Numbered from the whole stretch's first letter, positions 1 through 60,958 are shown. The stretch is 60,958 nucleotides of DNA, filler included, from 4 parts of 4 records of this genome joined end to end with filler, not necessarily neighbours in it; one strand, 5' to 3'. Program-made: numbers and translations. Notes: generated by a model from the letters alone, not told the origin.

Positions 1-1
1 A

Positions 2-913
2 GAGCAAACCAGGTTACCATTTACGTTAAAGGATACTCATAACTTCAAAATGTTTACTGTAAGTGTTCTGGGAGTGCTCATCTTGATTATTCCTCGAATT
101 CAGGTATTTTTTGAGCAGGCTGCATCGAGGGTAGGTGGGGAAGTTACTTGGGGCATGGGACAGTCACACTTTATTCCAATATTGTTTGCCCGCTTCAGTA
201 CATTTTCTAATTCTCAGTCAGTTATTTACCTGATTCTCTTTATTGCGGGTGTCATCGCAATAACACTTCATACAAAAAAGCAGGTACTTTTGCTTTCCCT
301 CTGGTTCACATTGCCTATAATTGTGAGTTTCTACCTTGCAGGTGTCATGCCTTTCCAGCCAAGATACCTGATTTTCGTCTTGCCTGCATTTCTGATATTT
401 GTATCACGTGGAATAACAGCTATTCCTTCTCTTTTTATCTCAGATAAGACCCCTACAAAGAAAAAAAAGAAAGATGAGTCTAATGTGAAGTTAAAACAGG
501 TTGTAGGATGCATAGTAATTGTACTGGTTGTTTTCCTCGGTTCTGTAGGTTCTTTAATTGGATACTATACTACAGTCCAGAAAAATGATTGGAGAGAGGT
601 TTCTTCTGTAATCGAGTCAGTTACTCAGGAGGGAGATGCTATTGTAGCACTTCCATCATATATGTCCAAACCACTGGTTTACTACTATGATAATTCAAGC
701 GATGGTACTTTAATAAAAAGTTCAGGATACACTCCAGATGAACTGGATGCTATAGTTAATGATACAGCTCCAAACAGGGTTTTTTTTGTAATGACGGGTG
801 ATATTAATGCTGCAAATCAGGAAGGTACAGTCTTATTGTGGCTTCAGGAGAATGCAAATGTTGTATCTGTTATCAATGGAGTCTATATATTGACTCCTAA
901 CACATATTTATGA
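2..913 (+). CDS. GT-C fold / dolichyl-phosphate-sugar-protein glycosyltransferase (PMT/GT39-like), 5'-truncated by window edge
   Basis: Frame is open from base 2. Several TM helices, 'FQPRYLIFVLPAF' motif and soluble C-terminal 'KNDWREV...GDAIVALP...YYY' domain typical of GT39-like membrane glycosyltransferases. Confidence 0.7.
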   Translation, partial: EQTRLPFTLKDTHNFKMFTVSVLGVLILIIPRIQVFFEQAASRVGGEVTWGMGQSHFIPILFARFSTFSNSQSVIYLILFIAGVIAITLHTKKQVLLLSLWFTLPIIVSFYLAGVMPFQPRYLIFVLPAFLIFVSRGITAIPSLFISDKTPTKKKKKDESNVKLKQVVGCIVIVLVVFLGSVGSLIGYYTTVQKNDWREVSSVIESVTQEGDAIVALPSYMSKPLVYYYDNSSDGTLIKSSGYTPDELDAIVNDTAPNRVFFVMTGDINAANQEGTVLLWLQENANVVSVINGVYILTPNTYL

Positions 914-1177
914 ATGAGGGATGCAATGTCCCTTTTTAGCATTGCATTGTCTAACTTTTAACATCTTTTTGCGCGGATCTCTACTCAAAAGTTCACACTT
1001 TTTTTAGAAGAGAACGTTTTGTCTTTAGTCTCGCGTCGTTCGTTTTTTGTCAGGAAATCCATTCAACAGTACGAAAATTTCACACGTGCTACTATAACTT
1101 GTTCACTTTTGCCTTAATATCACCGAATTTATGGCGTCAAAGTAGGTTTATTCAGGTAGCTTTACACAAAAAAGAAT

Positions 1178-1532
1178 GTTGATAGCTATTATTCATCTTC
1201 GTCTGGAAATGAGTGGAGGGAAGTAGCTCTTTAGCTGGAATAAATTAACTCATCAGGGAGATGTGATTGTGGTTTTGCCTTTCTGCGTGTCCAATCCTTT
1301 AAAATACTACTATAATAATTCAACCGATGGTACATATATATTAGAAGTCAAATATAAGGATTATAAGCTTGATGCTATAGATGAAAGTGCCGTTCGACAC
1401 AGGGCATTCTATATTATACACTTTATATATTATGATAGATTACCTATAAGTGCTGTAAAAGAATGGCCACAGGACAATTCCCATGTCTTGAAAACTTTAG
1501 CCAACACAGAAATTTTAAAAACAAATGAATAA
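1178..1532 (+). pseudogene. Degenerate paralog of the C-terminal domain of the upstream glycosyltransferase
   Basis: YYSSSSGNEWREVAL*LE*, then a 1-nt frameshift into LTHQGDVIVVLPFCVSNPLKYYYNNSTDGT. Aligns with YYTTVQKNDWREVSSVIESVTQEGDAIVALPSYMSKPLVYYYDNSSDGT of gene 2-913. Confidence 0.75.
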
Positions 1533-1556
1533 TTCAAATTTATCGGGAAGGTCAAT

Positions 1557-2423
1557 ATGATACAATATTTATTAAAAACCATGCGTCCTAAGCAGTGGTA
1601 CAAGAATTTTATTGTCTTTATTGCAATTATATTCTCAGGCAACTTAGGTGATTTGAATGCATGGATCTATTCAATAATTGCATTTTGTGCTTTCTGTCTT
1701 ATTTCAAGCACAGTGTATGTAATCAATGACATAATAGATGTTGAAAAAGATCGAAAACATCCGACTAAGAAAAACCGTCCAATTCCTTCAGGCAAATTAA
1801 AAAGAGGACATGCAACTATTTTTGCTGTATTTTTATTTCTTCTCTCCTTGAGTATAGCTTTTTCTCTGAATATTCCCCTTGGAATAATTTCTGCATCATA
1901 TTTCTTTTTATTTCTGATATATTCCGTATATCTAAAGCATGTAGTAATAATAGATGTCCTGACCATATCTATCGGTTTTGTGATGCGTGCAGCAGCAGGT
2001 GCGCTGGCCATTGCTGTAACTTTTTCTCCATGGCTGGTAATATGTACTTTCCTGCTTGCAATGTTTTTGGGACTTGGAAAGAGAAGGCATGAAATTAATC
2101 TTTTAGGAGATAATGCCACAGGCCACCGTAAAATTCTTGACGAATATTCAATCACAATGCTTGATCAAATGATTACAATCATTACTGCCTCTTTAGTAGT
2201 ATCATATTCAATGTATACTTTCTTTTCAGGAAGAAACTATATGATGTTAACAATTCCTTTTGTACTCTATGGGCTTTTCAGGTATCTCTTCTTAATTCAT
2301 TCCTCTGATTTTGGAGGAGAACCCGGAATGCTGTTTAAGGATACTGGTATGGTTGCTTCTATGATGATCTGGATAATACTGGTTCTGCTCATTCTCAACT
2401 TCACGCCTGTTTATGCTATATAA
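1557..2423 (+). CDS. UbiA-family polyprenyl-phosphate phosphoribosyltransferase (DPPR-synthase-like)
   Basis: RPKQWYKN, YVINDIIDVEKDRKHPTKKNRPIPSG and KRRHE motifs; multi-TM. Confidence 0.85.
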   Translation: MIQYLLKTMRPKQWYKNFIVFIAIIFSGNLGDLNAWIYSIIAFCAFCLISSTVYVINDIIDVEKDRKHPTKKNRPIPSGKLKRGHATIFAVFLFLLSLSIAFSLNIPLGIISASYFFLFLIYSVYLKHVVIIDVLTISIGFVMRAAAGALAIAVTFSPWLVICTFLLAMFLGLGKRRHEINLLGDNATGHRKILDEYSITMLDQMITIITASLVVSYSMYTFFSGRNYMMLTIPFVLYGLFRYLFLIHSSDFGGEPGMLFKDTGMVASMMIWIILVLLILNFTPVYAI

Positions 2424-2435
2424 GAAGGGATTCAC

Positions 2436-3131
2436 TTGAGAACACTGAAAATTGATCTGCACACGCACACAAACTTCTCTCCAAAATGCGGTTTTATGAA
2501 ACCGGAAAAACTGGTCCGGACTGCCATATCAAGAGGTCTGGATGGTATTGCCGTAACAGACCATGATACAATAGCAGGTGCCCTTGAATCTAAAAAGTTT
2601 GAAACACCTGATTTTAAGATTATTGTCGGGTGTGAATTAATGACCAACAAAGGCGAGATCATAGGCTTGTTCCTTGACAGGGAAATTGAATCAAGGGATG
2701 CTTTTGAGGCAATTGGGGAAATACATGAACAGGGTGGTTTAGTTATAGTTCCGCATCCATTTGATGAGTTGCGTTCATCCCGCTTTAAGGGAATAGAAAG
2801 CATTGTTCATCTGGTGGACTGTATAGAGGTTTTCAACTCCCGTTGCGTGAAGCGCATAAGCAATGAAACAGCAAATGACTTTGTTACGCAGCAACAGTCC
2901 GCATATGACCTGTCCACGGTGGCAGGAAGCGATGCTCACTTTGCAAACGAAGTTGGAAGTGCGTACACTGAAATATCAGTTGATGATTCTCTCTATGAAA
3001 CAGATCCTGTCTCTGCATTAAAGAATGCATTGCTTGAGAAGAATGTAAATGTCTATGGAAAAAGGTCATCGCTGCTTAATCATGCAGGAACTAAAATACT
3101 AAAATGGAAAAGGCGCCATGTCAATTATTGA
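2436..3131 (+). CDS. PHP-family metal-dependent phosphoesterase
   Basis: DLHTHT, TDHD, PHPFD and GSDAH metal-binding motifs; TTG start. Confidence 0.88.
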   Translation: MRTLKIDLHTHTNFSPKCGFMKPEKLVRTAISRGLDGIAVTDHDTIAGALESKKFETPDFKIIVGCELMTNKGEIIGLFLDREIESRDAFEAIGEIHEQGGLVIVPHPFDELRSSRFKGIESIVHLVDCIEVFNSRCVKRISNETANDFVTQQQSAYDLSTVAGSDAHFANEVGSAYTEISVDDSLYETDPVSALKNALLEKNVNVYGKRSSLLNHAGTKILKWKRRHVNY

Positions 3132-4089
3132 AAAACTAAGGAAAAAGATACTTGTCTCAATTCTGTTTGCCATAGTAGTCTTTGCTCTGCTCTCAATATA
3201 TGCAGACTTAAATGAGATAACTTCCGAAATGATGAACTTTGAGTGGAAATATCTTTTACTGATACTCTTCCTGACAATTCTGAATTACCTGTTGCGGTTT
3301 TACAAATGGGACTATTATCTGTCAATTCTGGATATTCATGTCAGCAAAATGGACAGTGCAATCGTTTTTTTCAGCGGTCTGACAATGTCTGTAACTCCTG
3401 GTAAGCTGGGAGAGGTCCTTAAGTCCTATCTTCTAAAACAAATGGACAATATCAGCATGGCCCGTACGGCTCCAATTGTTTTTGCTGAAAGATTAACAGA
3501 CGTAGTTGGTCTGATTATACTGGCATCAACAGGTTCCATATTGTTTGATAATGGAAAAATAGTTCTTGTTATGATCCTGTCTTTTGTTACCCTTGTTCTG
3601 ATTATAATTCAGTCAAGGACATTGTCACTTAAATTAATAGGTATTGGAGAACAACTGCCAGTTATCTCCAAGTTTGCGCACCACTTGTATGACAGCTACG
3701 AAAGTGCTTATTCATTACTTGAGATAAAACCACTGGTTATTTCCATAACTATAAGCATTGTATCCTGGTCATTTGAGTGCTTTGCAATGTGGTATGTGCT
3801 TAAAGGGTTTGGAGTTGACACTTCTCTTGTATTTGCAACATTTGCCTTTGCTTTTTCATCCATGGCAGGAGCTGTATCAATGCTTCCCGGAGGGCTTGGT
3901 GTTGCAGAGGGAAGTATTGTAGGCATACTTCAGACAGCCGACATATCCAGGGCAATTGCAGCAGGTTCAGCTTTATTGATTCGCTTTGGAACCTTATGGT
4001 TTGGTGTTCTTGTAGGAGCAGTTACCCTTGTATTGAACAGGAAGAAGTTTGAAAAGAACAATGATGAGGATATCCCCGGTCTGGACTAG
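3118..4089 (+). CDS. UPF0104 / lysylphosphatidylglycerol-synthase TM-domain (flippase-like) membrane protein
   Basis: LRFYKW, TPGKLGEVLK, ERLTD and PGGLGVAE motifs; about 8 TM helices. Confidence 0.85.
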   Translation: MSIIEKLRKKILVSILFAIVVFALLSIYADLNEITSEMMNFEWKYLLLILFLTILNYLLRFYKWDYYLSILDIHVSKMDSAIVFFSGLTMSVTPGKLGEVLKSYLLKQMDNISMARTAPIVFAERLTDVVGLIILASTGSILFDNGKIVLVMILSFVTLVLIIIQSRTLSLKLIGIGEQLPVISKFAHHLYDSYESAYSLLEIKPLVISITISIVSWSFECFAMWYVLKGFGVDTSLVFATFAFAFSSMAGAVSMLPGGLGVAEGSIVGILQTADISRAIAAGSALLIRFGTLWFGVLVGAVTLVLNRKKFEKNNDEDIPGLD

Positions 4090-4247
4090 CTGCTGTTTGC
4101 AAGATTAAACGCTTTATAGTTTTCAGGAACGAATGAATATCTTAATCACCCTGTAGTCATACAGGGTATTATCTCAATTTTTAAGTACTATTAACCTAAT
4201 CTAAGCAAAAATCCAATACTTCCAGTTTAAGTATGTAACGTGATCAC

Positions 4248-5096
4248 ATGCCATTCAAAATTATCGAAAAAAAGGAAATTGCACCCTCTGTGCACATGAT
4301 GAAAATCATGGCACCTGATGTTGCCAAAGCCGCAAAAGCAGGACAGTTCATCATATTGCGCATTGATGAGACCAGTGAAAGAGTACCACTTACAATTGCT
4401 GATTTTGACACAACAGAAGGTACTGTATCCATAATCTTCCAGGAAATGGGCAAGACTACAAAACAGCTTGCTCAAATGTCATCTTCAGACGAGCTTCAGG
4501 ACTTTGTCGGTCCCCTTGGCACTCCCGCAGATGTCAGAGAACTCGGTACTGTCATCCTTGTTGGTGGCGGTGTTGGAATTGCTCCTGTGTATCCGCAGGT
4601 CAGGGCATATCGTGAGGCAGGCAATAAGGTAATTTCTGTGATTGGTGCAAGGAACGAGAGTCTTCTTATCCTTGAGGATGAAATGAGAGAAGCTTCTGAC
4701 GAACTTCATGTTGCCACAGACGATGGTTCCAAAGGACACCATGGCTTTGTAACCGATGTTGTGAAGGGCATCCTTGACAGCGGTGAGAAAATTGCTAGGA
4801 TCGTTGTCATTGGTCCTCCTATTCTTATGAAGGTAGCAGCAGGTATGACAGAACCATACGGTGTGGAAACAATAGTAAGTCTGAACCCGATAATGATCGA
4901 CGGTACAGGTATGTGTGGCGGATGCAGGGTATCCATAGGTGGCGAGACAAAATTTGCCTGTGTGGACGGACCTGAATTTGATGCTCACAAAGTGGACTTC
5001 AATCTTCTGTTAAGTCGCCTTGCTCTGTACAGGGATGAAGAGTCAAAGTGTCGTGAAGATCACAACCATAAATGCACTTGCAAGGGGGAGAACTAA
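4248..5096 (+). CDS. NfnA/SudB-like FAD/NAD-binding [2Fe-2S] subunit of electron-bifurcating transhydrogenase
   Basis: GQFIILR, ERVPLTIAD, GGGVGIAP and DGTGMCGGC...CVDGPEF motifs; TAATG overlap with the next gene. Confidence 0.88.
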   Translation: MPFKIIEKKEIAPSVHMMKIMAPDVAKAAKAGQFIILRIDETSERVPLTIADFDTTEGTVSIIFQEMGKTTKQLAQMSSSDELQDFVGPLGTPADVRELGTVILVGGGVGIAPVYPQVRAYREAGNKVISVIGARNESLLILEDEMREASDELHVATDDGSKGHHGFVTDVVKGILDSGEKIARIVVIGPPILMKVAAGMTEPYGVETIVSLNPIMIDGTGMCGGCRVSIGGETKFACVDGPEFDAHKVDFNLLLSRLALYRDEESKCREDHNHKCTCKGEN

Positions 5097-6466
5097 TGGT
5101 GGACAGACAGGCTATGCCATTACAGGATCCTAAAGAAAGGGCGCAGAACTTCGATGAGGTTGCACTTGGTTACACTGATGAGATGGCAATTGCTGAGGCA
5201 TCAAGGTGCATTGAATGCAGGAACCCTAAATGTGTTGAAGGATGTCCTGTAAATATTGATATACCGGGTTTTATTTCCTGTATAAAGGAAGAGGACTTTG
5301 ACGGGGCAATTGGAACCATCAAACTCACCAATACACTTCCGGCAGTATGCGGGCGTGTATGCCCTCAGGAAGAGCAGTGTGAGTTAAAATGTGTGCTGGG
5401 TAAAAAAGGTGCACCGGTTGCAATCGGAAGACTTGAGCGTTTCTGTGCTGATTATGAAAGGAAAAAGGGTGTGATTCCTCCAGTACACGCAGAGTCAACC
5501 GGAAAGAAGGTGGCAGTAATAGGTGCCGGTCCGGCAGGACTTACAGCAGCAGCAGATCTTGCAAAGGCAGGCCATGCTGTCACGATATTTGAGTCACTTC
5601 ACGACACCGGTGGTGTACTAACCTATGGAATTCCTGAATTCAGGCTTCCAAAGGCAATAGTAAAGGAAGAAGTGGAGTACATCAAGCAGCTTGGTGTTGA
5701 TGTAAAAGTTGATTATGTCATCGGAAGGATAAAGACCCTGGATGAGCTCAGTGATGAATTCGATGCGGTTTTCCTGGGAACAGGTGCAGGATTGCCCAGG
5801 TTTATGGGAATTGAAGGTGAAAACCTCAATGGTGTCTACTCTGCAAATGAGTTCCTTACAAGGGTGAACCTGATGAAGGCTTACCAGTTCCCCAAATATG
5901 ACACTCCTATCAAGAGAGGAAAGAAGGTTGTTGTTGTTGGTGGCGGTAACGTTGCAATGGATGCTGCACGCAGTGCGCTTAGACTCGGAGCCGATGAGGT
6001 GAGTATTGTCTACCGTCGTGGCGAGGAAGAGCTTCCTGCAAGGAAAGAAGAAGTTGAGAATGCAAAGGAAGAAGGAATTGTTTTCAGGCTCCTTGCCAAC
6101 CCTGTCAGGATTCTTGAAGGTGAAAACATGACAGTCAACGGTGTGGAATGCATCAGGATGGAACTTGGAGAACCTGATGAGTCCGGACGTAGAAGCCCTG
6201 TGCCGGTCGAAGGTTCAGAGCATCTTATTGATGCAGATGTTGTTATCATTGCCATTGGCACATCTCCAAATCCTGTGATTTTTTCAGGTTCAAAAGGTCT
6301 GGAAACTACTTCCAGAGGCACAATTGTTGTTAATGAATCCGGCATGACATCCCTTGAGAACGTCTTTGCAGGCGGAGATGCAGTCACGGGTGCCGCAACG
6401 GTTATCAGTGCCATGGGTGCCGGAAAGATCGCTGCACAGGCAATAAATGACTACCTTTCTAACTAA
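5096..6466 (+). CDS. NfnB/SudA-like (GltD-like) NADPH-dependent flavo-iron-sulfur subunit
   Basis: CIECRNPKCVEGCP, CGRVCPQEEQCELKC, GAGPAG, YGIPEFRLP and GGGNVAMD motifs; ATG at 5096 overlaps the upstream stop. Confidence 0.88.
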   Translation: MVDRQAMPLQDPKERAQNFDEVALGYTDEMAIAEASRCIECRNPKCVEGCPVNIDIPGFISCIKEEDFDGAIGTIKLTNTLPAVCGRVCPQEEQCELKCVLGKKGAPVAIGRLERFCADYERKKGVIPPVHAESTGKKVAVIGAGPAGLTAAADLAKAGHAVTIFESLHDTGGVLTYGIPEFRLPKAIVKEEVEYIKQLGVDVKVDYVIGRIKTLDELSDEFDAVFLGTGAGLPRFMGIEGENLNGVYSANEFLTRVNLMKAYQFPKYDTPIKRGKKVVVVGGGNVAMDAARSALRLGADEVSIVYRRGEEELPARKEEVENAKEEGIVFRLLANPVRILEGENMTVNGVECIRMELGEPDESGRRSPVPVEGSEHLIDADVVIIAIGTSPNPVIFSGSKGLETTSRGTIVVNESGMTSLENVFAGGDAVTGAATVISAMGAGKIAAQAINDYLSN

Positions 6467-6471
6467 TCCTT

Positions 6472-6503
6472 ATCCGGCTTTGTCCGGATTCTTTTCTTCT
6501 TTT
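6472..6503 (+). terminator. Hairpin plus T-rich tract terminator after nfnAB-like operon
   Basis: ATCCGG-ctttgt-CCGGAT followed by TCTTTTCTTCTTTT. Confidence 0.55.
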
Positions 6504-6536
6504 TCAGGACATCTTTTTTAAGCAGGCGCACGCTAA

Positions 6537-8618
6537 ATGGTATCAATGAAAAAAGGCAGCTCTTTTTCCAGCAAGTCCGGCAAATCTAATCGATCTGATA
6601 GGACTGACAGATCCGGACAATCTGGCAGATCTAATCTGAAGAGGGTGAATAAATCCTCCTCAGGACAAGTGAATTCTAAAAAAAGGATGTCTGGCAAAGG
6701 TCACTCACACAAAAAACCTGCACAAAGGTATGCAAGTAACGAAAAGGACTATATTTTCTGGTGTCTGGATTGTAATGTTCCTCTTATAGAAAAAGGATGC
6801 AATACATGCGGGAAAGAAGGAAAGAAGATTGATCTTTCACAACCTGCAGATGTTAGGTTCTGTTCTCCATATGAAAGAAGTGTTCTTCATGATCTGCTTT
6901 CTTCTTCATTTGAATGCGATCCGTTTGGGGAACGTATAGTCCTCCTGAACAAGATTCCAGGGGACGATAAAGCTGATGAGGTCATAGTTGACAGCATGGT
7001 TGTCGGAGTACTTCGCTTCGATATGCAAAAAATGGATTACACGTTTGAGCCTTCTGTTTCGGGTGCCCATATTCTGCAGAAAAACACAGGTCTTAAAACC
7101 GTAGTTCTAAAAAAGAATTCCCGGCATTTGAATGGTAAAAAAATTAGCTATGATTTGGTTGAATCAATATCATCTGATGTCAGGAAGGATGATGTTGTTC
7201 TTGTAAAATCAGCAAATCTTACAGGTTTTGGGATTTCATTCTGTGATGCAAAGGATGCGCCTTTTGTCGATGGTCCTGTTATCAGGGTAAGAAAAATTGA
7301 TTCACATCAGGTATCACTGCTTCCAAAGATCTCCAAAATGGATGATGTGATCGCTGCTAATCTTTCTCATTTACGCAGCATGGGTAAGAATGCCATTAAT
7401 ACTATCAAGGGAATAGCGAACCAAAAACAATACAAAAATTTACCGGTAAATGTGTCTTTCAGCGGTGGCAAAGATAGTCTTGTGGTGCTTGATTTGACTT
7501 TGAGTGCACTTAAAAAAAGGCATGTTAAGGCATTTTTCCTCAACACGGGTATCGAGTTTCCTGAAACAGTGGAATTTGCCCGCAGCTATTGCAGGGACAA
7601 TGGTATTGAACTGGTTGAAAAGAAGGCTGTGTCTGATTTCTGGGACAATGTAGGTACATTTGGTCCCCCTGCAAAGGATTTTCGCTGGTGCTGTAAGATA
7701 TGCAAACTAGCTCCCGCAAATGCTGCAATTGAGGAATGTCTTTCAAAGGCACCTACTTGCATAACCGTAGATGGCAAAAGAAGATATGAATCGTTTTCAA
7801 GAGCAAGTATTTCTACAAGTGAAAAGAATCCTTTTGTTCCGGGGCAGCTTAATATTTTTCCCATTAAGGACTGGAAAGCTATAGAGGTCTGGCTTTATAT
7901 TTTCTGGAGAAAACTTGACTATAACCCACTGTATGACCTTGGTTTTGAAAGAGTGGGTTGTTACTTGTGTCCCGCTGCCCTTTCAGCAGAATACATGCGC
8001 CTCAGGGATTTGCATCCTGAATTACATGAAAGATGGGAATCTTTCCTTCTGCAATGGGCAGAAAGAAATGGTCTATCTGACAAGTTCATAGAGCACGGTC
8101 TCTGGAGGTGGAAGGAGCTTCCTCCCAAGATGGTAAAGCTCTGTGAAGATATGGATATTTCTACCTCGGCAACTGCCGGAGAATCATCTTTTGCTATACA
8201 TATAACATCGGGTATATCTCCATGCAAGGCAGGAGGCTACAGCATAGAAGCTTCCATAAATGGTTTTTCAATGAAAAAGACAATGGATGTCATGAATGTA
8301 GTTGGGGATACTGTGTTCTCTGAAGAATTAGGTCTTCTGATGGTCAAATCCAGATTGTCCAGTATCAAGATTTTTTCTTCAGGAAGCCTTGTGGTAAATT
8401 CTGAAGAGAAAGAAACAGCAGATTTGGTTTTCAGGAACGTCTTAAGCCAGTTGCTCAAAGCTCACAAATGTACGGGATGTGGTATATGCGTTAAAGTATG
8501 TCCTGTTAATGCTATTTCTGTTGATGCAAATCATGTAAGGATTGATGAAAGCTGTACAAGATGTGGGAAATGTACGGATTCTTGTGTTGTACTCAGGTAT
8601 GAGAACAAAATGTCCTGA
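6537..8618 (+). CDS. PAPS/APS-reductase-family PP-loop protein with N-terminal Cys-rich and PUA-like region and C-terminal 2[4Fe-4S] ferredoxin
   Basis: SFSGGKDS PP-loop; RWCCKICK...RVGCYLCP; CTGCGICVKVCP and CTRCGKCTDSC; N-terminal CLDC...CNTC; ~65-aa S/K/R-rich leader. Confidence 0.8.
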   Translation: MVSMKKGSSFSSKSGKSNRSDRTDRSGQSGRSNLKRVNKSSSGQVNSKKRMSGKGHSHKKPAQRYASNEKDYIFWCLDCNVPLIEKGCNTCGKEGKKIDLSQPADVRFCSPYERSVLHDLLSSSFECDPFGERIVLLNKIPGDDKADEVIVDSMVVGVLRFDMQKMDYTFEPSVSGAHILQKNTGLKTVVLKKNSRHLNGKKISYDLVESISSDVRKDDVVLVKSANLTGFGISFCDAKDAPFVDGPVIRVRKIDSHQVSLLPKISKMDDVIAANLSHLRSMGKNAINTIKGIANQKQYKNLPVNVSFSGGKDSLVVLDLTLSALKKRHVKAFFLNTGIEFPETVEFARSYCRDNGIELVEKKAVSDFWDNVGTFGPPAKDFRWCCKICKLAPANAAIEECLSKAPTCITVDGKRRYESFSRASISTSEKNPFVPGQLNIFPIKDWKAIEVWLYIFWRKLDYNPLYDLGFERVGCYLCPAALSAEYMRLRDLHPELHERWESFLLQWAERNGLSDKFIEHGLWRWKELPPKMVKLCEDMDISTSATAGESSFAIHITSGISPCKAGGYSIEASINGFSMKKTMDVMNVVGDTVFSEELGLLMVKSRLSSIKIFSSGSLVVNSEEKETADLVFRNVLSQLLKAHKCTGCGICVKVCPVNAISVDANHVRIDESCTRCGKCTDSCVVLRYENKMS

Positions 8619-8713
8619 CCATTAAATTAACTTTTACAGTGAATTATTAATAGTTTATGATTTATCAATGGCTTAATATAAAATACAGTTAAATTAAGAG
8701 CTGAAGGGTAAAA

Positions 8714-9799
8714 ATGGCTATATCGCAAACAGATGGAATTTCACGCATATTGAATGCAAAATGGGAAATAGCTGCATTAGGATCAGTTTTTCTTCTATTC
8801 ATCCTTTTTTTATTCATTTTATTTCCGCTTGCAGATGGTATAGTTCTTGGCCTTGTTTTTGCATATATAGCACGCCCAATCTACAATAAACTCAGAAGGC
8901 TTCGCAAAGTCGGAGCTCTTATTGCGACAATGTGTATAATTGTTCCTGTTATTTTTATAATCGGCTCGGGAATGGTAGAGATACTTCGCCAGATCATGTG
9001 GATTATCGAAAACCAGGCTGATGTTATTAATTCAGCCCTGGATTTCTTACGCTCTATAGATATACCTGAAAGGTATAGTGATGACGTACAGCAGATGATA
9101 TGGAATATCTCCACATCATTCTTCCCACTTCTAAGCAGGATAGGGATCATAGCCTATGCCAGAAATTTAATGATGTTTGGTGTTAATCTTCTTGTGGCAG
9201 TTTTCCTGTGCTATTTCATGCTTGCAGATGGTGAACGTCTTTATAATGCAGTATTGAGGATCGTTCCGGATGAACACAATGATTCTTTTAAACGCTTCTT
9301 AATGCAACTCGATGTTATTTTGCAGGGTGTTTTTGTAGGAAATGCTTTTGCTGCGTTAATTGTCAGTGTTCTTTCATTGATAGTTTTCTATGCATTCGGT
9401 TTTAGTCATGTACTGGCTCTCTCGGCTCTCATATTTGTTGCATCTGTTATCCCAATGTTTGCCGGCTATACGGTATTACTGGCCATGTCGGTGTATCGCT
9501 ATTTAGAGCAGGGTCTTGAAAGTGCAATTGTATTTTTTGTAGTTGCTTCTATTGTGATCTATGCACCCCCTGAACTTGTTCTTCGTCCTTATCTTGCAAG
9601 TGTCAAATCCCAGGTACATCCAATTCTTATTCTCCTTGCATTCCTTGGCGGTGCTTTTGTAGGGGGAATTGCAGGTTTTTTCCTTGCTCCTATGGTGCTG
9701 GGGACTGTTATTGCGGCTTACAGGGTTTATGTAGGCGATAATTCCGTGGTTTGTTCACATATAGACCCTTCTCTTTGCGAAAATGAAGTTGCAGACTAA
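8714..9799 (+). CDS. AI-2E (PerM/UPF0118) family transporter
   Basis: Multi-TM; C-terminal 'LRP...VHPILILLAFLGGAFVGGIAGFFLAP' signature. Confidence 0.85.
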   Translation: MAISQTDGISRILNAKWEIAALGSVFLLFILFLFILFPLADGIVLGLVFAYIARPIYNKLRRLRKVGALIATMCIIVPVIFIIGSGMVEILRQIMWIIENQADVINSALDFLRSIDIPERYSDDVQQMIWNISTSFFPLLSRIGIIAYARNLMMFGVNLLVAVFLCYFMLADGERLYNAVLRIVPDEHNDSFKRFLMQLDVILQGVFVGNAFAALIVSVLSLIVFYAFGFSHVLALSALIFVASVIPMFAGYTVLLAMSVYRYLEQGLESAIVFFVVASIVIYAPPELVLRPYLASVKSQVHPILILLAFLGGAFVGGIAGFFLAPMVLGTVIAAYRVYVGDNSVVCSHIDPSLCENEVAD

Positions 9800-9905
9800 A
9801 AACAGTTCCTGTATGTGTGCCCGGATCCAGATTTGTCTTTGTTGACTTGAAAAAGGTTAATAAGGATTGATCTAATTAAGATAGCAGAATCTTACAGGTG
9901 AATTT

Positions 9906-11816
9906 ATGCAATTATTACTCATCCATTCTGATTACATTGAATATGAAGTGAAAAAAAGCACTCCCGTTGCTGAAAAAATAGAAGACTCTTTCAAACAGGG
10001 CAGGCTTGAAGAGGCTCTTACAGCATTTATTGCCGTGGAAAAAGTTGATGAAGCCAGCACAGAAGGCGCTATTTCCAGAGCAGTAGACGAGATAAGGAAT
10101 GTGGCTGCTCAGGTAAAAGCTGAGAATATAATGGTCTATCCTTATGCCCACTTAAGTTCTGATCTTTCTTCACCAAAGGCCGGTGTTGCTGTTCTTAAAG
10201 GAATTGAAGCTAAACTGTCTTCAGAATTCAACGTAAAGAGAGCACCATTTGGCTGGTACAAGGCATTCAAAATAAGCTGTAAAGGCCATCCTCTCTCCGA
10301 ACTTTCACGTTCAATTGTTCCTGATGATTCAGTTTCTACTTCAGAAGCACCGGAATGTGGAGAAGTTGTAAAGGAAGAGGTTGTTTCTGAAGCGCTTAAG
10401 GCTGAGGACACCGCAAAGTCCTACTGGCATGTGCTGACCCCGGATGGTGTCCTGCACGATGCAACTACTTTTGATTTCACAGGACATGACAATCTCAGTA
10501 AGTTCGTTGATTATGAGATATCCAAGAAGAGGGCTGTTGAAAAAGCACCTCCTCACGTTGAACTCATGCGCAGACTGGAGATAGCTGACTACGAGCCTGG
10601 ATCGGATTCTGGTAACATGCGTTACTATCCAAAGGGCCGCCTGATGAAATCCCTTCTTGAGAATTTCGTACTTGAGGAAACCTCAAAGGTGGATGCAATG
10701 GAGGTTGAAACACCTCTAATGTATGATATGAACCATCCTACTCTTAAGAAATACCTTGACAGGTTCCCTGCACGTCAGTATTCAATAGAATCCGACAAGA
10801 GGCAGATGTTCCTCAGGTTCGCTGCATGTTTCGGTCAGTTCCTGATGAACCATGACATGACCATCTCCTACAAGAACCTGCCACTCAAGATGGTCGAGAT
10901 GACCAGGTACAGCTTCAGAAAGGAGCAGCGTGGAGAGCTTGTGGGTCTGAGACGTCTCAGGGCTTTCACAATGCCTGATATGCACAGTCTCTGTGCTGAT
11001 ATGCAGCAGGCGATCGACCAGTTCGACCAGCAGTACAATATGTGTATCTCTGTCCTTGACAAGGTTGGTATCAAGCTCGATGACTTCGAGGTAGCTATCA
11101 GATTCACCAGGGATTTCTATAATGAGAACAGGGATTTCATCACTAACCTTGCAAAGACCGTTAACAAGCCGGTACTTATTGAGATGTGGGATACCCGTTT
11201 CTTCTATTTTGTACTCAAGTTCGAGTTCAATTTCGTTGATGCCCTTGCAAAGGCAAGTGCTCTCTCAACCGTGCAGATAGATGTTGAGAATGCAGAAAGG
11301 TATGATATCAACTACATCGATTCCAATGGAACAGCCAACAGGCCTGTAATTCTTCATTGCTCCCCAAGTGGAGCCATTGAGCGCTGCATCTATGGTCTGC
11401 TTGAGAAAGAGGCAATGAAAGCTGAGGAAGGTGGGGTTCCAATGCTTCCACTCTGGCTCTCACCAACTCAGGTAAGGGTAATTCCAATAGCTGAAACTCA
11501 TATGGACTATGCAATGAAAGTAGCAGAGCAGCTTAACTGTCGTGTTGATATTGATGACAGGGAAGATACAGTGGGTAAGAGGATACGTGAGGCTGGCCGT
11601 GAGTGGATTCCGTATGTTGTGGTTGTCGGTGACAGCGAAGTTGAAAGTGGAACTATCAATGTGACTATCCGTGCAGAGTCTCAGCCAAAGAAGCCAGTAA
11701 AAGTTGCGATGACTCCTGAGGAGCTGAATTCCAGAATAGCTTCCGAGACAGAAGATATGCCATACAAAGGACTCTGTCTTGCAAAGCTGCTTTCCCAGAG
11801 GCCAAAATTCTTATAA
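9906..11816 (+). CDS. thrS: Threonine--tRNA ligase, archaeal type
   Basis: N-terminal archaeal editing domain ([26 protein letters not shown]), LRFAACFG, motif 2 [17 protein letters not shown]-terminal anticodon domain. Confidence 0.96.
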
Positions 11817-11839
11817 GCTTGCTCGACCCATTTAATATT

Positions 11840-12142
11840 ATGCGGGATGAAATATCAAATGCGGAGGAGCTATCCTCTGCAACAATACTTGTTACTGGAA
11901 AGGTTCAGGGTGTATATTTCCGCAGGTTTACTGTGGAAAATGCTCTCAAACTGAACCTTACAGGTTTTGCACAGAACCTCCCCGATGGCAGGGTCAGGGT
12001 TGTTGCAGAAGGCCCAGCGTCATCTATACAGAAGCTCATTGATTTTTTACATATAGGTCCTGCCCTGGCAGATGTTAAGGATGTGATTGTTGAGTGGACC
12101 GAAGCGACAAATGAGTATTCGGACTTCACAATCAAACGCTGA
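11840..12142 (+). CDS. acyP: Acylphosphatase
   Basis: GKVQGVYFR phosphate-binding loop and GFAQNLPDGRV with the catalytic Asn. Confidence 0.92.
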   Translation: MRDEISNAEELSSATILVTGKVQGVYFRRFTVENALKLNLTGFAQNLPDGRVRVVAEGPASSIQKLIDFLHIGPALADVKDVIVEWTEATNEYSDFTIKR

Positions 12143-12357
12143 TTCTCTTTTTTTATTGTTTTTCTGATTCTATAGATTTCCTCATTTTAATTGCTTATGC
12201 GATCGTGTATGTCTTATATCTCTGCTAAAAATCATTGACAAACAAAAAGAACAATGCCACCACCCACCGAAGACGGCGCGTTCCTTTAATACCAGCCTGA
12301 AAACGATTAACATAATGTAGCTATTGAAAATTGCAGGATTTCTAAAGAGCCATTTCA

Positions 12358-13116
12358 TTAATTCTTTCTGTAGTAGAGCATAGCGCAAAGAATCATCAAA
12401 GCACTGAATATAAATTGAAATCCAGGAGATTTTTCCTCATCAACTAATTCCCCTTCAGGAAATGCTAAACTTTCGATTAAGTCTTCATTAGCAATTAAGG
12501 GGATATTACTTTCATTTGTTTTTATCGTGAAAGTAAGTGAAGGCAAAGTCATAAATTCAAGGCCAGTGGTCGAATACTTTCTAGCGATATTCTGAGCTTC
12601 TTCATAAGTAACATCATCATAGAAAACCAGTAGTATTTCTACGTGCCCATCTTCATCCCATGCCCATTCAGGTACATTCAGCCCAAATAACTTATCATAT
12701 TTGTTTTCTACCGGAATTTCACCCATCCAGCGAAGACCACTTTCAGCAGGCAAATCAGCTACAGTTAAATCTGCAGGCATTGAAACAATAAACGCATATA
12801 TACCAATTCCTTCAATTAATTGAACACCGTAATCTTCCAACATTTCTCGTTGATCCAGATTTGGATTGGAATAGAACTGCAGATACATGTGTTTTCGTTC
12901 AGTTTCACTATATTCAGAAACAACAGGAGTTGTTCCATCAACAAGATTTGCACCAAACTCCATTGGCTCAGGGGTGAACTCTTCTCCGCCATAGTTAGCA
13001 AAAGTATATTTGTCAGAATTATTTTTCTGATCTGCACTTACGGATTGTGTGCATAGCACCAAAGCACAGATGAGCAGAGTTAGTGCAATAACAAAATTCC
13101 TTATTTTTGGAGACAT
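12358..13116 (-). CDS. Secreted surface protein with subtilase-propeptide-like domains and PGF-CTERM-like sorting signal
   Basis: N-terminal signal peptide; YLQFYSNP...YGVQLIEGIGIYAFIVSMP...LRWMG; C-terminus SPGF + hydrophobic helix + RKN. Confidence 0.65.
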   Translation of the reverse strand: MSPKIRNFVIALTLLICALVLCTQSVSADQKNNSDKYTFANYGGEEFTPEPMEFGANLVDGTTPVVSEYSETERKHMYLQFYSNPNLDQREMLEDYGVQLIEGIGIYAFIVSMPADLTVADLPAESGLRWMGEIPVENKYDKLFGLNVPEWAWDEDGHVEILLVFYDDVTYEEAQNIARKYSTTGLEFMTLPSLTFTIKTNESNIPLIANEDLIESLAFPEGELVDEEKSPGFQFIFSALMILCAMLYYRKN

Positions 13117-13431
13117 ATAATCACCGTTTTTTAATAGTGAAAAAAGAGAAGGATACTATAAAAAATATTCTATTTGTGTGATTCTCAGTATTTGAAAAAA
13201 GAACTGTAGGCAACAGATAATTTTTCATTTTTTTGGATCGTGCCGGCTTCGCCGGGCCCTTCGGGATTGTTTTAGTTATTATTCTGAAGAATATTGAAAT
13301 AGTGCAGTTGTTTAGAATTTCTGTGCTCAGAATTGTAGTTAGCAGGCTTTTTACAGAGCTGTTTTTCCGGTTCCTTTTTTCCCACCGGAAACTTCCAAAA
13401 ACTTATATCTTTACTACACATATGAGTGCTT

Positions 13432-13749
13432 ATGCCGGACAAGGAAACAAGTACAGTGGATTTATCATCTGCAACAATACTGGTAAAGCTAAAGAATCTC
13501 AAGGGAGATTTTCATGCATATGCGTCTGAAAATGCCCGACATAGGTCTTTGAATGGCTTTTCAGAAAAATTATCTGATGACCTGTACAAGGTATTTGTCG
13601 AAGGTGAGAAGTCCTCTATAAGTGCATTGATTGGTTATATTGAGATGAACAGGGCATTTGATAAAGTGGATGCCATCGTGGTGGATGATCTTATGGTTTC
13701 CTGGTCTTCCTATTCTGGTAAGTACTCTGATTTCAGCATCAAAGAATAA
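13432..13749 (+). CDS. Acylphosphatase-fold paralog lacking catalytic residues
   Basis: Colinear with 11840-12142 (LSSATILV...ENA...L.GF...EG..SSI..LI...YSDF.IK), but GKVQGVYFR is replaced by KLKNLKGDFH and the catalytic Asn by Lys. Confidence 0.75.
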   Translation: MPDKETSTVDLSSATILVKLKNLKGDFHAYASENARHRSLNGFSEKLSDDLYKVFVEGEKSSISALIGYIEMNRAFDKVDAIVVDDLMVSWSSYSGKYSDFSIKE

Positions 13750-13851
13750 GATCAGAACTTTCTTATCATTTTTTTTATTTTGGATACGCCATTATATGTT
13801 ATTTTTGCCTCATCCGATTAACTTTAATAGATTACTACTGATTCCATACTC

Positions 13852-15027
13852 ATGGAAAACGTAATTATTGTAAGATATGGCGAACTTGCCTTGAAAAGCA
13901 CAGGGGTTCGCAATTGGTATGAGAGGACATTGGTGAAGAATATCTCTGCCATGCTGGACCATCGCAGTATTCCTTATTCCCGGATCAACCGTGAATGGGG
14001 AAGGATTTTCATTGAAACTGATGACCAACGGGCTGCCCGGGCAGCAGCGGATGTTTTCGGTGTAGTTTCTACTTCTTTTGCAAAGGTTGCCGATGCCACT
14101 ATTGAATCTGCAGGAACTTTATGTGCAGAGCTTGCAGAGGGGCTCATTAAAGAGGGTCAGTCATTTGCTATCAGGGCCAGACGTACTGGTAATCACCTTT
14201 TTTCATCACGGGATATTGGTATGAAATGTGGGGATGCAGTATGGAAGATGCTTGAGTCCAAAGGAATAACTCCATCTGTTGATCTTTCCAATCCTGACAG
14301 GGAAATTTTTGTGGAAATGCGTCAGAGCAAATCTTATGTTTTTACTGAAACTGCTAAAGGGGTAGGAGGACTTCCACTGGGAACTCAGGGAAAAATGATA
14401 TCTCTTGTTTCCGGAGGAATTGACTCACCTGTTGCTACATGGCTTATGATGAAGAGAGGGGTTGAAGTTGTATCTGTTTATTGTAACAATTCTCCTTACA
14501 ATGATGATCGTGCCCATAAACGTACTATGGATTGTATGGAGGCACTTCAGAAGTGGTGTCCGGGGCATCCTCTTAAAATATATGAGGTTCCACACGGTGC
14601 CAATCTTGCAACTTTCATGGATAAATGTTCCAAGAACAAAACATGTCTTCTTTGTAAAAGGACCATGTATCGGGTAGCCAACGAGATCATGAAAAAGGAA
14701 GGTGCTTCAGGTATTATTACAGGTTCTTCTCTTGGTCAGGTAGCTTCACAGACTACGGCCAATATGTATGCAGAACTGTATGGACTCAGTGTTCCTCTGT
14801 ATCATCCACTTATAGGTCTTGATAAGAATGAGATAATTGATATTGCAAGGCAGATAGGTACATATGATATTTCCATCCGTGAGACCGGGGGCTGTGGTGC
14901 AGTACCTGTTCACCCAGAAGTAAAAGCTGCCTGTGATTCCATGTTGGTGGAAGAGAAAAAAATTGATATTGATGCTCTTGTCAGAAAATCAGTTGAAACT
15001 GCCAGAGCTCGTTATATGGATATTTAA
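13852..15027 (+). CDS. thiI: tRNA 4-thiouridine synthase ThiI (THUMP + PP-loop, no rhodanese domain)
   Basis: RYGELALKS, GGLPLGTQG, SGGIDSPVA, CLLCKR, LGQVASQT; CxxC plus a further Cys as in methanogen Fe-S ThiI. Confidence 0.93.
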   Translation: MENVIIVRYGELALKSTGVRNWYERTLVKNISAMLDHRSIPYSRINREWGRIFIETDDQRAARAAADVFGVVSTSFAKVADATIESAGTLCAELAEGLIKEGQSFAIRARRTGNHLFSSRDIGMKCGDAVWKMLESKGITPSVDLSNPDREIFVEMRQSKSYVFTETAKGVGGLPLGTQGKMISLVSGGIDSPVATWLMMKRGVEVVSVYCNNSPYNDDRAHKRTMDCMEALQKWCPGHPLKIYEVPHGANLATFMDKCSKNKTCLLCKRTMYRVANEIMKKEGASGIITGSSLGQVASQTTANMYAELYGLSVPLYHPLIGLDKNEIIDIARQIGTYDISIRETGGCGAVPVHPEVKAACDSMLVEEKKIDIDALVRKSVETARARYMDI

Positions 15028-15219
15028 TCAGGGGTGTATATTTGTGTGCTTAATTGTGCACAAATTTGCACATTTATTTTCTCTAAATAGTATATATTAT
15101 GGGTGTAATATTTTCAAATATTATTTATGTTGTCATCGATTTCATTATGAGTGCATGATGTAATAGTTTTTCTGAAGTAAAACAATAATCTTATATATGA
15201 TCATATACAATGCACATTA

Positions 15220-15318
15220 AGGCGCACAAACTCACAGCAAAGTGAATTTTTAGCACAAATTTCATCCTTTATCTCTCGTCCATTCCCTCAATTATTCCCG
15301 TGCGCCTAAACCTTTTTT
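15220..15318 (+). ncRNA. Candidate archaeal small RNA (~90-100 nt)
   Basis: TATA-like TTATATA at 15191-15197; terminal 8-bp inverted repeat AGGCGCAC (15220-27) / GTGCGCCT (15300-07); T6 run at 15313-18; no ORF. Confidence 0.45.
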
Positions 15319-15442
15319 AAATTTTCAATGCTTTCATGTACTTCATAGCTATTTTTTATTCTGGAGAGTAACTCTTATATAAATCACGAGCATATAATAA
15401 TCATATTATTATAATAATCATTTTCGTCAATAGTTGGTTTCT

Positions 15443-16240
15443 ATGAGTGAACTTCCATGGGAGAATAAAAAAGTAGCAGACATTATGTCATCTGCAGGTG
15501 AAGAAGCCAGGATTTCCGATGGCTCTTCTCCTGATGCAAATAACAGTTCCGCACCTCAAATTCCTGATATACTGGCAAATGCATTTGCTGATGTGCCAAT
15601 GGAAGAGGCAAAAATAGAGGATTCAAACATTGTTCCTGAAGCAGAGACAAGTCCTGCTCAGGAAGCATGTACATTCCCATTTGGGGATTTGCCAGATCTT
15701 TCAGCGATAGGTGCAGAGAATAAAAATGAGTCTGAATCAAATTCAGACGCTTCTCCTTTACCGGGTATTCTTCCACCTTCAATGGGAAATTTTGATACTC
15801 CTGTGGCTCCAGAAAACAAAGAAGTAGTTCCACCTGCGTCAATGCCTATATTTGATCCGGATTCTCCTGATATCGGCGGGATAAAAGAGGTTATAACTTC
15901 AGAACAACGCGTGACAAAAAGATCTCCTCCGCCTATTTTTGACCCATCTCTTCTGGATGATGGTCCTCAACTTCCTGAAATGGCACCTTCAATGTTAATT
16001 CCGGAAAACAGTCCTATGTCTTCCCAGCCAAACGAATTGTCAACTGCAGTTCCATCTGAAGGTTCCAATCCTTTTGATACTCCTTCATCAGATTCTTCTC
16101 CTTCTGCCGGTGTCAATCCTTTTGAATCTCCTTTCCCTGATGCTTCTCCTTCCGTAGGTGTTAATCCTTTTGATACTCCTTCTCCTGATGCTCCTCCTTC
16201 TGTAGGTGTTAATCCTTTTGAATCTCCTTCTCCTGCTGTT
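15443..16240 (+). CDS. Acidic Pro/Ser-rich low-complexity protein, 3'-truncated (possibly N-terminus of an archaellum accessory ArlC/D/E-like protein)
   Basis: Open frame up to the contig end; P/S/D/E-rich; upstream TTATATAA box near 15375. The family guess is inference only. Confidence 0.55.
16061..16240 (+). repeat. 48-bp in-frame tandem repeat (G[VS]NPF[DE][TS]P.....PS.), about 3.75 copies, runs into contig end
   Basis: Units start at 16061, 16109, 16157 and 16205: GSNPFDTPSSDSSPSA / GVNPFESPFPDASPSV / GVNPFDTPSPDAPPSV / GVNPFESPSPAV. Confidence 0.9.
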
Positions 16241-16340
16241 NNNNNNNNNNNNNNNNNNNNNNNNNNNNNNNNNNNNNNNNNNNNTTAATTAATTAANNNN
16301 NNNNNNNNNNNNNNNNNNNNNNNNNNNNNNNNNNNNNNNN
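16241..16340. other. Artificial contig-joining spacer
   Basis: N44-TTAATTAATTAA-N44 (stops in all six frames); abrupt change in composition and taxonomy across it. Confidence 0.97.
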
Positions 16341-16390
16341 GCCGCCGGGGGATGATAGGGGCCCGGTTTTTTCTCCGGGCCGGGCTTTTG

Positions 16391-17776
16391 TTATTGCTCT
16401 TCAAACACAGGGGGTTTGATCTTGAACCCCTTTGTTTTCCAGATGCAGTAGACAAATCCGATGGACAGCCAGGAAAAGCCCAGTATCAGGGCATTGGTCT
16501 GAAGATTTATCCAGACGTATAAAATAATGATAAATCCGATCACAGGCATGACCAGGTATTTGAAAAGAGAAGCCTTGTCCCTGAGTCCTTTGCGAATGAT
16601 ATAATGGTTGACCACGCAGATGTGGAGGAACAAAAAGCCGGTTAGGGCGCCGAAGTTGCACAATGAGGTCAGAAGATCCAGGCTCAGGACCACGCCGATG
16701 AGGATGGAAACCCCGGCCACAAAATAGGTGCTCATATAGGGGGTTTTAAACCTGGGGTGAACCTTGGATAAAAAGCTCGGCATAAGCTTGTCCCTGGACA
16801 TGGAATACAAAAGGCGGGAGATGGCCGTCTGGGCCACAAGGCCGTCTCCCACTCCCCAGGCAATGGCCGTACCCAGGGCCACAAGGAGTTTCAGCCAGTT
16901 GCCGCCGGCTGCCTGGGCCACCTGGTAAAAGGCCGTGTCCGGGTTGGTGAAGCTGGTATGGTCCGGGATGATCAGGCCGGCCAGATAGGTTTGAAGGACA
17001 AAGAGGCCGCCCACCAGAAACAGGGCGGTAAGGGTGGCTTTCCCCACGATTTTGGAGGGGTCTTTGGTCTCTTCGGCCAGGGTGGAAATGGCATCAAATC
17101 CCAGAAAACTCAAGACGGCCAGGGAGGTGGCCGCCATGACCATGTCCACGCTGAAGGCATTGGGCTTGTAAAAGGGTTCTATGGTGAAGGCCCCTGCTCC
17201 CACCCCGTTCATTACGGCAACCACTGCCGCCACAATAAATGCCACCAGCACGGCAACCTCAAAAATCATGAGCCCGATATTGGCCTTGGCCGTTATTTCC
17301 ACCCCCCGGATATTGACGATGGTGTTGCAGACCACAAACAGGGCGATCCAGCCCCAATAGGGGATGGCCGGCATCATTTCCTGTAGGGCATACCCGGCAA
17401 CCAGGTAGACCAGGGCCGGGACCAGGATATAGTCCAGCAGGATGCACCAGCCGGCAAAAAAGCCCACATGGGGGCTGATGGCATGGGAGGCGTATGAGTA
17501 AACCGACCCTGCCACCGGGAAATCCTTGGACATGCTCGAATAGCTGTAGGCGGTGAAGATCATGGCGATGATGCCGATGAGATAGGCCACCGGTGCCATG
17601 CCGTTGGACACGTCCACCACATAGCCGTAAATGCCCATGGGGGCGATGGGCACCATGAATACCATGCCGTAAAAGAGAAGATCCTTAAAACTCAGGGTCC
17701 GTTTAAGTTCTTGTTTATACCCTAAATTTTCTATGGTTGAATGGTCTGAGACCGTGGTTACCTGTTCCGAATTCAT
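16391..17776 (-). CDS. APC-family permease (PuuP/PlaP-like amine/amino-acid importer)
   Basis: About 12 TM; PVAGSVYSY, LLDYIL, FLGFDAISTLAEE, SRLLYSMSRD, HPRFKTP and NFGAL motifs. Confidence 0.88.
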   Translation of the reverse strand: MNSEQVTTVSDHSTIENLGYKQELKRTLSFKDLLFYGMVFMVPIAPMGIYGYVVDVSNGMAPVAYLIGIIAMIFTAYSYSSMSKDFPVAGSVYSYASHAISPHVGFFAGWCILLDYILVPALVYLVAGYALQEMMPAIPYWGWIALFVVCNTIVNIRGVEITAKANIGLMIFEVAVLVAFIVAAVVAVMNGVGAGAFTIEPFYKPNAFSVDMVMAATSLAVLSFLGFDAISTLAEETKDPSKIVGKATLTALFLVGGLFVLQTYLAGLIIPDHTSFTNPDTAFYQVAQAAGGNWLKLLVALGTAIAWGVGDGLVAQTAISRLLYSMSRDKLMPSFLSKVHPRFKTPYMSTYFVAGVSILIGVVLSLDLLTSLCNFGALTGFLFLHICVVNHYIIRKGLRDKASLFKYLVMPVIGFIIILYVWINLQTNALILGFSWLSIGFVYCIWKTKGFKIKPPVFEEQ

Positions 17777-17833
17777 TAAAATCTATCCTTGAAATTTATA
17801 TGGATTAAAAATATCTGACCTTGCCTGAAGGCA

Positions 17834-18733
17834 TCAAAAGGCGGTGTCCACTCCGAGTTTGCGCAGCACCTCCAGGGGCATGGAGAACCGTGCGGTCTTT
17901 TCAGGATCCACCACCTGGGAGATTTCAACATCGCCTGCGGCGCTCATGAGCATGCCGGCTTCACTGAGGGGTAGTCCTGCTTTTTCCTTTAAAAACGCCG
18001 CCATGGCTGCGGTTGCCTTTTCAATGGCCTGGTAGACGTCTTCATCCGAGGCTATAAAGGAGAGCACCTCATCGGTTTTTACCAGGGGCATGGAAATGTT
18101 CAGGCCGTAGACCTTGGTCACGGTTACATCCACCTGGCCCGAGACTTCCACCCCGGAAACCATGATTTCCCCGTCCCCCATGGCCGCATGGAGATCGCCC
18201 ATGGCAAGGAGTCCCCCCTGGACCTGAACCGGGAAATATACCGTGGCCCCGGGTTTGATCAAGGTGGTGTCCATGTTGCCTCCGTGGTCCCCGGGGGTGC
18301 CGCAGTTCACGGCTTCTTTTTCAGGCGCCACCCCGATGACCCCGATCATGGGCGCCACCGGAAGCCGGACCCGGTCATTGAAGATCACCTCATGATTCTC
18401 GATGGGAATAAGCTTTAATACGGACTGGTCGACCTTGTCGCCGAGCACCCCGAAATCCGGTGCGGCCAGCATGACGCCGGGGGATTTTACCCGGATATCG
18501 CTGATGTGCACCCCAATGACATCTCCGGGGTTGACAGCGTTAAGATATACGGGACCTGTGGCCGGGTTCACCCGGTCAAAGTCCAGGGTGTCCAGGGTAT
18601 CTTTTTCCGACCGGACCTGCTCGGAAAAGCAGTCCATGGTTTCAAAGGTCAGCCGTGCCGGCAGATCGGCAGTTGCGACCGGTTTATTTGCCCGGTCCAG
18701 GGCAAAGACATGACTCTGTTTTGAAATAAACAT
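17834..18733 (-). CDS. Acetamidase/formamidase family protein
   Basis: NPATGP, HGGNMD and GDLHAAMGDGE motifs; true start ATG at 18733 after a GAGGAGGAG RBS. Confidence 0.9.
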   Translation of the reverse strand: MFISKQSHVFALDRANKPVATADLPARLTFETMDCFSEQVRSEKDTLDTLDFDRVNPATGPVYLNAVNPGDVIGVHISDIRVKSPGVMLAAPDFGVLGDKVDQSVLKLIPIENHEVIFNDRVRLPVAPMIGVIGVAPEKEAVNCGTPGDHGGNMDTTLIKPGATVYFPVQVQGGLLAMGDLHAAMGDGEIMVSGVEVSGQVDVTVTKVYGLNISMPLVKTDEVLSFIASDEDVYQAIEKATAAMAAFLKEKAGLPLSEAGMLMSAAGDVEISQVVDPEKTARFSMPLEVLRKLGVDTAF

Positions 18734-18797
18734 TGTTCTCCTCCTCGTGTTTTGTTCCCGGGGGCCGGGAACCTGATAATGTACAGAGGAGAATTTG

Positions 18798-18814
18798 AGC
18801 AAGAAGGATACCAG
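18798..18814 (-). promoter_or_regulatory. Sigma54 (-24/-12) promoter for the amidase-permease operon
   Basis: Minus strand CTGGTATCCTTCTTGCT = GG-N10-GC, about 65 nt upstream of the amidase ATG; a sigma54 activator gene is adjacent. Confidence 0.75.
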
Positions 18815-19034
18815 ATCTGCGGGGGGACAAGGATTCCCGTGCATCCCCCGTTACACGGGGATAATAGCCCGGGGCTTTGGGAAAAGGATCGGGTCAAACT
18901 CCGGGGACAGATGTCCTTGATTCTGCCGGAAAATCAAGGCCGGTCGCCCCAGACCCCGGTCCGGCCGGGAACAGGGACAATTATCCCGGGACGGCCCCTT
19001 GTCCCCGGGGTTGCAGCAGCCGGCCCGGGCCGGA

Positions 19035-20456
19035 TCAGGAAAGGGGGAAGATGCCTTTGCGCTTCAGGGCCTTGTTCAGCCCGGACCGGGTAATTCCCAG
19101 CAGCCTGGCCGCCGTATCCTTGTTGCCGCAGCTCCGGTTCAGGGCCTCCCGGATCAAAAGGGAGGGGCAGTCCTTGAGCCTGGGGATGGCCGTGAGGTGG
19201 GAAAACGGCCGGGCGGAATCGGGCATCAATTGTCTGCCGCCGGTGGGTTGGCGGGTTTCAATGTGCCGCCGGAACACCTCCATGGAAAGCATTCGGCTTT
19301 TGTGGAGGCTGACCGCCTCAAAGGTCATGGATTCGAGTTCCCTGATATTGCCCGGGAACTCATAGGAGGACAAAAGGCTGTACAGCTCCTGGGGCGGGGT
19401 AGGGGGCCTTTTTCCCATTTCCAGGGAGAATTTTTCAAGGAAATAATCCAGAAGCACGGGAATGTCTTCGGGCCGCTGCCGCAGGGCGGGGATATGGATG
19501 TGGTGGGTGGAGAGCCGGAAATAAAGATCCTGGCGAAAGGAGGTCTCGGGCCCCACCGGGCTGTTGGTGGCGGCGATGATCCGGGCCGACGATTCCAGGG
19601 GGGCATCCCCCCCGATGGGATAATATTCGTTTTCCTGGATCAGGCGCAGCAGTTTCAACTGGCCGGCCGTGCTCATGTCCCCGATCTCGTCCAGGAAGAG
19701 GGTGCCGTTTTCAGCCTTTTTCACCATGCCGTGGCGCATGTCTCCGGCATTGGTAAAGGCGCCTTGAAGGTGGCCGAACAGGGTATCGGAAAAAAGGGTT
19801 TCGTCCAGTCCGGCCACATTGACACCGACCATTCTGCCCGGGCAGAGGCTCAATTGGTGAATGGCCTTTGCAATGATTTCCTTGCCCACCCCGGATTCCC
19901 CTGTGATCAGCACCGGTTTCCGGGTCGGGGCAATGGTTTCGGCATATTGAAACAGGGTTCTTAATTTTTTGCTGGCCGTAATATAGCCGGAAAAGGCCCC
20001 TGGATCGGACAGGCGGTCCCCCAGGATTTTCTCCCTGAACTCCCGGTATTCCCTCCGCTCCTGGGTGATCTCTATGGCCTTTTTGACACTGGAGATCATC
20101 CGGCTTTCTTCCACGGGCTTGACCAGATAATCAAAGGCCCCGGCCTTCATGCAGTCCACGGCCGTGTCCACCTGGTTCATCCCCGTGAGGATGATCACCG
20201 GGATATGGGGAAGGGTGCGGGTCAGATGAGTCAGGATTTTCCTGCCGGAGACATGGGGCATGGAAAGGTCCAGTACCACCACTTCAGGGGGCGTTTTTTC
20301 CAGTTCTTCAAATACCCGGCGGGCATCACTGAGGGTTTTTATATGGGTGATCCCGGCGGAGTTGAGGATAAATTCGCATCCGTCCAGGCTTTCGGGTTCA
20401 TCGTCTATAACCAGTACGGGGTTTTTGGGATTGAGCCTGGGGTCTGTCTGGGGCAT
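19035..20456 (-). CDS. Sigma54-dependent response regulator (NtrC family: REC-AAA+-HTH)
   Basis: VIDDE, LDLSMP, GESGVGKE, LFGHLQGAFTNA, LFLDEIG, FRQDLYFRL, FPGNIREL, AARLLGITR motifs. Confidence 0.93.
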   Translation of the reverse strand: MPQTDPRLNPKNPVLVIDDEPESLDGCEFILNSAGITHIKTLSDARRVFEELEKTPPEVVVLDLSMPHVSGRKILTHLTRTLPHIPVIILTGMNQVDTAVDCMKAGAFDYLVKPVEESRMISSVKKAIEITQERREYREFREKILGDRLSDPGAFSGYITASKKLRTLFQYAETIAPTRKPVLITGESGVGKEIIAKAIHQLSLCPGRMVGVNVAGLDETLFSDTLFGHLQGAFTNAGDMRHGMVKKAENGTLFLDEIGDMSTAGQLKLLRLIQENEYYPIGGDAPLESSARIIAATNSPVGPETSFRQDLYFRLSTHHIHIPALRQRPEDIPVLLDYFLEKFSLEMGKRPPTPPQELYSLLSSYEFPGNIRELESMTFEAVSLHKSRMLSMEVFRRHIETRQPTGGRQLMPDSARPFSHLTAIPRLKDCPSLLIREALNRSCGNKDTAARLLGITRSGLNKALKRKGIFPLS

Positions 20457-20460
20457 ATTA

Positions 20461-22047
20461 TTACCTTTTTTTTGGATCACAGGGAAAATCGATGGTCACA
20501 CAGGTGCCGGGGGTGTCCGGGGTAAATTCAAGGTTTCCCCTGTGCCTGTTCACAATATCCCGGGAAATTGACAATCCGAGTCCGGTGCCCCCGGTTTCGG
20601 ACCTGGTGGTGAAAAAGGGATCGGTTATCCTGTTTTCCAGGCCGCCGGGTATGCCCCGCCCCTGGTCCCTTACCCGGATAACCACCCGTCCCTTGCGGCA
20701 GAAGGTGGTTATCCGGATGGCCTGGTCCTTGCGGGTCAGTGCCTGACAGGCATTTTGAAGGACATTGATCACCACCTGTTCCAGTTGCTGGAAATTTCCC
20801 CTTACCCGGGGAAGGCCGGTTCCCGGCTCCCATGAAAATTTTTGGGTGTGCCGTCGGATCATGGTGGTGGAAATGGTCAGCACCGAATTGACCACCTCAT
20901 TGATATCGATGGGCGTGTCGCTTGCCGGCCGCTTGATGGAAAAGCGTTTCAGTTCCTCCACAAAATGCTTGATCCGGTCGGATCCTTTGATGATGTTTTC
21001 AAAGACATCAGGCATTTTTTTTCTCAGGACCGAATACCGTGTTCCCCCTAGTTTAAAATCCCCGGACTGTTTTCCATAGGTATCGAGAATGGGCACCGCC
21101 CCTTCCCAGGCCCGCTTCAGCGGTGAGATATTGGATATGATAAATTGATTGGGATTGTTGATTTCATGGGCCACCCCGGCCACAAGGGTTCCCAGGGAGG
21201 CCATTTTATCGGCATGGAGAAGCTGGCGCAGCCGGATCTGGGCCTGTTTTTCAATTTCCTTGCGTTCATCTATCTCCTTTGACAATGCCCGGACCGAGGC
21301 CCTGAGTTTGGCGGTCATCCGGTTAAAGGCCGCGCCCAGTTCCCCGATTTCATCCCCGGTGGCCTCGTCTGCCAGGACCAAAGGCCCCTGGGTCGATATT
21401 TTCCCGATCACGGATGTCAGCCGTTTCACCGGGAGGATGAGTTTTTCAGAGAGGCGGAAAGAGAGGAAAATCGATATCAACAGCCCTGCCACCGTAACCC
21501 CTAAGGAAAGCAGGGTAACGGAGACCACCCGTCGTTCCAGGTCCATAACCGCCTGGTCATAGGTTTTCATATACCGGGAAAACCTGAGATCGATTTTTTC
21601 CGACACCTCGGATTTAAGGGCCATGAAATTTTTAATTTCCTGGGCGCTGCCGTCCACGGAGCTCAGGCTCATATGATTGAGGATCTCCTTGCCGCTGAGG
21701 TAAAAGGTCTGGAACAGCCGCAGGAGGGAGGGGGCATTTTCCGGCCGGTCAGGATCCAGGGCCTCAAGATTTTCAATGATTTCAAAAAAGGCCAGGGCCT
21801 GCTGGTCGAGAAGGGCGATCCGTGTTTCCCTTTTTTCATTTTCAAAGACCATGGCATCCCAGATATTGGACTGGATCCGGCCGATGAGAACCCCGCCGCG
21901 GTTCACACAGGTTTCTAAGAGATGCCTTTTTTCGGCCATCTCTTTTGCCGCCCGGTTGATGTCCATGAACAGGAAAAGATTAATGCTTCCGGTGGCCAGC
22001 AGCACCACCAGGATGATGAAAAAGCTTTTAAGGATCTTTTTTTTCAT
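20461..22047 (-). CDS. Sensor histidine kinase (2 TM, HAMP, HisKA, HATPase)
   Basis: DEIGELGAAFNRM HAMP, AHEINNP H-box, N-box NVLQNA, DPFFTTR, GTGLGL. Confidence 0.93.
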   Translation of the reverse strand: MKKKILKSFFIILVVLLATGSINLFLFMDINRAAKEMAEKRHLLETCVNRGGVLIGRIQSNIWDAMVFENEKRETRIALLDQQALAFFEIIENLEALDPDRPENAPSLLRLFQTFYLSGKEILNHMSLSSVDGSAQEIKNFMALKSEVSEKIDLRFSRYMKTYDQAVMDLERRVVSVTLLSLGVTVAGLLISIFLSFRLSEKLILPVKRLTSVIGKISTQGPLVLADEATGDEIGELGAAFNRMTAKLRASVRALSKEIDERKEIEKQAQIRLRQLLHADKMASLGTLVAGVAHEINNPNQFIISNISPLKRAWEGAVPILDTYGKQSGDFKLGGTRYSVLRKKMPDVFENIIKGSDRIKHFVEELKRFSIKRPASDTPIDINEVVNSVLTISTTMIRRHTQKFSWEPGTGLPRVRGNFQQLEQVVINVLQNACQALTRKDQAIRITTFCRKGRVVIRVRDQGRGIPGGLENRITDPFFTTRSETGGTGLGLSISRDIVNRHRGNLEFTPDTPGTCVTIDFPCDPKKR

Positions 22048-22053
22048 TTCAGG

Positions 22054-23055
22054 CTAGCCTCCGGGTAAAAGCTCCACAAGATGCCAGCCCGGTCGTGAAA
22101 TCCTCAGCCGCACGGCCCGATACCTTTGCCGGTCCAGAACCAGGTCAAAATTGTTTTGATCCGAGGCAAGGCCATGGCCGATGTCCCTCAGCCCCTTTCT
22201 GGCACTCGATTCCAGGTTGAACTTTTCATCCAGGGGCCTGTTTTCCGAGGCCCTGTCAAGATACCTGTGTTTTCCCGGGCCGGTGATGTTTAAAAGGGCG
22301 GCACATTCCTTGTTCACGGCAACGATATTATTCTTGTCCGACACGATCATCATCAGCCGGTTGTCAACGGACAAAAAACGGTTGACCAGGGCCGTGGTGG
22401 TCATGTCGATGCCCACGGCCCCTGCAAATCCCTTGTCCGTATAGACCGGGGCAATGATCGACACCATGTGTCCCCTTCCCAGGGCATCCAGATAGGGCTG
22501 GGTCACCACGGTCTTTTTTTCCGGATTATGACCGGGATCCACCTCCCTGAAGGTGACCCAGGCCTCGGTTATGTCAAGGCCGGGGGTCAGGTAGATGTTG
22601 GCATTGCCGTAGGGAAAACAGAATAAAACAGATTCGCTCAGGGTCAGGTAGACCGCAGAATACAGATCGGATTTAAAATAGGTTCCGGACAGCAGGGGGC
22701 AGATATCTTCAAGGGCCCTGATTTTGCGGATCAGGTCCCGGTCCACCGGGACCTTTCCCGAGGCCCAGACTTCACAGCTGCCGTCGTCCTCCGGAGTATA
22801 CAATACCGTTTCCTTGTACAGTTTATACCGGTGTTTTCCCTGGATAAAAGGCTGGTTGTCCCCGGCTTTTTCCACCAGCATTCCCGCTTGGTCCTGCAGT
22901 TTCAGGATCTGCTGGTCTGCTTTTGCCATGGCCGACCGGATCCGCTGTGCAATCCCGGCCAGGGGGGCTTTTTCCGGGGCGGAACACCCCGCAACAAGGC
23001 TGAGAATCACCAGGGCAATCCCCGGCCACCAATTTTTATTTTTGAATACCGGCAT
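22054..23055 (-). CDS. Stand-alone Cache-domain sensor lipoprotein
   Basis: Lipobox LVAGC; Cache signature 'PYLDALGRGHMVSIIAPVY...AVGID'; no second TM or cytoplasmic output domain. Confidence 0.7.
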   Translation of the reverse strand: MPVFKNKNWWPGIALVILSLVAGCSAPEKAPLAGIAQRIRSAMAKADQQILKLQDQAGMLVEKAGDNQPFIQGKHRYKLYKETVLYTPEDDGSCEVWASGKVPVDRDLIRKIRALEDICPLLSGTYFKSDLYSAVYLTLSESVLFCFPYGNANIYLTPGLDITEAWVTFREVDPGHNPEKKTVVTQPYLDALGRGHMVSIIAPVYTDKGFAGAVGIDMTTTALVNRFLSVDNRLMMIVSDKNNIVAVNKECAALLNITGPGKHRYLDRASENRPLDEKFNLESSARKGLRDIGHGLASDQNNFDLVLDRQRYRAVRLRISRPGWHLVELLPGG

Positions 23056-23259
23056 CCGTCTCCGTCGGACCCTGTGCCGTCACAAGGCCGACGTCCCCTA
23101 TTTTAAGGTTTTTGCCTGGCAGTTTACAGCCATACATTTGCTTGTCAAGCAGAATCCGGGCGCACTACATCCCCATCCGGAAAAAAAGGTAATCTGGGAT
23201 GAAATTTTAGTAACCGCTCGATTCCTTTTTTGGGGGACTGAACGATCAATATCTTATCA

Positions 23260-23294
23260 AATCAATTCCTTAGAATCATGGCATGCCCCTTGCT
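23260..23294 (+). promoter_or_regulatory. IHF site plus sigma54 promoter upstream of PA2779-like gene
   Basis: AATCAAttccTTA (23260-72) matches the IHF consensus WATCAANNNNTTR; TGGCATGCCCCTTGCT (23279-94) = GG-N10-GC. Confidence 0.75.
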
Positions 23295-23364
23295 ATCCCT
23301 TGCTTTAGAAAAGGCTCCGGGATTAGGCCCGGAGACGACAACCCATTGAAAGGAAAGACTGAAA

Positions 23365-23745
23365 ATGCAGACAACACCCCGGAAATTTTTTATTTATGTG
23401 TTAACGGCCCTGTTTTTTTGCACCTCAACCCTGGTCCCGGCGGCCCGGGCAGGGGTGATCAGCACCACGGCCTATATTGAACAGGACCATAGGCTCACCC
23501 CGGAAAAACTCTCAGCCCTGCTCGACCACAATGATGTCCGGGAACGCCTGGTCTCTTTAGGGGTTGACCCGGATGATGCCCGCCGCAGACTAGCCGGTCT
23601 CAGCCCGGCAGAACTGATGCAAATGCAGGAGAAAATGGATGAGCTGCCGGCCGGGTCAAGTCTCCTGGCCGTTCTCGGCGCCCTGCTCGTCGTTCTGATT
23701 GTCCTGGAAATGGTGGGGGTCACCAATGTCTTCAGTCAATTATAG
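23365..23745 (+). CDS. PA2779-family secreted/membrane protein
   Basis: Signal peptide (ARA-G), 'LVSLGVDPDDARRRLAGLS..EL', 'LPAG' followed by a C-terminal TM; paired with the next gene. Confidence 0.8.
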   Translation: MQTTPRKFFIYVLTALFFCTSTLVPAARAGVISTTAYIEQDHRLTPEKLSALLDHNDVRERLVSLGVDPDDARRRLAGLSPAELMQMQEKMDELPAGSSLLAVLGALLVVLIVLEMVGVTNVFSQL

Positions 23746-23754
23746 GAAAAGAGG

Positions 23755-24687
23755 ATGGTAAGGGGATACCTTGGATTGTTCCTGCTGGCCTGGCTGTTTG
23801 CGGGCTGTGCCGCCTATCCGCCCATTCAATTGGGGGACTACCCCGACCTGAACCAGACCCCGTTTTTTCCCCAAAAGCAGTATCAGTGCGGCCCGGCATC
23901 CCTTGCCATGGTACTTAAAGCCTCGGGTGTTGATTTAAGGCCTCAGATGCTGGTCCCCCTCACCTATGTGCCGGGGAAACAGGGCAGTTTTCAACCCGAG
24001 CTTTTGGCGGCTGCCCGGGCCTTCGGGCGGATTCCCTACCTCATTGATCCCAGCCTAAACGCCCTGGCAGCTGAGCTGTCGGCGGGAAGACCGGTATTGG
24101 TTCTGCAAAACTATGGCCTTGAAACCCTGCCGGCCTATCACTATGCCGTGGTCGTGGGGCTGGAACCGGAAAAGGTCATTCTCCGGTCCGGCACGGTCAA
24201 GCGGCTGACCATGTCCTACAGGCGGTTTCTCATGAGCTGGCTGAGGCCGGGCCCATGGGGGGTGGTGGTCCTCCGCCCGGGGGAACTGCCTGAAAACCCC
24301 GACCCAAAACGCTACCTCCAGTCCCTTGCCGCTTTTGAAACCACCGCCGGCCCCGGGGCGGCAGCGCCGGCCTTTCAAAAAGCCCTTTCCCGATGGCCCG
24401 GCAACAGCCTGATTTTATTTGCCTCCGGCAATAACGCCCTGGCCCGGGACAATCTTGCCCTGGCCCACACCTGTTTTCGACGGGCCCTGGAAGCCCATCC
24501 CGGTCACCTGGGCGCCATGAACAACCTGGCCCATACCCTTGCCCTCCAGGGCCGGTTTGAGGAGGCGGAGGATACGATTCTCCAGGCCGGGACATTGGCT
24601 GAACAGAGGCAATCCCCCTTAAAAGAACAGATTATACTCACCCAGAAAGAGATCCGGAAATTATTGAATTCAAACCACAGGCCTTGA
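23755..24687 (+). CDS. PA2778-family C39-like cysteine peptidase lipoprotein with TPR repeats
   Basis: Lipobox FAGC; QCGPASLAM catalytic Cys; HYAVVVG His; C-terminal TPR-like helices. Confidence 0.82.
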   Translation: MVRGYLGLFLLAWLFAGCAAYPPIQLGDYPDLNQTPFFPQKQYQCGPASLAMVLKASGVDLRPQMLVPLTYVPGKQGSFQPELLAAARAFGRIPYLIDPSLNALAAELSAGRPVLVLQNYGLETLPAYHYAVVVGLEPEKVILRSGTVKRLTMSYRRFLMSWLRPGPWGVVVLRPGELPENPDPKRYLQSLAAFETTAGPGAAAPAFQKALSRWPGNSLILFASGNNALARDNLALAHTCFRRALEAHPGHLGAMNNLAHTLALQGRFEEAEDTILQAGTLAEQRQSPLKEQIILTQKEIRKLLNSNHRP

Positions 24688-24720
24688 TCCGGCGGCGTTA
24701 ATTCCGGCTGCCGGATTTAT
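24687..24720 (+). terminator. Putative terminator hairpin
   Basis: ATCCGGCGGC...GCTGCCGGAT followed by TTAT, immediately after the stop codon. Confidence 0.4.
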
Positions 24721-24939
24721 ACCCTCTGGACTTTGGCAGAGCAATGATAATCCAAAGTGTTTATTGACGGTATAAGCCCATATAATGATAGCAATAAAAA
24801 ATGCATTTTGATAATACTCATCGGCATGGCGTATTATTGGCGGTTTTAACTCAAATTATAAAATCATGGGCAGACCGAGCACAGCGACAGCCGGAAGCCG
24901 TGACCGGAACTTAAAACCCCAGATTGTATCGGACCCAAT

Positions 24940-25845
24940 ATGAAATATCGATTGTACCAAATTGATTCATTTACAAAAAAGCGATTCACCGGCAACCCGG
25001 CCGGGGTTGTTACGAATGCAGACGGCCTGGATGAAGCTGCCATGCAAAAGATCGCCAGGGAGTTGAACAATTCCGAAACAGCCTTTGTGTTCAGAGGAAA
25101 AACAGGTGAATATGACTGGCATGTCAGGTTTTTTACCCCACGGATGGAAGTTCCGATGTGCGGACATGCCACAATCGCTGCGCATTATGCCCTGGCTGTT
25201 GAACAAAAGCTCTCTACCGCAAGGGTGATCCAAAAAGTCGGTGCCGGGTGTCTGCCCGTAGATATTTTACGGAAAAAGGAAAATTATCGAATTATTATGA
25301 CCCAGGGGCCACTCCATTTTAATGCGCCGGTTGATCCGTCACTGGGTCAGCAGATAACAGATGCAATGGGGCTTAATAAGGATGATATGCTCCCGGCTCC
25401 CGTACAGATCGTATCAAGCGGCCACGGAAAGGTATTTGTTCCGGTCAGATCTTTTACTAGCTTAAAAAGGCTGACACCGGACTTTTCCAGGTTGATCGGT
25501 CTAAGTGAGGAGATTCGGTGCAATGGTTATCTGGCGTTCGCGCCTGAATCGCCAATCCCCGGGTGTTCGATAAGCGCCCGCATGTTCGGACCGGCCATGG
25601 GAATTGATGAAGATCCGGTAAATGGAAGTTCAGGCGGTGCATTGGGAGGATACCTGATCCGGCATCATCTTCTCTCAGCCAAAGGGAAACCCAAGGTCAG
25701 TTTTAAAGTGTACCAAGGGTTCAGTGTCGGTAGAGAAGGGGTGGTGGAGGTTGAGATAGAATTGGATGAAAAGGGACAACCGGCCATCGGCCGGATAGCC
25801 GGAGATGCCGTTATTGTATTTATGGCGGAAGTCGAAATTCCCTGA
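24940..25845 (+). CDS. PhzF-family isomerase/epimerase
   Basis: FTGNPAGVV, NSETAF, RFFTP..EVPMCGHATIA, EDPVNGS motifs. Confidence 0.9.
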   Translation: MKYRLYQIDSFTKKRFTGNPAGVVTNADGLDEAAMQKIARELNNSETAFVFRGKTGEYDWHVRFFTPRMEVPMCGHATIAAHYALAVEQKLSTARVIQKVGAGCLPVDILRKKENYRIIMTQGPLHFNAPVDPSLGQQITDAMGLNKDDMLPAPVQIVSSGHGKVFVPVRSFTSLKRLTPDFSRLIGLSEEIRCNGYLAFAPESPIPGCSISARMFGPAMGIDEDPVNGSSGGALGGYLIRHHLLSAKGKPKVSFKVYQGFSVGREGVVEVEIELDEKGQPAIGRIAGDAVIVFMAEVEIP

Positions 25846-25936
25846 ACAATCCCGGCCTAATGTGCCGGCCGTTCACTTGCCTATGTATTGTTCATAATAT
25901 GCGGAGGGGGCCATTAAGACCCCGGGCAGGGGGGGA

Positions 25937-25959
25937 TGGCGCCGGCGGGCCCGGCGCCA
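25937..25959. terminator. GC-rich hairpin between convergent genes
   Basis: TGGCGCCGG-cgggc-CCGGCGCCA, perfect 9-bp stem; no clear U-tract. Confidence 0.35.
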
Positions 25960-25990
25960 GTAGGCCTTCAGCCCGGGGGGGCTAAAACGA

Positions 25991-26383
25991 TTATTGTGCA
26001 AACATCATACTGGTGTCACACAGGACATTGAAATCTTCGTCCACTGCCGTCATTGTGTATCTGCCCTCTTTTACCAGCTTTTTCTTGACAAAGCGGCCAT
26101 AGGACCATTTTGTAAGCCAGGTGCCGTCTTCTTCGGCCAGGGGAGGCGGATCAAGGGCATAGCCGATATCGCTTTCCACCCCGTCCGATGTCACGAACAA
26201 AAGAAACACCTCCTTGCCCGGTGCAAAACCTTTTCCCATAATTTCAATCGTTCCGTTTTTATCGAGTTTAACAATTTCGGCCGCAGTCATTTGAGGCGTA
26301 ATACTGCTGGTGGTGGGGTTCATGCCTGAGCAGCCGGCCAGGCTGAACATCAGGATCACTGCCAAAATAAAAAGTCGTTTCAT
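25991..26383 (-). CDS. Hypothetical lipoprotein
   Basis: Lipobox LAGC; GGAGG RBS upstream of the ATG. Confidence 0.75.
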   Translation of the reverse strand: MKRLFILAVILMFSLAGCSGMNPTTSSITPQMTAAEIVKLDKNGTIEIMGKGFAPGKEVFLLFVTSDGVESDIGYALDPPPLAEEDGTWLTKWSYGRFVKKKLVKEGRYTMTAVDEDFNVLCDTSMMFAQ

Positions 26384-26415
26384 ATTTCCTCCGCTTCATC
26401 TGTCAGTTTATAGGG

Positions 26416-26568
26416 TTAGTTTCGTTTTATCTGCTGCCGTACTCCCTGGAATAATGAGATCAGGCATAGGCCTAAAATCACAAGGGAGATGGGCCGGGTG
26501 ACCAATTGGATCATGAAGGCGCCCACATCCCCGTGAACCAGGGACAAGGACCGGCTTAACTCTCCTTC
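26416..26568 (-). CDS. C-terminal fragment of tripartite tricarboxylate transporter permease (TctA-like), 5'-truncated
   Basis: Not in the ORF track. Reads EGELSRSLSLVHGDVGAFMIQLVTRPISLVILGLCLISLFQGVRQQIKRN*, resembling the TctA C-terminal 'E..L.RSL...GD......RPIS' pattern. Confidence 0.6.
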   Translation of the reverse strand, partial: EGELSRSLSLVHGDVGAFMIQLVTRPISLVILGLCLISLFQGVRQQIKRN

Positions 26569-26668
26569 NNNNNNNNNNNNNNNNNNNNNNNNNNNNNNNN
26601 NNNNNNNNNNNNTTAATTAATTAANNNNNNNNNNNNNNNNNNNNNNNNNNNNNNNNNNNNNNNNNNNN
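26569..26668. other. Artificial contig-joining spacer
   Basis: N44-TTAATTAATTAA-N44. Confidence 0.97.
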
Positions 26669-28013
26669 ACTCATGATTAACCAAATCCTCAACAGATTCA
26701 GCAACCCACCATTTCACAGAGTGGGCACGTTGAATGTCTTTTGTCAATGCTTTTGTTGATTTAAATTGACTAAAATACGCATTATTTATTAAAAGGCTTC
26801 TTTCAATTTTTCCATCAGGTGATATTTTTGTAGTATTTATCATTGCAGCATGTTTCATATTACCACTTGTTCTATTTACTGCTTGTATTTTATTATATTT
26901 ATACTTATAAATATTTTGCAATTCGAATAATTGCTTATTAACAATGTTTGCCATATCAACATTGTTTAACTTTTTATAATCAATCTTTTGAGCCAGACTG
27001 TTATTAACGGCCCATTCCTCTGCCTCTTTAACTGTCTTAGCGGGGACAAATGTAGGCTTGGGTGTTTTAATCACTGGCTCAACTTTCGCCTTTGGTTTAA
27101 CCACAACCGGTGTCTTTGCATCTGGATAAAGCTCTTGAAAGTCCTCAGCCTCTAACATCGTCGTTCCCATTCTACAAAGACAATTCACGGATTCGCCCGC
27201 CGGTAAACGTGGGTCGTGTGGCATTCGTCCTTTGCCCTTGCCAACGCTAAACAATCGTTTCATACCAATAGGTGTTCCACCGTGTGCCGGGTTGGTCAGG
27301 GCATCCATTTGCTGATGAGTAATTCTGTGATTTCGTCCGGGTGAATAATCCGCAATCCAGAACTTTTTCATCTCTGGAAATTCTTCTGATATGGCTTGGC
27401 CTTTGGCAAGGTGCCCGGCGTTCAGCACTCGCATTGTTTCAGTCCGGGCTATGGCTTCGGCTCGGTTTGATGCTGTTTTAAACACGCTCCCGGCTATTTT
27501 CTTCCGGGCCGTATCGTTAATAATAACCCGGCCTATTTCACGAATCACGTCTGTCTGCGACTTGTTTCCCATTATGCCTAACTGAACCTGTTGCATGATT
27601 CCCTGTTGTGCTGTGGTGGAAATGTCTGTAACAAGCTCAGCACTCAAATCTTTGGCAAGGCTCAAATCTTCCAGACTAAAGCCGATAGTGGGAACAGAAA
27701 GGCTTATATCTGCAAGGGGATTTTCAACCAGGTTAACGCCTGCCTGCCAGCCCTGATTTATATTAGCCGTCATGTTTATTTGCATCTGTTGTGTTAGTTG
27801 CTTTGTGGCTGAATCAACGGCCCCCTGTATTTGGGTCATATAGTAGGCATTCCAACCTTGAGACGATGCAATAATATCAACAACTTCCATTCGATATGCT
27901 CTCAGGTCGTTTAATAAAGCCAACGCCGCATCGTCTGGCAGTTTCCGGGCTTTCTTGAGTGCCGCATCAAAGCTCTTTTGATAGGCTAAACGTTTTTCTT
28001 TTGGGATAGGCAT
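26669..28013 (-). CDS. Phage minor head / head morphogenesis protein (MuF-like) with C-terminal extension, 3'-truncated
   Basis: RAEAIARTETMR, KKFWI...HRITH, PHDP.LPAGESVNCLC MuF motifs; then a K/P linker and an extra domain ending '...VNHE' at the contig end. Confidence 0.85.
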
Positions 28014-28303
28014 TAGTGCTTTCTTTCTAAAATTTCCAGTATTCCAGTACTTGTTACAGTGCCATCGTAATATCCGCTTGTTATAACTGTAAAATGTTCA
28101 CAAATTTGTGGCAATATAGATTGAACCAGACTAACCCTTAATTGTTCGTCTGATAAATATGCAACACTGCTTTGAGCTGTTAATCGCACAACATCATATT
28201 TCTTTTCGTGTATTCGTAATTCATCTGTTAGCTTTGCAACATGATAACGTCCATCTAACTTACAGGCTAATAAATTAAGAATTTTTGCTAATTTCTTTTT
28301 CAT
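28013..28303 (-). CDS. Phage hypothetical protein (96 aa)
   Basis: ATG at 28303 after an AAAGGGG RBS; TAATG overlap with the MuF start. Confidence 0.65.
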   Translation of the reverse strand: MKKKLAKILNLLACKLDGRYHVAKLTDELRIHEKKYDVVRLTAQSSVAYLSDEQLRVSLVQSILPQICEHFTVITSGYYDGTVTSTGILEILERKH

Positions 28304-28331
28304 TGAATTCCCCTTTCTTTTGGAATAGGCA

Positions 28332-28529
28332 TTATATTCTACAATCATAAATAGGGTCAATTCGTTTAATATCACTTTCCTTGTATTCTGCATGTTCTGA
28401 AAGAAACAAACTGATCGCTTTTGTTGGCAATACGTTTACATAAGGAAAGGCACCCATATTATCTTTTAGATAAATAGAATATCCAGCAATCTTTTCTGTT
28501 AATTTAATTGTGTCGTTTGTTTTCATCAT
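28332..28529 (-). CDS. Phage hypothetical protein (65 aa)
   Basis: ATG at 28529 after TAAGGA; fits the packed gene array. Confidence 0.55.
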   Translation of the reverse strand: MMKTNDTIKLTEKIAGYSIYLKDNMGAFPYVNVLPTKAISLFLSEHAEYKESDIKRIDPIYDCRI

Positions 28530-28539
28530 ATCATCCTTA

Positions 28540-28752
28540 CTAAAAAAAATAATCATCTGCATCTTTGCGAGTTGGTACGTAATCGTTACAAAGATAAACA
28601 CGTTGTCCTATATTATTGCAATATGGGCCAATTATCGCTTTCCATCCCCACTCTCTTATAAATTTCATTTTACATTTATCACATTTACGCCAAAACAAAA
28701 AAGAATAATATCGCCACAATAAGCTATATTTAATTTCTCTTTCTCGTTTCAT
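28540..28752 (-). CDS. Small Cys-containing phage protein, paralog of 29123-29452
   Basis: YYSFLFWRKCDKCKMKFIREWGW...LCNDYVPTRKDADDYFF; ATGA overlap with the upstream gene. Confidence 0.7.
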   Translation of the reverse strand: MKREREIKYSLLWRYYSFLFWRKCDKCKMKFIREWGWKAIIGPYCNNIGQRVYLCNDYVPTRKDADDYFF

Positions 28753-29105
28753 TGCTCATTCCACGCTTTATATGCTTCTTTTCTAATATCCTGATTCTTG
28801 ACTGTACGCTCAATCGTTGGTCCGTAATGGTTACATTTCCGGCAGAACACGGCTTCTTTTTGTCCGATATTGTCTTTAGCAAGTCCAGAGTCGTAGGAAT
28901 CAACACGAAGTTCCTTAGAACCACATTTAGGACATAGCTTACAATCTTGAATATTTTGCGGGTTTTGTTTTATCGGTTTCCGTTCAATGAATATTTTTTC
29001 TTCTACGCTCGGTGCGGGTGGATGTTCTTTAACGACTGGTTTCTCAACTGGCTTTGTTTCAACTTTCTTCACTGTTCGTTTTCTTGGCTTTCTTTGAGTT
29101 GCCAT
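28749..29105 (-). CDS. Lar-family (restriction alleviation) zinc-ribbon protein with basic Lys/Pro N-terminal extension
   Basis: LCPKCGS...VFCRKCNHYGP...EAYKAWN matches the Lar-family pattern CP.CG...V.C..C...GP...A..AWN. Confidence 0.65.
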   Translation of the reverse strand: MATQRKPRKRTVKKVETKPVEKPVVKEHPPAPSVEEKIFIERKPIKQNPQNIQDCKLCPKCGSKELRVDSYDSGLAKDNIGQKEAVFCRKCNHYGPTIERTVKNQDIRKEAYKAWNEQ

Positions 29106-29122
29106 TTTAGTTTCCTTTCAAA

Positions 29123-29452
29123 TTATTTATTTTTAATTCCCGGAATAAGTGACGGCTTTGCCCGGTCTGTTGGTTCGCTGGGGATGTATTTTGGCTCAAT
29201 ATGTCCGGGTGGATTGCTTATGTCTAACGTATATTTTTCAGTAAAAAACCTATCTGCATATTCTTTCGTTGGTGCACAATCACAACAAATAAACTTTTCT
29301 ATTCCATAACGAACTACTTTACTGTCAAACAGCGCCGCCCATCCTTTTTCTCGACGAAATTCACAATTACACATTTGGCATTTTTGCCATGCAAAATAGA
29401 AGTAATATTCTCGCAAATGTCTATACGGTTTGTTATTTACTTTCCTTTTCAT
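29123..29452 (-). CDS. Small CxxC..CxxC phage protein, paralog of 28540-28752
   Basis: YYFYFAWQKCQMCNCEFRREKGW...ICCDCAPTKEYADRFF. Confidence 0.7.
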   Translation of the reverse strand: MKRKVNNKPYRHLREYYFYFAWQKCQMCNCEFRREKGWAALFDSKVVRYGIEKFICCDCAPTKEYADRFFTEKYTLDISNPPGHIEPKYIPSEPTDRAKPSLIPGIKNK

Positions 29453-29468
29453 TGCTCATTCCACAATT

Positions 29469-29828
29469 TTATTGTAAATTGTTTTTTTGTGATGAATCTT
29501 TCCATTCAACAGTGTTAATGTTCTGTGGCTCTAATCCTAAAACAACACCTCCAACCGGATAAATGGCCTTTAATGACCCTAATCCTGTCGTGTCCCATTT
29601 AACGTAAACTGTAATACTGTCATTACCCACATCAGCAACCAACGAATCATAATTAACAGCCTGTTTCAACTGCCTTATCTCGGATTCAAGGTTTGCTATG
29701 AGTCGGTGGCTATGGTTTTGCTGTTGTTCGAGTAAATCTGCTCGCTTATCAACTTTAACCACAAACACACACAAAATAATATTAACTGCAATAAACATAA
29801 TTAAAAAAACTATGTCTAAATCTCTCAT
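29469..29828 (-). CDS. Phage membrane-anchored coiled-coil protein
   Basis: N-terminal TM helix followed by a heptad-like segment. Confidence 0.65.
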   Translation of the reverse strand: MRDLDIVFLIMFIAVNIILCVFVVKVDKRADLLEQQQNHSHRLIANLESEIRQLKQAVNYDSLVADVGNDSITVYVKWDTTGLGSLKAIYPVGGVVLGLEPQNINTVEWKDSSQKNNLQ

Positions 29829-29843
29829 TTAGATTTCCCTTTC

Positions 29844-30287
29844 TTAAAAACTCAACGGCTTAACCTTTTCTGTTATCTCTGCCGTGACACACTTATCATC
29901 TTCATAGTTAACACGGGTTTTCCATCGTGTGTGACAGTGTGGACATTGCACCTCTTGACTGAATTTCCCTGAGTCATTTTCACCGTACTTTATTTGCTCT
30001 ATAAAACTATGCCCGCACTGCTTACACTTAAATCTAAAGTCGTCTATCCCCAACGCCTTACCTACATCAACAACCACGTTAATAACAAAGGGATATTCAA
30101 CTTCTTTTAGTGCTGGTTCTTCGGTCAAGTCCTGGTCTTTTTCTAAGCATCCGATGAAATCCGTTTCGTGTTCACATAACAGTCCCGCCCCTTCGTCCGT
30201 GTCACTCGCTCCTAAAATTTTCCACACAACACCTTGCTCTGTTTTAGCAATAAAACGTCCTGCTATCCAAACTTTAGACATAGACAC
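29844..30287 (-). CDS. Phage hypothetical protein with C-terminal zinc ribbon
   Basis: AAGGAGG RBS; CKQCGH...CPHCH. Confidence 0.7.
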   Translation of the reverse strand: MSMSKVWIAGRFIAKTEQGVVWKILGASDTDEGAGLLCEHETDFIGCLEKDQDLTEEPALKEVEYPFVINVVVDVGKALGIDDFRFKCKQCGHSFIEQIKYGENDSGKFSQEVQCPHCHTRWKTRVNYEDDKCVTAEITEKVKPLSF

Positions 30288-30329
30288 CTCCTTGATTTTC
30301 CCGGAATTTACAAAATAAATCGTTAAAAA

Positions 30330-31730
30330 TCAAGGTTGTGCGGTTGTAGTTTTTGCGTGTTTCTCGTACAAATCAACTACCTCTTTTTCCTCGCTACCCT
30401 TTTCCGCTTCTATCTGTTTATCGTCGTCCTCTGGCAATTCCTGACCCATGTCAGATTCCATAAAACCCGTAAATACCTTGCTCGCTCCGTGATTAGATAC
30501 CCATTTGTTATTTACTGCCATTGTCAGGGATTGACTTAATTTTACAAGAGTATCCGCAAGCTCGCCCAACTGTTTTGGTGATATTTCAGGAAATTCCAGA
30601 ACATAGCTTGTGTCTGTTCCTGCTTGCAGTTTGCCGTGTTCTGTCTCAAGGTTACCCTTCATTTGGTTGAGTGCATAGTCAATTATTAGCTCAAAGGAAC
30701 CGCGTACAAAGCCTTGACGTCTTACCAAATGTTTAATTGATGGGTCGTTCATCTCTTTGGCAGTAGCGGCGTTTATATCAAAACCGATTGCTCCAAGCCA
30801 ATGTTCTGGGACTGATTCACCAACGGCAACAGCGTTGTATATTAATTTAAACAAATGACTTGTGTCTGCCGCCTTAATGTCAGGAGTGACAGCGTTCCAT
30901 GTAATTTTATCATTATGAACACGAACCGAACCGGGTTTAGGTGGATTCTTTTCTATTTCATCGCGATAAACTTTAACATCCCCATCGTTGCCGTCGATAC
31001 CAACATCCCATAAAAAACTTTTAAGATGCATCATGCGCTCAACTTCGGAAAACAACGCCTCATCAAGCATTGATAAAAGGTCAATAACCGGAAGCAATAC
31101 ACCATTTCCACGCGATGCATTAATAAGTTTGTTTATTTGAAACAAAAACACGCCTTCATTGTTTTTAAGTTTCTGCTCAGAATTTGAAACAACGTACCAT
31201 TTCTTTTCTTGATTCTTTAGTTTGATATAGTCCGTTCTGAGCGCATTGTTTTCATCAAGAAAAACACTATCTATCTTTGACGGGTCTATGTACGCAAAAA
31301 CCAGATTGCCCCTATCCTGAACACTGAACGGAAGTGCCAGTTCCCCAAATAAATGTAATGGTAAAAGATACTGGTCAATCTTTTGCTCGAAATTCCAGGG
31401 GTCGCCTGTCCAAATTTCATCTAAAGCCGATTGAGTGATTTGTCTTGCCTTCTCGTCTTTCGCTGTCGCTGTCAGGGTCACACCATCACCTACAATTGCA
31501 TCAATCTGAATGTCGACGGCACGTTTAGCATATGGATTCGTTAAATACATCCAATAGGCTATATTATTCTGCCGTGTCAGTTTGTTTTCGTCCATATCTC
31601 TTGGATTCTGACCTAACGGTCTATACAAATAACTGTCAGAATCAATGTCATCCATAGGGATTTCAGGACTTACGGCTTCCCTTAACTTTGCGGGAAGAAT
31701 CGTTTTTGATACTGCATCTAAAAATTTCAT
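30330..31730 (-). CDS. Phage portal protein
   Basis: 466 aa lying between terminase and MuF; NPYAKRAVD...VGDG, FGEL, 'INK...SRGNGVLLPV' and 'VPEHWLG...NAATA' portal-like motifs. Confidence 0.8.
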   Translation of the reverse strand: MKFLDAVSKTILPAKLREAVSPEIPMDDIDSDSYLYRPLGQNPRDMDENKLTRQNNIAYWMYLTNPYAKRAVDIQIDAIVGDGVTLTATAKDEKARQITQSALDEIWTGDPWNFEQKIDQYLLPLHLFGELALPFSVQDRGNLVFAYIDPSKIDSVFLDENNALRTDYIKLKNQEKKWYVVSNSEQKLKNNEGVFLFQINKLINASRGNGVLLPVIDLLSMLDEALFSEVERMMHLKSFLWDVGIDGNDGDVKVYRDEIEKNPPKPGSVRVHNDKITWNAVTPDIKAADTSHLFKLIYNAVAVGESVPEHWLGAIGFDINAATAKEMNDPSIKHLVRRQGFVRGSFELIIDYALNQMKGNLETEHGKLQAGTDTSYVLEFPEISPKQLGELADTLVKLSQSLTMAVNNKWVSNHGASKVFTGFMESDMGQELPEDDDKQIEAEKGSEEKEVVDLYEKHAKTTTAQP

Positions 31731-31948
31731 GTTTGTTTTCCGTTTCTGTCCGGTTCGGTTACTTTCATTATTGCTTGAAACACTTGTTTATAGTATTCTT
31801 TTCCCCACTTCCGGCCCAACGCTTGCATTTTTTGTTTTGTTTTTTCTCTATCTTTAATCACATCAGGGTGTTTGTTTTCATCACACAATGGACATAAATA
31901 TACAATTTTTTTGTGTTCACATTCTGGAAGGTCAATAGTTTTTATCAT
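31727..31948 (-). CDS. Small phage protein with C/H motif
   Basis: CEH....CPLC; ATGA overlap with the portal start. Confidence 0.6.
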   Translation of the reverse strand: MIKTIDLPECEHKKIVYLCPLCDENKHPDVIKDREKTKQKMQALGRKWGKEYYKQVFQAIMKVTEPDRNGKQT

Positions 31949-31950
31949 GA

Positions 31951-32091
31951 TTATTTAGCTTCACGAAATTGTTTATCCAAATCAACAGGTTTAACGTAAA
32001 CAGGACGATATTCCGAATAGGCTTTTAAAAATCGCCTTGCCACTTCCGGGTCTCTAATTACAAAATGTTTGTCAAATGATTCTGTTGGCAT
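31951..32091 (-). CDS. Micro-ORF (46 aa), not in ORF track
   Basis: MPTESFDKHFVIRDPEVARRFLKAYSEYRPVYVKPVDLDKQFREAK*; fills the gap with 1-2 nt spacing on each side. Confidence 0.55.
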   Translation of the reverse strand: MPTESFDKHFVIRDPEVARRFLKAYSEYRPVYVKPVDLDKQFREAK

Positions 32092-32092
32092 T

Positions 32093-32179
32093 TTATATTC
32101 TTTTCTTTTTATTTATTTCATTATATTCATAATTAACACGGTCAACCATTGCATCATACCATTTTCTATTTTCTTTCAT
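32093..32179 (-). CDS. Micro-ORF (28 aa), not in ORF track
   Basis: MKENRKWYDAMVDRVNYEYNEINKKKRI*; ATGA overlap with the upstream stop and a GAGGA RBS. Confidence 0.45.
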   Translation of the reverse strand: MKENRKWYDAMVDRVNYEYNEINKKKRI

Positions 32180-32436
32180 TTCTTCATCCTCTCATAAACC
32201 ATAAACACGCCCCACAGGATTACAGTAGACACTATTAACACATGCCACAACGTAAAAGCACGCTCAATATAAGACTGTGGATTCAGATAGAAATGCAAGC
32301 CGATTGAACCAAGTGCCGCCGGGAGTAGCCAGAGAACACGTTCAGGCTTGGTCTTACGTTTGACCGGGGGTTTACTGATAACCTTTTTCTTTTTCTTCTC
32401 TGGCTTAAATTCGTATGCTTGGGATGGTAGGTTCAT
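32176..32436 (-). CDS. Small two-TM phage membrane protein
   Basis: Basic N-terminus and two hydrophobic helices. Confidence 0.6.
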   Translation of the reverse strand: MNLPSQAYEFKPEKKKKKVISKPPVKRKTKPERVLWLLPAALGSIGLHFYLNPQSYIERAFTLWHVLIVSTVILWGVFMVYERMKK

Positions 32437-32888
32437 TGGTTTTCCTCTAAATTGTCAATTAAAATTTCTTTAGAAAGCTCTCGAAATGTTTCACTGAGAT
32501 TGTTTAAAATTTTATACTTTAATTTATCATGTGTGTATTTTTCCATATCTTCCGGCTCCTGCTCAAAGGTCTTTATCCGCTCGTAACTGCCTTCACCTAA
32601 TTTATTAAACAGTTGTTTGATTTGGTCGAAATCTGGTTTAGGTATTTTATAATATCTTTGTCCACTTAAATAATCTATACAATATGATTTTTTTAAAATA
32701 GACAATATTGCGCTAACATCAGAATATTTAAAATTATTACCATCTCGTTTTACGGTTAGATATTCCTTAATTATTTCATTGTTATCATGACTTAAATAAT
32801 ACATAAATTCTTCAACACCATTTTCTCTTGTGTGTATAAAATCTGCATTATTTAAAATATTCAGTATTTGAGATTCCTCTTTTTTCAT
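32433..32888 (-). CDS. Phage hypothetical protein, N-terminus paralogous to 32888-33169
   Basis: MKKEESQILNIL...TR...MYYL; TAATG coupling. Confidence 0.7.
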   Translation of the reverse strand: MKKEESQILNILNNADFIHTRENGVEEFMYYLSHDNNEIIKEYLTVKRDGNNFKYSDVSAILSILKKSYCIDYLSGQRYYKIPKPDFDQIKQLFNKLGEGSYERIKTFEQEPEDMEKYTHDKLKYKILNNLSETFRELSKEILIDNLEENQ

Positions 32889-33169
32889 TAGGTTCGCTCC
32901 CTTAACATATCGTAAACATCTTTTGCACTATCAACATATTGCTCGATTATATCAAGACTTTTACACAACTCCCTGCGAGACATGTTTAAAACTGTCTTGT
33001 TGTGCAATGCCTGTTTTGCGTTTTTATTTATCTTTTCAAGCAATTCTTTGATTCTGTCCACTTCACTCTGACACAAAACATACAAATACGCTTTATCGCC
33101 ACGTGTAAAAACTGTTTCAGTCTTTGACTTTTCCAGAATTTCTAATATCTCTGATTCCTCTTTTTTCAT
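32888..33169 (-). CDS. Phage hypothetical protein (93 aa)
   Basis: MKKEESEILEIL...TR...LYVL; ATG overlaps the terminase TAA. Confidence 0.7.
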   Translation of the reverse strand: MKKEESEILEILEKSKTETVFTRGDKAYLYVLCQSEVDRIKELLEKINKNAKQALHNKTVLNMSRRELCKSLDIIEQYVDSAKDVYDMLRERT

Positions 33170-34494
33170 TACCACCTTCTCCTTTTTATTACTGGTTCAG
33201 GGTCTATGCTTGCCATTGCGGGAGGGGCATTATCAGGATAAAATGTCAATGCTAATGAATCGCCCCAATCCGGCGAACGGCCTAATCTTTCTTTAATATC
33301 TTCTTTAGGCTCTATAATTATTGAGCCATTAGACCTAAATGAATAAGTCGGTTCGGTTAAGTCCTGTACTAATTCGTCACAATCAGGTAAGACAAAATCA
33401 GAATTAAATTGCGGATTTAACGCATCTCTCAAAGCCCAGTAACAATAAGCTCTCATGTTTGCAAAGATTAATTCCCCCGTATAATCCTGTAAGTCCGTCC
33501 CTTCCGAAAACTTAGCACTGACAGAATTAACACCTTGCTCTATCAATCTTGAATGAACGCCCGCGCCTTCTCCAATTGTATCAAGATAAGCCGTCCCACT
33601 TCCAATCTTATTTTTTACCTGTCCAGCCGTGACCATGTGGTCTTGTTTTGAATACATATCATACTTTTCTACATATGTCCCATATCTATAACAAAACACG
33701 GTTGCATCTCTACCCATACCGGCAACATCAACACCAAGTTTTAATTGAGCCTCTGGCCTTTTTCTGTTTTCCCATCGTGCTTGTGCCGCTTCAATCCATG
33801 CTATAGGAATTAACTGATTGCTTGATTCTCCCGGATATTCGCCCATGACCTTTGGTCTAAACAAATCATTAGGCCTGTACCATTTTCCGTTAAACTTAAA
33901 ATCATACAGGTCTTTTCTGACTTCGCTTTCTTCTATCTGCATACACCACTTGTTAACTTTATCCTCTACCCATTCATAGTCAACTTGTCCGGGAATTAAC
34001 TGTTTTTTCGCTCGGACATTCGGAGCATCGAGACAACTTAACCGAAATCGTTTATATCGTGGGTCTTTAGTGCTTTTGTAGCTTTCACCTTCCATCTGAT
34101 TAGGATTAAAAATAAGTAACAGTTTGGAATTGCCTGTCAGTAATCCCTCGATAGCGTTATTAGTTTCTTGTGATACACCGGATGCCTCCGTAACAACAAC
34201 CATAATATTAGGGCTATGAAATCCTGTCCATGCTTCCGTTGCCTTATCCGATGCCTTAAAACCTTCTAAAAACCATTCTGGATAACCTGGTATTTTAATT
34301 TTACTCGCTAAGACTTCACCGCCAAGAGGTATCTTTGCGTTGTTATGAATCTTGCCAATCTCAGACATCATAATTGATGTTACCTGTCTGCCTGTTGGTG
34401 CTGTATTAATTACCTTGCTTGGCTCGTTTAAATACAAAAAACAAACAGATGCAACAGCCGCTAAATAGTCTTTACCTCTGGCATGTCCAGACCT
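33169..34494 (-). CDS. Phage terminase large subunit, 5'-truncated
   Basis: Frame is open to the contig edge: RSGHARGKD (Walker A), VVVTEASG (Walker B), IFNP coupling motif, nuclease domain LGVDVAGMGRD...SPDWGDSLAL. Confidence 0.9.
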   Translation of the reverse strand, partial: RSGHARGKDYLAAVASVCFLYLNEPSKVINTAPTGRQVTSIMMSEIGKIHNNAKIPLGGEVLASKIKIPGYPEWFLEGFKASDKATEAWTGFHSPNIMVVVTEASGVSQETNNAIEGLLTGNSKLLLIFNPNQMEGESYKSTKDPRYKRFRLSCLDAPNVRAKKQLIPGQVDYEWVEDKVNKWCMQIEESEVRKDLYDFKFNGKWYRPNDLFRPKVMGEYPGESSNQLIPIAWIEAAQARWENRKRPEAQLKLGVDVAGMGRDATVFCYRYGTYVEKYDMYSKQDHMVTAGQVKNKIGSGTAYLDTIGEGAGVHSRLIEQGVNSVSAKFSEGTDLQDYTGELIFANMRAYCYWALRDALNPQFNSDFVLPDCDELVQDLTEPTYSFRSNGSIIIEPKEDIKERLGRSPDWGDSLALTFYPDNAPPAMASIDPEPVIKRRRW

Positions 34495-34594
34495 NNNNNN
34501 NNNNNNNNNNNNNNNNNNNNNNNNNNNNNNNNNNNNNNTTAATTAATTAANNNNNNNNNNNNNNNNNNNNNNNNNNNNNNNNNNNNNNNNNNNN
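34495..34594. other. Artificial contig-joining spacer
   Basis: N44-TTAATTAATTAA-N44. Confidence 0.97.
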
Positions 34595-34661
34595 GCTGTG
34601 ACACCTGTGTCTGGAAAGACCACGACCAGATCTATGCCATGGTTTTCTGACCCTTGATTTC

Positions 34662-34715
34662 TTGACAAAAAAAACCATCCCTCCTATAACCCTATACAAT
34701 TTAAATTGTATAGGG
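34662..34715 (+). promoter_or_regulatory. Sigma70 promoter with overlapping 26-bp perfect palindrome (operator)
   Basis: TTGACA (34662-67), 17-nt spacer, TATAAC (34685-90); CCCTATACAATTT|AAATTGTATAGGG at 34690-34715. Confidence 0.75.
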
Positions 34716-34814
34716 GCTGAATCGGTCTTCTGCCCTGACGGCAATATACCTAACGCTCTCCGGCCCTTCGATCAAAAAGGTGGTGAAGCCGCCGAAATTA
34801 AGGGATGAAAACAA

Positions 34815-35258
34815 ATGAAATCCGAATTTACCGACATACACCAAATCATCCCCCATCGCCCCCCCATGGTCATGATTGACCAGTATACGAGGATCAGTGA
34901 GACCGCCGGGAAGGCCATAAAACAATTTTCGGGAAAAAATTACGGATGCGACCGGGGAGTGGTGCTCCAGAGTGTATTGATCGAGTGCACGGCCCAGACC
35001 GTGGCAGCCCACCACGGATATTCGCAGTTAGGGGACCCCGGTAAAAAGCCGGCCATGGGAATGCTGGTGGCAATTGATACCTTTGATTTTTTCCTTCCGG
35101 TACCTGAAGATGGAAAAATCACCATAATCGTTGAAAAGACAGACGAAATTGGCCCCTTTCATCTCATCCGGGGAGAAATCCTCTGCCAGGGAAAACCAAT
35201 GGCCCGGGGCAGGATAAAAATTTTCAACAGCCCCAAAGACGTGGGAGACGGTAAATGA
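34815..35258 (+). CDS. Hotdog-fold 3-hydroxyacyl-ACP dehydratase-like protein (ApeP-like)
   Basis: IPHRPPMVMID and LIECTAQTVAA motifs. Confidence 0.8.
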   Translation: MKSEFTDIHQIIPHRPPMVMIDQYTRISETAGKAIKQFSGKNYGCDRGVVLQSVLIECTAQTVAAHHGYSQLGDPGKKPAMGMLVAIDTFDFFLPVPEDGKITIIVEKTDEIGPFHLIRGEILCQGKPMARGRIKIFNSPKDVGDGK

Positions 35259-35998
35259 TATCTCTTGTCCGGAAAAGTCTTTTCCTGATCTCCATTTTTA
35301 TTCTGGTTCCGGGTCCATTTTTTTTCCCTTTTCAGCGGCCCTGCAGTCAAGGAGCCTTTGCCGGGGAATCAGAGGAAGGCCTATCCATCCCGGAAAAGCG
35401 GCTTGACCAGATCCTCCTGACCACGGAAAAAAATCTCGGCCGTATCAAAACCCTGAAAACCAGGCTGATTCAGGAAAAAAACCTCGCTCTTTTTTCAGAA
35501 CCTGTCCTCTCAAGGGGAATTCTTCTTTTTAAAAAACCGGGCAAAATACGGCTTGAATTTTTCGAACCCTTTCAATCCATCCTAGTGGTCTCCGGAAACA
35601 CCATATCCAAATTTGAGGCATTCAACGGAGAGTGGAAAAAAATGGATTCAGGCAATGAAAAAATAATGGGAATTATTCTCGACCATATTGCCGCATGGAT
35701 CAGCGGCCGGTTCAACCAGGGAAATCTATACAGGGTTTCAGGAAAATACCGACCGGACGGTAAGGGGGAAGCCTTTTCATTGATTCTAGAGCCAAGGGCT
35801 GAGGAGTTCAGACAATTTATCCGGGCCTTTGAACTGGGGATAAATTCGGGCATGGATCGGCTGGATTACATCGTTATCCGGGAGTCTGGAGATGATTATA
35901 CCAGGATAAATTTCCATGAAGACCGGATCAACTATTCTATTAAAGATATTTATTTTGACGGAAGCAGGCAACCCCTGCCACCTGTCCCCCAATGGTAG
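35255..35998 (+). CDS. LolA-like outer-membrane lipoprotein/lipid carrier
   Basis: Signal peptide; QEKNLALFSEPVLSRG...KPGKIRLEF.EP pattern as in LolA-like proteins of aryl-polyene clusters. Confidence 0.75.
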   Translation: MISLVRKSLFLISIFILVPGPFFFPFQRPCSQGAFAGESEEGLSIPEKRLDQILLTTEKNLGRIKTLKTRLIQEKNLALFSEPVLSRGILLFKKPGKIRLEFFEPFQSILVVSGNTISKFEAFNGEWKKMDSGNEKIMGIILDHIAAWISGRFNQGNLYRVSGKYRPDGKGEAFSLILEPRAEEFRQFIRAFELGINSGMDRLDYIVIRESGDDYTRINFHEDRINYSIKDIYFDGSRQPLPPVPQW

Positions 35999-36666
35999 TC
36001 CGGATGAAATCCTTTCTAACCTGTTTATTATTACTCATGGCCCTGGCCGGATGTGCCCATAGGCCACAGATACCGGCACACAATATGGAACCGCCGGGAC
36101 AGACCCGGGTCTTAACAGAACTCCTTTCTGGACAATATCCGGACAGATTCAGCGCCCTTCACCGTGTCGGGCTGAACATCAGGGGAAAGACAATGGTCCT
36201 GAAAGGGTATCTAAAGGTTGACAGGCCCAAAGGAGAGGTCCGCCTCATTGCCCAGGCAGGAATGGGAGGCACCCTTTTTGAGGTTCATATCCTGAACGGC
36301 GCCACGGACATGATATCGGTAAAAGGAGGTTTTAAAAAATCATGGCTTGAAAAATCAGTGGTCAATGATCTAAAGCATCTATACCTTTTGCCCTCTTTTA
36401 CCTCTCCCAGGGCATATGCCGGCCGTGACGGAAACATCATCCTCTACGACAGCCAAAAAGAAAAAACCCGGTCCTATACCTTTACACCGGCAGATGACGG
36501 GGGGCTAAAGGTATCCGGGTATAGGCAGTGGAGGGGCAGCCGTATGGAATACGCCATTGACTATGGCCAGGCCAGCCCCCTGCCCCAATTCATCAAAATC
36601 CAAAATAATTGTTTAAACTACACCCTGGACATTAGTGTCCGTTATATCATGTCCGGGGCAGAATAG
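35992..36666 (+). CDS. Lipoprotein (DUF3261/LolB-like)
   Basis: Lipobox LAGC; C-terminal 'IKIQNNCLNYTLDI'; position next to the LolA-like gene. Confidence 0.6.
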   Translation: MVVRMKSFLTCLLLLMALAGCAHRPQIPAHNMEPPGQTRVLTELLSGQYPDRFSALHRVGLNIRGKTMVLKGYLKVDRPKGEVRLIAQAGMGGTLFEVHILNGATDMISVKGGFKKSWLEKSVVNDLKHLYLLPSFTSPRAYAGRDGNIILYDSQKEKTRSYTFTPADDGGLKVSGYRQWRGSRMEYAIDYGQASPLPQFIKIQNNCLNYTLDISVRYIMSGAE

Positions 36667-36677
36667 GGGTATCACTT

Positions 36678-37070
36678 ATGACGCTTTACACCGATATTCA
36701 AAAATCCAGGCGTTCAATTTCCTGGACCCGGGAGGGGGGGATCTGCGGAGAATTCAATTTTTCCGGAGATCTGGCACTTTTTAAGGGGCATTTTCCGGAA
36801 AAAGCGATTCTACCGGGAATCGCACAGATTGAGATGGTAAAATTCGCCCTTGAAACCATGCTTGAAAAAAGGCTGGTCATCCGGGCCATAACAAAAACCA
36901 AATTTTCACACCTGATTGAACCGGATACCCCTGTCTCTGTCCAGATTAAGTTTCAGTCCCCGGACCGGGAGGATTTTGAGCCTCTGATGACAGCCAGGGC
37001 GGTCATAAAGGCCTCAGGTTCTCCTGCAGGCAGGCTCAACCTTGTTCTTTCAGAATCAGATGCCCGGTAA
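36678..37070 (+). CDS. FabA/FabZ-like dehydratase (ApeI-like)
   Basis: FKGHFPEKAILPGIAQIE motif. Confidence 0.82.
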   Translation: MTLYTDIQKSRRSISWTREGGICGEFNFSGDLALFKGHFPEKAILPGIAQIEMVKFALETMLEKRLVIRAITKTKFSHLIEPDTPVSVQIKFQSPDREDFEPLMTARAVIKASGSPAGRLNLVLSESDAR

Positions 37071-37076
37071 AAGGGC

Positions 37077-37325
37077 TCAGGCCTGCTTTTCCTTCAGCAG
37101 TTCTCCAATGATTCTGTAAACATCTTCCAGGGTCCTCAGCTCCCGGGCATCCTCTTCTTCAATACGAACCCCCAGTTCCTTATCAACCATGACAATGAGG
37201 TCAACCGCATCCAGGCTGTCCAGTCCGATATCCTCATAGAGCAATGCCCCGGGTTTGAGCAGACTGGCATCAATCTCAAATTCCTCTTCCAATACCGAAT
37301 TAACAACCTCTATTATTCTATCCAT
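37077..37325 (-). CDS. Acyl carrier protein
   Basis: Acidic 82 aa; GLDSLD phosphopantetheine motif. Confidence 0.92.
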   Translation of the reverse strand: MDRIIEVVNSVLEEEFEIDASLLKPGALLYEDIGLDSLDAVDLIVMVDKELGVRIEEEDARELRTLEDVYRIIGELLKEKQA

Positions 37326-37373
37326 GAAACCAATACCACTCCTTACCTCTTTCTTAATTTTTCCTAAATTTTC

Positions 37374-37940
37374 CTAAAAATACCGCCCAAAAAGACAAAC
37401 CATTGAATTCTGCCCCCGGTTGGAAGACCCGATACCACCGTTGGACAGATGGTGGAGTCTCACCGCTGCAAAACAGGGAAGCTCCCCTCCCATTTCCATT
37501 CCCACACCGGCCTGGGGATTAAAGTTAAACCGGTAATCCTGACCGCCAACCCTGTAATCCGTATAAATGCCACCGATACCGGCCTCAATATAGGGCCTGA
37601 TCGCCCCATTCTCAAGACCTGTAAGATAATAAAGGGCAAATATATTCATTGATGCATTCAGCCGGATATCCGAATTATCCAGGCGGGATCCCCCAAGGCT
37701 TGCCTCTAGTTTAAACCGGAGGGCAGCCGGCGCTTTGTGGGGCCAAATTTTATCATAATCGTACAATTTAAAAACAGACACCTGGGAAAACCAGCCAGTA
37801 TCAGAAGGATCATAGGTGTATCCGAGATTCAGGGAGACACCGCTCATATCAGGGACATGCTCCCCTCCCTGGGCAGTGGCGGAAAAAACAGACAATACCA
37901 GCAAAAGGGAAAGGATGAACCTTATTCTATTTTTGCCCAT
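37374..37940 (-). CDS. PagL-like / acyloxyacyl hydrolase outer-membrane beta-barrel
   Basis: Signal peptide; PYIEAGIG, FNFNPQAGVG, RLHHLSNGG...N.GQN; C-terminal Phe. Confidence 0.8.
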   Translation of the reverse strand: MGKNRIRFILSLLLVLSVFSATAQGGEHVPDMSGVSLNLGYTYDPSDTGWFSQVSVFKLYDYDKIWPHKAPAALRFKLEASLGGSRLDNSDIRLNASMNIFALYYLTGLENGAIRPYIEAGIGGIYTDYRVGGQDYRFNFNPQAGVGMEMGGELPCFAAVRLHHLSNGGIGSSNRGQNSMVCLFGRYF

Positions 37941-38895
37941 ATTTATCCCACCGGGTAACGGTTACCCGTCCAATGGTCCCGTCCGCTCCCTGCTTCAGGC
38001 AGCAGACCCTTTCTCCTCCCTGGCCTCCGGAAAATGCCGCCAGGGCATCCATGGCTGTGTCTGTAGGGGAAAAGGCCATTCTCCGCTTCCAAACCCTTTT
38101 TCCTCCACCCATTGGTTTTCCCTTATTCCCGACCTCCCGGGACGGTATGGACGAAGGGGAAAAAAAGATATCTGAACGGCCCGGACTGTCCATGTTCCGC
38201 CCCATGGAAATCTCTTCAAAAAAGCCGTACTTAGGCCGGGCTCCCTCCCGGGTCACCATAAAGAAAGCAGCCCCTTCTCCAAATGAACAGGGAGCCTTAT
38301 CATAGTCCTTGGAAAACCTTTGAATACAATATTCCATAACCTGGCACCATTCATCTGAAGTCCCCACCAGCACAGCATCGGCCTGTCCCGTTTCAAGCCA
38401 GGTTCCGGCAGTAACAAGAGCTGAAATAAAAGACATGTCAAACTGGCTTACGGTGAGGCAGGGCCCTGTGATCCCGTAACAGATGGAAATATGGGCGGCA
38501 GCGGCATTGTGAACGGAATTGGAAAAATGGGTGGGGGCAGCCAGCCGGTCCCCCTTTTCAATATATGAATCCAGAAAAGAGAAGGTGGATCCCAGTGCGC
38601 CGTATCCGGTGGCAATAATCAGCCCTGTATTTTCCCGGGATGCCAAAGAGGTTTTTGAGTCTTCCAGGGCCCGGCCCGCAGCCAGCAGGGCCATCCGGGA
38701 ATAATGGTCCACACGGCGGAGCCTTGATTTCGGGACAAACCGGGTCAGATCTGATGTTTGCGCCCTGAACAGGTCATCCCCGGCGGGCGGGATCAGATCG
38801 TCTCCGTCCCCACTGGTCCGGTAAACAGCCCCCATTTTTTCAGGGCAGCCATCAAAAGGGCTTGCAGCCCCTATGCCGTGTACCGCCAGCTTCAG
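37927..38895 (-). CDS. Ketosynthase-like chain-length factor (no catalytic Cys), probable CTG start
   Basis: LRRVDHYSRMAL and PTHFSNSVHNA motifs; Cys position replaced (TVSQFDMSF). In-frame KLAVHGIG upstream of ATG 38835 follows GGAGG-N7-CTG. Confidence 0.8.
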   Translation of the reverse strand: MKLAVHGIGAASPFDGCPEKMGAVYRTSGDGDDLIPPAGDDLFRAQTSDLTRFVPKSRLRRVDHYSRMALLAAGRALEDSKTSLASRENTGLIIATGYGALGSTFSFLDSYIEKGDRLAAPTHFSNSVHNAAAAHISICYGITGPCLTVSQFDMSFISALVTAGTWLETGQADAVLVGTSDEWCQVMEYCIQRFSKDYDKAPCSFGEGAAFFMVTREGARPKYGFFEEISMGRNMDSPGRSDIFFSPSSIPSREVGNKGKPMGGGKRVWKRRMAFSPTDTAMDALAAFSGGQGGERVCCLKQGADGTIGRVTVTRWDKYGQK

Positions 38896-38897
38896 GG

Positions 38898-39164
38898 TTA
38901 CACCTCCTGGGCATCGGTCCGGCGTTCCCGGACAAAATCCGCCAGGGTGTTAATGGACTGCAGAGCCGGACGGCCCTCCTCAATATTTTTAATTTCAACA
39001 CCAAAATAAATCTGGAGCTGAACCACCAGCTCAACGGCATCCAGGGAATCCAGCCCCATCCCCTCGCCGAACAGGGGTGCATCGTCTGCTATTTCCTCGG
39101 GGGTGAGATCCTCAATCTGCATCTCTTGGATGATCATCTCTTTTAATTCATACTTTAAATCCAT
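38898..39164 (-). CDS. Acyl carrier protein (ApeE-like)
   Basis: APLFGEGMGLDSLDAVELV motif. Confidence 0.92.
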   Translation of the reverse strand: MDLKYELKEMIIQEMQIEDLTPEEIADDAPLFGEGMGLDSLDAVELVVQLQIYFGVEIKNIEEGRPALQSINTLADFVRERRTDAQEV

Positions 39165-39439
39165 CTTCTTCCTTACAAGCTTGGTTAAAAATCGTTTAAC
39201 ATATCACTATTCTTTTCCCCTATCAATGCAGGGATCTGTTCATTTTATCAAATTGCCAATTCATAAAATCGTAAGCAACTGCTATCAGATTGATCTGCCG
39301 GTAACAAGCATTATTTCCCCGGCCATTATAATTCGGTCAGAACAGGACAAAGGGAGAGCAGGCAGAACTAAGTCTTGACTTGATATAGGACCAAAGTATA
39401 AAAGCAGGTACCTTTTAAAACTTAGAAAAGGAGGAAAAA

Positions 39440-40213
39440 ATGTATCCTAAACGTCTAGGAAAATTTTTTTATTCTATTTGTATTGCCTTCTGCCTGATGG
39501 CTGTAATGGCCGGTTCGGCAGTATCGGGACAGGCAGAGGATGCTAAAAAATATATGGAAATGCTGGAGTCCGACAGCACGAGAACCCGGACAGATGCAGC
39601 CAAGTATATCACCCGGTCAGGACTGACAGACCCGGTATTATTTGAGACCGTTAAAACAAAATTGCTCACAGGATACACCCATAACCAATTGAACGCCAAA
39701 CATATGGACGAAATGGCCTGGTACTGCAAGGCCCTTGCCTCTTCAGGCAATTTCGCCTATGAAGAGACCCTGAGGAAGGTGGCCCGGACCACCACCAGTG
39801 AAAAGCTGAAACGCCACTGCCGTCAGAGCATTGATCAGATCCCGGTCCATGCAAAACGGAATAAGGTCATTCAAGAGGGAATGGCCGGGGATAAGAGTCT
39901 CTCGTCCAGAGAAAATAAAATGATCGCCATGTTCCGGTCCAAGGATCCTGCGCTCATGCGGGATGCCGCCAAAATGACCTACCGGAATCCATTTTCAGGA
40001 AAGGCCGTTCCCGATGTGATCAGTGAGGAATTGTTAAATGCCTGCCCCCTTACCTCGGGCAACAGGATAATGACCGATGCCCTGTCATGGATGTGCAAGG
40101 CCCTGGGTGCCTCGGGAAATCCCAAGTACCGGGCAACCCTGACCGAGGTTATTGAAATAAGCACCAGTGAAAAACTGAAAAAATATGCGAGGAAAAGCCT
40201 GGCCATGCTCTAA
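39440..40213 (+). CDS. Secreted alpha-helical protein with two internal repeats
   Basis: Signal peptide; repeated DAAK...D..[AS]W.CKAL..SGN..Y..TL..V...TSEKLK; AAGGAGG RBS. Confidence 0.75.
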   Translation: MYPKRLGKFFYSICIAFCLMAVMAGSAVSGQAEDAKKYMEMLESDSTRTRTDAAKYITRSGLTDPVLFETVKTKLLTGYTHNQLNAKHMDEMAWYCKALASSGNFAYEETLRKVARTTTSEKLKRHCRQSIDQIPVHAKRNKVIQEGMAGDKSLSSRENKMIAMFRSKDPALMRDAAKMTYRNPFSGKAVPDVISEELLNACPLTSGNRIMTDALSWMCKALGASGNPKYRATLTEVIEISTSEKLKKYARKSLAML

Positions 40214-40272
40214 CCGGCCCTCAATCCAAGGCGAACTTTCCCGGAAGACGGACCGAAAAACCAGGAACAGCA

Positions 40273-41649
40273 ATGACAAAGCCCCCCAAGGGGCAGGCGA
40301 GCAACCTGCCCCTTTTAAATAATTTTTTCCCCCAGGCCCCGGAACTGCAATTTGCATCCTTGGACGAAATCAAAATTGCCCAGACGCGGCTATTCATGGA
40401 CCACCTATCCTATACCTTTTCCCGTTCCCCCTTTTACAGGGATCGATATAAGGCCGCAGGAATTGATATCAAAAAAATCCGGCAGCTTTCAGACCTGGAA
40501 CTCCTGCCCCTGACCACCAAGACAGACCTGGAAGCCAGCCAAAGCCTGTGTTCTGCGGATCCAAAAGATATCGCAGACATCTGCCTGACCTCCGGGACAT
40601 CAGGGTCAACCGCCACCATGATTCCCCTCACGGGCCGGGACCTGTCCAGGCTGGCATACAACGAGGAAGTCGCCCTTGCCATGGCCGGGATAAACGCCTC
40701 GGACACCCTTGTGGTCTGTGCAGCCCTGGACCGCTGCTTCATGGCAGGTCTGGCCTATTTCCTGGGGGGCGCCAAACTATCCGCAGCCATGGTCAGGGCG
40801 GGATCCGGGTCTGCGGCCCAGCAATGGGAGTTGATCCGGCGGACCAATGCCACAGCCATTGTGGGCGTCCCCTCCCTGATGCATAAAATAGGGCAGTTTG
40901 CCATTGAACAGGGCAAGAGCCCTTCAGACTCAAGTATCCGAAAACTCATTGCCATTGGAGAGCCGACCAGGGACAGGGAGCTCAACCTGCTCCCCATATC
41001 CAGAGAGCTTGAAACCATGTGGGATGCAAAGATATTCTCCACCTATGCATCCTCGGAAATGGCCACCACCTTCTGCGAGTGCGAAACCAGAAAAGGCGGT
41101 CATATCAGACCTGAACTGATTATAGTTGAAATCCTCGATGACCGGGGCCGGCCATTGCCCGAAGGAGAAACAGGGGAGGTGGTGGTCACCCCCCTTGGGG
41201 TTACGGGAATGCCTTTGATCCGGTTTCGGACCGGGGATCTTTCCTATATTATCCCGGAGCCTTGCCCCTGCGGCAGGACCACACAGCGGCTGGCCCCTGT
41301 GATCGGCCGAAAAAACCAGATGCTCAAGTATAAGGGGACCACCCTTTTTCCCAATGCCGTCCTCGCCTGCCTGGAAGGAGATCCACGGTTTCATGGGGGA
41401 TATGTTGAGGCCAGGCAGAATCCCGACGGCACTGACCGGGTGATTCTTTTTGCCGCACTTGCAGGGAATCCGGCACCGGAAACGGCATCATGGATGAAAG
41501 AGCAGCTCCGGGCCTCATTGAGAGTTGTCCCGGAAATCAGGCTTATCTCGCAAAAACAGGCGGATACAAAGGTCTATCAATTCAACCGAAAGCGGAAACG
41601 GCTCACCTTTTTTGATCTCAGACAAATCCAAAGACAAGGAAGATTATGA
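40273..41649 (+). CDS. Phenylacetate--CoA ligase family (aryl-acid adenylation enzyme)
   Basis: TSGTSG, YASSE, MPLIRFRTGD and CPCGR motifs. Confidence 0.88.
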   Translation: MTKPPKGQASNLPLLNNFFPQAPELQFASLDEIKIAQTRLFMDHLSYTFSRSPFYRDRYKAAGIDIKKIRQLSDLELLPLTTKTDLEASQSLCSADPKDIADICLTSGTSGSTATMIPLTGRDLSRLAYNEEVALAMAGINASDTLVVCAALDRCFMAGLAYFLGGAKLSAAMVRAGSGSAAQQWELIRRTNATAIVGVPSLMHKIGQFAIEQGKSPSDSSIRKLIAIGEPTRDRELNLLPISRELETMWDAKIFSTYASSEMATTFCECETRKGGHIRPELIIVEILDDRGRPLPEGETGEVVVTPLGVTGMPLIRFRTGDLSYIIPEPCPCGRTTQRLAPVIGRKNQMLKYKGTTLFPNAVLACLEGDPRFHGGYVEARQNPDGTDRVILFAALAGNPAPETASWMKEQLRASLRVVPEIRLISQKQADTKVYQFNRKRKRLTFFDLRQIQRQGRL

Positions 41650-43244
41650 CCGACGATAAGGACAGAGTGATACTCACCGGCAGCGACCTGGGTTTCAAGG
41701 ATATCGTTGCAGTGGGAATCGGGGATAAAAAGATAGACCTGGATCCCGGCGCCCTTGAGATATGCCGGGCGTCCAGAGACTTTCTGGATGCCGCAGTCAA
41801 AGAGAAAAAAATCATCTACGGGGTCAACACCTCATTCGGCCCCATGTGCAATAAGATCATCAATGACAAGGAGATAGAGACCCTTCAGAACAACCTCATT
41901 GTCAGCCATGCCGCCGGCCTGGGCACACCAATTCTCCCCTATATTGCCACCGGTATTATGGTCATACGGCTCAACACCCTGGTAAAGGGGCATTCAGGGG
42001 TCAGAATCCGGCTGCTCACCCTGATGCGGGATATGATCAATAAGGGTATTGCCCCCTATATCCCGGAATGCGGAAGTGTGGGGGCATCGGGAGACCTTAT
42101 CCATCTGGCCCACATGTCCCTGGCCATCATCGGCAAAGGAAAGGTCTATTATAAAAATGAACTCATACCGGCAGAACAGGCACTCAAAAAGGCAGGCATT
42201 GCCCCCCTTACCCTGAGCTATAAAGAGGGACTGGCTCTGATGAACGGAACAGCCGCCATGACAGGGATCGCCGCCTTCACCCTTTTCGGGGCATCCAAAT
42301 TATTGAATATCGCCTGTGTGAATGCCGCCTTTGCCGTTGAGATTTTCGGCGGGATTGACGATGCCTTTGACCCGGATCTTCACCGGGTCAAACCCCACCC
42401 CGGGCAGGTGGCCGTGGCAGCCACCATTAAAAAACTTTACCGGGGAACAGGCAATATCACCCAGAGGGAGGACCTCCATCAGCGGATCCGGAAACAGGGA
42501 AATGGAGACACCCCTGTATTTGAGACGGATATCAATGTCCAGGATGTCTATTCCATCCGGTGCACCCCCCAGATTCTGGCCCCTGTGAAAGAAGCCCTGG
42601 ACTATGCCGTAACCGTGGTGGAGACAGAGGCAAACTCCACCAATGACAACCCCATTATTATTGCGGAAAAGCGAAAAATCCTCCACGGCGGCAATTTCCA
42701 CGGCCAGAGCATCAGCTTTGCCATGGACAGTCTCTGCATTGCCATGTCCACCCTGTGCAACCTCTCGGAACGGCGGACCAACAAGCTTCTGGACAAACAC
42801 CTCAACGAAGGGCTTCCGGAACACCTGATCCCCGGAGAAACCGGCCTGACCATGGGCTTTATGGGGGCCCAATACCTTGCCACCTCAGCCACGGCTGAAA
42901 ACCGGAACCTGGCCGGCCCCATGAGCGTAAACTCCATCTCCTGCAATGCCACCAACCAGGATGTGGTCTCCATGGGCACGGTGGCGGCCAGAAAGGCCTT
43001 CCGCCTGATCAGCCATGCCAAACATGTGGTCACCCTGGAGGTGCTGGCAGATCTCCAGGCCCTGTCATTCAGGAATTCAGGCAGACTGGGCACCGCCACG
43101 GGCAGGATCTACCAAATCCTGAACCGGGAATTTAAGGTCTATGACAATACCACCATTTTCCATGACAGCCTGGTGAAATTCAGGAAATTATTGTTTTCAA
43201 GCCAGATATTCGACGATTTATCCCTGTATTGGAAGGACGTTTAA
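41646..43244 (+). CDS. MIO-dependent aromatic amino acid ammonia-lyase (HAL/TAL/PAL family)
   Basis: YGVNTSFG, GSVGASGDL (MIO ASG), KEGLALMNGT, QDVYSIRC, NDNP, GGNFHG and NQDVVSMG motifs. Confidence 0.93.
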   Translation: MTDDKDRVILTGSDLGFKDIVAVGIGDKKIDLDPGALEICRASRDFLDAAVKEKKIIYGVNTSFGPMCNKIINDKEIETLQNNLIVSHAAGLGTPILPYIATGIMVIRLNTLVKGHSGVRIRLLTLMRDMINKGIAPYIPECGSVGASGDLIHLAHMSLAIIGKGKVYYKNELIPAEQALKKAGIAPLTLSYKEGLALMNGTAAMTGIAAFTLFGASKLLNIACVNAAFAVEIFGGIDDAFDPDLHRVKPHPGQVAVAATIKKLYRGTGNITQREDLHQRIRKQGNGDTPVFETDINVQDVYSIRCTPQILAPVKEALDYAVTVVETEANSTNDNPIIIAEKRKILHGGNFHGQSISFAMDSLCIAMSTLCNLSERRTNKLLDKHLNEGLPEHLIPGETGLTMGFMGAQYLATSATAENRNLAGPMSVNSISCNATNQDVVSMGTVAARKAFRLISHAKHVVTLEVLADLQALSFRNSGRLGTATGRIYQILNREFKVYDNTTIFHDSLVKFRKLLFSSQIFDDLSLYWKDV

Positions 43245-43252
43245 CCAGAGAC

Positions 43253-44416
43253 ATGGCCCAATCCCTGAGCATATTGATTGTTATTCCGGTGTTCAACCAC
43301 GGAGACACCATAAAAGAGGTGGTAAAAGGCTGTAACGCCCTTCACAATGATATCCTGGTCATTGACGACGGGAGCACAGACCTGCCGGACAATTTTCCAG
43401 ACCGCATCGGGGTGCCGGTTTTAAGGCATAACACCAATATGGGGAAAGGGGCCGCCCTTATGACAGCGGCCAAATACGCCCTTAAAAAAGGGTATACCCA
43501 TATGGTTTCCATGGATGCCGACCTCCAGCATAGGCCAATGGATTTTTTAAGGGTCAGATCCGAGGTTGAAAAAATGCCTGATGCCCTGATCATAGGAAAA
43601 CGGGATTTCACAAAAACCTGTGCTCCCTGGTCCTCCCGGTTCGGGAGAAAATTTTCCAATTTCTGGTTCCGTGTCCAGACCGGGATGTCCGCCGGGGATG
43701 CCCAGTCCGGATTCAGGGCATACCCTTTGTTCATTCTGGACAAACTTTCCCTGGTTCACACCCGGTATGATTTTGAAATAGAGGTATTGGTCAAGGCGGC
43801 CTGGGCCGGCATTCCTGTCAAAGCCATTGATATCGGCGTCCATTATCAGGCTCCGGGAAAACGGATATCCCATTTTAAACTTCTCATGGACAATCTCAGG
43901 CTCACCCACCTGAATACAAAACTGACCATAAGATCCTTTCTTCCCTGGCCCCACAAAAAACTGACACCAAGGGAAAACCAGGTTAAATTTTCAATCCTGA
44001 GCCCAGTGAACGGCATCCGTCATTTTCTGGCAAATGAGCTCACCCCATTTGAAATCGCCCTGTCCGGGGCAGTGGGGGTGTTTCTGGGAACCCTCCCCCT
44101 GGTGGCCCTCCACTCCCTGGCCATTCTCATGGTCACAGGTTTTTTCCGGCTTAATAAAATCCTGGCCCTGGGCACCAGCCAGTTCTGCATGCCCCCCATT
44201 GTACCGGCCCTATGCATTGAAACGGGATATTTTTTGACCCACCAGGGACAATTCCTCACACAAATTTCCTTTGAAACCCTGGGCCACCAATGTTTGGACC
44301 GATTTTACGAATGGTGCCTGGGCTCACTTTTTGTGGCCCCTGTTCTCGGTTTCCTTGTTTTTCTGATCATTTACCTCGTGGCTTCGGCCATGGCATTGGT
44401 ACCGGAAAAGGAATGA
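43253..44416 (+). CDS. GT2 glycosyltransferase fused to DUF2062-like membrane domain
   Basis: VIPVFN, IDDGSTD, GKGAA, DADLQH, DAQSGFR and FEIEVL motifs; hydrophobic C-terminal domain. Confidence 0.85.
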   Translation: MAQSLSILIVIPVFNHGDTIKEVVKGCNALHNDILVIDDGSTDLPDNFPDRIGVPVLRHNTNMGKGAALMTAAKYALKKGYTHMVSMDADLQHRPMDFLRVRSEVEKMPDALIIGKRDFTKTCAPWSSRFGRKFSNFWFRVQTGMSAGDAQSGFRAYPLFILDKLSLVHTRYDFEIEVLVKAAWAGIPVKAIDIGVHYQAPGKRISHFKLLMDNLRLTHLNTKLTIRSFLPWPHKKLTPRENQVKFSILSPVNGIRHFLANELTPFEIALSGAVGVFLGTLPLVALHSLAILMVTGFFRLNKILALGTSQFCMPPIVPALCIETGYFLTHQGQFLTQISFETLGHQCLDRFYEWCLGSLFVAPVLGFLVFLIIYLVASAMALVPEKE

Positions 44417-45321
44417 TCTCCATGGCCCGAACCTGGAATAAGAGACATTACGGCACCCGGTGGGGACATGCCTTTTTCCATTGGATGCTCCGGCTGGGCG
44501 GTTTACCCGCCGCCTATTTCTGTCTTTATTTTGTGGTTTTCATCTATGTGTTTTTCTTTCCCTCGGTAAAAAGAAACTGCCGGCCCTACCTCATCCGACG
44601 CTTTCCCCAGGTCGGACGGGCCGGACAGATGTTCCACAGTTACAAACTGGTGCTGAGCTTCGGCAAAATCCTCATTGACAGTGCCGCCTTCAGGATTCTG
44701 GGCCCCTCGTGCATCCAGGCGGACTTTCAAGGCTTGGAAGACTATAAACGGATCAACGCCCTTGATTCAGGGTGTATCATACTCATGTCCCATATCGGCT
44801 GCTGGCAGGTGGCCATTCCGGCCTTGTCCCAATTAAGCCGCCCCGTAAACCTGCTCATGCTGCAGGCAGGCGGTCCCAAGGCCCAATCCGATGAAACCGG
44901 CCAATTTAAAATCATCAATCCGGACCAATTTCTGGGCGGCACCCTTGATATGCTCAATGTATTAAAAAACGACGAAATCCTCTGTATCATGGGGGACAGG
45001 TTATTTGGCAATTCCGCCTATTCCCTGGAAATGGATTTTTTAAAGGAAAAGGCCTATTTCCCCTTCAGTGCCTATAAACTGGCCTCCATCGCCCAAAAAC
45101 CCATTCTGGTTCTCAATACACATAAAACCGGGACCCATGCCTACAAAATTTCATTGCCTGAAATCATCCACATCCCCCGGAAACTTGGAAAAACAGGACA
45201 AAATTATGCCCCCTATGCCCGGGCCTATGTGGATGCCCTGGAAAAATACACAGACGACCACCCCTATCAGTTTTTTAATTTTTACGATATGTGGAATTCC
45301 CACGAAGGAGAGGGCAGATGA
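44413..45321 (+). CDS. LpxL/LpxP-like lipid acyltransferase
   Basis: SHIGCWQ, IMGDR and PYQFFNFYD motifs; ATGA overlap with the GT2 stop. Confidence 0.82.
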   Translation: MISMARTWNKRHYGTRWGHAFFHWMLRLGGLPAAYFCLYFVVFIYVFFFPSVKRNCRPYLIRRFPQVGRAGQMFHSYKLVLSFGKILIDSAAFRILGPSCIQADFQGLEDYKRINALDSGCIILMSHIGCWQVAIPALSQLSRPVNLLMLQAGGPKAQSDETGQFKIINPDQFLGGTLDMLNVLKNDEILCIMGDRLFGNSAYSLEMDFLKEKAYFPFSAYKLASIAQKPILVLNTHKTGTHAYKISLPEIIHIPRKLGKTGQNYAPYARAYVDALEKYTDDHPYQFFNFYDMWNSHEGEGR

Positions 45322-46502
45322 AGCCCGGCCCATCGACACCAGCCGTTACCGGCATGGGGGCAGTGAGCAGTCTCGGCCTCAGCCTCAAGGATAGTATGGA
45401 TAATATGTTCAGCGCCCCGCCGAACCCGGCACCGCCCAGGACATTTACCACCAACCATTCCACACCCTATCCCGTATTCAGCCTGCCCCCGGGCCTGGAT
45501 TCCCTCATCAAAGAATCAGGTCGTAACCTGAGCCTCACCGCAGGCATGGCCATTGCGGCGGCAGAAGAAGCCATAAATGACGCCGGTCTGACCCGGGAAG
45601 ACCTTAAAGGCAAAACCGTGGGGGTCTGCATGGGAACCACAGTGGGGGCGGCATTGAACAACGATTTTTTTTATACCCAATATAAAAACGGGGAAAATCC
45701 GGGAATGGATCCCATTTGCCGTTTTTTTTCCTCCAACCCGGCCCAGGCGATTGCCCGGGAATTCAAACTTGATGGGCCGGTGCAGACCGTTGTCAATGCC
45801 TGCGCATCAGGATCCGATGCCATCGGCATCGGTGGGGGATGGATAAAAACAGGGCTCTGCGATCTTGTCATTGCCGGGGGCACAGATGAGTTGTGCAGGG
45901 TCACCTATAACGGGTTTATTTCCCTGATGATCACAGACCCGGCCCAATGCAGGCCCTTTGACGCAGACCGTCAGGGGCTCAATCTCGGTGAAGGGGCGGC
46001 TGCCCTGGTACTGGAACCCTCCCGCCCGGCCGGGGACAGGGCAAAGGCAGGAATCACGGGGTACGGGGCCGCCTGCGACGCCTATCATCTCACCGCGCCC
46101 AAACCCGATGCCCAGGGACTGAACACAGCCCTTGAAAAAGCCCTGGCAGAGGGGAGGATTCCCCCGTCCGACATCTGCTTTATCAATGCCCACGGCACAG
46201 GCACCAGGGACAACGACCGGATGGAAATGAAAATTTTTAAAGAGCGGCTGCCCGGAATCCCTTTTTTTTCCACCAAAGGGTATACCGGCCATACATTGGG
46301 GGCGGCCGGCGCTCTTGAGGCTGCCTTTACCGTTTCCTGCCTGAACAGAGGAAAAATTCCCGCATCAAGGGGATTTTCAACCCCGGACCCGGATTTCGGA
46401 CTGGCCCCGGTCTCTGCCCCCCAGACCATAGGCCCGGGCGCTGCCATTTCCCAGTCAGTCGCCTTTGGTGGAAATAACGCCGTATTGGTATTTTCTCAAT
46501 AG
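45318..46502 (+). CDS. Beta-ketoacyl-ACP synthase (Cys-His-His)
   Basis: NACASG, NAHGTGT, GHTLGAAG and AFGGNN motifs. Confidence 0.92.
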   Translation: MKPGPSTPAVTGMGAVSSLGLSLKDSMDNMFSAPPNPAPPRTFTTNHSTPYPVFSLPPGLDSLIKESGRNLSLTAGMAIAAAEEAINDAGLTREDLKGKTVGVCMGTTVGAALNNDFFYTQYKNGENPGMDPICRFFSSNPAQAIAREFKLDGPVQTVVNACASGSDAIGIGGGWIKTGLCDLVIAGGTDELCRVTYNGFISLMITDPAQCRPFDADRQGLNLGEGAAALVLEPSRPAGDRAKAGITGYGAACDAYHLTAPKPDAQGLNTALEKALAEGRIPPSDICFINAHGTGTRDNDRMEMKIFKERLPGIPFFSTKGYTGHTLGAAGALEAAFTVSCLNRGKIPASRGFSTPDPDFGLAPVSAPQTIGPGAAISQSVAFGGNNAVLVFSQ

Positions 46503-46511
46503 GCCGGACCA

Positions 46512-48953
46512 TTGATGCGTTTTTCCAAATTCTCCCAAACAGCCCCTTTGATCCTGACCCTTGTATTTTACCTGGCCTGCCTATTTCTGGCCTCAGGGAT
46601 GGAACTGGATGAACGGGTCACGGCCCTGCTACCGGATTCCGATCCCCAGGTAAGGGATTTCAACACCTTTATCACCCAGGTACCGGCGGCCGAAGCGCTA
46701 TACATACAGATTGACACCCAAACCGAGGATCCAAAACTTCTGGCAAAGGCCGGGGATGCGGTTTACGCCGCCATCAAGGAGACCCCTTATTTTTCCGATA
46801 TTCTCTACCGCTTTTCCCGGGACAGCCTCACCGGTCTTCTGGATCTTGTCAGCCGGAACAAGTATTGGCTGCTCGATGATGAAGACCTGGCCCTGGCAGA
46901 ATCCCGGATGACAAAACAGGGCCTGGCCACCCTGATACCGGATATCAAACGGCGGCTGATTTCGCCCTCGGGCTCGTTCTCGGCAAAGGGCCTGGCCAGG
47001 GATCCCCTGGGCCTGGATGCCCTCATCCTCAAACGGCTGGCCGCCTTCCAGGCGGAAATGCCCGGGGCCAGAGCCGGAGAATCAAGAATAATCAGCAGAG
47101 ACGGAAAAAGCCTGCTCATGGTTGCCTCCCCCCTTTTCCCGGCCGTGGAAACCAATAAATCACAACAGATGTTATCCCTGCTCAACCGGGAACGGGAGCG
47201 GATCACCTCGGCCTTTGACCATAAAATCCGCATCGGGTTTTCAGGGGTTCATCCCGCGACTCTGGACAACGCCGCGACCATACAGTCAGATGTCAAACGG
47301 GCCGTCCTGGTGATGACCCTTGGCATATTTCTCATGGGTATTTTATTTTTCAGCCGGTTCTACCATGTGATATTAATCTTTGTACCCACCCTGGTCAGCC
47401 TGACCTTTGCCGCTGCACTAGCCGCCTTGATCACCCCTAAAGTCTCGGCCATTGCCCTGGGGTGCGGTGCCCTGCTTGTGGGCATCACCGTTGATTTCGG
47501 CATCCACATCCTCTTCCATGCGGACACCCTGGGCACTGGCCAGGCCCATGCCATTGTCAAAAAACTCAAACAGCCCGTCATCATTGGAGCCGCAACAACA
47601 ATGGGGGCCTTTGGCTGCCTCATTTTTTCCTCCCTTCCGGGACAGCGGCAGATGGGCTGGCTATCCATTGCCGGAATTTTCATGGCTGCCGCCTTTGCCC
47701 TGACTATTTTAAAATATTTCATCACTATCAAACCCTGGCATCCCTCTCCCCCCCTTGTTTCCCTTGAGGGCTTTACCAGTGCATTGATGGGATTCAGAAA
47801 AAGACATACCGCCCTGCTCGCCCTTGCCTGCCTGGCCCTGACAATTGCCGGCATTGCCGGCCTTACCCGGTTTACCTTTGAAGGGGATGTCTCAGCCCTC
47901 AACCACCTGAGCCCCGGAACCCAGGAAGACATGGACAGGTTCCTTGCCACCTGGGGAAAGGCCAGCCCCTCCATTTTCATGGTTGAAGCCCCCGGCCTTG
48001 ACCAGGCGCTGGAAAAAAACGACGCCCTTTTCCAAAGATTAAAACATATGGAAAAAGACGGAATCATCTCCAGTTTTGCCTCCCTGACCGGAATTTTCCC
48101 TTCAAGAACAGAACGGGAAAAACGGCTGGCAGCCGTAAGACAGGTCTTTTCACCCCAGCGGACAGCCCTGTTGAAAAAAGAACTGGAGCAGGCCTGCCTG
48201 GCCAACGGATTTGCCGGGGATGCCTTTTCACCCTTTATCCGGGAACTGGAAGAAATCGAAAATCCACCGGCCAGTTTCAAGCTTGAAGATTTCACACACA
48301 CAATAATCTATCCCCTGATAAAATCCAAATTGATCATTAAACCTGAAAAGGTCATGGTGATGACCACGGCACAGATATCTGACAAATCCCAAATTCCGGC
48401 AATCTCGGCCCGAATTAAAAAAGAGATTCCCGGAACCCTGTTCATTGACAAGCCCTATTTGGTCCGGAAGATAACCGGGCTGGTTGGGGCCGAGTTTAAA
48501 CAATTTTTTATCTGGGCCGGGCTTTCCATGGTGGTGATCCTGATCCTGTTCCAGCGGCAAATAAAACTTGCCGCCGTCACCATTATCCCTGTATCCTTAA
48601 GTGCTGTGATCACCGCCGGTATCCTCGGGCTGGCAGATATTCCCGTCAACCTCATCAGTATCGTATTCATCATTTTCGTATTCGGGGTGGGGGTGGACTT
48701 TTCCATTTTCCTGGTCCACCATGAAACAAACCCCGCCCCGGACAAGAGGCAAATCACACCGGGCGCCGTGCTCATCTGCGCCATGACCACCATAGGGGCC
48801 TTTACCTGCCTTTGCTTTGCCCGGCACAAGGCCCTTTTTTCCATCGGAGCCGCAGGTCTCACCGGAATGACGGTCAGCCTTTTTTTGGCCCTGGTCATCA
48901 TCCCCTTTCTCTGCGAACACTGGGTCTGCCCCCCTTCCAAGGAGGATATATGA
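46512..48953 (+). CDS. MMPL/RND-family lipid exporter
   Basis: Two TM bundles with GITVDFGIH and GVGVDFSIF motifs; large periplasmic loops. Confidence 0.85.
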   Translation: MMRFSKFSQTAPLILTLVFYLACLFLASGMELDERVTALLPDSDPQVRDFNTFITQVPAAEALYIQIDTQTEDPKLLAKAGDAVYAAIKETPYFSDILYRFSRDSLTGLLDLVSRNKYWLLDDEDLALAESRMTKQGLATLIPDIKRRLISPSGSFSAKGLARDPLGLDALILKRLAAFQAEMPGARAGESRIISRDGKSLLMVASPLFPAVETNKSQQMLSLLNRERERITSAFDHKIRIGFSGVHPATLDNAATIQSDVKRAVLVMTLGIFLMGILFFSRFYHVILIFVPTLVSLTFAAALAALITPKVSAIALGCGALLVGITVDFGIHILFHADTLGTGQAHAIVKKLKQPVIIGAATTMGAFGCLIFSSLPGQRQMGWLSIAGIFMAAAFALTILKYFITIKPWHPSPPLVSLEGFTSALMGFRKRHTALLALACLALTIAGIAGLTRFTFEGDVSALNHLSPGTQEDMDRFLATWGKASPSIFMVEAPGLDQALEKNDALFQRLKHMEKDGIISSFASLTGIFPSRTEREKRLAAVRQVFSPQRTALLKKELEQACLANGFAGDAFSPFIRELEEIENPPASFKLEDFTHTIIYPLIKSKLIIKPEKVMVMTTAQISDKSQIPAISARIKKEIPGTLFIDKPYLVRKITGLVGAEFKQFFIWAGLSMVVILILFQRQIKLAAVTIIPVSLSAVITAGILGLADIPVNLISIVFIIFVFGVGVDFSIFLVHHETNPAPDKRQITPGAVLICAMTTIGAFTCLCFARHKALFSIGAAGLTGMTVSLFLALVIIPFLCEHWVCPPSKEDI

Positions 48954-50461
48954 GCCGCCAGGAGCAATTTGACACCATCATCATCGGATCCGGGATCAGC
49001 GGAATGGCAGCCGGCATCATCCTGGCCAAAGAGGGGGAAAAGGTCCTGGTCCTGGAGCAGCACACCCTGGCCGGCGGCCTGACCCAGACCTTTAAACGGG
49101 GAGGTCTTGTATTTCCCACAGGGGTTCACCGTTTAGGGGCCCTTAACCCGGGACAGCCCCTGTGGTATTTTTTTCAATACCTGGGTCTCATGGACCGGCT
49201 GGCGATTGTCCCCATGTCCGGCCGGGGATTTGAATCCTATTATTTCCCCGGGTGCAGTTTCACGGTACCCCAGGGCCGCAGGGCCTATAAGGCCAAACTT
49301 CTTTCCCTATTTCCGGGACAGGCAGAAGCAATTCACACATATTTCAAGGACATGGATGCCCTTGTAAACGGAATCCGGCTCTATAACCCGGGACAGACAG
49401 GCCGGCCGGACCGGTCCCGGGACTTTACAGGCCCCCTGGACGATTATCTCGTACACCTTGGCATCCACGGCCACCTTAAGAGCATTATCTGCGCCAACAA
49501 CCCCCTTTTCGGCCTGCCGACCAGCCAATGCCCTGTGATGACCCATTTTATCGTTTCAGATGCCTACCTGAACTCCAGTTTCAGAATTAATGAGGCAGCC
49601 ACCCCCTTTTCCCTTGCCCTGGTCCAGTGCCTGGAAGCGGCAGGGGGGACACTCAGGACAAACAGCCTGGTGACCCGGCTGCAAATTGAGGACAGGACTG
49701 TCCGGGGCGTGGAATTGGACTCCGGTGAAACCCTGGCCGGGGCCAGGGTGATTTATTCGGGCCACCCCTGCCTGCTGCCCGGCCTCTGTCCCCCAAAAAC
49801 CTTTAGGCCGGTATACCGAAAACGGCTTGAATCTGCCGAAAACACCCCCGGAATGTTCGGTGTGGGGCTGAAATGGGAAAAAAAGAATTGCCCTGTGGCG
49901 GATAATGACGCATATATTTATGACACTTGGGATGTAAACGGACATTATGACCAGACAAACGCAGACGAAAAGAATTCCGGTATGATATTTTTAAGCGCCC
50001 TGCCGGGAAAAAGCAACGATGATAAAGACCTGGCGGTTACTGCCCTGACCTGCCTTTCTGCCCGGGATTATGACCGGTTGAAAATAGAATATGCCGCTCC
50101 CGGAAAACAGGACTATAAAAAGGTAAAACTGAAGATCGCAGAAAAAATAATGGCCCGGATTGAGCAGACCTTTCCCGGAACCGGCTTCAGTCTTATGGAC
50201 ACCTACTCTCCGGCCACCTTTCACCGGTATACCCTCACCCCGGAAGGGTCGGCCTACGGCATTAAAAAAACAGCCCAGACATTTCTCCAGACCATGTTCA
50301 GCCCGGCAACCCGGGTCAAGGGCCTCTTTCTTACCGGACAGAATATCGGGTTTTCAGGCATCCACGGAGCTGTTTCAGCCAGTTTCAACCTCTGCCAAAA
50401 TTTTTTTCCAGAATCTTATTTAATGAACAAACTCAGTAAACAAGGCAAGGAGACCCTATGA
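48950..50461 (+). CDS. Phytoene-desaturase (CrtI)-like FAD oxidoreductase
   Basis: IIIGSGISG, LEQH...GG, SPATFHRY...GSAYG and LFLTGQ motifs; ATG at 48950 after GGAGG. Confidence 0.85.
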   Translation: MSRQEQFDTIIIGSGISGMAAGIILAKEGEKVLVLEQHTLAGGLTQTFKRGGLVFPTGVHRLGALNPGQPLWYFFQYLGLMDRLAIVPMSGRGFESYYFPGCSFTVPQGRRAYKAKLLSLFPGQAEAIHTYFKDMDALVNGIRLYNPGQTGRPDRSRDFTGPLDDYLVHLGIHGHLKSIICANNPLFGLPTSQCPVMTHFIVSDAYLNSSFRINEAATPFSLALVQCLEAAGGTLRTNSLVTRLQIEDRTVRGVELDSGETLAGARVIYSGHPCLLPGLCPPKTFRPVYRKRLESAENTPGMFGVGLKWEKKNCPVADNDAYIYDTWDVNGHYDQTNADEKNSGMIFLSALPGKSNDDKDLAVTALTCLSARDYDRLKIEYAAPGKQDYKKVKLKIAEKIMARIEQTFPGTGFSLMDTYSPATFHRYTLTPEGSAYGIKKTAQTFLQTMFSPATRVKGLFLTGQNIGFSGIHGAVSASFNLCQNFFPESYLMNKLSKQGKETL

Positions 50462-51675
50462 ACCGGGTGGTCATCACCGGGCAGGGACTCGTATCCCCCA
50501 TGGGCAACCGGGCTGAAGAGGTCTGGGACGGACTCCTCAGGGGCCGGACCGGAATTATCACCATGCCGGCCTGGAAAATGGTAAAAGACTTAAAAGTAAG
50601 TCTGGCAGGGGTCTGCAGTGGATACAATCCCAAACGGATCAATAGAAAAGACAGGCGGACCATGGGCCCCATGGCGGTTATGGCGGCCCTCTCAGCCATG
50701 GACGCCCTGGACCAGTCCCAAATTCCCCAAGAGGCAATCCAATCCCAAAGGGCCGGTGTTTCCATGGGATCCACCACCGGTTCCGGATATGTGCTCCAGG
50801 ACCTGTTCAATGATTTTTCCGAAACAAAGGGAATCTCCAGGCTTGAAGGCACGGCTTTCATGAAAATCATGAACCATTCGGTTGCCGCCAACCTGGCCGC
50901 CATGCTGGGAGCCAGGGGGCGGGTGATCTCCCCCTGCTCGGCCTGCGCCACCTCCACCCAGGCAATCGGCATGGGCTATGAAACCATCCGAAACGGCATC
51001 CAGGACATCATGGTATGCGGCGGGGCCGACGAGCTTCACCCGTCCACGGCAGGGGTATTTGACGTATTAAATGCCGCCTCAAGGCAGACAGAACCGGGAC
51101 TGGGCCCCAGGCCCTTTGACAAAAACCGGGACGGCCTTGTGGTCGGTGAAGGAGCCGGGGCCCTGGTCCTGGAAAGCCTGGACCATGCCCTGGAACGGAA
51201 GGCCGGTATTCTGGGGGAAATCATCGGCTTTCATACCTGCTGCGACGGGGCACACATGACCAGCCCCCAGGATGAGGGCATGTGTGCCTGCATGACCTCC
51301 GCCCTGGCCTCAGCCGGATGTTCCGTCCGGGACATCGACTATATCAATGCCCATGCCACCGGCACCCTCATGGGGGATGCCGCAGAATCCCGGGCCATTG
51401 CCACACTGGGAGGCCATTGTATCCCGGTGAGCGCCACCAAGGGATATACCGCCCACACCCTGGCAGCCTCGGGGGTAATGGAAACCATATTCTGCCTGAA
51501 GATGATGGAACACAACACCCTCATTCCCACACGGAACCTGGAATCCCCGGTTGAAGACTGCGCCGGCATTGCCCATGTCCTTAACCCTGTTGAAAAAACT
51601 ATTGATACGGTGATGACCAGTAATTTTGCCTTTGGCGGCATCAACGCCACCCTGATTTTAAAAAAATATTCATAA
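50458..51675 (+). CDS. Beta-ketoacyl-ACP synthase (FabF/ApeR-like)
   Basis: RVVITG, SACATS, NAHATGT, AHTLAASG and NFAFGG motifs. Confidence 0.92.
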   Translation: MNRVVITGQGLVSPMGNRAEEVWDGLLRGRTGIITMPAWKMVKDLKVSLAGVCSGYNPKRINRKDRRTMGPMAVMAALSAMDALDQSQIPQEAIQSQRAGVSMGSTTGSGYVLQDLFNDFSETKGISRLEGTAFMKIMNHSVAANLAAMLGARGRVISPCSACATSTQAIGMGYETIRNGIQDIMVCGGADELHPSTAGVFDVLNAASRQTEPGLGPRPFDKNRDGLVVGEGAGALVLESLDHALERKAGILGEIIGFHTCCDGAHMTSPQDEGMCACMTSALASAGCSVRDIDYINAHATGTLMGDAAESRAIATLGGHCIPVSATKGYTAHTLAASGVMETIFCLKMMEHNTLIPTRNLESPVEDCAGIAHVLNPVEKTIDTVMTSNFAFGGINATLILKKYS

Positions 51676-51685
51676 AGGAGTTTCA

Positions 51686-52432
51686 ATGACATTAAAACCC
51701 CAAGAACCTTCACAGGAAACAATCCTTGTTACCGGCGCCAGCCGGGGGATCGGACGGGCCATTGCCAAAGGGCTTGCAGGCCCTGACCGGTTTATCTACA
51801 TCAATTACCAGTCCAATGAAGCAGAGGCTGCCGCCACCCTTGAACTGATCGAACAGGCAGGGTCCAAAGGGGCCCTGCTTCCCTTTGACGTAACGGATCA
51901 AGCGGCTGCCCACAAAGCGATCAAAAAAATCATGGAGGAAAAAGGATTCATTGATATCCTGGTCAATAACGCGGGCATCAGAGATGATATGCTCATGGTC
52001 TGGATGAAAACAGAAAACTGGCAGAAGGTCATGGATACCAATTTAACCGGATTTTTCAATGTGACCAAGCCGGTGGTGAAAAAAATGCTGTCCAAGCGGA
52101 AGGGGCGAATCATCAACATCACCTCCACCTCCGGTCAGATGGGCCAGGCCGGCCAGGTGAACTACTCGGCCTCAAAGGCCGGGCTCATCGGGGCGACACT
52201 GGCTTTGGCCAGGGAAATTGCCAAACGGAACATCACCGTTAATGCCGTGGCCCCGGGATTCATTGAGACCGATATGGTCGATGGGCTCCCCGTTGAACAG
52301 ATCGTCCAGTCTGTGCCGGCGGGCCGCCTGGGAAAACCCGAAGAGGTGGCCCAGGCTGTCGCCTTTCTTTGCTCCCCCGGGGCCGGATACATCACGGGCC
52401 AGGTGCTGGGCGTCAACGGCGGCATCTGTTAG
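51686..52432 (+). CDS. fabG: 3-oxoacyl-ACP reductase
   Basis: TGASRGIG, NNAG, YSASK and VAPGFIET SDR motifs. Confidence 0.9.
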   Translation: MTLKPQEPSQETILVTGASRGIGRAIAKGLAGPDRFIYINYQSNEAEAAATLELIEQAGSKGALLPFDVTDQAAAHKAIKKIMEEKGFIDILVNNAGIRDDMLMVWMKTENWQKVMDTNLTGFFNVTKPVVKKMLSKRKGRIINITSTSGQMGQAGQVNYSASKAGLIGATLALAREIAKRNITVNAVAPGFIETDMVDGLPVEQIVQSVPAGRLGKPEEVAQAVAFLCSPGAGYITGQVLGVNGGIC

Positions 52433-52440
52433 GAGAGACT

Positions 52441-53673
52441 TTGAAACCATCAGTCGCCATTACAGGCATGGGCATTGTTTCCTGCCTGGGCACCGGACTT
52501 GATACCGTTGCCCTGGCCCTGGAACAGGGCCGGTCAGGCATTGTCCTTGACCGGACCAGAGAGGAAAAGGGCTTTAAATCCCCCTTAACGGCCGAACTCC
52601 CCGAAATTTTCCCAAAGGCCCAGGGGCTCAGCCGGAAACAGATGAGGACCATGTGCGAGCCGGCCCTTTATGCCGCAGTGGCCGCAACCCAGGCCATTGA
52701 AGATTCAGGACTTGACACAGGGGACCTCCAAACCCCCAGGTGCGGGGTAATTTTCGGCAATGACAGCACCATAAGGGCCGGAGTGGAGTCCATTGATATT
52801 GCCAGGGAATACAATGAAACCCATTATATCGGATCCGGGTATATTTTCAGGGCCATGAACTCCACCATTACCATGAACCTGGCCGGACTTTTGGGCACCC
52901 AGGGGGCCAATTGGACAGTGAGTGCGGCCTGCGCCAGCGGGGCCCACGTCCTTGGCCAGGCCCTGATGCTCATCAGAAGCGGAATGCAGGATATCATCGT
53001 TGCCGGCGGGGCCCAGGAAACCCATTGGACCTCAATGGCCAGTTTTGACGCCCTGAATGCCTTTTCCTCCAGGATTGATTCGCCCTGTGAAGCCTCCCGC
53101 CCCTTTGACAAAGACAGGGACGGCCTGGTCCCAGGGGGGGGAGGGGCCTGCCTCATCATCGAATCCATGGACCATGCCCTGGCCAGGAAGGCAAAAATAT
53201 ACGGCACCATTGAAGGGTATGGATTCTCTTCGGGCATCGGCAGGACATTATCGGATCCCGGCACCCTGGGATCCCTTACGGCCATGGAACAGGCATTGAA
53301 AGACGCCGGCCAGTCCCCGGAATCCGTTGACTACATCAATGCCCATGCCACCTCCACCAGAGCAGGCGACCTGGCAGAAGCCCGGGCCATCCACCAATTG
53401 TTCGGACCGGACACCCCGGTATCTTCCACCAAATCCATGACCGGGCACGAATGCTGGATGTCAGGGGCCAGCGAAGTCATTTATACGGCCCTCATGGCCG
53501 ACAAGGGGTTTATTGCCCCCAATATTAATTTTAAATCCCTGGACAAAGACTGCCCGGCCATCAATGTAATCTCCCATACCCGGCAGCAAAAAATCAAAAG
53601 GGCCGTATCCAACTCCTTTGGATTCGGCGGGACCAACGGATCCCTGGTGCTGAACTTTGAGGGGGGGCACTAG
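52441..53673 (+). CDS. Beta-ketoacyl-ACP synthase (FabB/F-like)
   Basis: TTG start after AGGAGA; VAITGMG, AACASG, NAHATST, GHECWMSG and NSFGFGG motifs. Confidence 0.9.
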   Translation: MKPSVAITGMGIVSCLGTGLDTVALALEQGRSGIVLDRTREEKGFKSPLTAELPEIFPKAQGLSRKQMRTMCEPALYAAVAATQAIEDSGLDTGDLQTPRCGVIFGNDSTIRAGVESIDIAREYNETHYIGSGYIFRAMNSTITMNLAGLLGTQGANWTVSAACASGAHVLGQALMLIRSGMQDIIVAGGAQETHWTSMASFDALNAFSSRIDSPCEASRPFDKDRDGLVPGGGGACLIIESMDHALARKAKIYGTIEGYGFSSGIGRTLSDPGTLGSLTAMEQALKDAGQSPESVDYINAHATSTRAGDLAEARAIHQLFGPDTPVSSTKSMTGHECWMSGASEVIYTALMADKGFIAPNINFKSLDKDCPAINVISHTRQQKIKRAVSNSFGFGGTNGSLVLNFEGGH

Positions 53674-54482
53674 TGTACACCTATTACACACAACGGCTGC
53701 GGCACAATTCCGGGAAATCGCTGTTCCTTTTGGTCATGAATTTTTTCCTGATCCTATCGCTTGCCCTGTGGACCCTGGCCGGCCTTATTCTCTTTCCCCT
53801 GGCTTTTCTGGTACTAAGATACCCGGGCAGACGGTCCACCCCCTGGATTACCAGATGGTGCATCTGGATTTACGGACGGGTATGGCAATTGTTCACCCGG
53901 CTCTTTGTGATTTTCGAGCCCCTCCAATATGATGCCGCACAGTTTAAGACCCCGGGAATCATTGTGGTAAACCACCGGTCGTTTTTCGATACCTATTGCA
54001 TGAATATGCTCCCTGTCTCCGATGTCTGTTTCGCCGTCAGAGACTGGCCGTTTCACATTCCAATATACAATCTTTTCATGGAAAAGGCCGCCTATATGAA
54101 CATTGAAAAATTTTCCTGGGAAACTTGCCTGTCCCGGGCGAAACAAACCCTTGCCCGCAAGGGTTTTGTCCTTTTTTTCCCCGAAGGTCACAGAAGCCAG
54201 ACCAGGGAAATGACCCGGTTTTATTCAGGCGCCTTTAAGATGGCGGTTGAAACCCGAACCCCCATCATCCCGGTCTGCCTCACCGGCACCCAGGACCTGC
54301 TTCCCCCGGGGCGCCGTTTTATGGCCCCGGCCAGGATTAAAATGAAGGTTCTGGATCCTGTATACCCTGAGGAATTTTCAGGGGAAATGAAACACCAGGC
54401 CATGAAAAAAAGAGTAAAGGAAACCATGGCCCGGGAGCTGGCATCCATGGATGCAATTGAAATAACGACTGTGGAAAATTAA
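53673..54482 (+). CDS. Lysophospholipid acyltransferase (PlsC-like)
   Basis: NHRSFFD (HxxxxD) and FFPEGHRS motifs. Confidence 0.88.
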   Translation: MYTYYTQRLRHNSGKSLFLLVMNFFLILSLALWTLAGLILFPLAFLVLRYPGRRSTPWITRWCIWIYGRVWQLFTRLFVIFEPLQYDAAQFKTPGIIVVNHRSFFDTYCMNMLPVSDVCFAVRDWPFHIPIYNLFMEKAAYMNIEKFSWETCLSRAKQTLARKGFVLFFPEGHRSQTREMTRFYSGAFKMAVETRTPIIPVCLTGTQDLLPPGRRFMAPARIKMKVLDPVYPEEFSGEMKHQAMKKRVKETMARELASMDAIEITTVEN

Positions 54483-54493
54483 AGGCGCCTCCA

Positions 54494-54952
54494 ATGAAAA
54501 AGCCCTATTTCAAACTATCACCGGATGCCCCGTCTCCCCTGCGGGGGAGTGTCAAACGACGTATCCGTTTCCAGGAGGTGGATATGCTCACCATTGCCTG
54601 GCACGGCCATTATACCAGTTTTTTTGAAGATGCCCGGGTGGAACTGGGGGACCGATATCAAATCGGCTATATGGATTTTTACAACCACGGCATTTTGGCT
54701 CCGGTTAAAACCGCCCATGTGGATTTTATCCGCCCCTTAAAATTCAAAGATGAAATCACCATAGAAGGAATCTTCCACTATTCCGATGCTGCCAGGCTCA
54801 ACAGCGAGTATATCATCAGGAATCCCAAAGGAAAGATTGCAGCAACCGGATATATCGTCCAGATGATGCTGGACACGGATTATCATCTGTTTTTAACCCA
54901 GCCTGAATACCTCAAAGAATTCTGCCGCCGGTGGAAAACCGGACAATTGTAA
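54494..54952 (+). CDS. 4HBT/YbgC-family acyl thioesterase
   Basis: FQEVDMLTIAWHGHYTSFFEDAR motif. Confidence 0.87.
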   Translation: MKKPYFKLSPDAPSPLRGSVKRRIRFQEVDMLTIAWHGHYTSFFEDARVELGDRYQIGYMDFYNHGILAPVKTAHVDFIRPLKFKDEITIEGIFHYSDAARLNSEYIIRNPKGKIAATGYIVQMMLDTDYHLFLTQPEYLKEFCRRWKTGQL

Positions 54953-56052
54953 TGACCCGGGTTTTTATTACAGAGGCAAGGGTGATCACCGCCCTGGGCC
55001 GGGGCCTGGATAGATTATATCGCAGACTCCTTGACGGAAAAAGAGGCTTTTCCAAGGTGGATCGGTTTGACACAACCCCCTATGTCAGTTCCCATGCAGG
55101 CCTCATTCCGGACCTTTATTCCCCAATCGCCACTGAAACATCTGCCGTCATAACCCTGGCCGAAAAACTTATGGAGGATCCATGGCAAATGGACCGGACA
55201 GGGCTGCTGATCACCGCCTCAACCAAGGCTGGGATTGATCTGATGGAACAGGGCTCGGAATTTCCCGTATCCGGCCTGCCGGGGCGCCTGGCCCGGGAGC
55301 TTGGCCTGGAACGGCCCGGGTTCAATATCAATGCAGCCTGCGCCTCATCGACCATTGCCATTGCCAAGGCCGCAGACCTGATAAGCCGGGGAAGGGAAAA
55401 GACAGTTTTCATCATTGCCCTGGACCTGGTCTCTGAATTTGTATTTTCTGGTTTTTCCGCCATCGGTGCCATGGCACCGGATCCGGCCCGGCCCTTTGAC
55501 AAAAACCGCCAAGGTTTAACCCTGGGAGAGGGAGCAGCCTTCCTGGCCCTTACCAATGAAGAAAGCCTTAAAGACCGGCCGGCACTGGCGGAACTCAAAG
55601 GATGGGGCATCGCAGGGGACGCCGCCCACCTGACCGCACCGGACAGAAACGCCACGGGCCTGAAATCAGCCGTTGTCAAAGCCTGCAAAATAGGAAATAC
55701 AGCACCAGAAAAAATCAGGGCCATTAATACCCACGGTACCGGAACGGTTTATAACGATGCAATGGAGCTGACGGCCATACATGAGCTTTTTCCGGACACC
55801 GTCATGGCCAACTCCATAAAGGGGAGTGTCGGCCATACATTGGGCGCTGCCGGGGCCATTGAAACCGCCCTGTGCATCAAGCTTCTGGAAAAAAGAATAC
55901 TGCCGGGAACAACGGGACTGAACACACCTGTCCAAGGGGCCGCCCCCCTTTTCAGCACCCAAAACCGGGAATTTGAAAAAGGGCCGGTTTTAACAACAAA
56001 CTCGGGTTTCGGTGGGATTAATGCCGCCCTTATCCTTGGGGATGTCCAATGA
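54952..56052 (+). CDS. Beta-ketoacyl-ACP synthase (Cys-His-His)
   Basis: NAACASS, NTHGTGT, GHTLGAAG and SGFGG motifs; TAATG coupling. Confidence 0.9.
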   Translation: MTRVFITEARVITALGRGLDRLYRRLLDGKRGFSKVDRFDTTPYVSSHAGLIPDLYSPIATETSAVITLAEKLMEDPWQMDRTGLLITASTKAGIDLMEQGSEFPVSGLPGRLARELGLERPGFNINAACASSTIAIAKAADLISRGREKTVFIIALDLVSEFVFSGFSAIGAMAPDPARPFDKNRQGLTLGEGAAFLALTNEESLKDRPALAELKGWGIAGDAAHLTAPDRNATGLKSAVVKACKIGNTAPEKIRAINTHGTGTVYNDAMELTAIHELFPDTVMANSIKGSVGHTLGAAGAIETALCIKLLEKRILPGTTGLNTPVQGAAPLFSTQNREFEKGPVLTTNSGFGGINAALILGDVQ

Positions 56053-56768
56053 AATTGTCTGTCACCATCAAAGGAATGGGATGGGTATCCCCCGAATCAA
56101 TGGGCCGGCCCGGCCATATCCGAAAATTCGACACCCCGGAAGAAAGCGCCGGGCTTTCAGGAAAATCCGTGCTTGGGACCCCCTATAAACCCTTTGGCCG
56201 AATGGACCACTTCTCCAAACTGGGATTCTCCGCCATTGCCTTTGCCATGGCCGATGCAAAAATATCCCCGGTGAAAAGGGAAGACAGCTCCGGGAGAACA
56301 AGGGAAACCGCCCTCATTGCTGAGTCCCGGTCCGGATGTATAGAAACGGACCGCCTCTACCAGGCCACCCTGTCCCGGACCGGCACCCGTCTGCCCAGCC
56401 CGGCCCTGTTCGCCTACACCCTTCCATCCTGTTTTCTGGGAGAGGCGGCCATTTACTACGGCCTCACCGGAGAGTCCTATATGATTGAAGAAACCACCGG
56501 CTCTGGTCTCACAGCCCTTGATTCTGCCATGGACTGCCTGGACAGAGGCGGTTATGAATCAGCGGTCTGCGGTATCTGCAATTCAGATCCGGTTCCCGGG
56601 GCATTTTTTATGGTTCTTGAATCCATGGCATCCGGGACCCAAGCCGGCCCCCGGGTCATCACAAGGGATGAAAACGGCCGGTTCTATTTTGAAACCCACC
56701 ATATCAGTCACCTGGCCGGCCTTGTATTGTGCAATGCCGGCCAGGACGCCCATAAGGAAAATATATGA
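56049..56768 (+). CDS. Short ketosynthase N-terminal-domain / chain-length-factor-like protein
   Basis: FGRMDHFSKLG and PSPALFAYTLP motifs; no catalytic Cys motif. Confidence 0.75.
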   Translation: MKLSVTIKGMGWVSPESMGRPGHIRKFDTPEESAGLSGKSVLGTPYKPFGRMDHFSKLGFSAIAFAMADAKISPVKREDSSGRTRETALIAESRSGCIETDRLYQATLSRTGTRLPSPALFAYTLPSCFLGEAAIYYGLTGESYMIEETTGSGLTALDSAMDCLDRGGYESAVCGICNSDPVPGAFFMVLESMASGTQAGPRVITRDENGRFYFETHHISHLAGLVLCNAGQDAHKENI

Positions 56769-58024
56769 AGATACAATTGGTATACCCCACCTGGCCCAAG
56801 CTTGAAAAACAGACCGAGTTCCACCTGCCCCCCCACGGACCCGTGGTATTTGCCGCCTCCCTTCCCGAAGACGTTGAGGTGGATTTCATTGATGAAAATG
56901 TCCAGACCTTTTGTTTTGATACAAATGCCGACCTCATCGGCATCTCGGTAATGCTTACCTGCCAGCTTCCCAGGGCATTTGAAATCGCCGATGAATACCG
57001 GCGGATGGGCCGCCCGGTCATGTTCGGCGGCATTGCCGTCATGCTCCATTCCGAAGAAGTCAGGCAACACGGAGACAGTGTTTTTCTCGGCGAAGCCGAA
57101 GGACGCATGGAGCAGGTGATCCGGGACTTTAAAAACGGAGAGCTTCAGCCGGTTTACGATTATATGAACAATTTCCCTGACATCAACAGCGTGGGAACGG
57201 CCCGCCGGGAAATTCTGGACAGGGAGTGCTACAATTACAGGGGGACCCAGATGCTGGATCTGGTCCACGCCTCCAGGGGATGCCGGTTCAATTGCTTTCC
57301 CTGCTGCAACGGATTTCTGGGCGGACGGCAGTTCAGGCCCCGGCCGGTTAAAAAAGTCATCCAAGAGATGGAAGACATCCCCAACAACCGGCTCTTTGTG
57401 GTGGACAATTCCCTGGCCCATGACAAGGAGTGGCTCATCGAACTGTTCACGGCCATGAAACCGTTGAAAAAAAAATGGGTCTCCCATCCCCTCCTGGATG
57501 ATGAAGAGGTGGTAAAACTGGCGGCAGAAGCCGGGTGCTGGTATGTTTACCAGGCTGTTTTCGATACCTCCGACACCATCAGGAACCGGATACAGCGCCT
57601 CCATGACCACGGCATCGGTGTGGAAGGTACAATCCTTCTGGGCACCGACGACCATGACGAAACCTATATCCGGAACCTGGTTGAATTCTTAACAAAAATC
57701 AAGTTGGATATGGCCGAATTCACCATCCTCACCCCCTTTCCCAAATCCCCCATCAGAAAAAAACTGAAAAACCAGGGCCGTATCTTCAATAATAACTGGC
57801 TGGACTACACCTGCGGAAAAGCGGTATTCCAGCCCAGACAGCTTACCCCTGAAAAGCTGGAAGAACTTTACAACTGGGCCTGGGACACCTTTTACCAGGA
57901 TGGGGGCTACCAGACCAAGATGGGGGAATTGTTTTTCAAAGTCATTAAACGGGAAATCATGGACGGGACCTACCGGCGGTACAATCCCAGAAAAAAACGG
58001 TCTTTTAAAAAGGCCAGGGCCTGA
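56765..58024 (+). CDS. B12-binding-domain radical SAM protein
   Basis: N-terminal cobalamin-binding region (GISV...VMFGG...GEAE); RGCRFNCFPC CxxxCxxC. Confidence 0.9.
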   Translation: MKIQLVYPTWPKLEKQTEFHLPPHGPVVFAASLPEDVEVDFIDENVQTFCFDTNADLIGISVMLTCQLPRAFEIADEYRRMGRPVMFGGIAVMLHSEEVRQHGDSVFLGEAEGRMEQVIRDFKNGELQPVYDYMNNFPDINSVGTARREILDRECYNYRGTQMLDLVHASRGCRFNCFPCCNGFLGGRQFRPRPVKKVIQEMEDIPNNRLFVVDNSLAHDKEWLIELFTAMKPLKKKWVSHPLLDDEEVVKLAAEAGCWYVYQAVFDTSDTIRNRIQRLHDHGIGVEGTILLGTDDHDETYIRNLVEFLTKIKLDMAEFTILTPFPKSPIRKKLKNQGRIFNNNWLDYTCGKAVFQPRQLTPEKLEELYNWAWDTFYQDGGYQTKMGELFFKVIKREIMDGTYRRYNPRKKRSFKKARA

Positions 58025-58025
58025 G

Positions 58026-59414
58026 ATGAGCCGAATACTGCTGATATCGGCCAACACCAATACAGACCCCATACCGGTCTATCCCCTGGGCATGGCATTG
58101 GTGGATGCCGCCCTTTGCAGCCAGGGCCATGAAACAGAACAATTTGATATCCTCTTTGACAGGGAGGGCGGGGAATCAAAGGGCATCCGAAAAGTGATCA
58201 CCTCATTTAACCCTGATATTGTGGGGATTTCCGTACGGAATATCGACGATGTGGACTCCATGTCCAAAAAAAACAATTGGTATCTGTCATGCCTGAAATC
58301 CCTTGTGACAGATATCCGCAGAATACAAAAGGTACCCGTGGTCCTGGGAGGGCCGGCCGTTTCCATTATGCCCGAGACCATCCTTGACTATTCCGGGGCA
58401 GACCACTGCGTTGTGGGAGAGGGAGAAACCGCCTTTAATCTATTGATCGAAAAAATCATCCGCCAGAAAAATCCGCCAAAAATTATGGGCCCCCTGGCCC
58501 CCAGGATGACAACCAAGGAATTTTACAGACCTGGCTACAAAAAAGAGCTGGTGAATTTTTATATAGACCAGAGCGGTATGGTCAACTACCAGACCAAAAG
58601 GGGTTGCCCCTTTGGTTGTAATTATTGTTCCTACCCTCTCATCGAGGGACACAAGTTCAGGTTTCAGAACCCGGACTCCGTGATCGAAGATCTAAAACAG
58701 CTGAAAACCGATTTTAATGTCCCTTCCCTCTTTTTCACGGATTCCGTATTTAACGATCCCGGGGGGCGGTATCTGGAATTAGCCGAGGCCATGATTAGGG
58801 CGGAACTGGGCATAAAATGGGCCGCCTATTTCAGGCCGGATGATATCCCCCCCCAGGACCTTGCACTGCTCCGGCGGTCCGGGCTCTACGCCATGGAGGT
58901 CGGCTCGGATGCGGCCTGCGACACCACCCTGGCCGGCATCGGCAAAAATTTTGATTTCAACCGGGTCAGGGCGTTTAATGAGGCCTGTATCAAAGCCCAA
59001 ATTCCCTGTGCCCATTTTTTTATGTTCGGCGGCCCCGGGGAGACACCGGCCACTGTCCAGGAGGGGCTGGCCAATATTGAAGCACTTGAAAAAACGGTGG
59101 TATTTGTATTTTCCGGTATCCGAATCCTGCCCAAGACCGGGCTTGCGGAGACTGCTGTCAGCCAAGGGATAATCTCCCCCCATGACAGCCTCATAAAACC
59201 CAGTTACTATATTGCCCCGGGACTGGACAAGGGTAAAATGGACCGAAAAATCGAAACGGCCTTTTTCAGGAGAAAAGACAGATTCTTTCCCCCGGAAAAA
59301 GGCCAGATCCGGATGAAGGCCCTCCGGGTATTCGGATTTAAGGGCCTGCTCTGGGATATGATCCTTAAAACAGCCCCTGCCAGAAAACGGCCCCGGGTAA
59401 AAAAAGCCATATGA
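58026..59414 (+). CDS. Lipid-biosynthesis B12-binding radical SAM protein (TIGR04072-like)
   Basis: PVYPLG, GISVRNIDD, LGGPAVS, GEGE, KRGCPFGCNYCSYP and FTDSVFN motifs. Confidence 0.88.
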   Translation: MSRILLISANTNTDPIPVYPLGMALVDAALCSQGHETEQFDILFDREGGESKGIRKVITSFNPDIVGISVRNIDDVDSMSKKNNWYLSCLKSLVTDIRRIQKVPVVLGGPAVSIMPETILDYSGADHCVVGEGETAFNLLIEKIIRQKNPPKIMGPLAPRMTTKEFYRPGYKKELVNFYIDQSGMVNYQTKRGCPFGCNYCSYPLIEGHKFRFQNPDSVIEDLKQLKTDFNVPSLFFTDSVFNDPGGRYLELAEAMIRAELGIKWAAYFRPDDIPPQDLALLRRSGLYAMEVGSDAACDTTLAGIGKNFDFNRVRAFNEACIKAQIPCAHFFMFGGPGETPATVQEGLANIEALEKTVVFVFSGIRILPKTGLAETAVSQGIISPHDSLIKPSYYIAPGLDKGKMDRKIETAFFRRKDRFFPPEKGQIRMKALRVFGFKGLLWDMILKTAPARKRPRVKKAI

Positions 59415-59426
59415 AAAAACAAGCCC

Positions 59427-60875
59427 ATGGAACCCCCTAACAGCATATTATTGGTTCACCCCCTGGGGTATACACCGGAAAAAGCCGGTAGAGATGTGTC
59501 CCGCATGGCCAATATCATGCCCCCCCTGGGGCTTGTGAGCATGGCAGCCGTCCTGGACAGTAAAACCATTCCCAACCATGTGATCGATTGTTATTGCCAT
59601 CCGGATTCGGAAACCATGATCCTGGATTACATAAAAGAGAAATCACCCGGTTTTTTGGGATTCTCCTGCACCACGTCCTCCTTTTTGGACGGCATCTGTA
59701 TATCAGAAAGGGTCAAGGCAAAATTTCCCGATATCAGGGTAGTGTTCGGCGGGGCCCATGTTTCTGCCCTGGGAAAATCTTTGATGGAAAAATTTACGGT
59801 CATTGATTACCTGGTCATCGGTGAGGGGGAAGCCACCCTCACGGAACTGGTTGCGGCAGGACAGAATGATATCTCCAAGATACAGGGCCTGGTATACCGT
59901 GATGCAGGCGGAAAGGCCGTATTCACCGGCTTCAGAAAACGGCTGCTGGATCTGGACAGCCTTCCCTTCCCGGCCTATAATAAACTGGCCGGCTATCCCA
60001 AGGCCTATAAACTACCCATTTTCAATTATCCCAGGGTGCCCAATGCAAGCTGCATCTCATCCAGGGGATGCCCCTATGCCTGTTCCTATTGTGACAGATC
60101 TGTTTTCAGGCGGACCTTCAGGTATAATTCAGCCGAATATCTCTTTTCCCATCTGGCATATCTGAACCGGGAATTCGGCATTCGGCACATCAACTTTTAT
60201 GATGACCAGTTCACTTTTAACCGAAAAAGGGTGGAAGCCTTCTGCAGAAAAATGATTCGAAAAAAACTGGGGATGACATTCAATTGTGCGGCACGGGCCG
60301 AGCACCTTGATTTTGATCTTTTAAGGCTGATGAAGGCCGCAGGGTGCTGGATGATCAGCCTGGGGGTGGAAACCGGAGATCCTGACCTTCTGGCCCAGCA
60401 CCGGCAGAACCCGGATCTCAATATGATCCGGGAAAAAATCATCCTCATCAAAAGGGCGGGGATCCGGGTTAAGGCGCTACTCATGATGGGCCTGCCAGGA
60501 GAGACCCGGGCCAGCATAAAAAAGAGCAAGGAATATGTATTTTCCCTGCCCATTGATGATTTCAACCTTTCAAAATTCACCCCCTTTCCAGGCTCTCCCA
60601 TCTACGAAAAAATAAAGGCACCAGGCTCCGACCTGGGCCGCTTTGATGAACGCTGGGAAAAAATGGACTGCATGGACTTTTGTTTTATCCCTAAAAACAT
60701 GACCCGTGAAGGTTTGGACGAATTGTTCATTGATTTTTATAAAAGCCATTTTCAACGGATCCCCGTGCTGGCCGGATACCTGACCATGGCCTGGAAATCC
60801 CCGGACTCCTGGAAGCGGCTGATCAAGGACCTTTACGGCTTTGTCTCCTTTGCCAAGCAGAACCGGAGGATGTGA
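59427..60875 (+). CDS. B12-binding-domain radical SAM protein (class B methyltransferase-like)
   Basis: PPLGL, FGGAH, GEGE, SRGCPYACSYC, DDQF, GVETG, GLPGET and PFPGS motifs. Confidence 0.9.
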   Translation: MEPPNSILLVHPLGYTPEKAGRDVSRMANIMPPLGLVSMAAVLDSKTIPNHVIDCYCHPDSETMILDYIKEKSPGFLGFSCTTSSFLDGICISERVKAKFPDIRVVFGGAHVSALGKSLMEKFTVIDYLVIGEGEATLTELVAAGQNDISKIQGLVYRDAGGKAVFTGFRKRLLDLDSLPFPAYNKLAGYPKAYKLPIFNYPRVPNASCISSRGCPYACSYCDRSVFRRTFRYNSAEYLFSHLAYLNREFGIRHINFYDDQFTFNRKRVEAFCRKMIRKKLGMTFNCAARAEHLDFDLLRLMKAAGCWMISLGVETGDPDLLAQHRQNPDLNMIREKIILIKRAGIRVKALLMMGLPGETRASIKKSKEYVFSLPIDDFNLSKFTPFPGSPIYEKIKAPGSDLGRFDERWEKMDCMDFCFIPKNMTREGLDELFIDFYKSHFQRIPVLAGYLTMAWKSPDSWKRLIKDLYGFVSFAKQNRRM

Positions 60876-60958
60876 TTTGCCTCTTGCGAATCCCGATGGT
60901 CTCCCCTGGTTTATTTATTGACTATTTGTTACTTTTATGTAACAGATATTCAGTTAAT

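Follow-up and report, generated by a model that had tools for sequence, protein, structure and literature searches.

The 26-gene cluster analysed here, which comes from a Desulfobacteraceae-like bacterium, is probably (at about 0.6) a complete type II PKS/FAS cluster of the aryl-polyene-lipid (APEL) type, belonging to the radical-SAM-bearing ('ladderane-type') subfamily. Its gene content suggests that the product is most likely an APEL-like, pigment-like lipid bearing a coumarate-primed polyene, which would undergo tailoring by radical SAM enzymes and be sent to the outer membrane.

Organization of the cluster

The window (the whole stretch of 60,958 nt) consists of four concatenated contigs with artificial linkers (N44-TTAATTAATTAA-N44) between them at 16241-16340, 26569-26668 and 34495-34594, the last of which is the left boundary of the cluster's contig. 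The linkers place the cluster on a contig of its own (34595-60958), and the archaeal-type genes and phage piece to its left thus provide no genomic context; belonging to other contigs, this left flank is useless for host inference. The 26 tightly packed genes occupy window positions 34815-60875 and are on the plus strand unless marked minus below. Neighbours on the same strand are spaced in an operon-like manner, from -142 to +62 nt (listed ORF starts, with g25 taken from 58026). g23 and g24 overlap by 4 nt and g24 and g25 are 1 nt apart; translational coupling is predicted to span g23-g24-g25. For g13, g14, g16, g19 and g25 the longest ORF probably begins upstream of the true start, and 44413, 45318, 48950, 52441 and 58026, respectively, are the likelier starts. 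Pfam and NCBIfam profiles recovered, in its place, every function that the preliminary description had listed; its inventory was nevertheless incomplete, as it omitted the secreted HEAT-like repeat protein g09 (39440-40213).

Distribution among related genomes

Among 301 genomes sampled from Desulfobacter's phylum, 55 had a match over cut-off to the TIGR04072 model (named 'rSAM_ladder_B12'), of which g25 is a member, and the best-scoring loci there were clusters of the same kind. The rarity that had been implied earlier was thus not borne out: the family is widespread, genome miners (antiSMASH) already label such clusters 'ladderane', and the cluster adds a member to this previously noticed 'ladderane-type' family. 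The proposed Desulfobacteraceae-like host fitted the data, all 17 related loci coming from Desulfobacterales-type MAGs.

An uncultured Desulfobacter genome (G001) carried the full set of 26 genes with their order unchanged. The g21-g22-g23-g24-g25 block was found in 15-18 of the 19 upper-tier loci, and in 11 of the 12 long upper-tier loci g24/g25 lay inside an APE-like gene set, directly after TE-KS-CLF. Gene blocks were shuffled between genomes. The lower-tier TIGR04072 loci were mostly devoid of APE genes (g22 in 1/22, g23 in 0/22, g15 in 5/22) and retained ACP, KR, GT2 and radical SAM genes. The full collinearity with G001 (26/26) and the recurrence of the g21-g25 block suggest that selection acts on the whole set.

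Ketosynthases, carriers and chain-processing enzymes

In the alignment, four ketosynthases (g14, g17, g19 and g22) retain the full Cys-His-His triad, and two shortened KS-like proteins (g07 and g23) lack the Cys. g14 (45318-46502; longest ORF from 45291) was the reciprocal best hit of ApeO (35% identity), and g17 (50458-51675) that of ApeR (42%, E 2e-106). The preliminary description had proposed a KS phylogeny against ApeO and ApeR. In the tree, g17 fell in a clade that includes E. coli ApeR (support 100/99); g14 formed its own clade (100/100), and ApeO was not firmly placed because of its long branch. The second ApeO-like KS, g22 (54931-56052), also had its own clade (100/99), and the FabB-like g19 (52441-53673; longest ORF from 52369) belonged to a 100/99-supported clade whose sister was E. 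coli FabB (97/94). g14, g22 and g19 are thus separate starred clades, kept across relatives. The best PDB match of both g14 and g22 was 9s5h_B, from an entry with two different KS-like chains; the entry probably represents the amxFabF2/amxFabFmut heterodimer from anammox bacteria described in a 2026 preprint, whose text gives no PDB code. Of the CLF-like proteins, g07 (37927-38835, minus) matched only the ketoacyl-synt N-domain in Pfam and has Asp-Met where Cys is expected, and g23 (56049-56768; Pfam and alignment) adjoined g22 in 16 of 19 upper-tier loci.

Two PP-binding (Pfam) ACPs were the reciprocal best hits of ApeF (g05, 37077-37325, minus, 45%) and ApeE (g08, 38898-39164, minus, 41%). 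The ketoreductase g18 (51686-52432) is ApeQ/FlxB-like (FlxB 324.6 bits, cut-off 340; FabG; 44% to ApeQ). It also matched Pfam adh_short_C2, a family with enoyl-ACP reductase in its title, but NCBIfam assigned it to FabG/FlxB. The dehydratase g04 (36678-37070) is ApeI-like (PF22818, 32.9 bits, cut-off 28.5; reciprocal best hit, 35%). The hotdog-fold protein g01 (34815-35258) is weakly FabZ-like (NCBIfam 28.6 bits, under the cut-off of 113) and had no Pfam match; E. coli ApeP matched g01-like ORFs in three relatives, so that the link between g01 and ApeP is indirect. The set also includes a 4HBT thioesterase, g21 (54494-54952; Pfam; reciprocal to ApeK, 33%), and a CrtI/CrtD-like FAD flavoprotein, g16 (48950-50461; longest ORF from 48812; Pfam Amino_oxidase and NAD_binding_8; CrtD 95 bits in NCBIfam, under cut-off).

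Starter supply

g10 (40273-41649) encodes a FlxY/PaaK-type aryl acid-CoA ligase (NCBIfam: FlxY 439.5 bits, cut-off 520; PaaK 143-158 bits) with no BLASTP match to ApeH. g11 (41646-43244) encodes an MIO aromatic amino-acid ammonia-lyase (PF00221, 551 bits), whose likeliest substrate is tyrosine. Every NCBIfam amino-acid-lyase equivalog model scored g11 under its cut-off, led by histidine ammonia-lyase (502 bits, cut-off 524) and followed by a further histidine ammonia-lyase (486 bits) and Phe aminomutase (466 bits); the best PDB match was SgTAM, a tyrosine aminomutase (330 bits). g11 carries the ASG MIO motif and a Ser-His selectivity pair, and has Tyr, His and Pro at the positions of SgTAM Tyr415, His93 and Glu71, respectively.

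We consider it unlikely that the starter is other than p-coumarate, in which case g11 would be a His or Phe ammonia-lyase or a 2,3-aminomutase and the primer urocanate, cinnamate or a beta-amino acid. The leading rank of the histidine ammonia-lyase models, all below cut-off, and SgTAM as nearest solved relative point that way, as does the Ser-His pair, which also occurs in histidine ammonia-lyases and differs from the His-Leu pair of RsTAL. However, g11 retains the Tyr and His that bind the phenol in SgTAM, has Pro in place of the Glu71 reportedly required for mutase activity, and is partnered by a FlxY-like ligase; in addition, separate lyase paralogues (35-37% identical) occur elsewhere in five Desulfobacteraceae genomes. 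Orthologues of g11 and g10 were present in 2 and 5 of the 12 long upper-tier loci, respectively, which indicates that the radical SAM cassette is independent of this starter and makes aryl-ring methylation by g25 less likely.

Lipid assembly, export and envelope proteins

ApeJ is split here into a GT2 with DUF2062, g12 (43229-44416; Pfam; 32% to the ApeJ N-terminal part), and an LpxL-like acyltransferase, g13 (44413-45321; longest ORF from 44290; Pfam Lip_A_acyltrans 29.7 bits; 26% to the C-terminal part). A PlsC-type acyltransferase, g20 (53673-54482; PF01553, 72 bits), is the ApeD analogue. The export set comprises the ApeM-like MMPL/RND exporter g15 (46512-48953; Pfam MMPL; HpnN-like 127.7 bits), with a weak reciprocal BLASTP match to ApeM (19-21%); the LolA-like carrier g02 (35255-35998), an ApeL analogue (Pfam LolA 36.2 bits, over cut-off; LolA2_flexi in NCBIfam 75.7 bits, under its cut-off of 125); and the ApeN analogue g03 (35992-36666), a lipoprotein (lipobox LAGC) whose AF2 model of moderate confidence (pLDDT 63.6) best matched LolB folds (8cm1, E 2e-6; 9tpm, TMq 0.59). 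g06 (37374-37940, minus) encodes a PagL-like outer-membrane beta-barrel (Pfam 63 bits, cut-off 23). g09, with a signal-like N-terminus, an internal repeat and an atlas lead 'HEAT repeat' (0.96), had homologues among the compared loci only in G001 (51%) and in a Desulfobulbaceae MAG locus, L017 (39%).

B12 radical SAM genes

All three B12-domain radical SAM proteins contain CxxxCxxC. g24 (56765-58024) has a B12-binding domain (Pfam 39.6 bits, over cut-off) and an AprD4-like fold (model pLDDT 90.3; AprD4 TMq 0.79); C173/C177/C180 were invariant in 32 sequences, and it is the best conserved cluster protein (59-87% identity in relatives). g25 (58026-59414; longest ORF from 57900) reached 614.2 bits with TIGR04072 (cut-off 360), and its nearest characterised relatives, BzaD (184 bits, NCBIfam) and TsrM (6wte, E 7e-25), are both aromatic C-methylases. 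g26 (59427-60875) is HpnJ/BchE/AprD4/TokK-like (HpnJ 174.5 and BchE 166 bits, both under NCBIfam cut-offs; AprD4 2e-26; TokK 1e-14). No ApeB-like methyltransferase was found by BLASTP/tBLASTN in the window or in any of the 12 long upper-tier loci, and our guess is that the TsrM/BzaD-like g25 might supply the C-methylation in its place. Against this guess, the modelled g24 appears most similar to AprD4, which is a radical dehydratase and not a methylase. To our knowledge, solved AprD4 has no cobalamin.

Comparison with known clusters

The APEL structure and gene roles of Grammbitter 2020 are the template for the pathway proposed here, and that study gives the ape core as apeO, R, E, F, C, I, P, Q and M. 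Present here were ApeO/ApeR KS, a Cys-less partner, two ACPs, ApeI/ApeP plus ApeQ, and an ApeM-type transporter, the Cys-less partner being g07/g23, without BLASTP similarity to ApeC. Of the 18 ape genes in E. coli CFT073, 10 had a reciprocal best hit in the cluster by BLASTP (19-45% identity), those listed being ApeR, Q, O, K, J, I, F, E and M, with ApeJ matching both g12 and g13; ApeA, B, C, D, G, H, L, N and P went unmatched, which counts against the APEL-type reading. The cluster thus shares with apeA-R (E. coli CFT073 and Xenorhabdus doucetiae) the ApeO-like and ApeR-like KS, Cys-less partner, ApeE/ApeF-like ACPs, KR, ApeI-like DH, TE, GT2 plus acyltransferase, and the MMPL, LolA-like and LolB-like export set, but it lacks ApeA, the methyltransferase ApeB, ApeG and the ApeH-type ligase; neither an ApeH-type adenylating enzyme nor an ApeB ring methyltransferase was detected in the window by BLASTP or tBLASTN. 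It differs further in making its starter in-cluster (MIO lyase plus PaaK/FlxY-type ligase) and in having a second KS/CLF pair, a FabB-like KS, a CrtI-like flavoprotein, three B12-type radical SAM genes, the PagL-like barrel, HEAT-like g09, and a PlsC-type enzyme where ApeD was undetected.

With flexirubin clusters of Bacteroidota the cluster shares tyrosine-ammonia-lyase-type and FlxY-type priming, and an FlxB-like KR and LolA2-like carrier as top-scoring NCBIfam models. Together with the E. coli ape hits, the top rank of Flx models for g02, g10 and g18 upholds the earlier view of an aryl-polyene/flexirubin-like core. The Flx equivalogs nevertheless remained under their NCBIfam cut-offs (FlxA 458/700, FlxY 440/520, FlxB 325/340, LolA2 76/125), and no DarA/DarB-type dialkylresorcinol family was found among the 26 proteins (Pfam, NCBIfam). 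We know of no radical SAM genes in flexirubin clusters.

The 'ladderane-type' clusters combine a TIGR04072 enzyme and an adjoining second radical SAM with a phytoene-desaturase-like flavoprotein, PaaK-like ligase, GT and numerous divergent FabF/FabB paralogues, some of them Cys-less. These features occur here in one locus (g25; g16; g14/17/19/22 plus g07/23; g10; g12), with the difference that they are part of a cluster that has its own ammonia-lyase and a full APE-type gene set for assembly and export. Rattray 2009 describes such loci in Kuenenia (kuste3335-3352) and Desulfotalea (DP1853-1860). Its list coincides with the radical SAM/CrtI-like/PaaK-like ligase/GT set, which, with the TIGR04072 score of g25 and the layout of L017 (KS-ACP-PlsC-ligase...g09-like...g24-like-g25-like-GT2), sustains the resemblance to the Kuenenia-Desulfotalea island noted previously; on the Desulfotalea/anammox side, sequences were compared through L017 alone. 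Anammox Cluster I (KustE3603-3608) is a compact six-gene unit with a full-length FabFmut, whereas g07/g23 are shortened. In the literature consulted, no product has been identified for 'ladderane-type' clusters since 2009, and no chemistry is given for the subfamily.

Proposed pathway

The steps are read from gene families. g11 would deaminate tyrosine, its most likely aromatic amino-acid substrate, to the acrylic acid (p-coumarate), which g10 would activate to prime an ACP. Extension would involve the KS/CLF pairs g14/g07 and g22/g23, the ApeR-like g17, g18 and g04/g01. No enoyl reductase family was assigned among the 26 genes (Pfam, NCBIfam), so the chains on the two ACPs, g08 and g05, are expected to be conjugated polyenes; g19 may help to make a second, long conjugated acyl chain. 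g24-g26 and g16 would then tailor the ACP-bound intermediate, g20, g12 and g13 would attach the chains to a glycerophospho-sugar anchor, as ApeD/ApeJ do, and g15, g02 and g03 would take the lipid to the outer membrane, the site of g06.

Alternative roles of the radical SAM cassette

We judge it highly unlikely that g22-g26 and g16 use radical chemistry to form C-C bonds in a polyene-ACP, by cyclisation or cross-linking, yielding a cyclised, ladderane-related or ring-bearing lipid and not a simple methylated polyene. Such a role would suit the 'rSAM_ladder_B12' membership of g25, the probably anammox heterodimer as best solved relative of g14/g22, and the resemblance of g26 to the ring-forming or ring-contracting BchE and HpnJ; Cluster I is likewise KS/CLF plus PDH-like flavoprotein plus B12 radical SAM. 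Yet Rattray 2009 reports no ladderanes from Desulfotalea, which has a related locus, the literature consulted holds no experiment tying these enzymes to cyclobutane formation even in anammox bacteria, and the family is frequent in a phylum not known for ring lipids.

The chance is equally slim that two neighbouring pathways are present, one a conventional route to an aryl-polyene lipid and the other a distinct radical-SAM modification of ordinary membrane fatty acids (e.g. mid-chain methyl branching). The predicted coupling of g23-g24-g25 crosses the supposed border, and the position of g24/g25 within the APE-like set in 11/12 long loci also speaks against a division, although the changing block order, the FabB-like g19 and the lower-tier loci without most APE genes but with ACP, KR, GT2 and radical SAM would accord with it. 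10-Methyl-16:0 occurs in Desulfobacter and anammox bacteria, but 10-methyl acids have an O2-independent route that needs no radical SAM enzyme, which argues against this alternative.

Implications

Anaerobes commonly carry 'ladderane-type' clusters with radical SAM genes, and this probably APEL-type cluster provides a complete, single-contig, 26-gene example that separates a fixed part (g21-g25) from an optional part (the ammonia-lyase). The complete example, its clear match with the solved APEL pathway and the close relatives in complete Desulfobacter-type genomes make the question of the product experimentally approachable. There is a small chance that in sulfate reducers the fixed cassette TE-KS-CLF-radical SAM-radical SAM(-radical SAM) with the CrtI-like protein acts on ACP-bound polyenes by radical C-C chemistry, as a sister or ancestor of the anammox ladderane machinery. 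If this were true, the Desulfobacter product would show the job of the anammox B12 radical SAM enzyme and would bring to light ring-bearing or heavily C-methylated polyene lipids as a new class in anaerobes.

Gene content and operon structure

ORF listing combined with Pfam and NCBIfam searches identified 26 genes between 34815 and 60875, with g01-g04 on the plus strand, g05-g08 on the minus strand and g09-g26 on the plus strand. All functions listed in the preliminary description were recovered among these genes (Pfam, NCBIfam). In alignments, four ketosynthase (KS) proteins had an intact Cys-His-His triad, and two KS-like proteins of reduced length (302 and 239 aa) lacked the Cys. The CxxxCxxC motif was present in all three radical SAM proteins with a B12 domain. 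The match of the hotdog protein g01 to FabZ was weak (28.6 bits against an NCBIfam cut-off of 113), and a PDB sequence search with g01 gave no match. One gene absent from that description, g09 (39440-40213), encodes a secreted protein with two HEAT-like repeats; homologues were found only in the closest relative, the uncultured Desulfobacter genome G001, and in the Desulfobulbaceae locus L017.

The genes are packed in an operon-like manner. Same-strand neighbours were spaced by -142 to +62 nt when the listed ORF starts were used, with g25 set at 58026. Likelier start codons, preceded by RBS-like sequence, were located at 44413 (g13), 45318 (g14), 48950 (g16), 52441 (g19) and 58026 (g25), and with these starts the junctions were mostly 1-4 nt overlaps or short gaps. 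An Rfam scan of 34595-60958 gave no match, and no cobalamin riboswitch was detected. In 34595-40400, a scan for promoter-like and terminator-like sites gave counts (4 and 9, respectively) no higher than those of shuffled sequences (6.2 and 9.9).

Origin of the surrounding sequence

All 264 N of the window fall in three linkers, each built as N44-TTAATTAATTAA-N44 (16241-16340, 26569-26668 and 34495-34594). These linkers are artificial, and the window is therefore four contigs joined together: piece 1 (1-16240, GC about 40%) with archaeal-type genes, piece 2 (16341-26568, about 54%) with bacterial genes, piece 3 (26669-34494, about 38%), which is phage-like, and piece 4 (34595-60958, about 52%) with the cluster. 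ORFs running into the linkers, such as 26613-28013 (-) and 34701-35015 (-), are artefacts, and the left flank was rejected as host context, being made up of other contigs.

The threonyl-tRNA synthetase (ThrRS) of piece 1 shared just 26-28% identity with its counterparts in five Desulfobacteraceae genomes, and the bin therefore appears to mix an archaeon and a bacterium. This ThrRS has an archaeal editing domain (NF003068, 947 bits), and piece 1 also encodes a PAPS-reductase/ferredoxin fusion (PRK13795, 1032 bits), a UbiA-type prenyltransferase and ThiI. Piece 2 carries a sigma-54 two-component pair, a DUF6627 protein adjoining a C39-peptidase/TPR protein, a PhzF-family isomerase, an amino-acid permease and an acetamidase/formamidase-like gene, with no link to the cluster. 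All genes of piece 3 lie on the minus strand and include large terminase, portal, head-morphogenesis and Lar-like proteins (PHROGs).

Comparison with the E. coli ape cluster

We compared the window genes by BLASTP in both directions with the 18-gene aryl polyene (ape) cluster of E. coli CFT073 (NC_004431, 1143727-1158748). Reciprocal best hits linked the KS proteins g17 and g14 to ApeR (42%) and ApeO (35%), the ketoreductase (KR) g18 to ApeQ (44%), the thioesterase g21 to ApeK (33%), g04 to ApeI (35%), the acyl carrier proteins (ACPs) g05 and g08 to ApeF (45%) and ApeE (41%), and the MMPL protein g15 to ApeM (19-21%). The glycosyltransferase (GT2) g12 and the LpxL-like acyltransferase g13 were the reciprocal best hits of the N-terminal (32%) and C-terminal (26%) parts of ApeJ, respectively. 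In E. coli CFT073, ApeJ (L146, 10213-11889) joins a GT2 domain to an LpxL-like acyltransferase in a single protein, whereas in the window and most relatives its halves are the separate adjacent genes g12 and g13 (43229-45321).

No BLASTP match at E <=1e-3 was found among the window genes for ApeA, B, C, D, G, H, L, N or P, and the correspondence to this characterised cluster was not gene for gene. For several of the match-less Ape proteins, the cluster has a stand-in that shares their fold or superfamily: the LolA-like g02, the lipoprotein g03, the PlsC-type g20, the Cys-less g07 and g23 and the hotdog protein g01. The predicted model of g03 (pLDDT 63.6) matched the LolB fold (E 2e-6, TMq up to 0.59), giving moderate evidence for a LolB-like protein.

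Ketosynthase phylogeny

A KS tree of 46 rows was built from the four window KS proteins, E. coli ApeO, ApeR, FabB and FabF, and all HSPs with at least 70% query coverage from 10 of the 41 genomes retrieved. The results showed four clades, of g22 type (10 rows, support 100/99), g14 type (11 rows, 100/100), g19 type (8 rows, 100/99), which was sister to FabB (97/94), and g17 type (12 rows, 100/99), with ApeR inside. ApeO sat on a long branch and its placement was not resolved. That g19 or g22 might be a housekeeping FabB or FabF was ruled out by this tree, each forming its own cluster-linked clade.

In the PDB search, the closest solved relative of both g14 and g22 was 9s5h_B (204 and 159 bits), followed by the ApeO-like 6qsp, which we take to be Xenorhabdus ApeO, and the ishigamide KS 6kxd. 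The 9s5h entry holds two different KS-like chains, and we infer that it is the anammox amxFabF2/amxFabFmut heterodimer of a 2026 preprint, the text of which names no PDB code.

Starter module

The ammonia-lyase-like g11 is an MIO enzyme (PF00221, 551 bits) that exceeded no NCBIfam equivalog cut-off, scoring 502 bits for the histidine ammonia-lyase subfamily (cut-off 524), 486 for hutH (539), 466 for Phe aminomutase (800), 458 for FlxA (700) and 435 for Tyr aminomutase (501). Among solved structures it was closest to the tyrosine aminomutase SgTAM (330 bits), with which it shares Tyr63 and Ser92-His93 when aligned; a Tyr occupied the Tyr415 position, and a Pro replaced Glu71. In SgTAM, His93 and Tyr415 are phenol-binding residues, and Glu71 is reported to be required for mutase activity; a Ser-His pair is found in histidine lyases too. 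Judged from these residues, g11 would point to a tyrosine ammonia-lyase. The key residues were identical in five cluster-linked orthologues and different in three paralogues elsewhere in those genomes. At the MIO site, the Desulfobacteraceae paralogues L023, L024 and L025 have Thr-Ser-Gly, not Ala-Ser-Gly; their selectivity pair is Ser-Val or Ser-Ile. For the adjoining ligase g10, the top NCBIfam model was FlxY (440 bits, cut-off 520), with PaaK-type ligases next.

Radical SAM enzymes

The three cysteines of CxxxCxxC were invariant in 32 g24-type and 28 g25-type sequences. g25 is a member of TIGR04072 (rSAM_ladder_B12), its next NCBIfam matches being BzaD (184 bits) and the TsrM family (116 bits), and TsrM was also its best solved relative (7e-25). 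BzaD and TsrM are cobalamin enzymes that methylate an aromatic carbon. g26 resembles HpnJ, BchE and ApyD, all below cut-off, as well as AprD4 and TokK. A PDB sequence search with g24 returned only 9ccb (E 0.003). In superpositions of the predicted g24 model (pLDDT 90.3), the closest match was the radical diol dehydratase AprD4 (TMq 0.79), with MgmA and TsrM ranking after it; being AprD4-like, g24 may lack bound cobalamin. No conventional methyltransferase was present among the cluster genes, and an ApeB-like gene was detected neither in the window nor in any of the 12 long upper-tier loci described below (at least 25 kb fetched).

Conservation and borders of the cluster

With g25 as query against species-representative genomes, we obtained 17 loci (41-68% identity), all in Desulfobacterales-type MAGs assigned to Desulfobacter, Desulfobacula, Desulfobacterium and one Desulfobulbaceae. 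g24 was present in 16 of them and missing in L004, a locus that begins 126 nt before g25. The order g16-g17-g18-g19-g20-g21-g22-g23-g24-g25 was identical in all nine loci extending 10 kb upstream, and an ammonia-lyase orthologue (80-86% identity) lay at matching distance in 5/5 genomes tested. A second relative, G002, was collinear over g10-g26; g01-g09 were not found within 18.6 kb upstream there. On a 4.45-Mb contig of G001, all 26 genes were collinear (44-86% identity), and the ORFs preceding g01 and following g26 lay on the opposite strand; the window therefore very probably contains the entire cluster.

TIGR04072 exceeded its cut-off in 55 of 301 sampled genomes of the phylum of G001 and in 0/14 control genomes. 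Surrounding sequence of up to 40 kb was retrieved for 40 of the 57 hits above cut-off, those left out being lower-tier, and the G001 locus was added. Loci with TIGR04072 >=565 bits formed an upper tier (19 loci, 12 of them long), and those with 360-426 bits a lower tier (22 loci). In the upper tier (all loci; long loci), the gene counts included g24 (18/19; 11/12), g23 (16/19; 10/12), g21 (16/19; 11/12), g22 (15/19; 11/12), g12 (15/19; 11/12), g08 (14/19; 12/12), g26 (12/19; 9/12), g17 (10/19; 10/12), the CrtI-like flavoprotein g16 (9/19; 9/12), g19 (9/19; 9/12), g10 (6/19; 5/12), g11 (2/19; 2/12) and g09 (1/19; 1/12). These loci carry the same gene set with the blocks reshuffled: g04-g21-g22-g23-g24-g25-(g26)-g12-g13-g08-g14-g07-g06 and g18-g19-g16-g17-g05-g20-(g10-g11)-g01-g02-g15. 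The most conserved protein was g24 (59-84% identity, compared with 38-65% for g25).

The lower-tier loci are a different, smaller kind of cluster: they keep an ACP (17/22), a KR (14/22), a GT2 (13/22) and several radical SAM genes, with g22 in 1/22 and g23 in 0/22. Within this tier, L108-L109, L114-L117, L120-L121, L124-L125 and L128-L131 share a layout with a GT2, 3-4 B12-type radical SAM genes, an ACP, a thioesterase, a KR and a single KS, in some cases accompanied by a CLF, and without APE export genes. The radical SAM proteins of this cluster kind were about 30-35% identical to g24 and g25.

Proposed pathway and relation to known clusters

Grammbitter 2020 solved the aryl polyene lipid (APEL) structure, with a glycerol-phosphate-GalNAc backbone, an ApeE-borne aryl polyene esterified to the sugar by ApeJ, an ApeF-borne 26:5 conjugated 3-hydroxy acyl chain placed by ApeD, ring methylation by ApeB and lipid export by ApeM, ApeL and ApeN. 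On homology and conserved linkage, the cluster maps onto this scheme with three changes: priming is flexirubin-style, the KS/CLF pair is duplicated and a FabB-like KS added, and the methyltransferase is replaced by a putative radical SAM/flavoprotein tailoring set. Here we infer both the starter identity and the radical SAM chemistry. In relatives, g10 and g11 are optional, whereas g21-g25 are fixed. This pattern speaks for a radical SAM cassette whose substrate is the chain and not this specific head group, and it weakens the proposed ring methylation.

Rattray 2009 describes synteny between Kuenenia and Desulfotalea of SAM-radical, phytoene-dehydrogenase-like, phenylacetyl-CoA-ligase, GT and FabF genes, and states that ladderanes were not found in Desulfotalea; g09 may be the 'new membrane protein' of this synteny, and g24 and g25 are putative orthologues of Kuenenia kuste3342/3343. 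A Cariaco Basin study lists antiSMASH 'ladderane' BGCs of unknown function in Desulfobacterota and eight other named lineages, and a 2026 review and a 2026 preprint describe the role of the radical SAM enzyme as still unknown, anammox bacteria included. Our search found no literature joining 'aryl polyene', 'radical SAM' and 'cobalamin', and a GBE 2025 anammox paper does not mention genes of this cluster type. The cluster is not a one-off: as a genuine, complete and well-conserved example, it belongs to a known, uncharacterised family.
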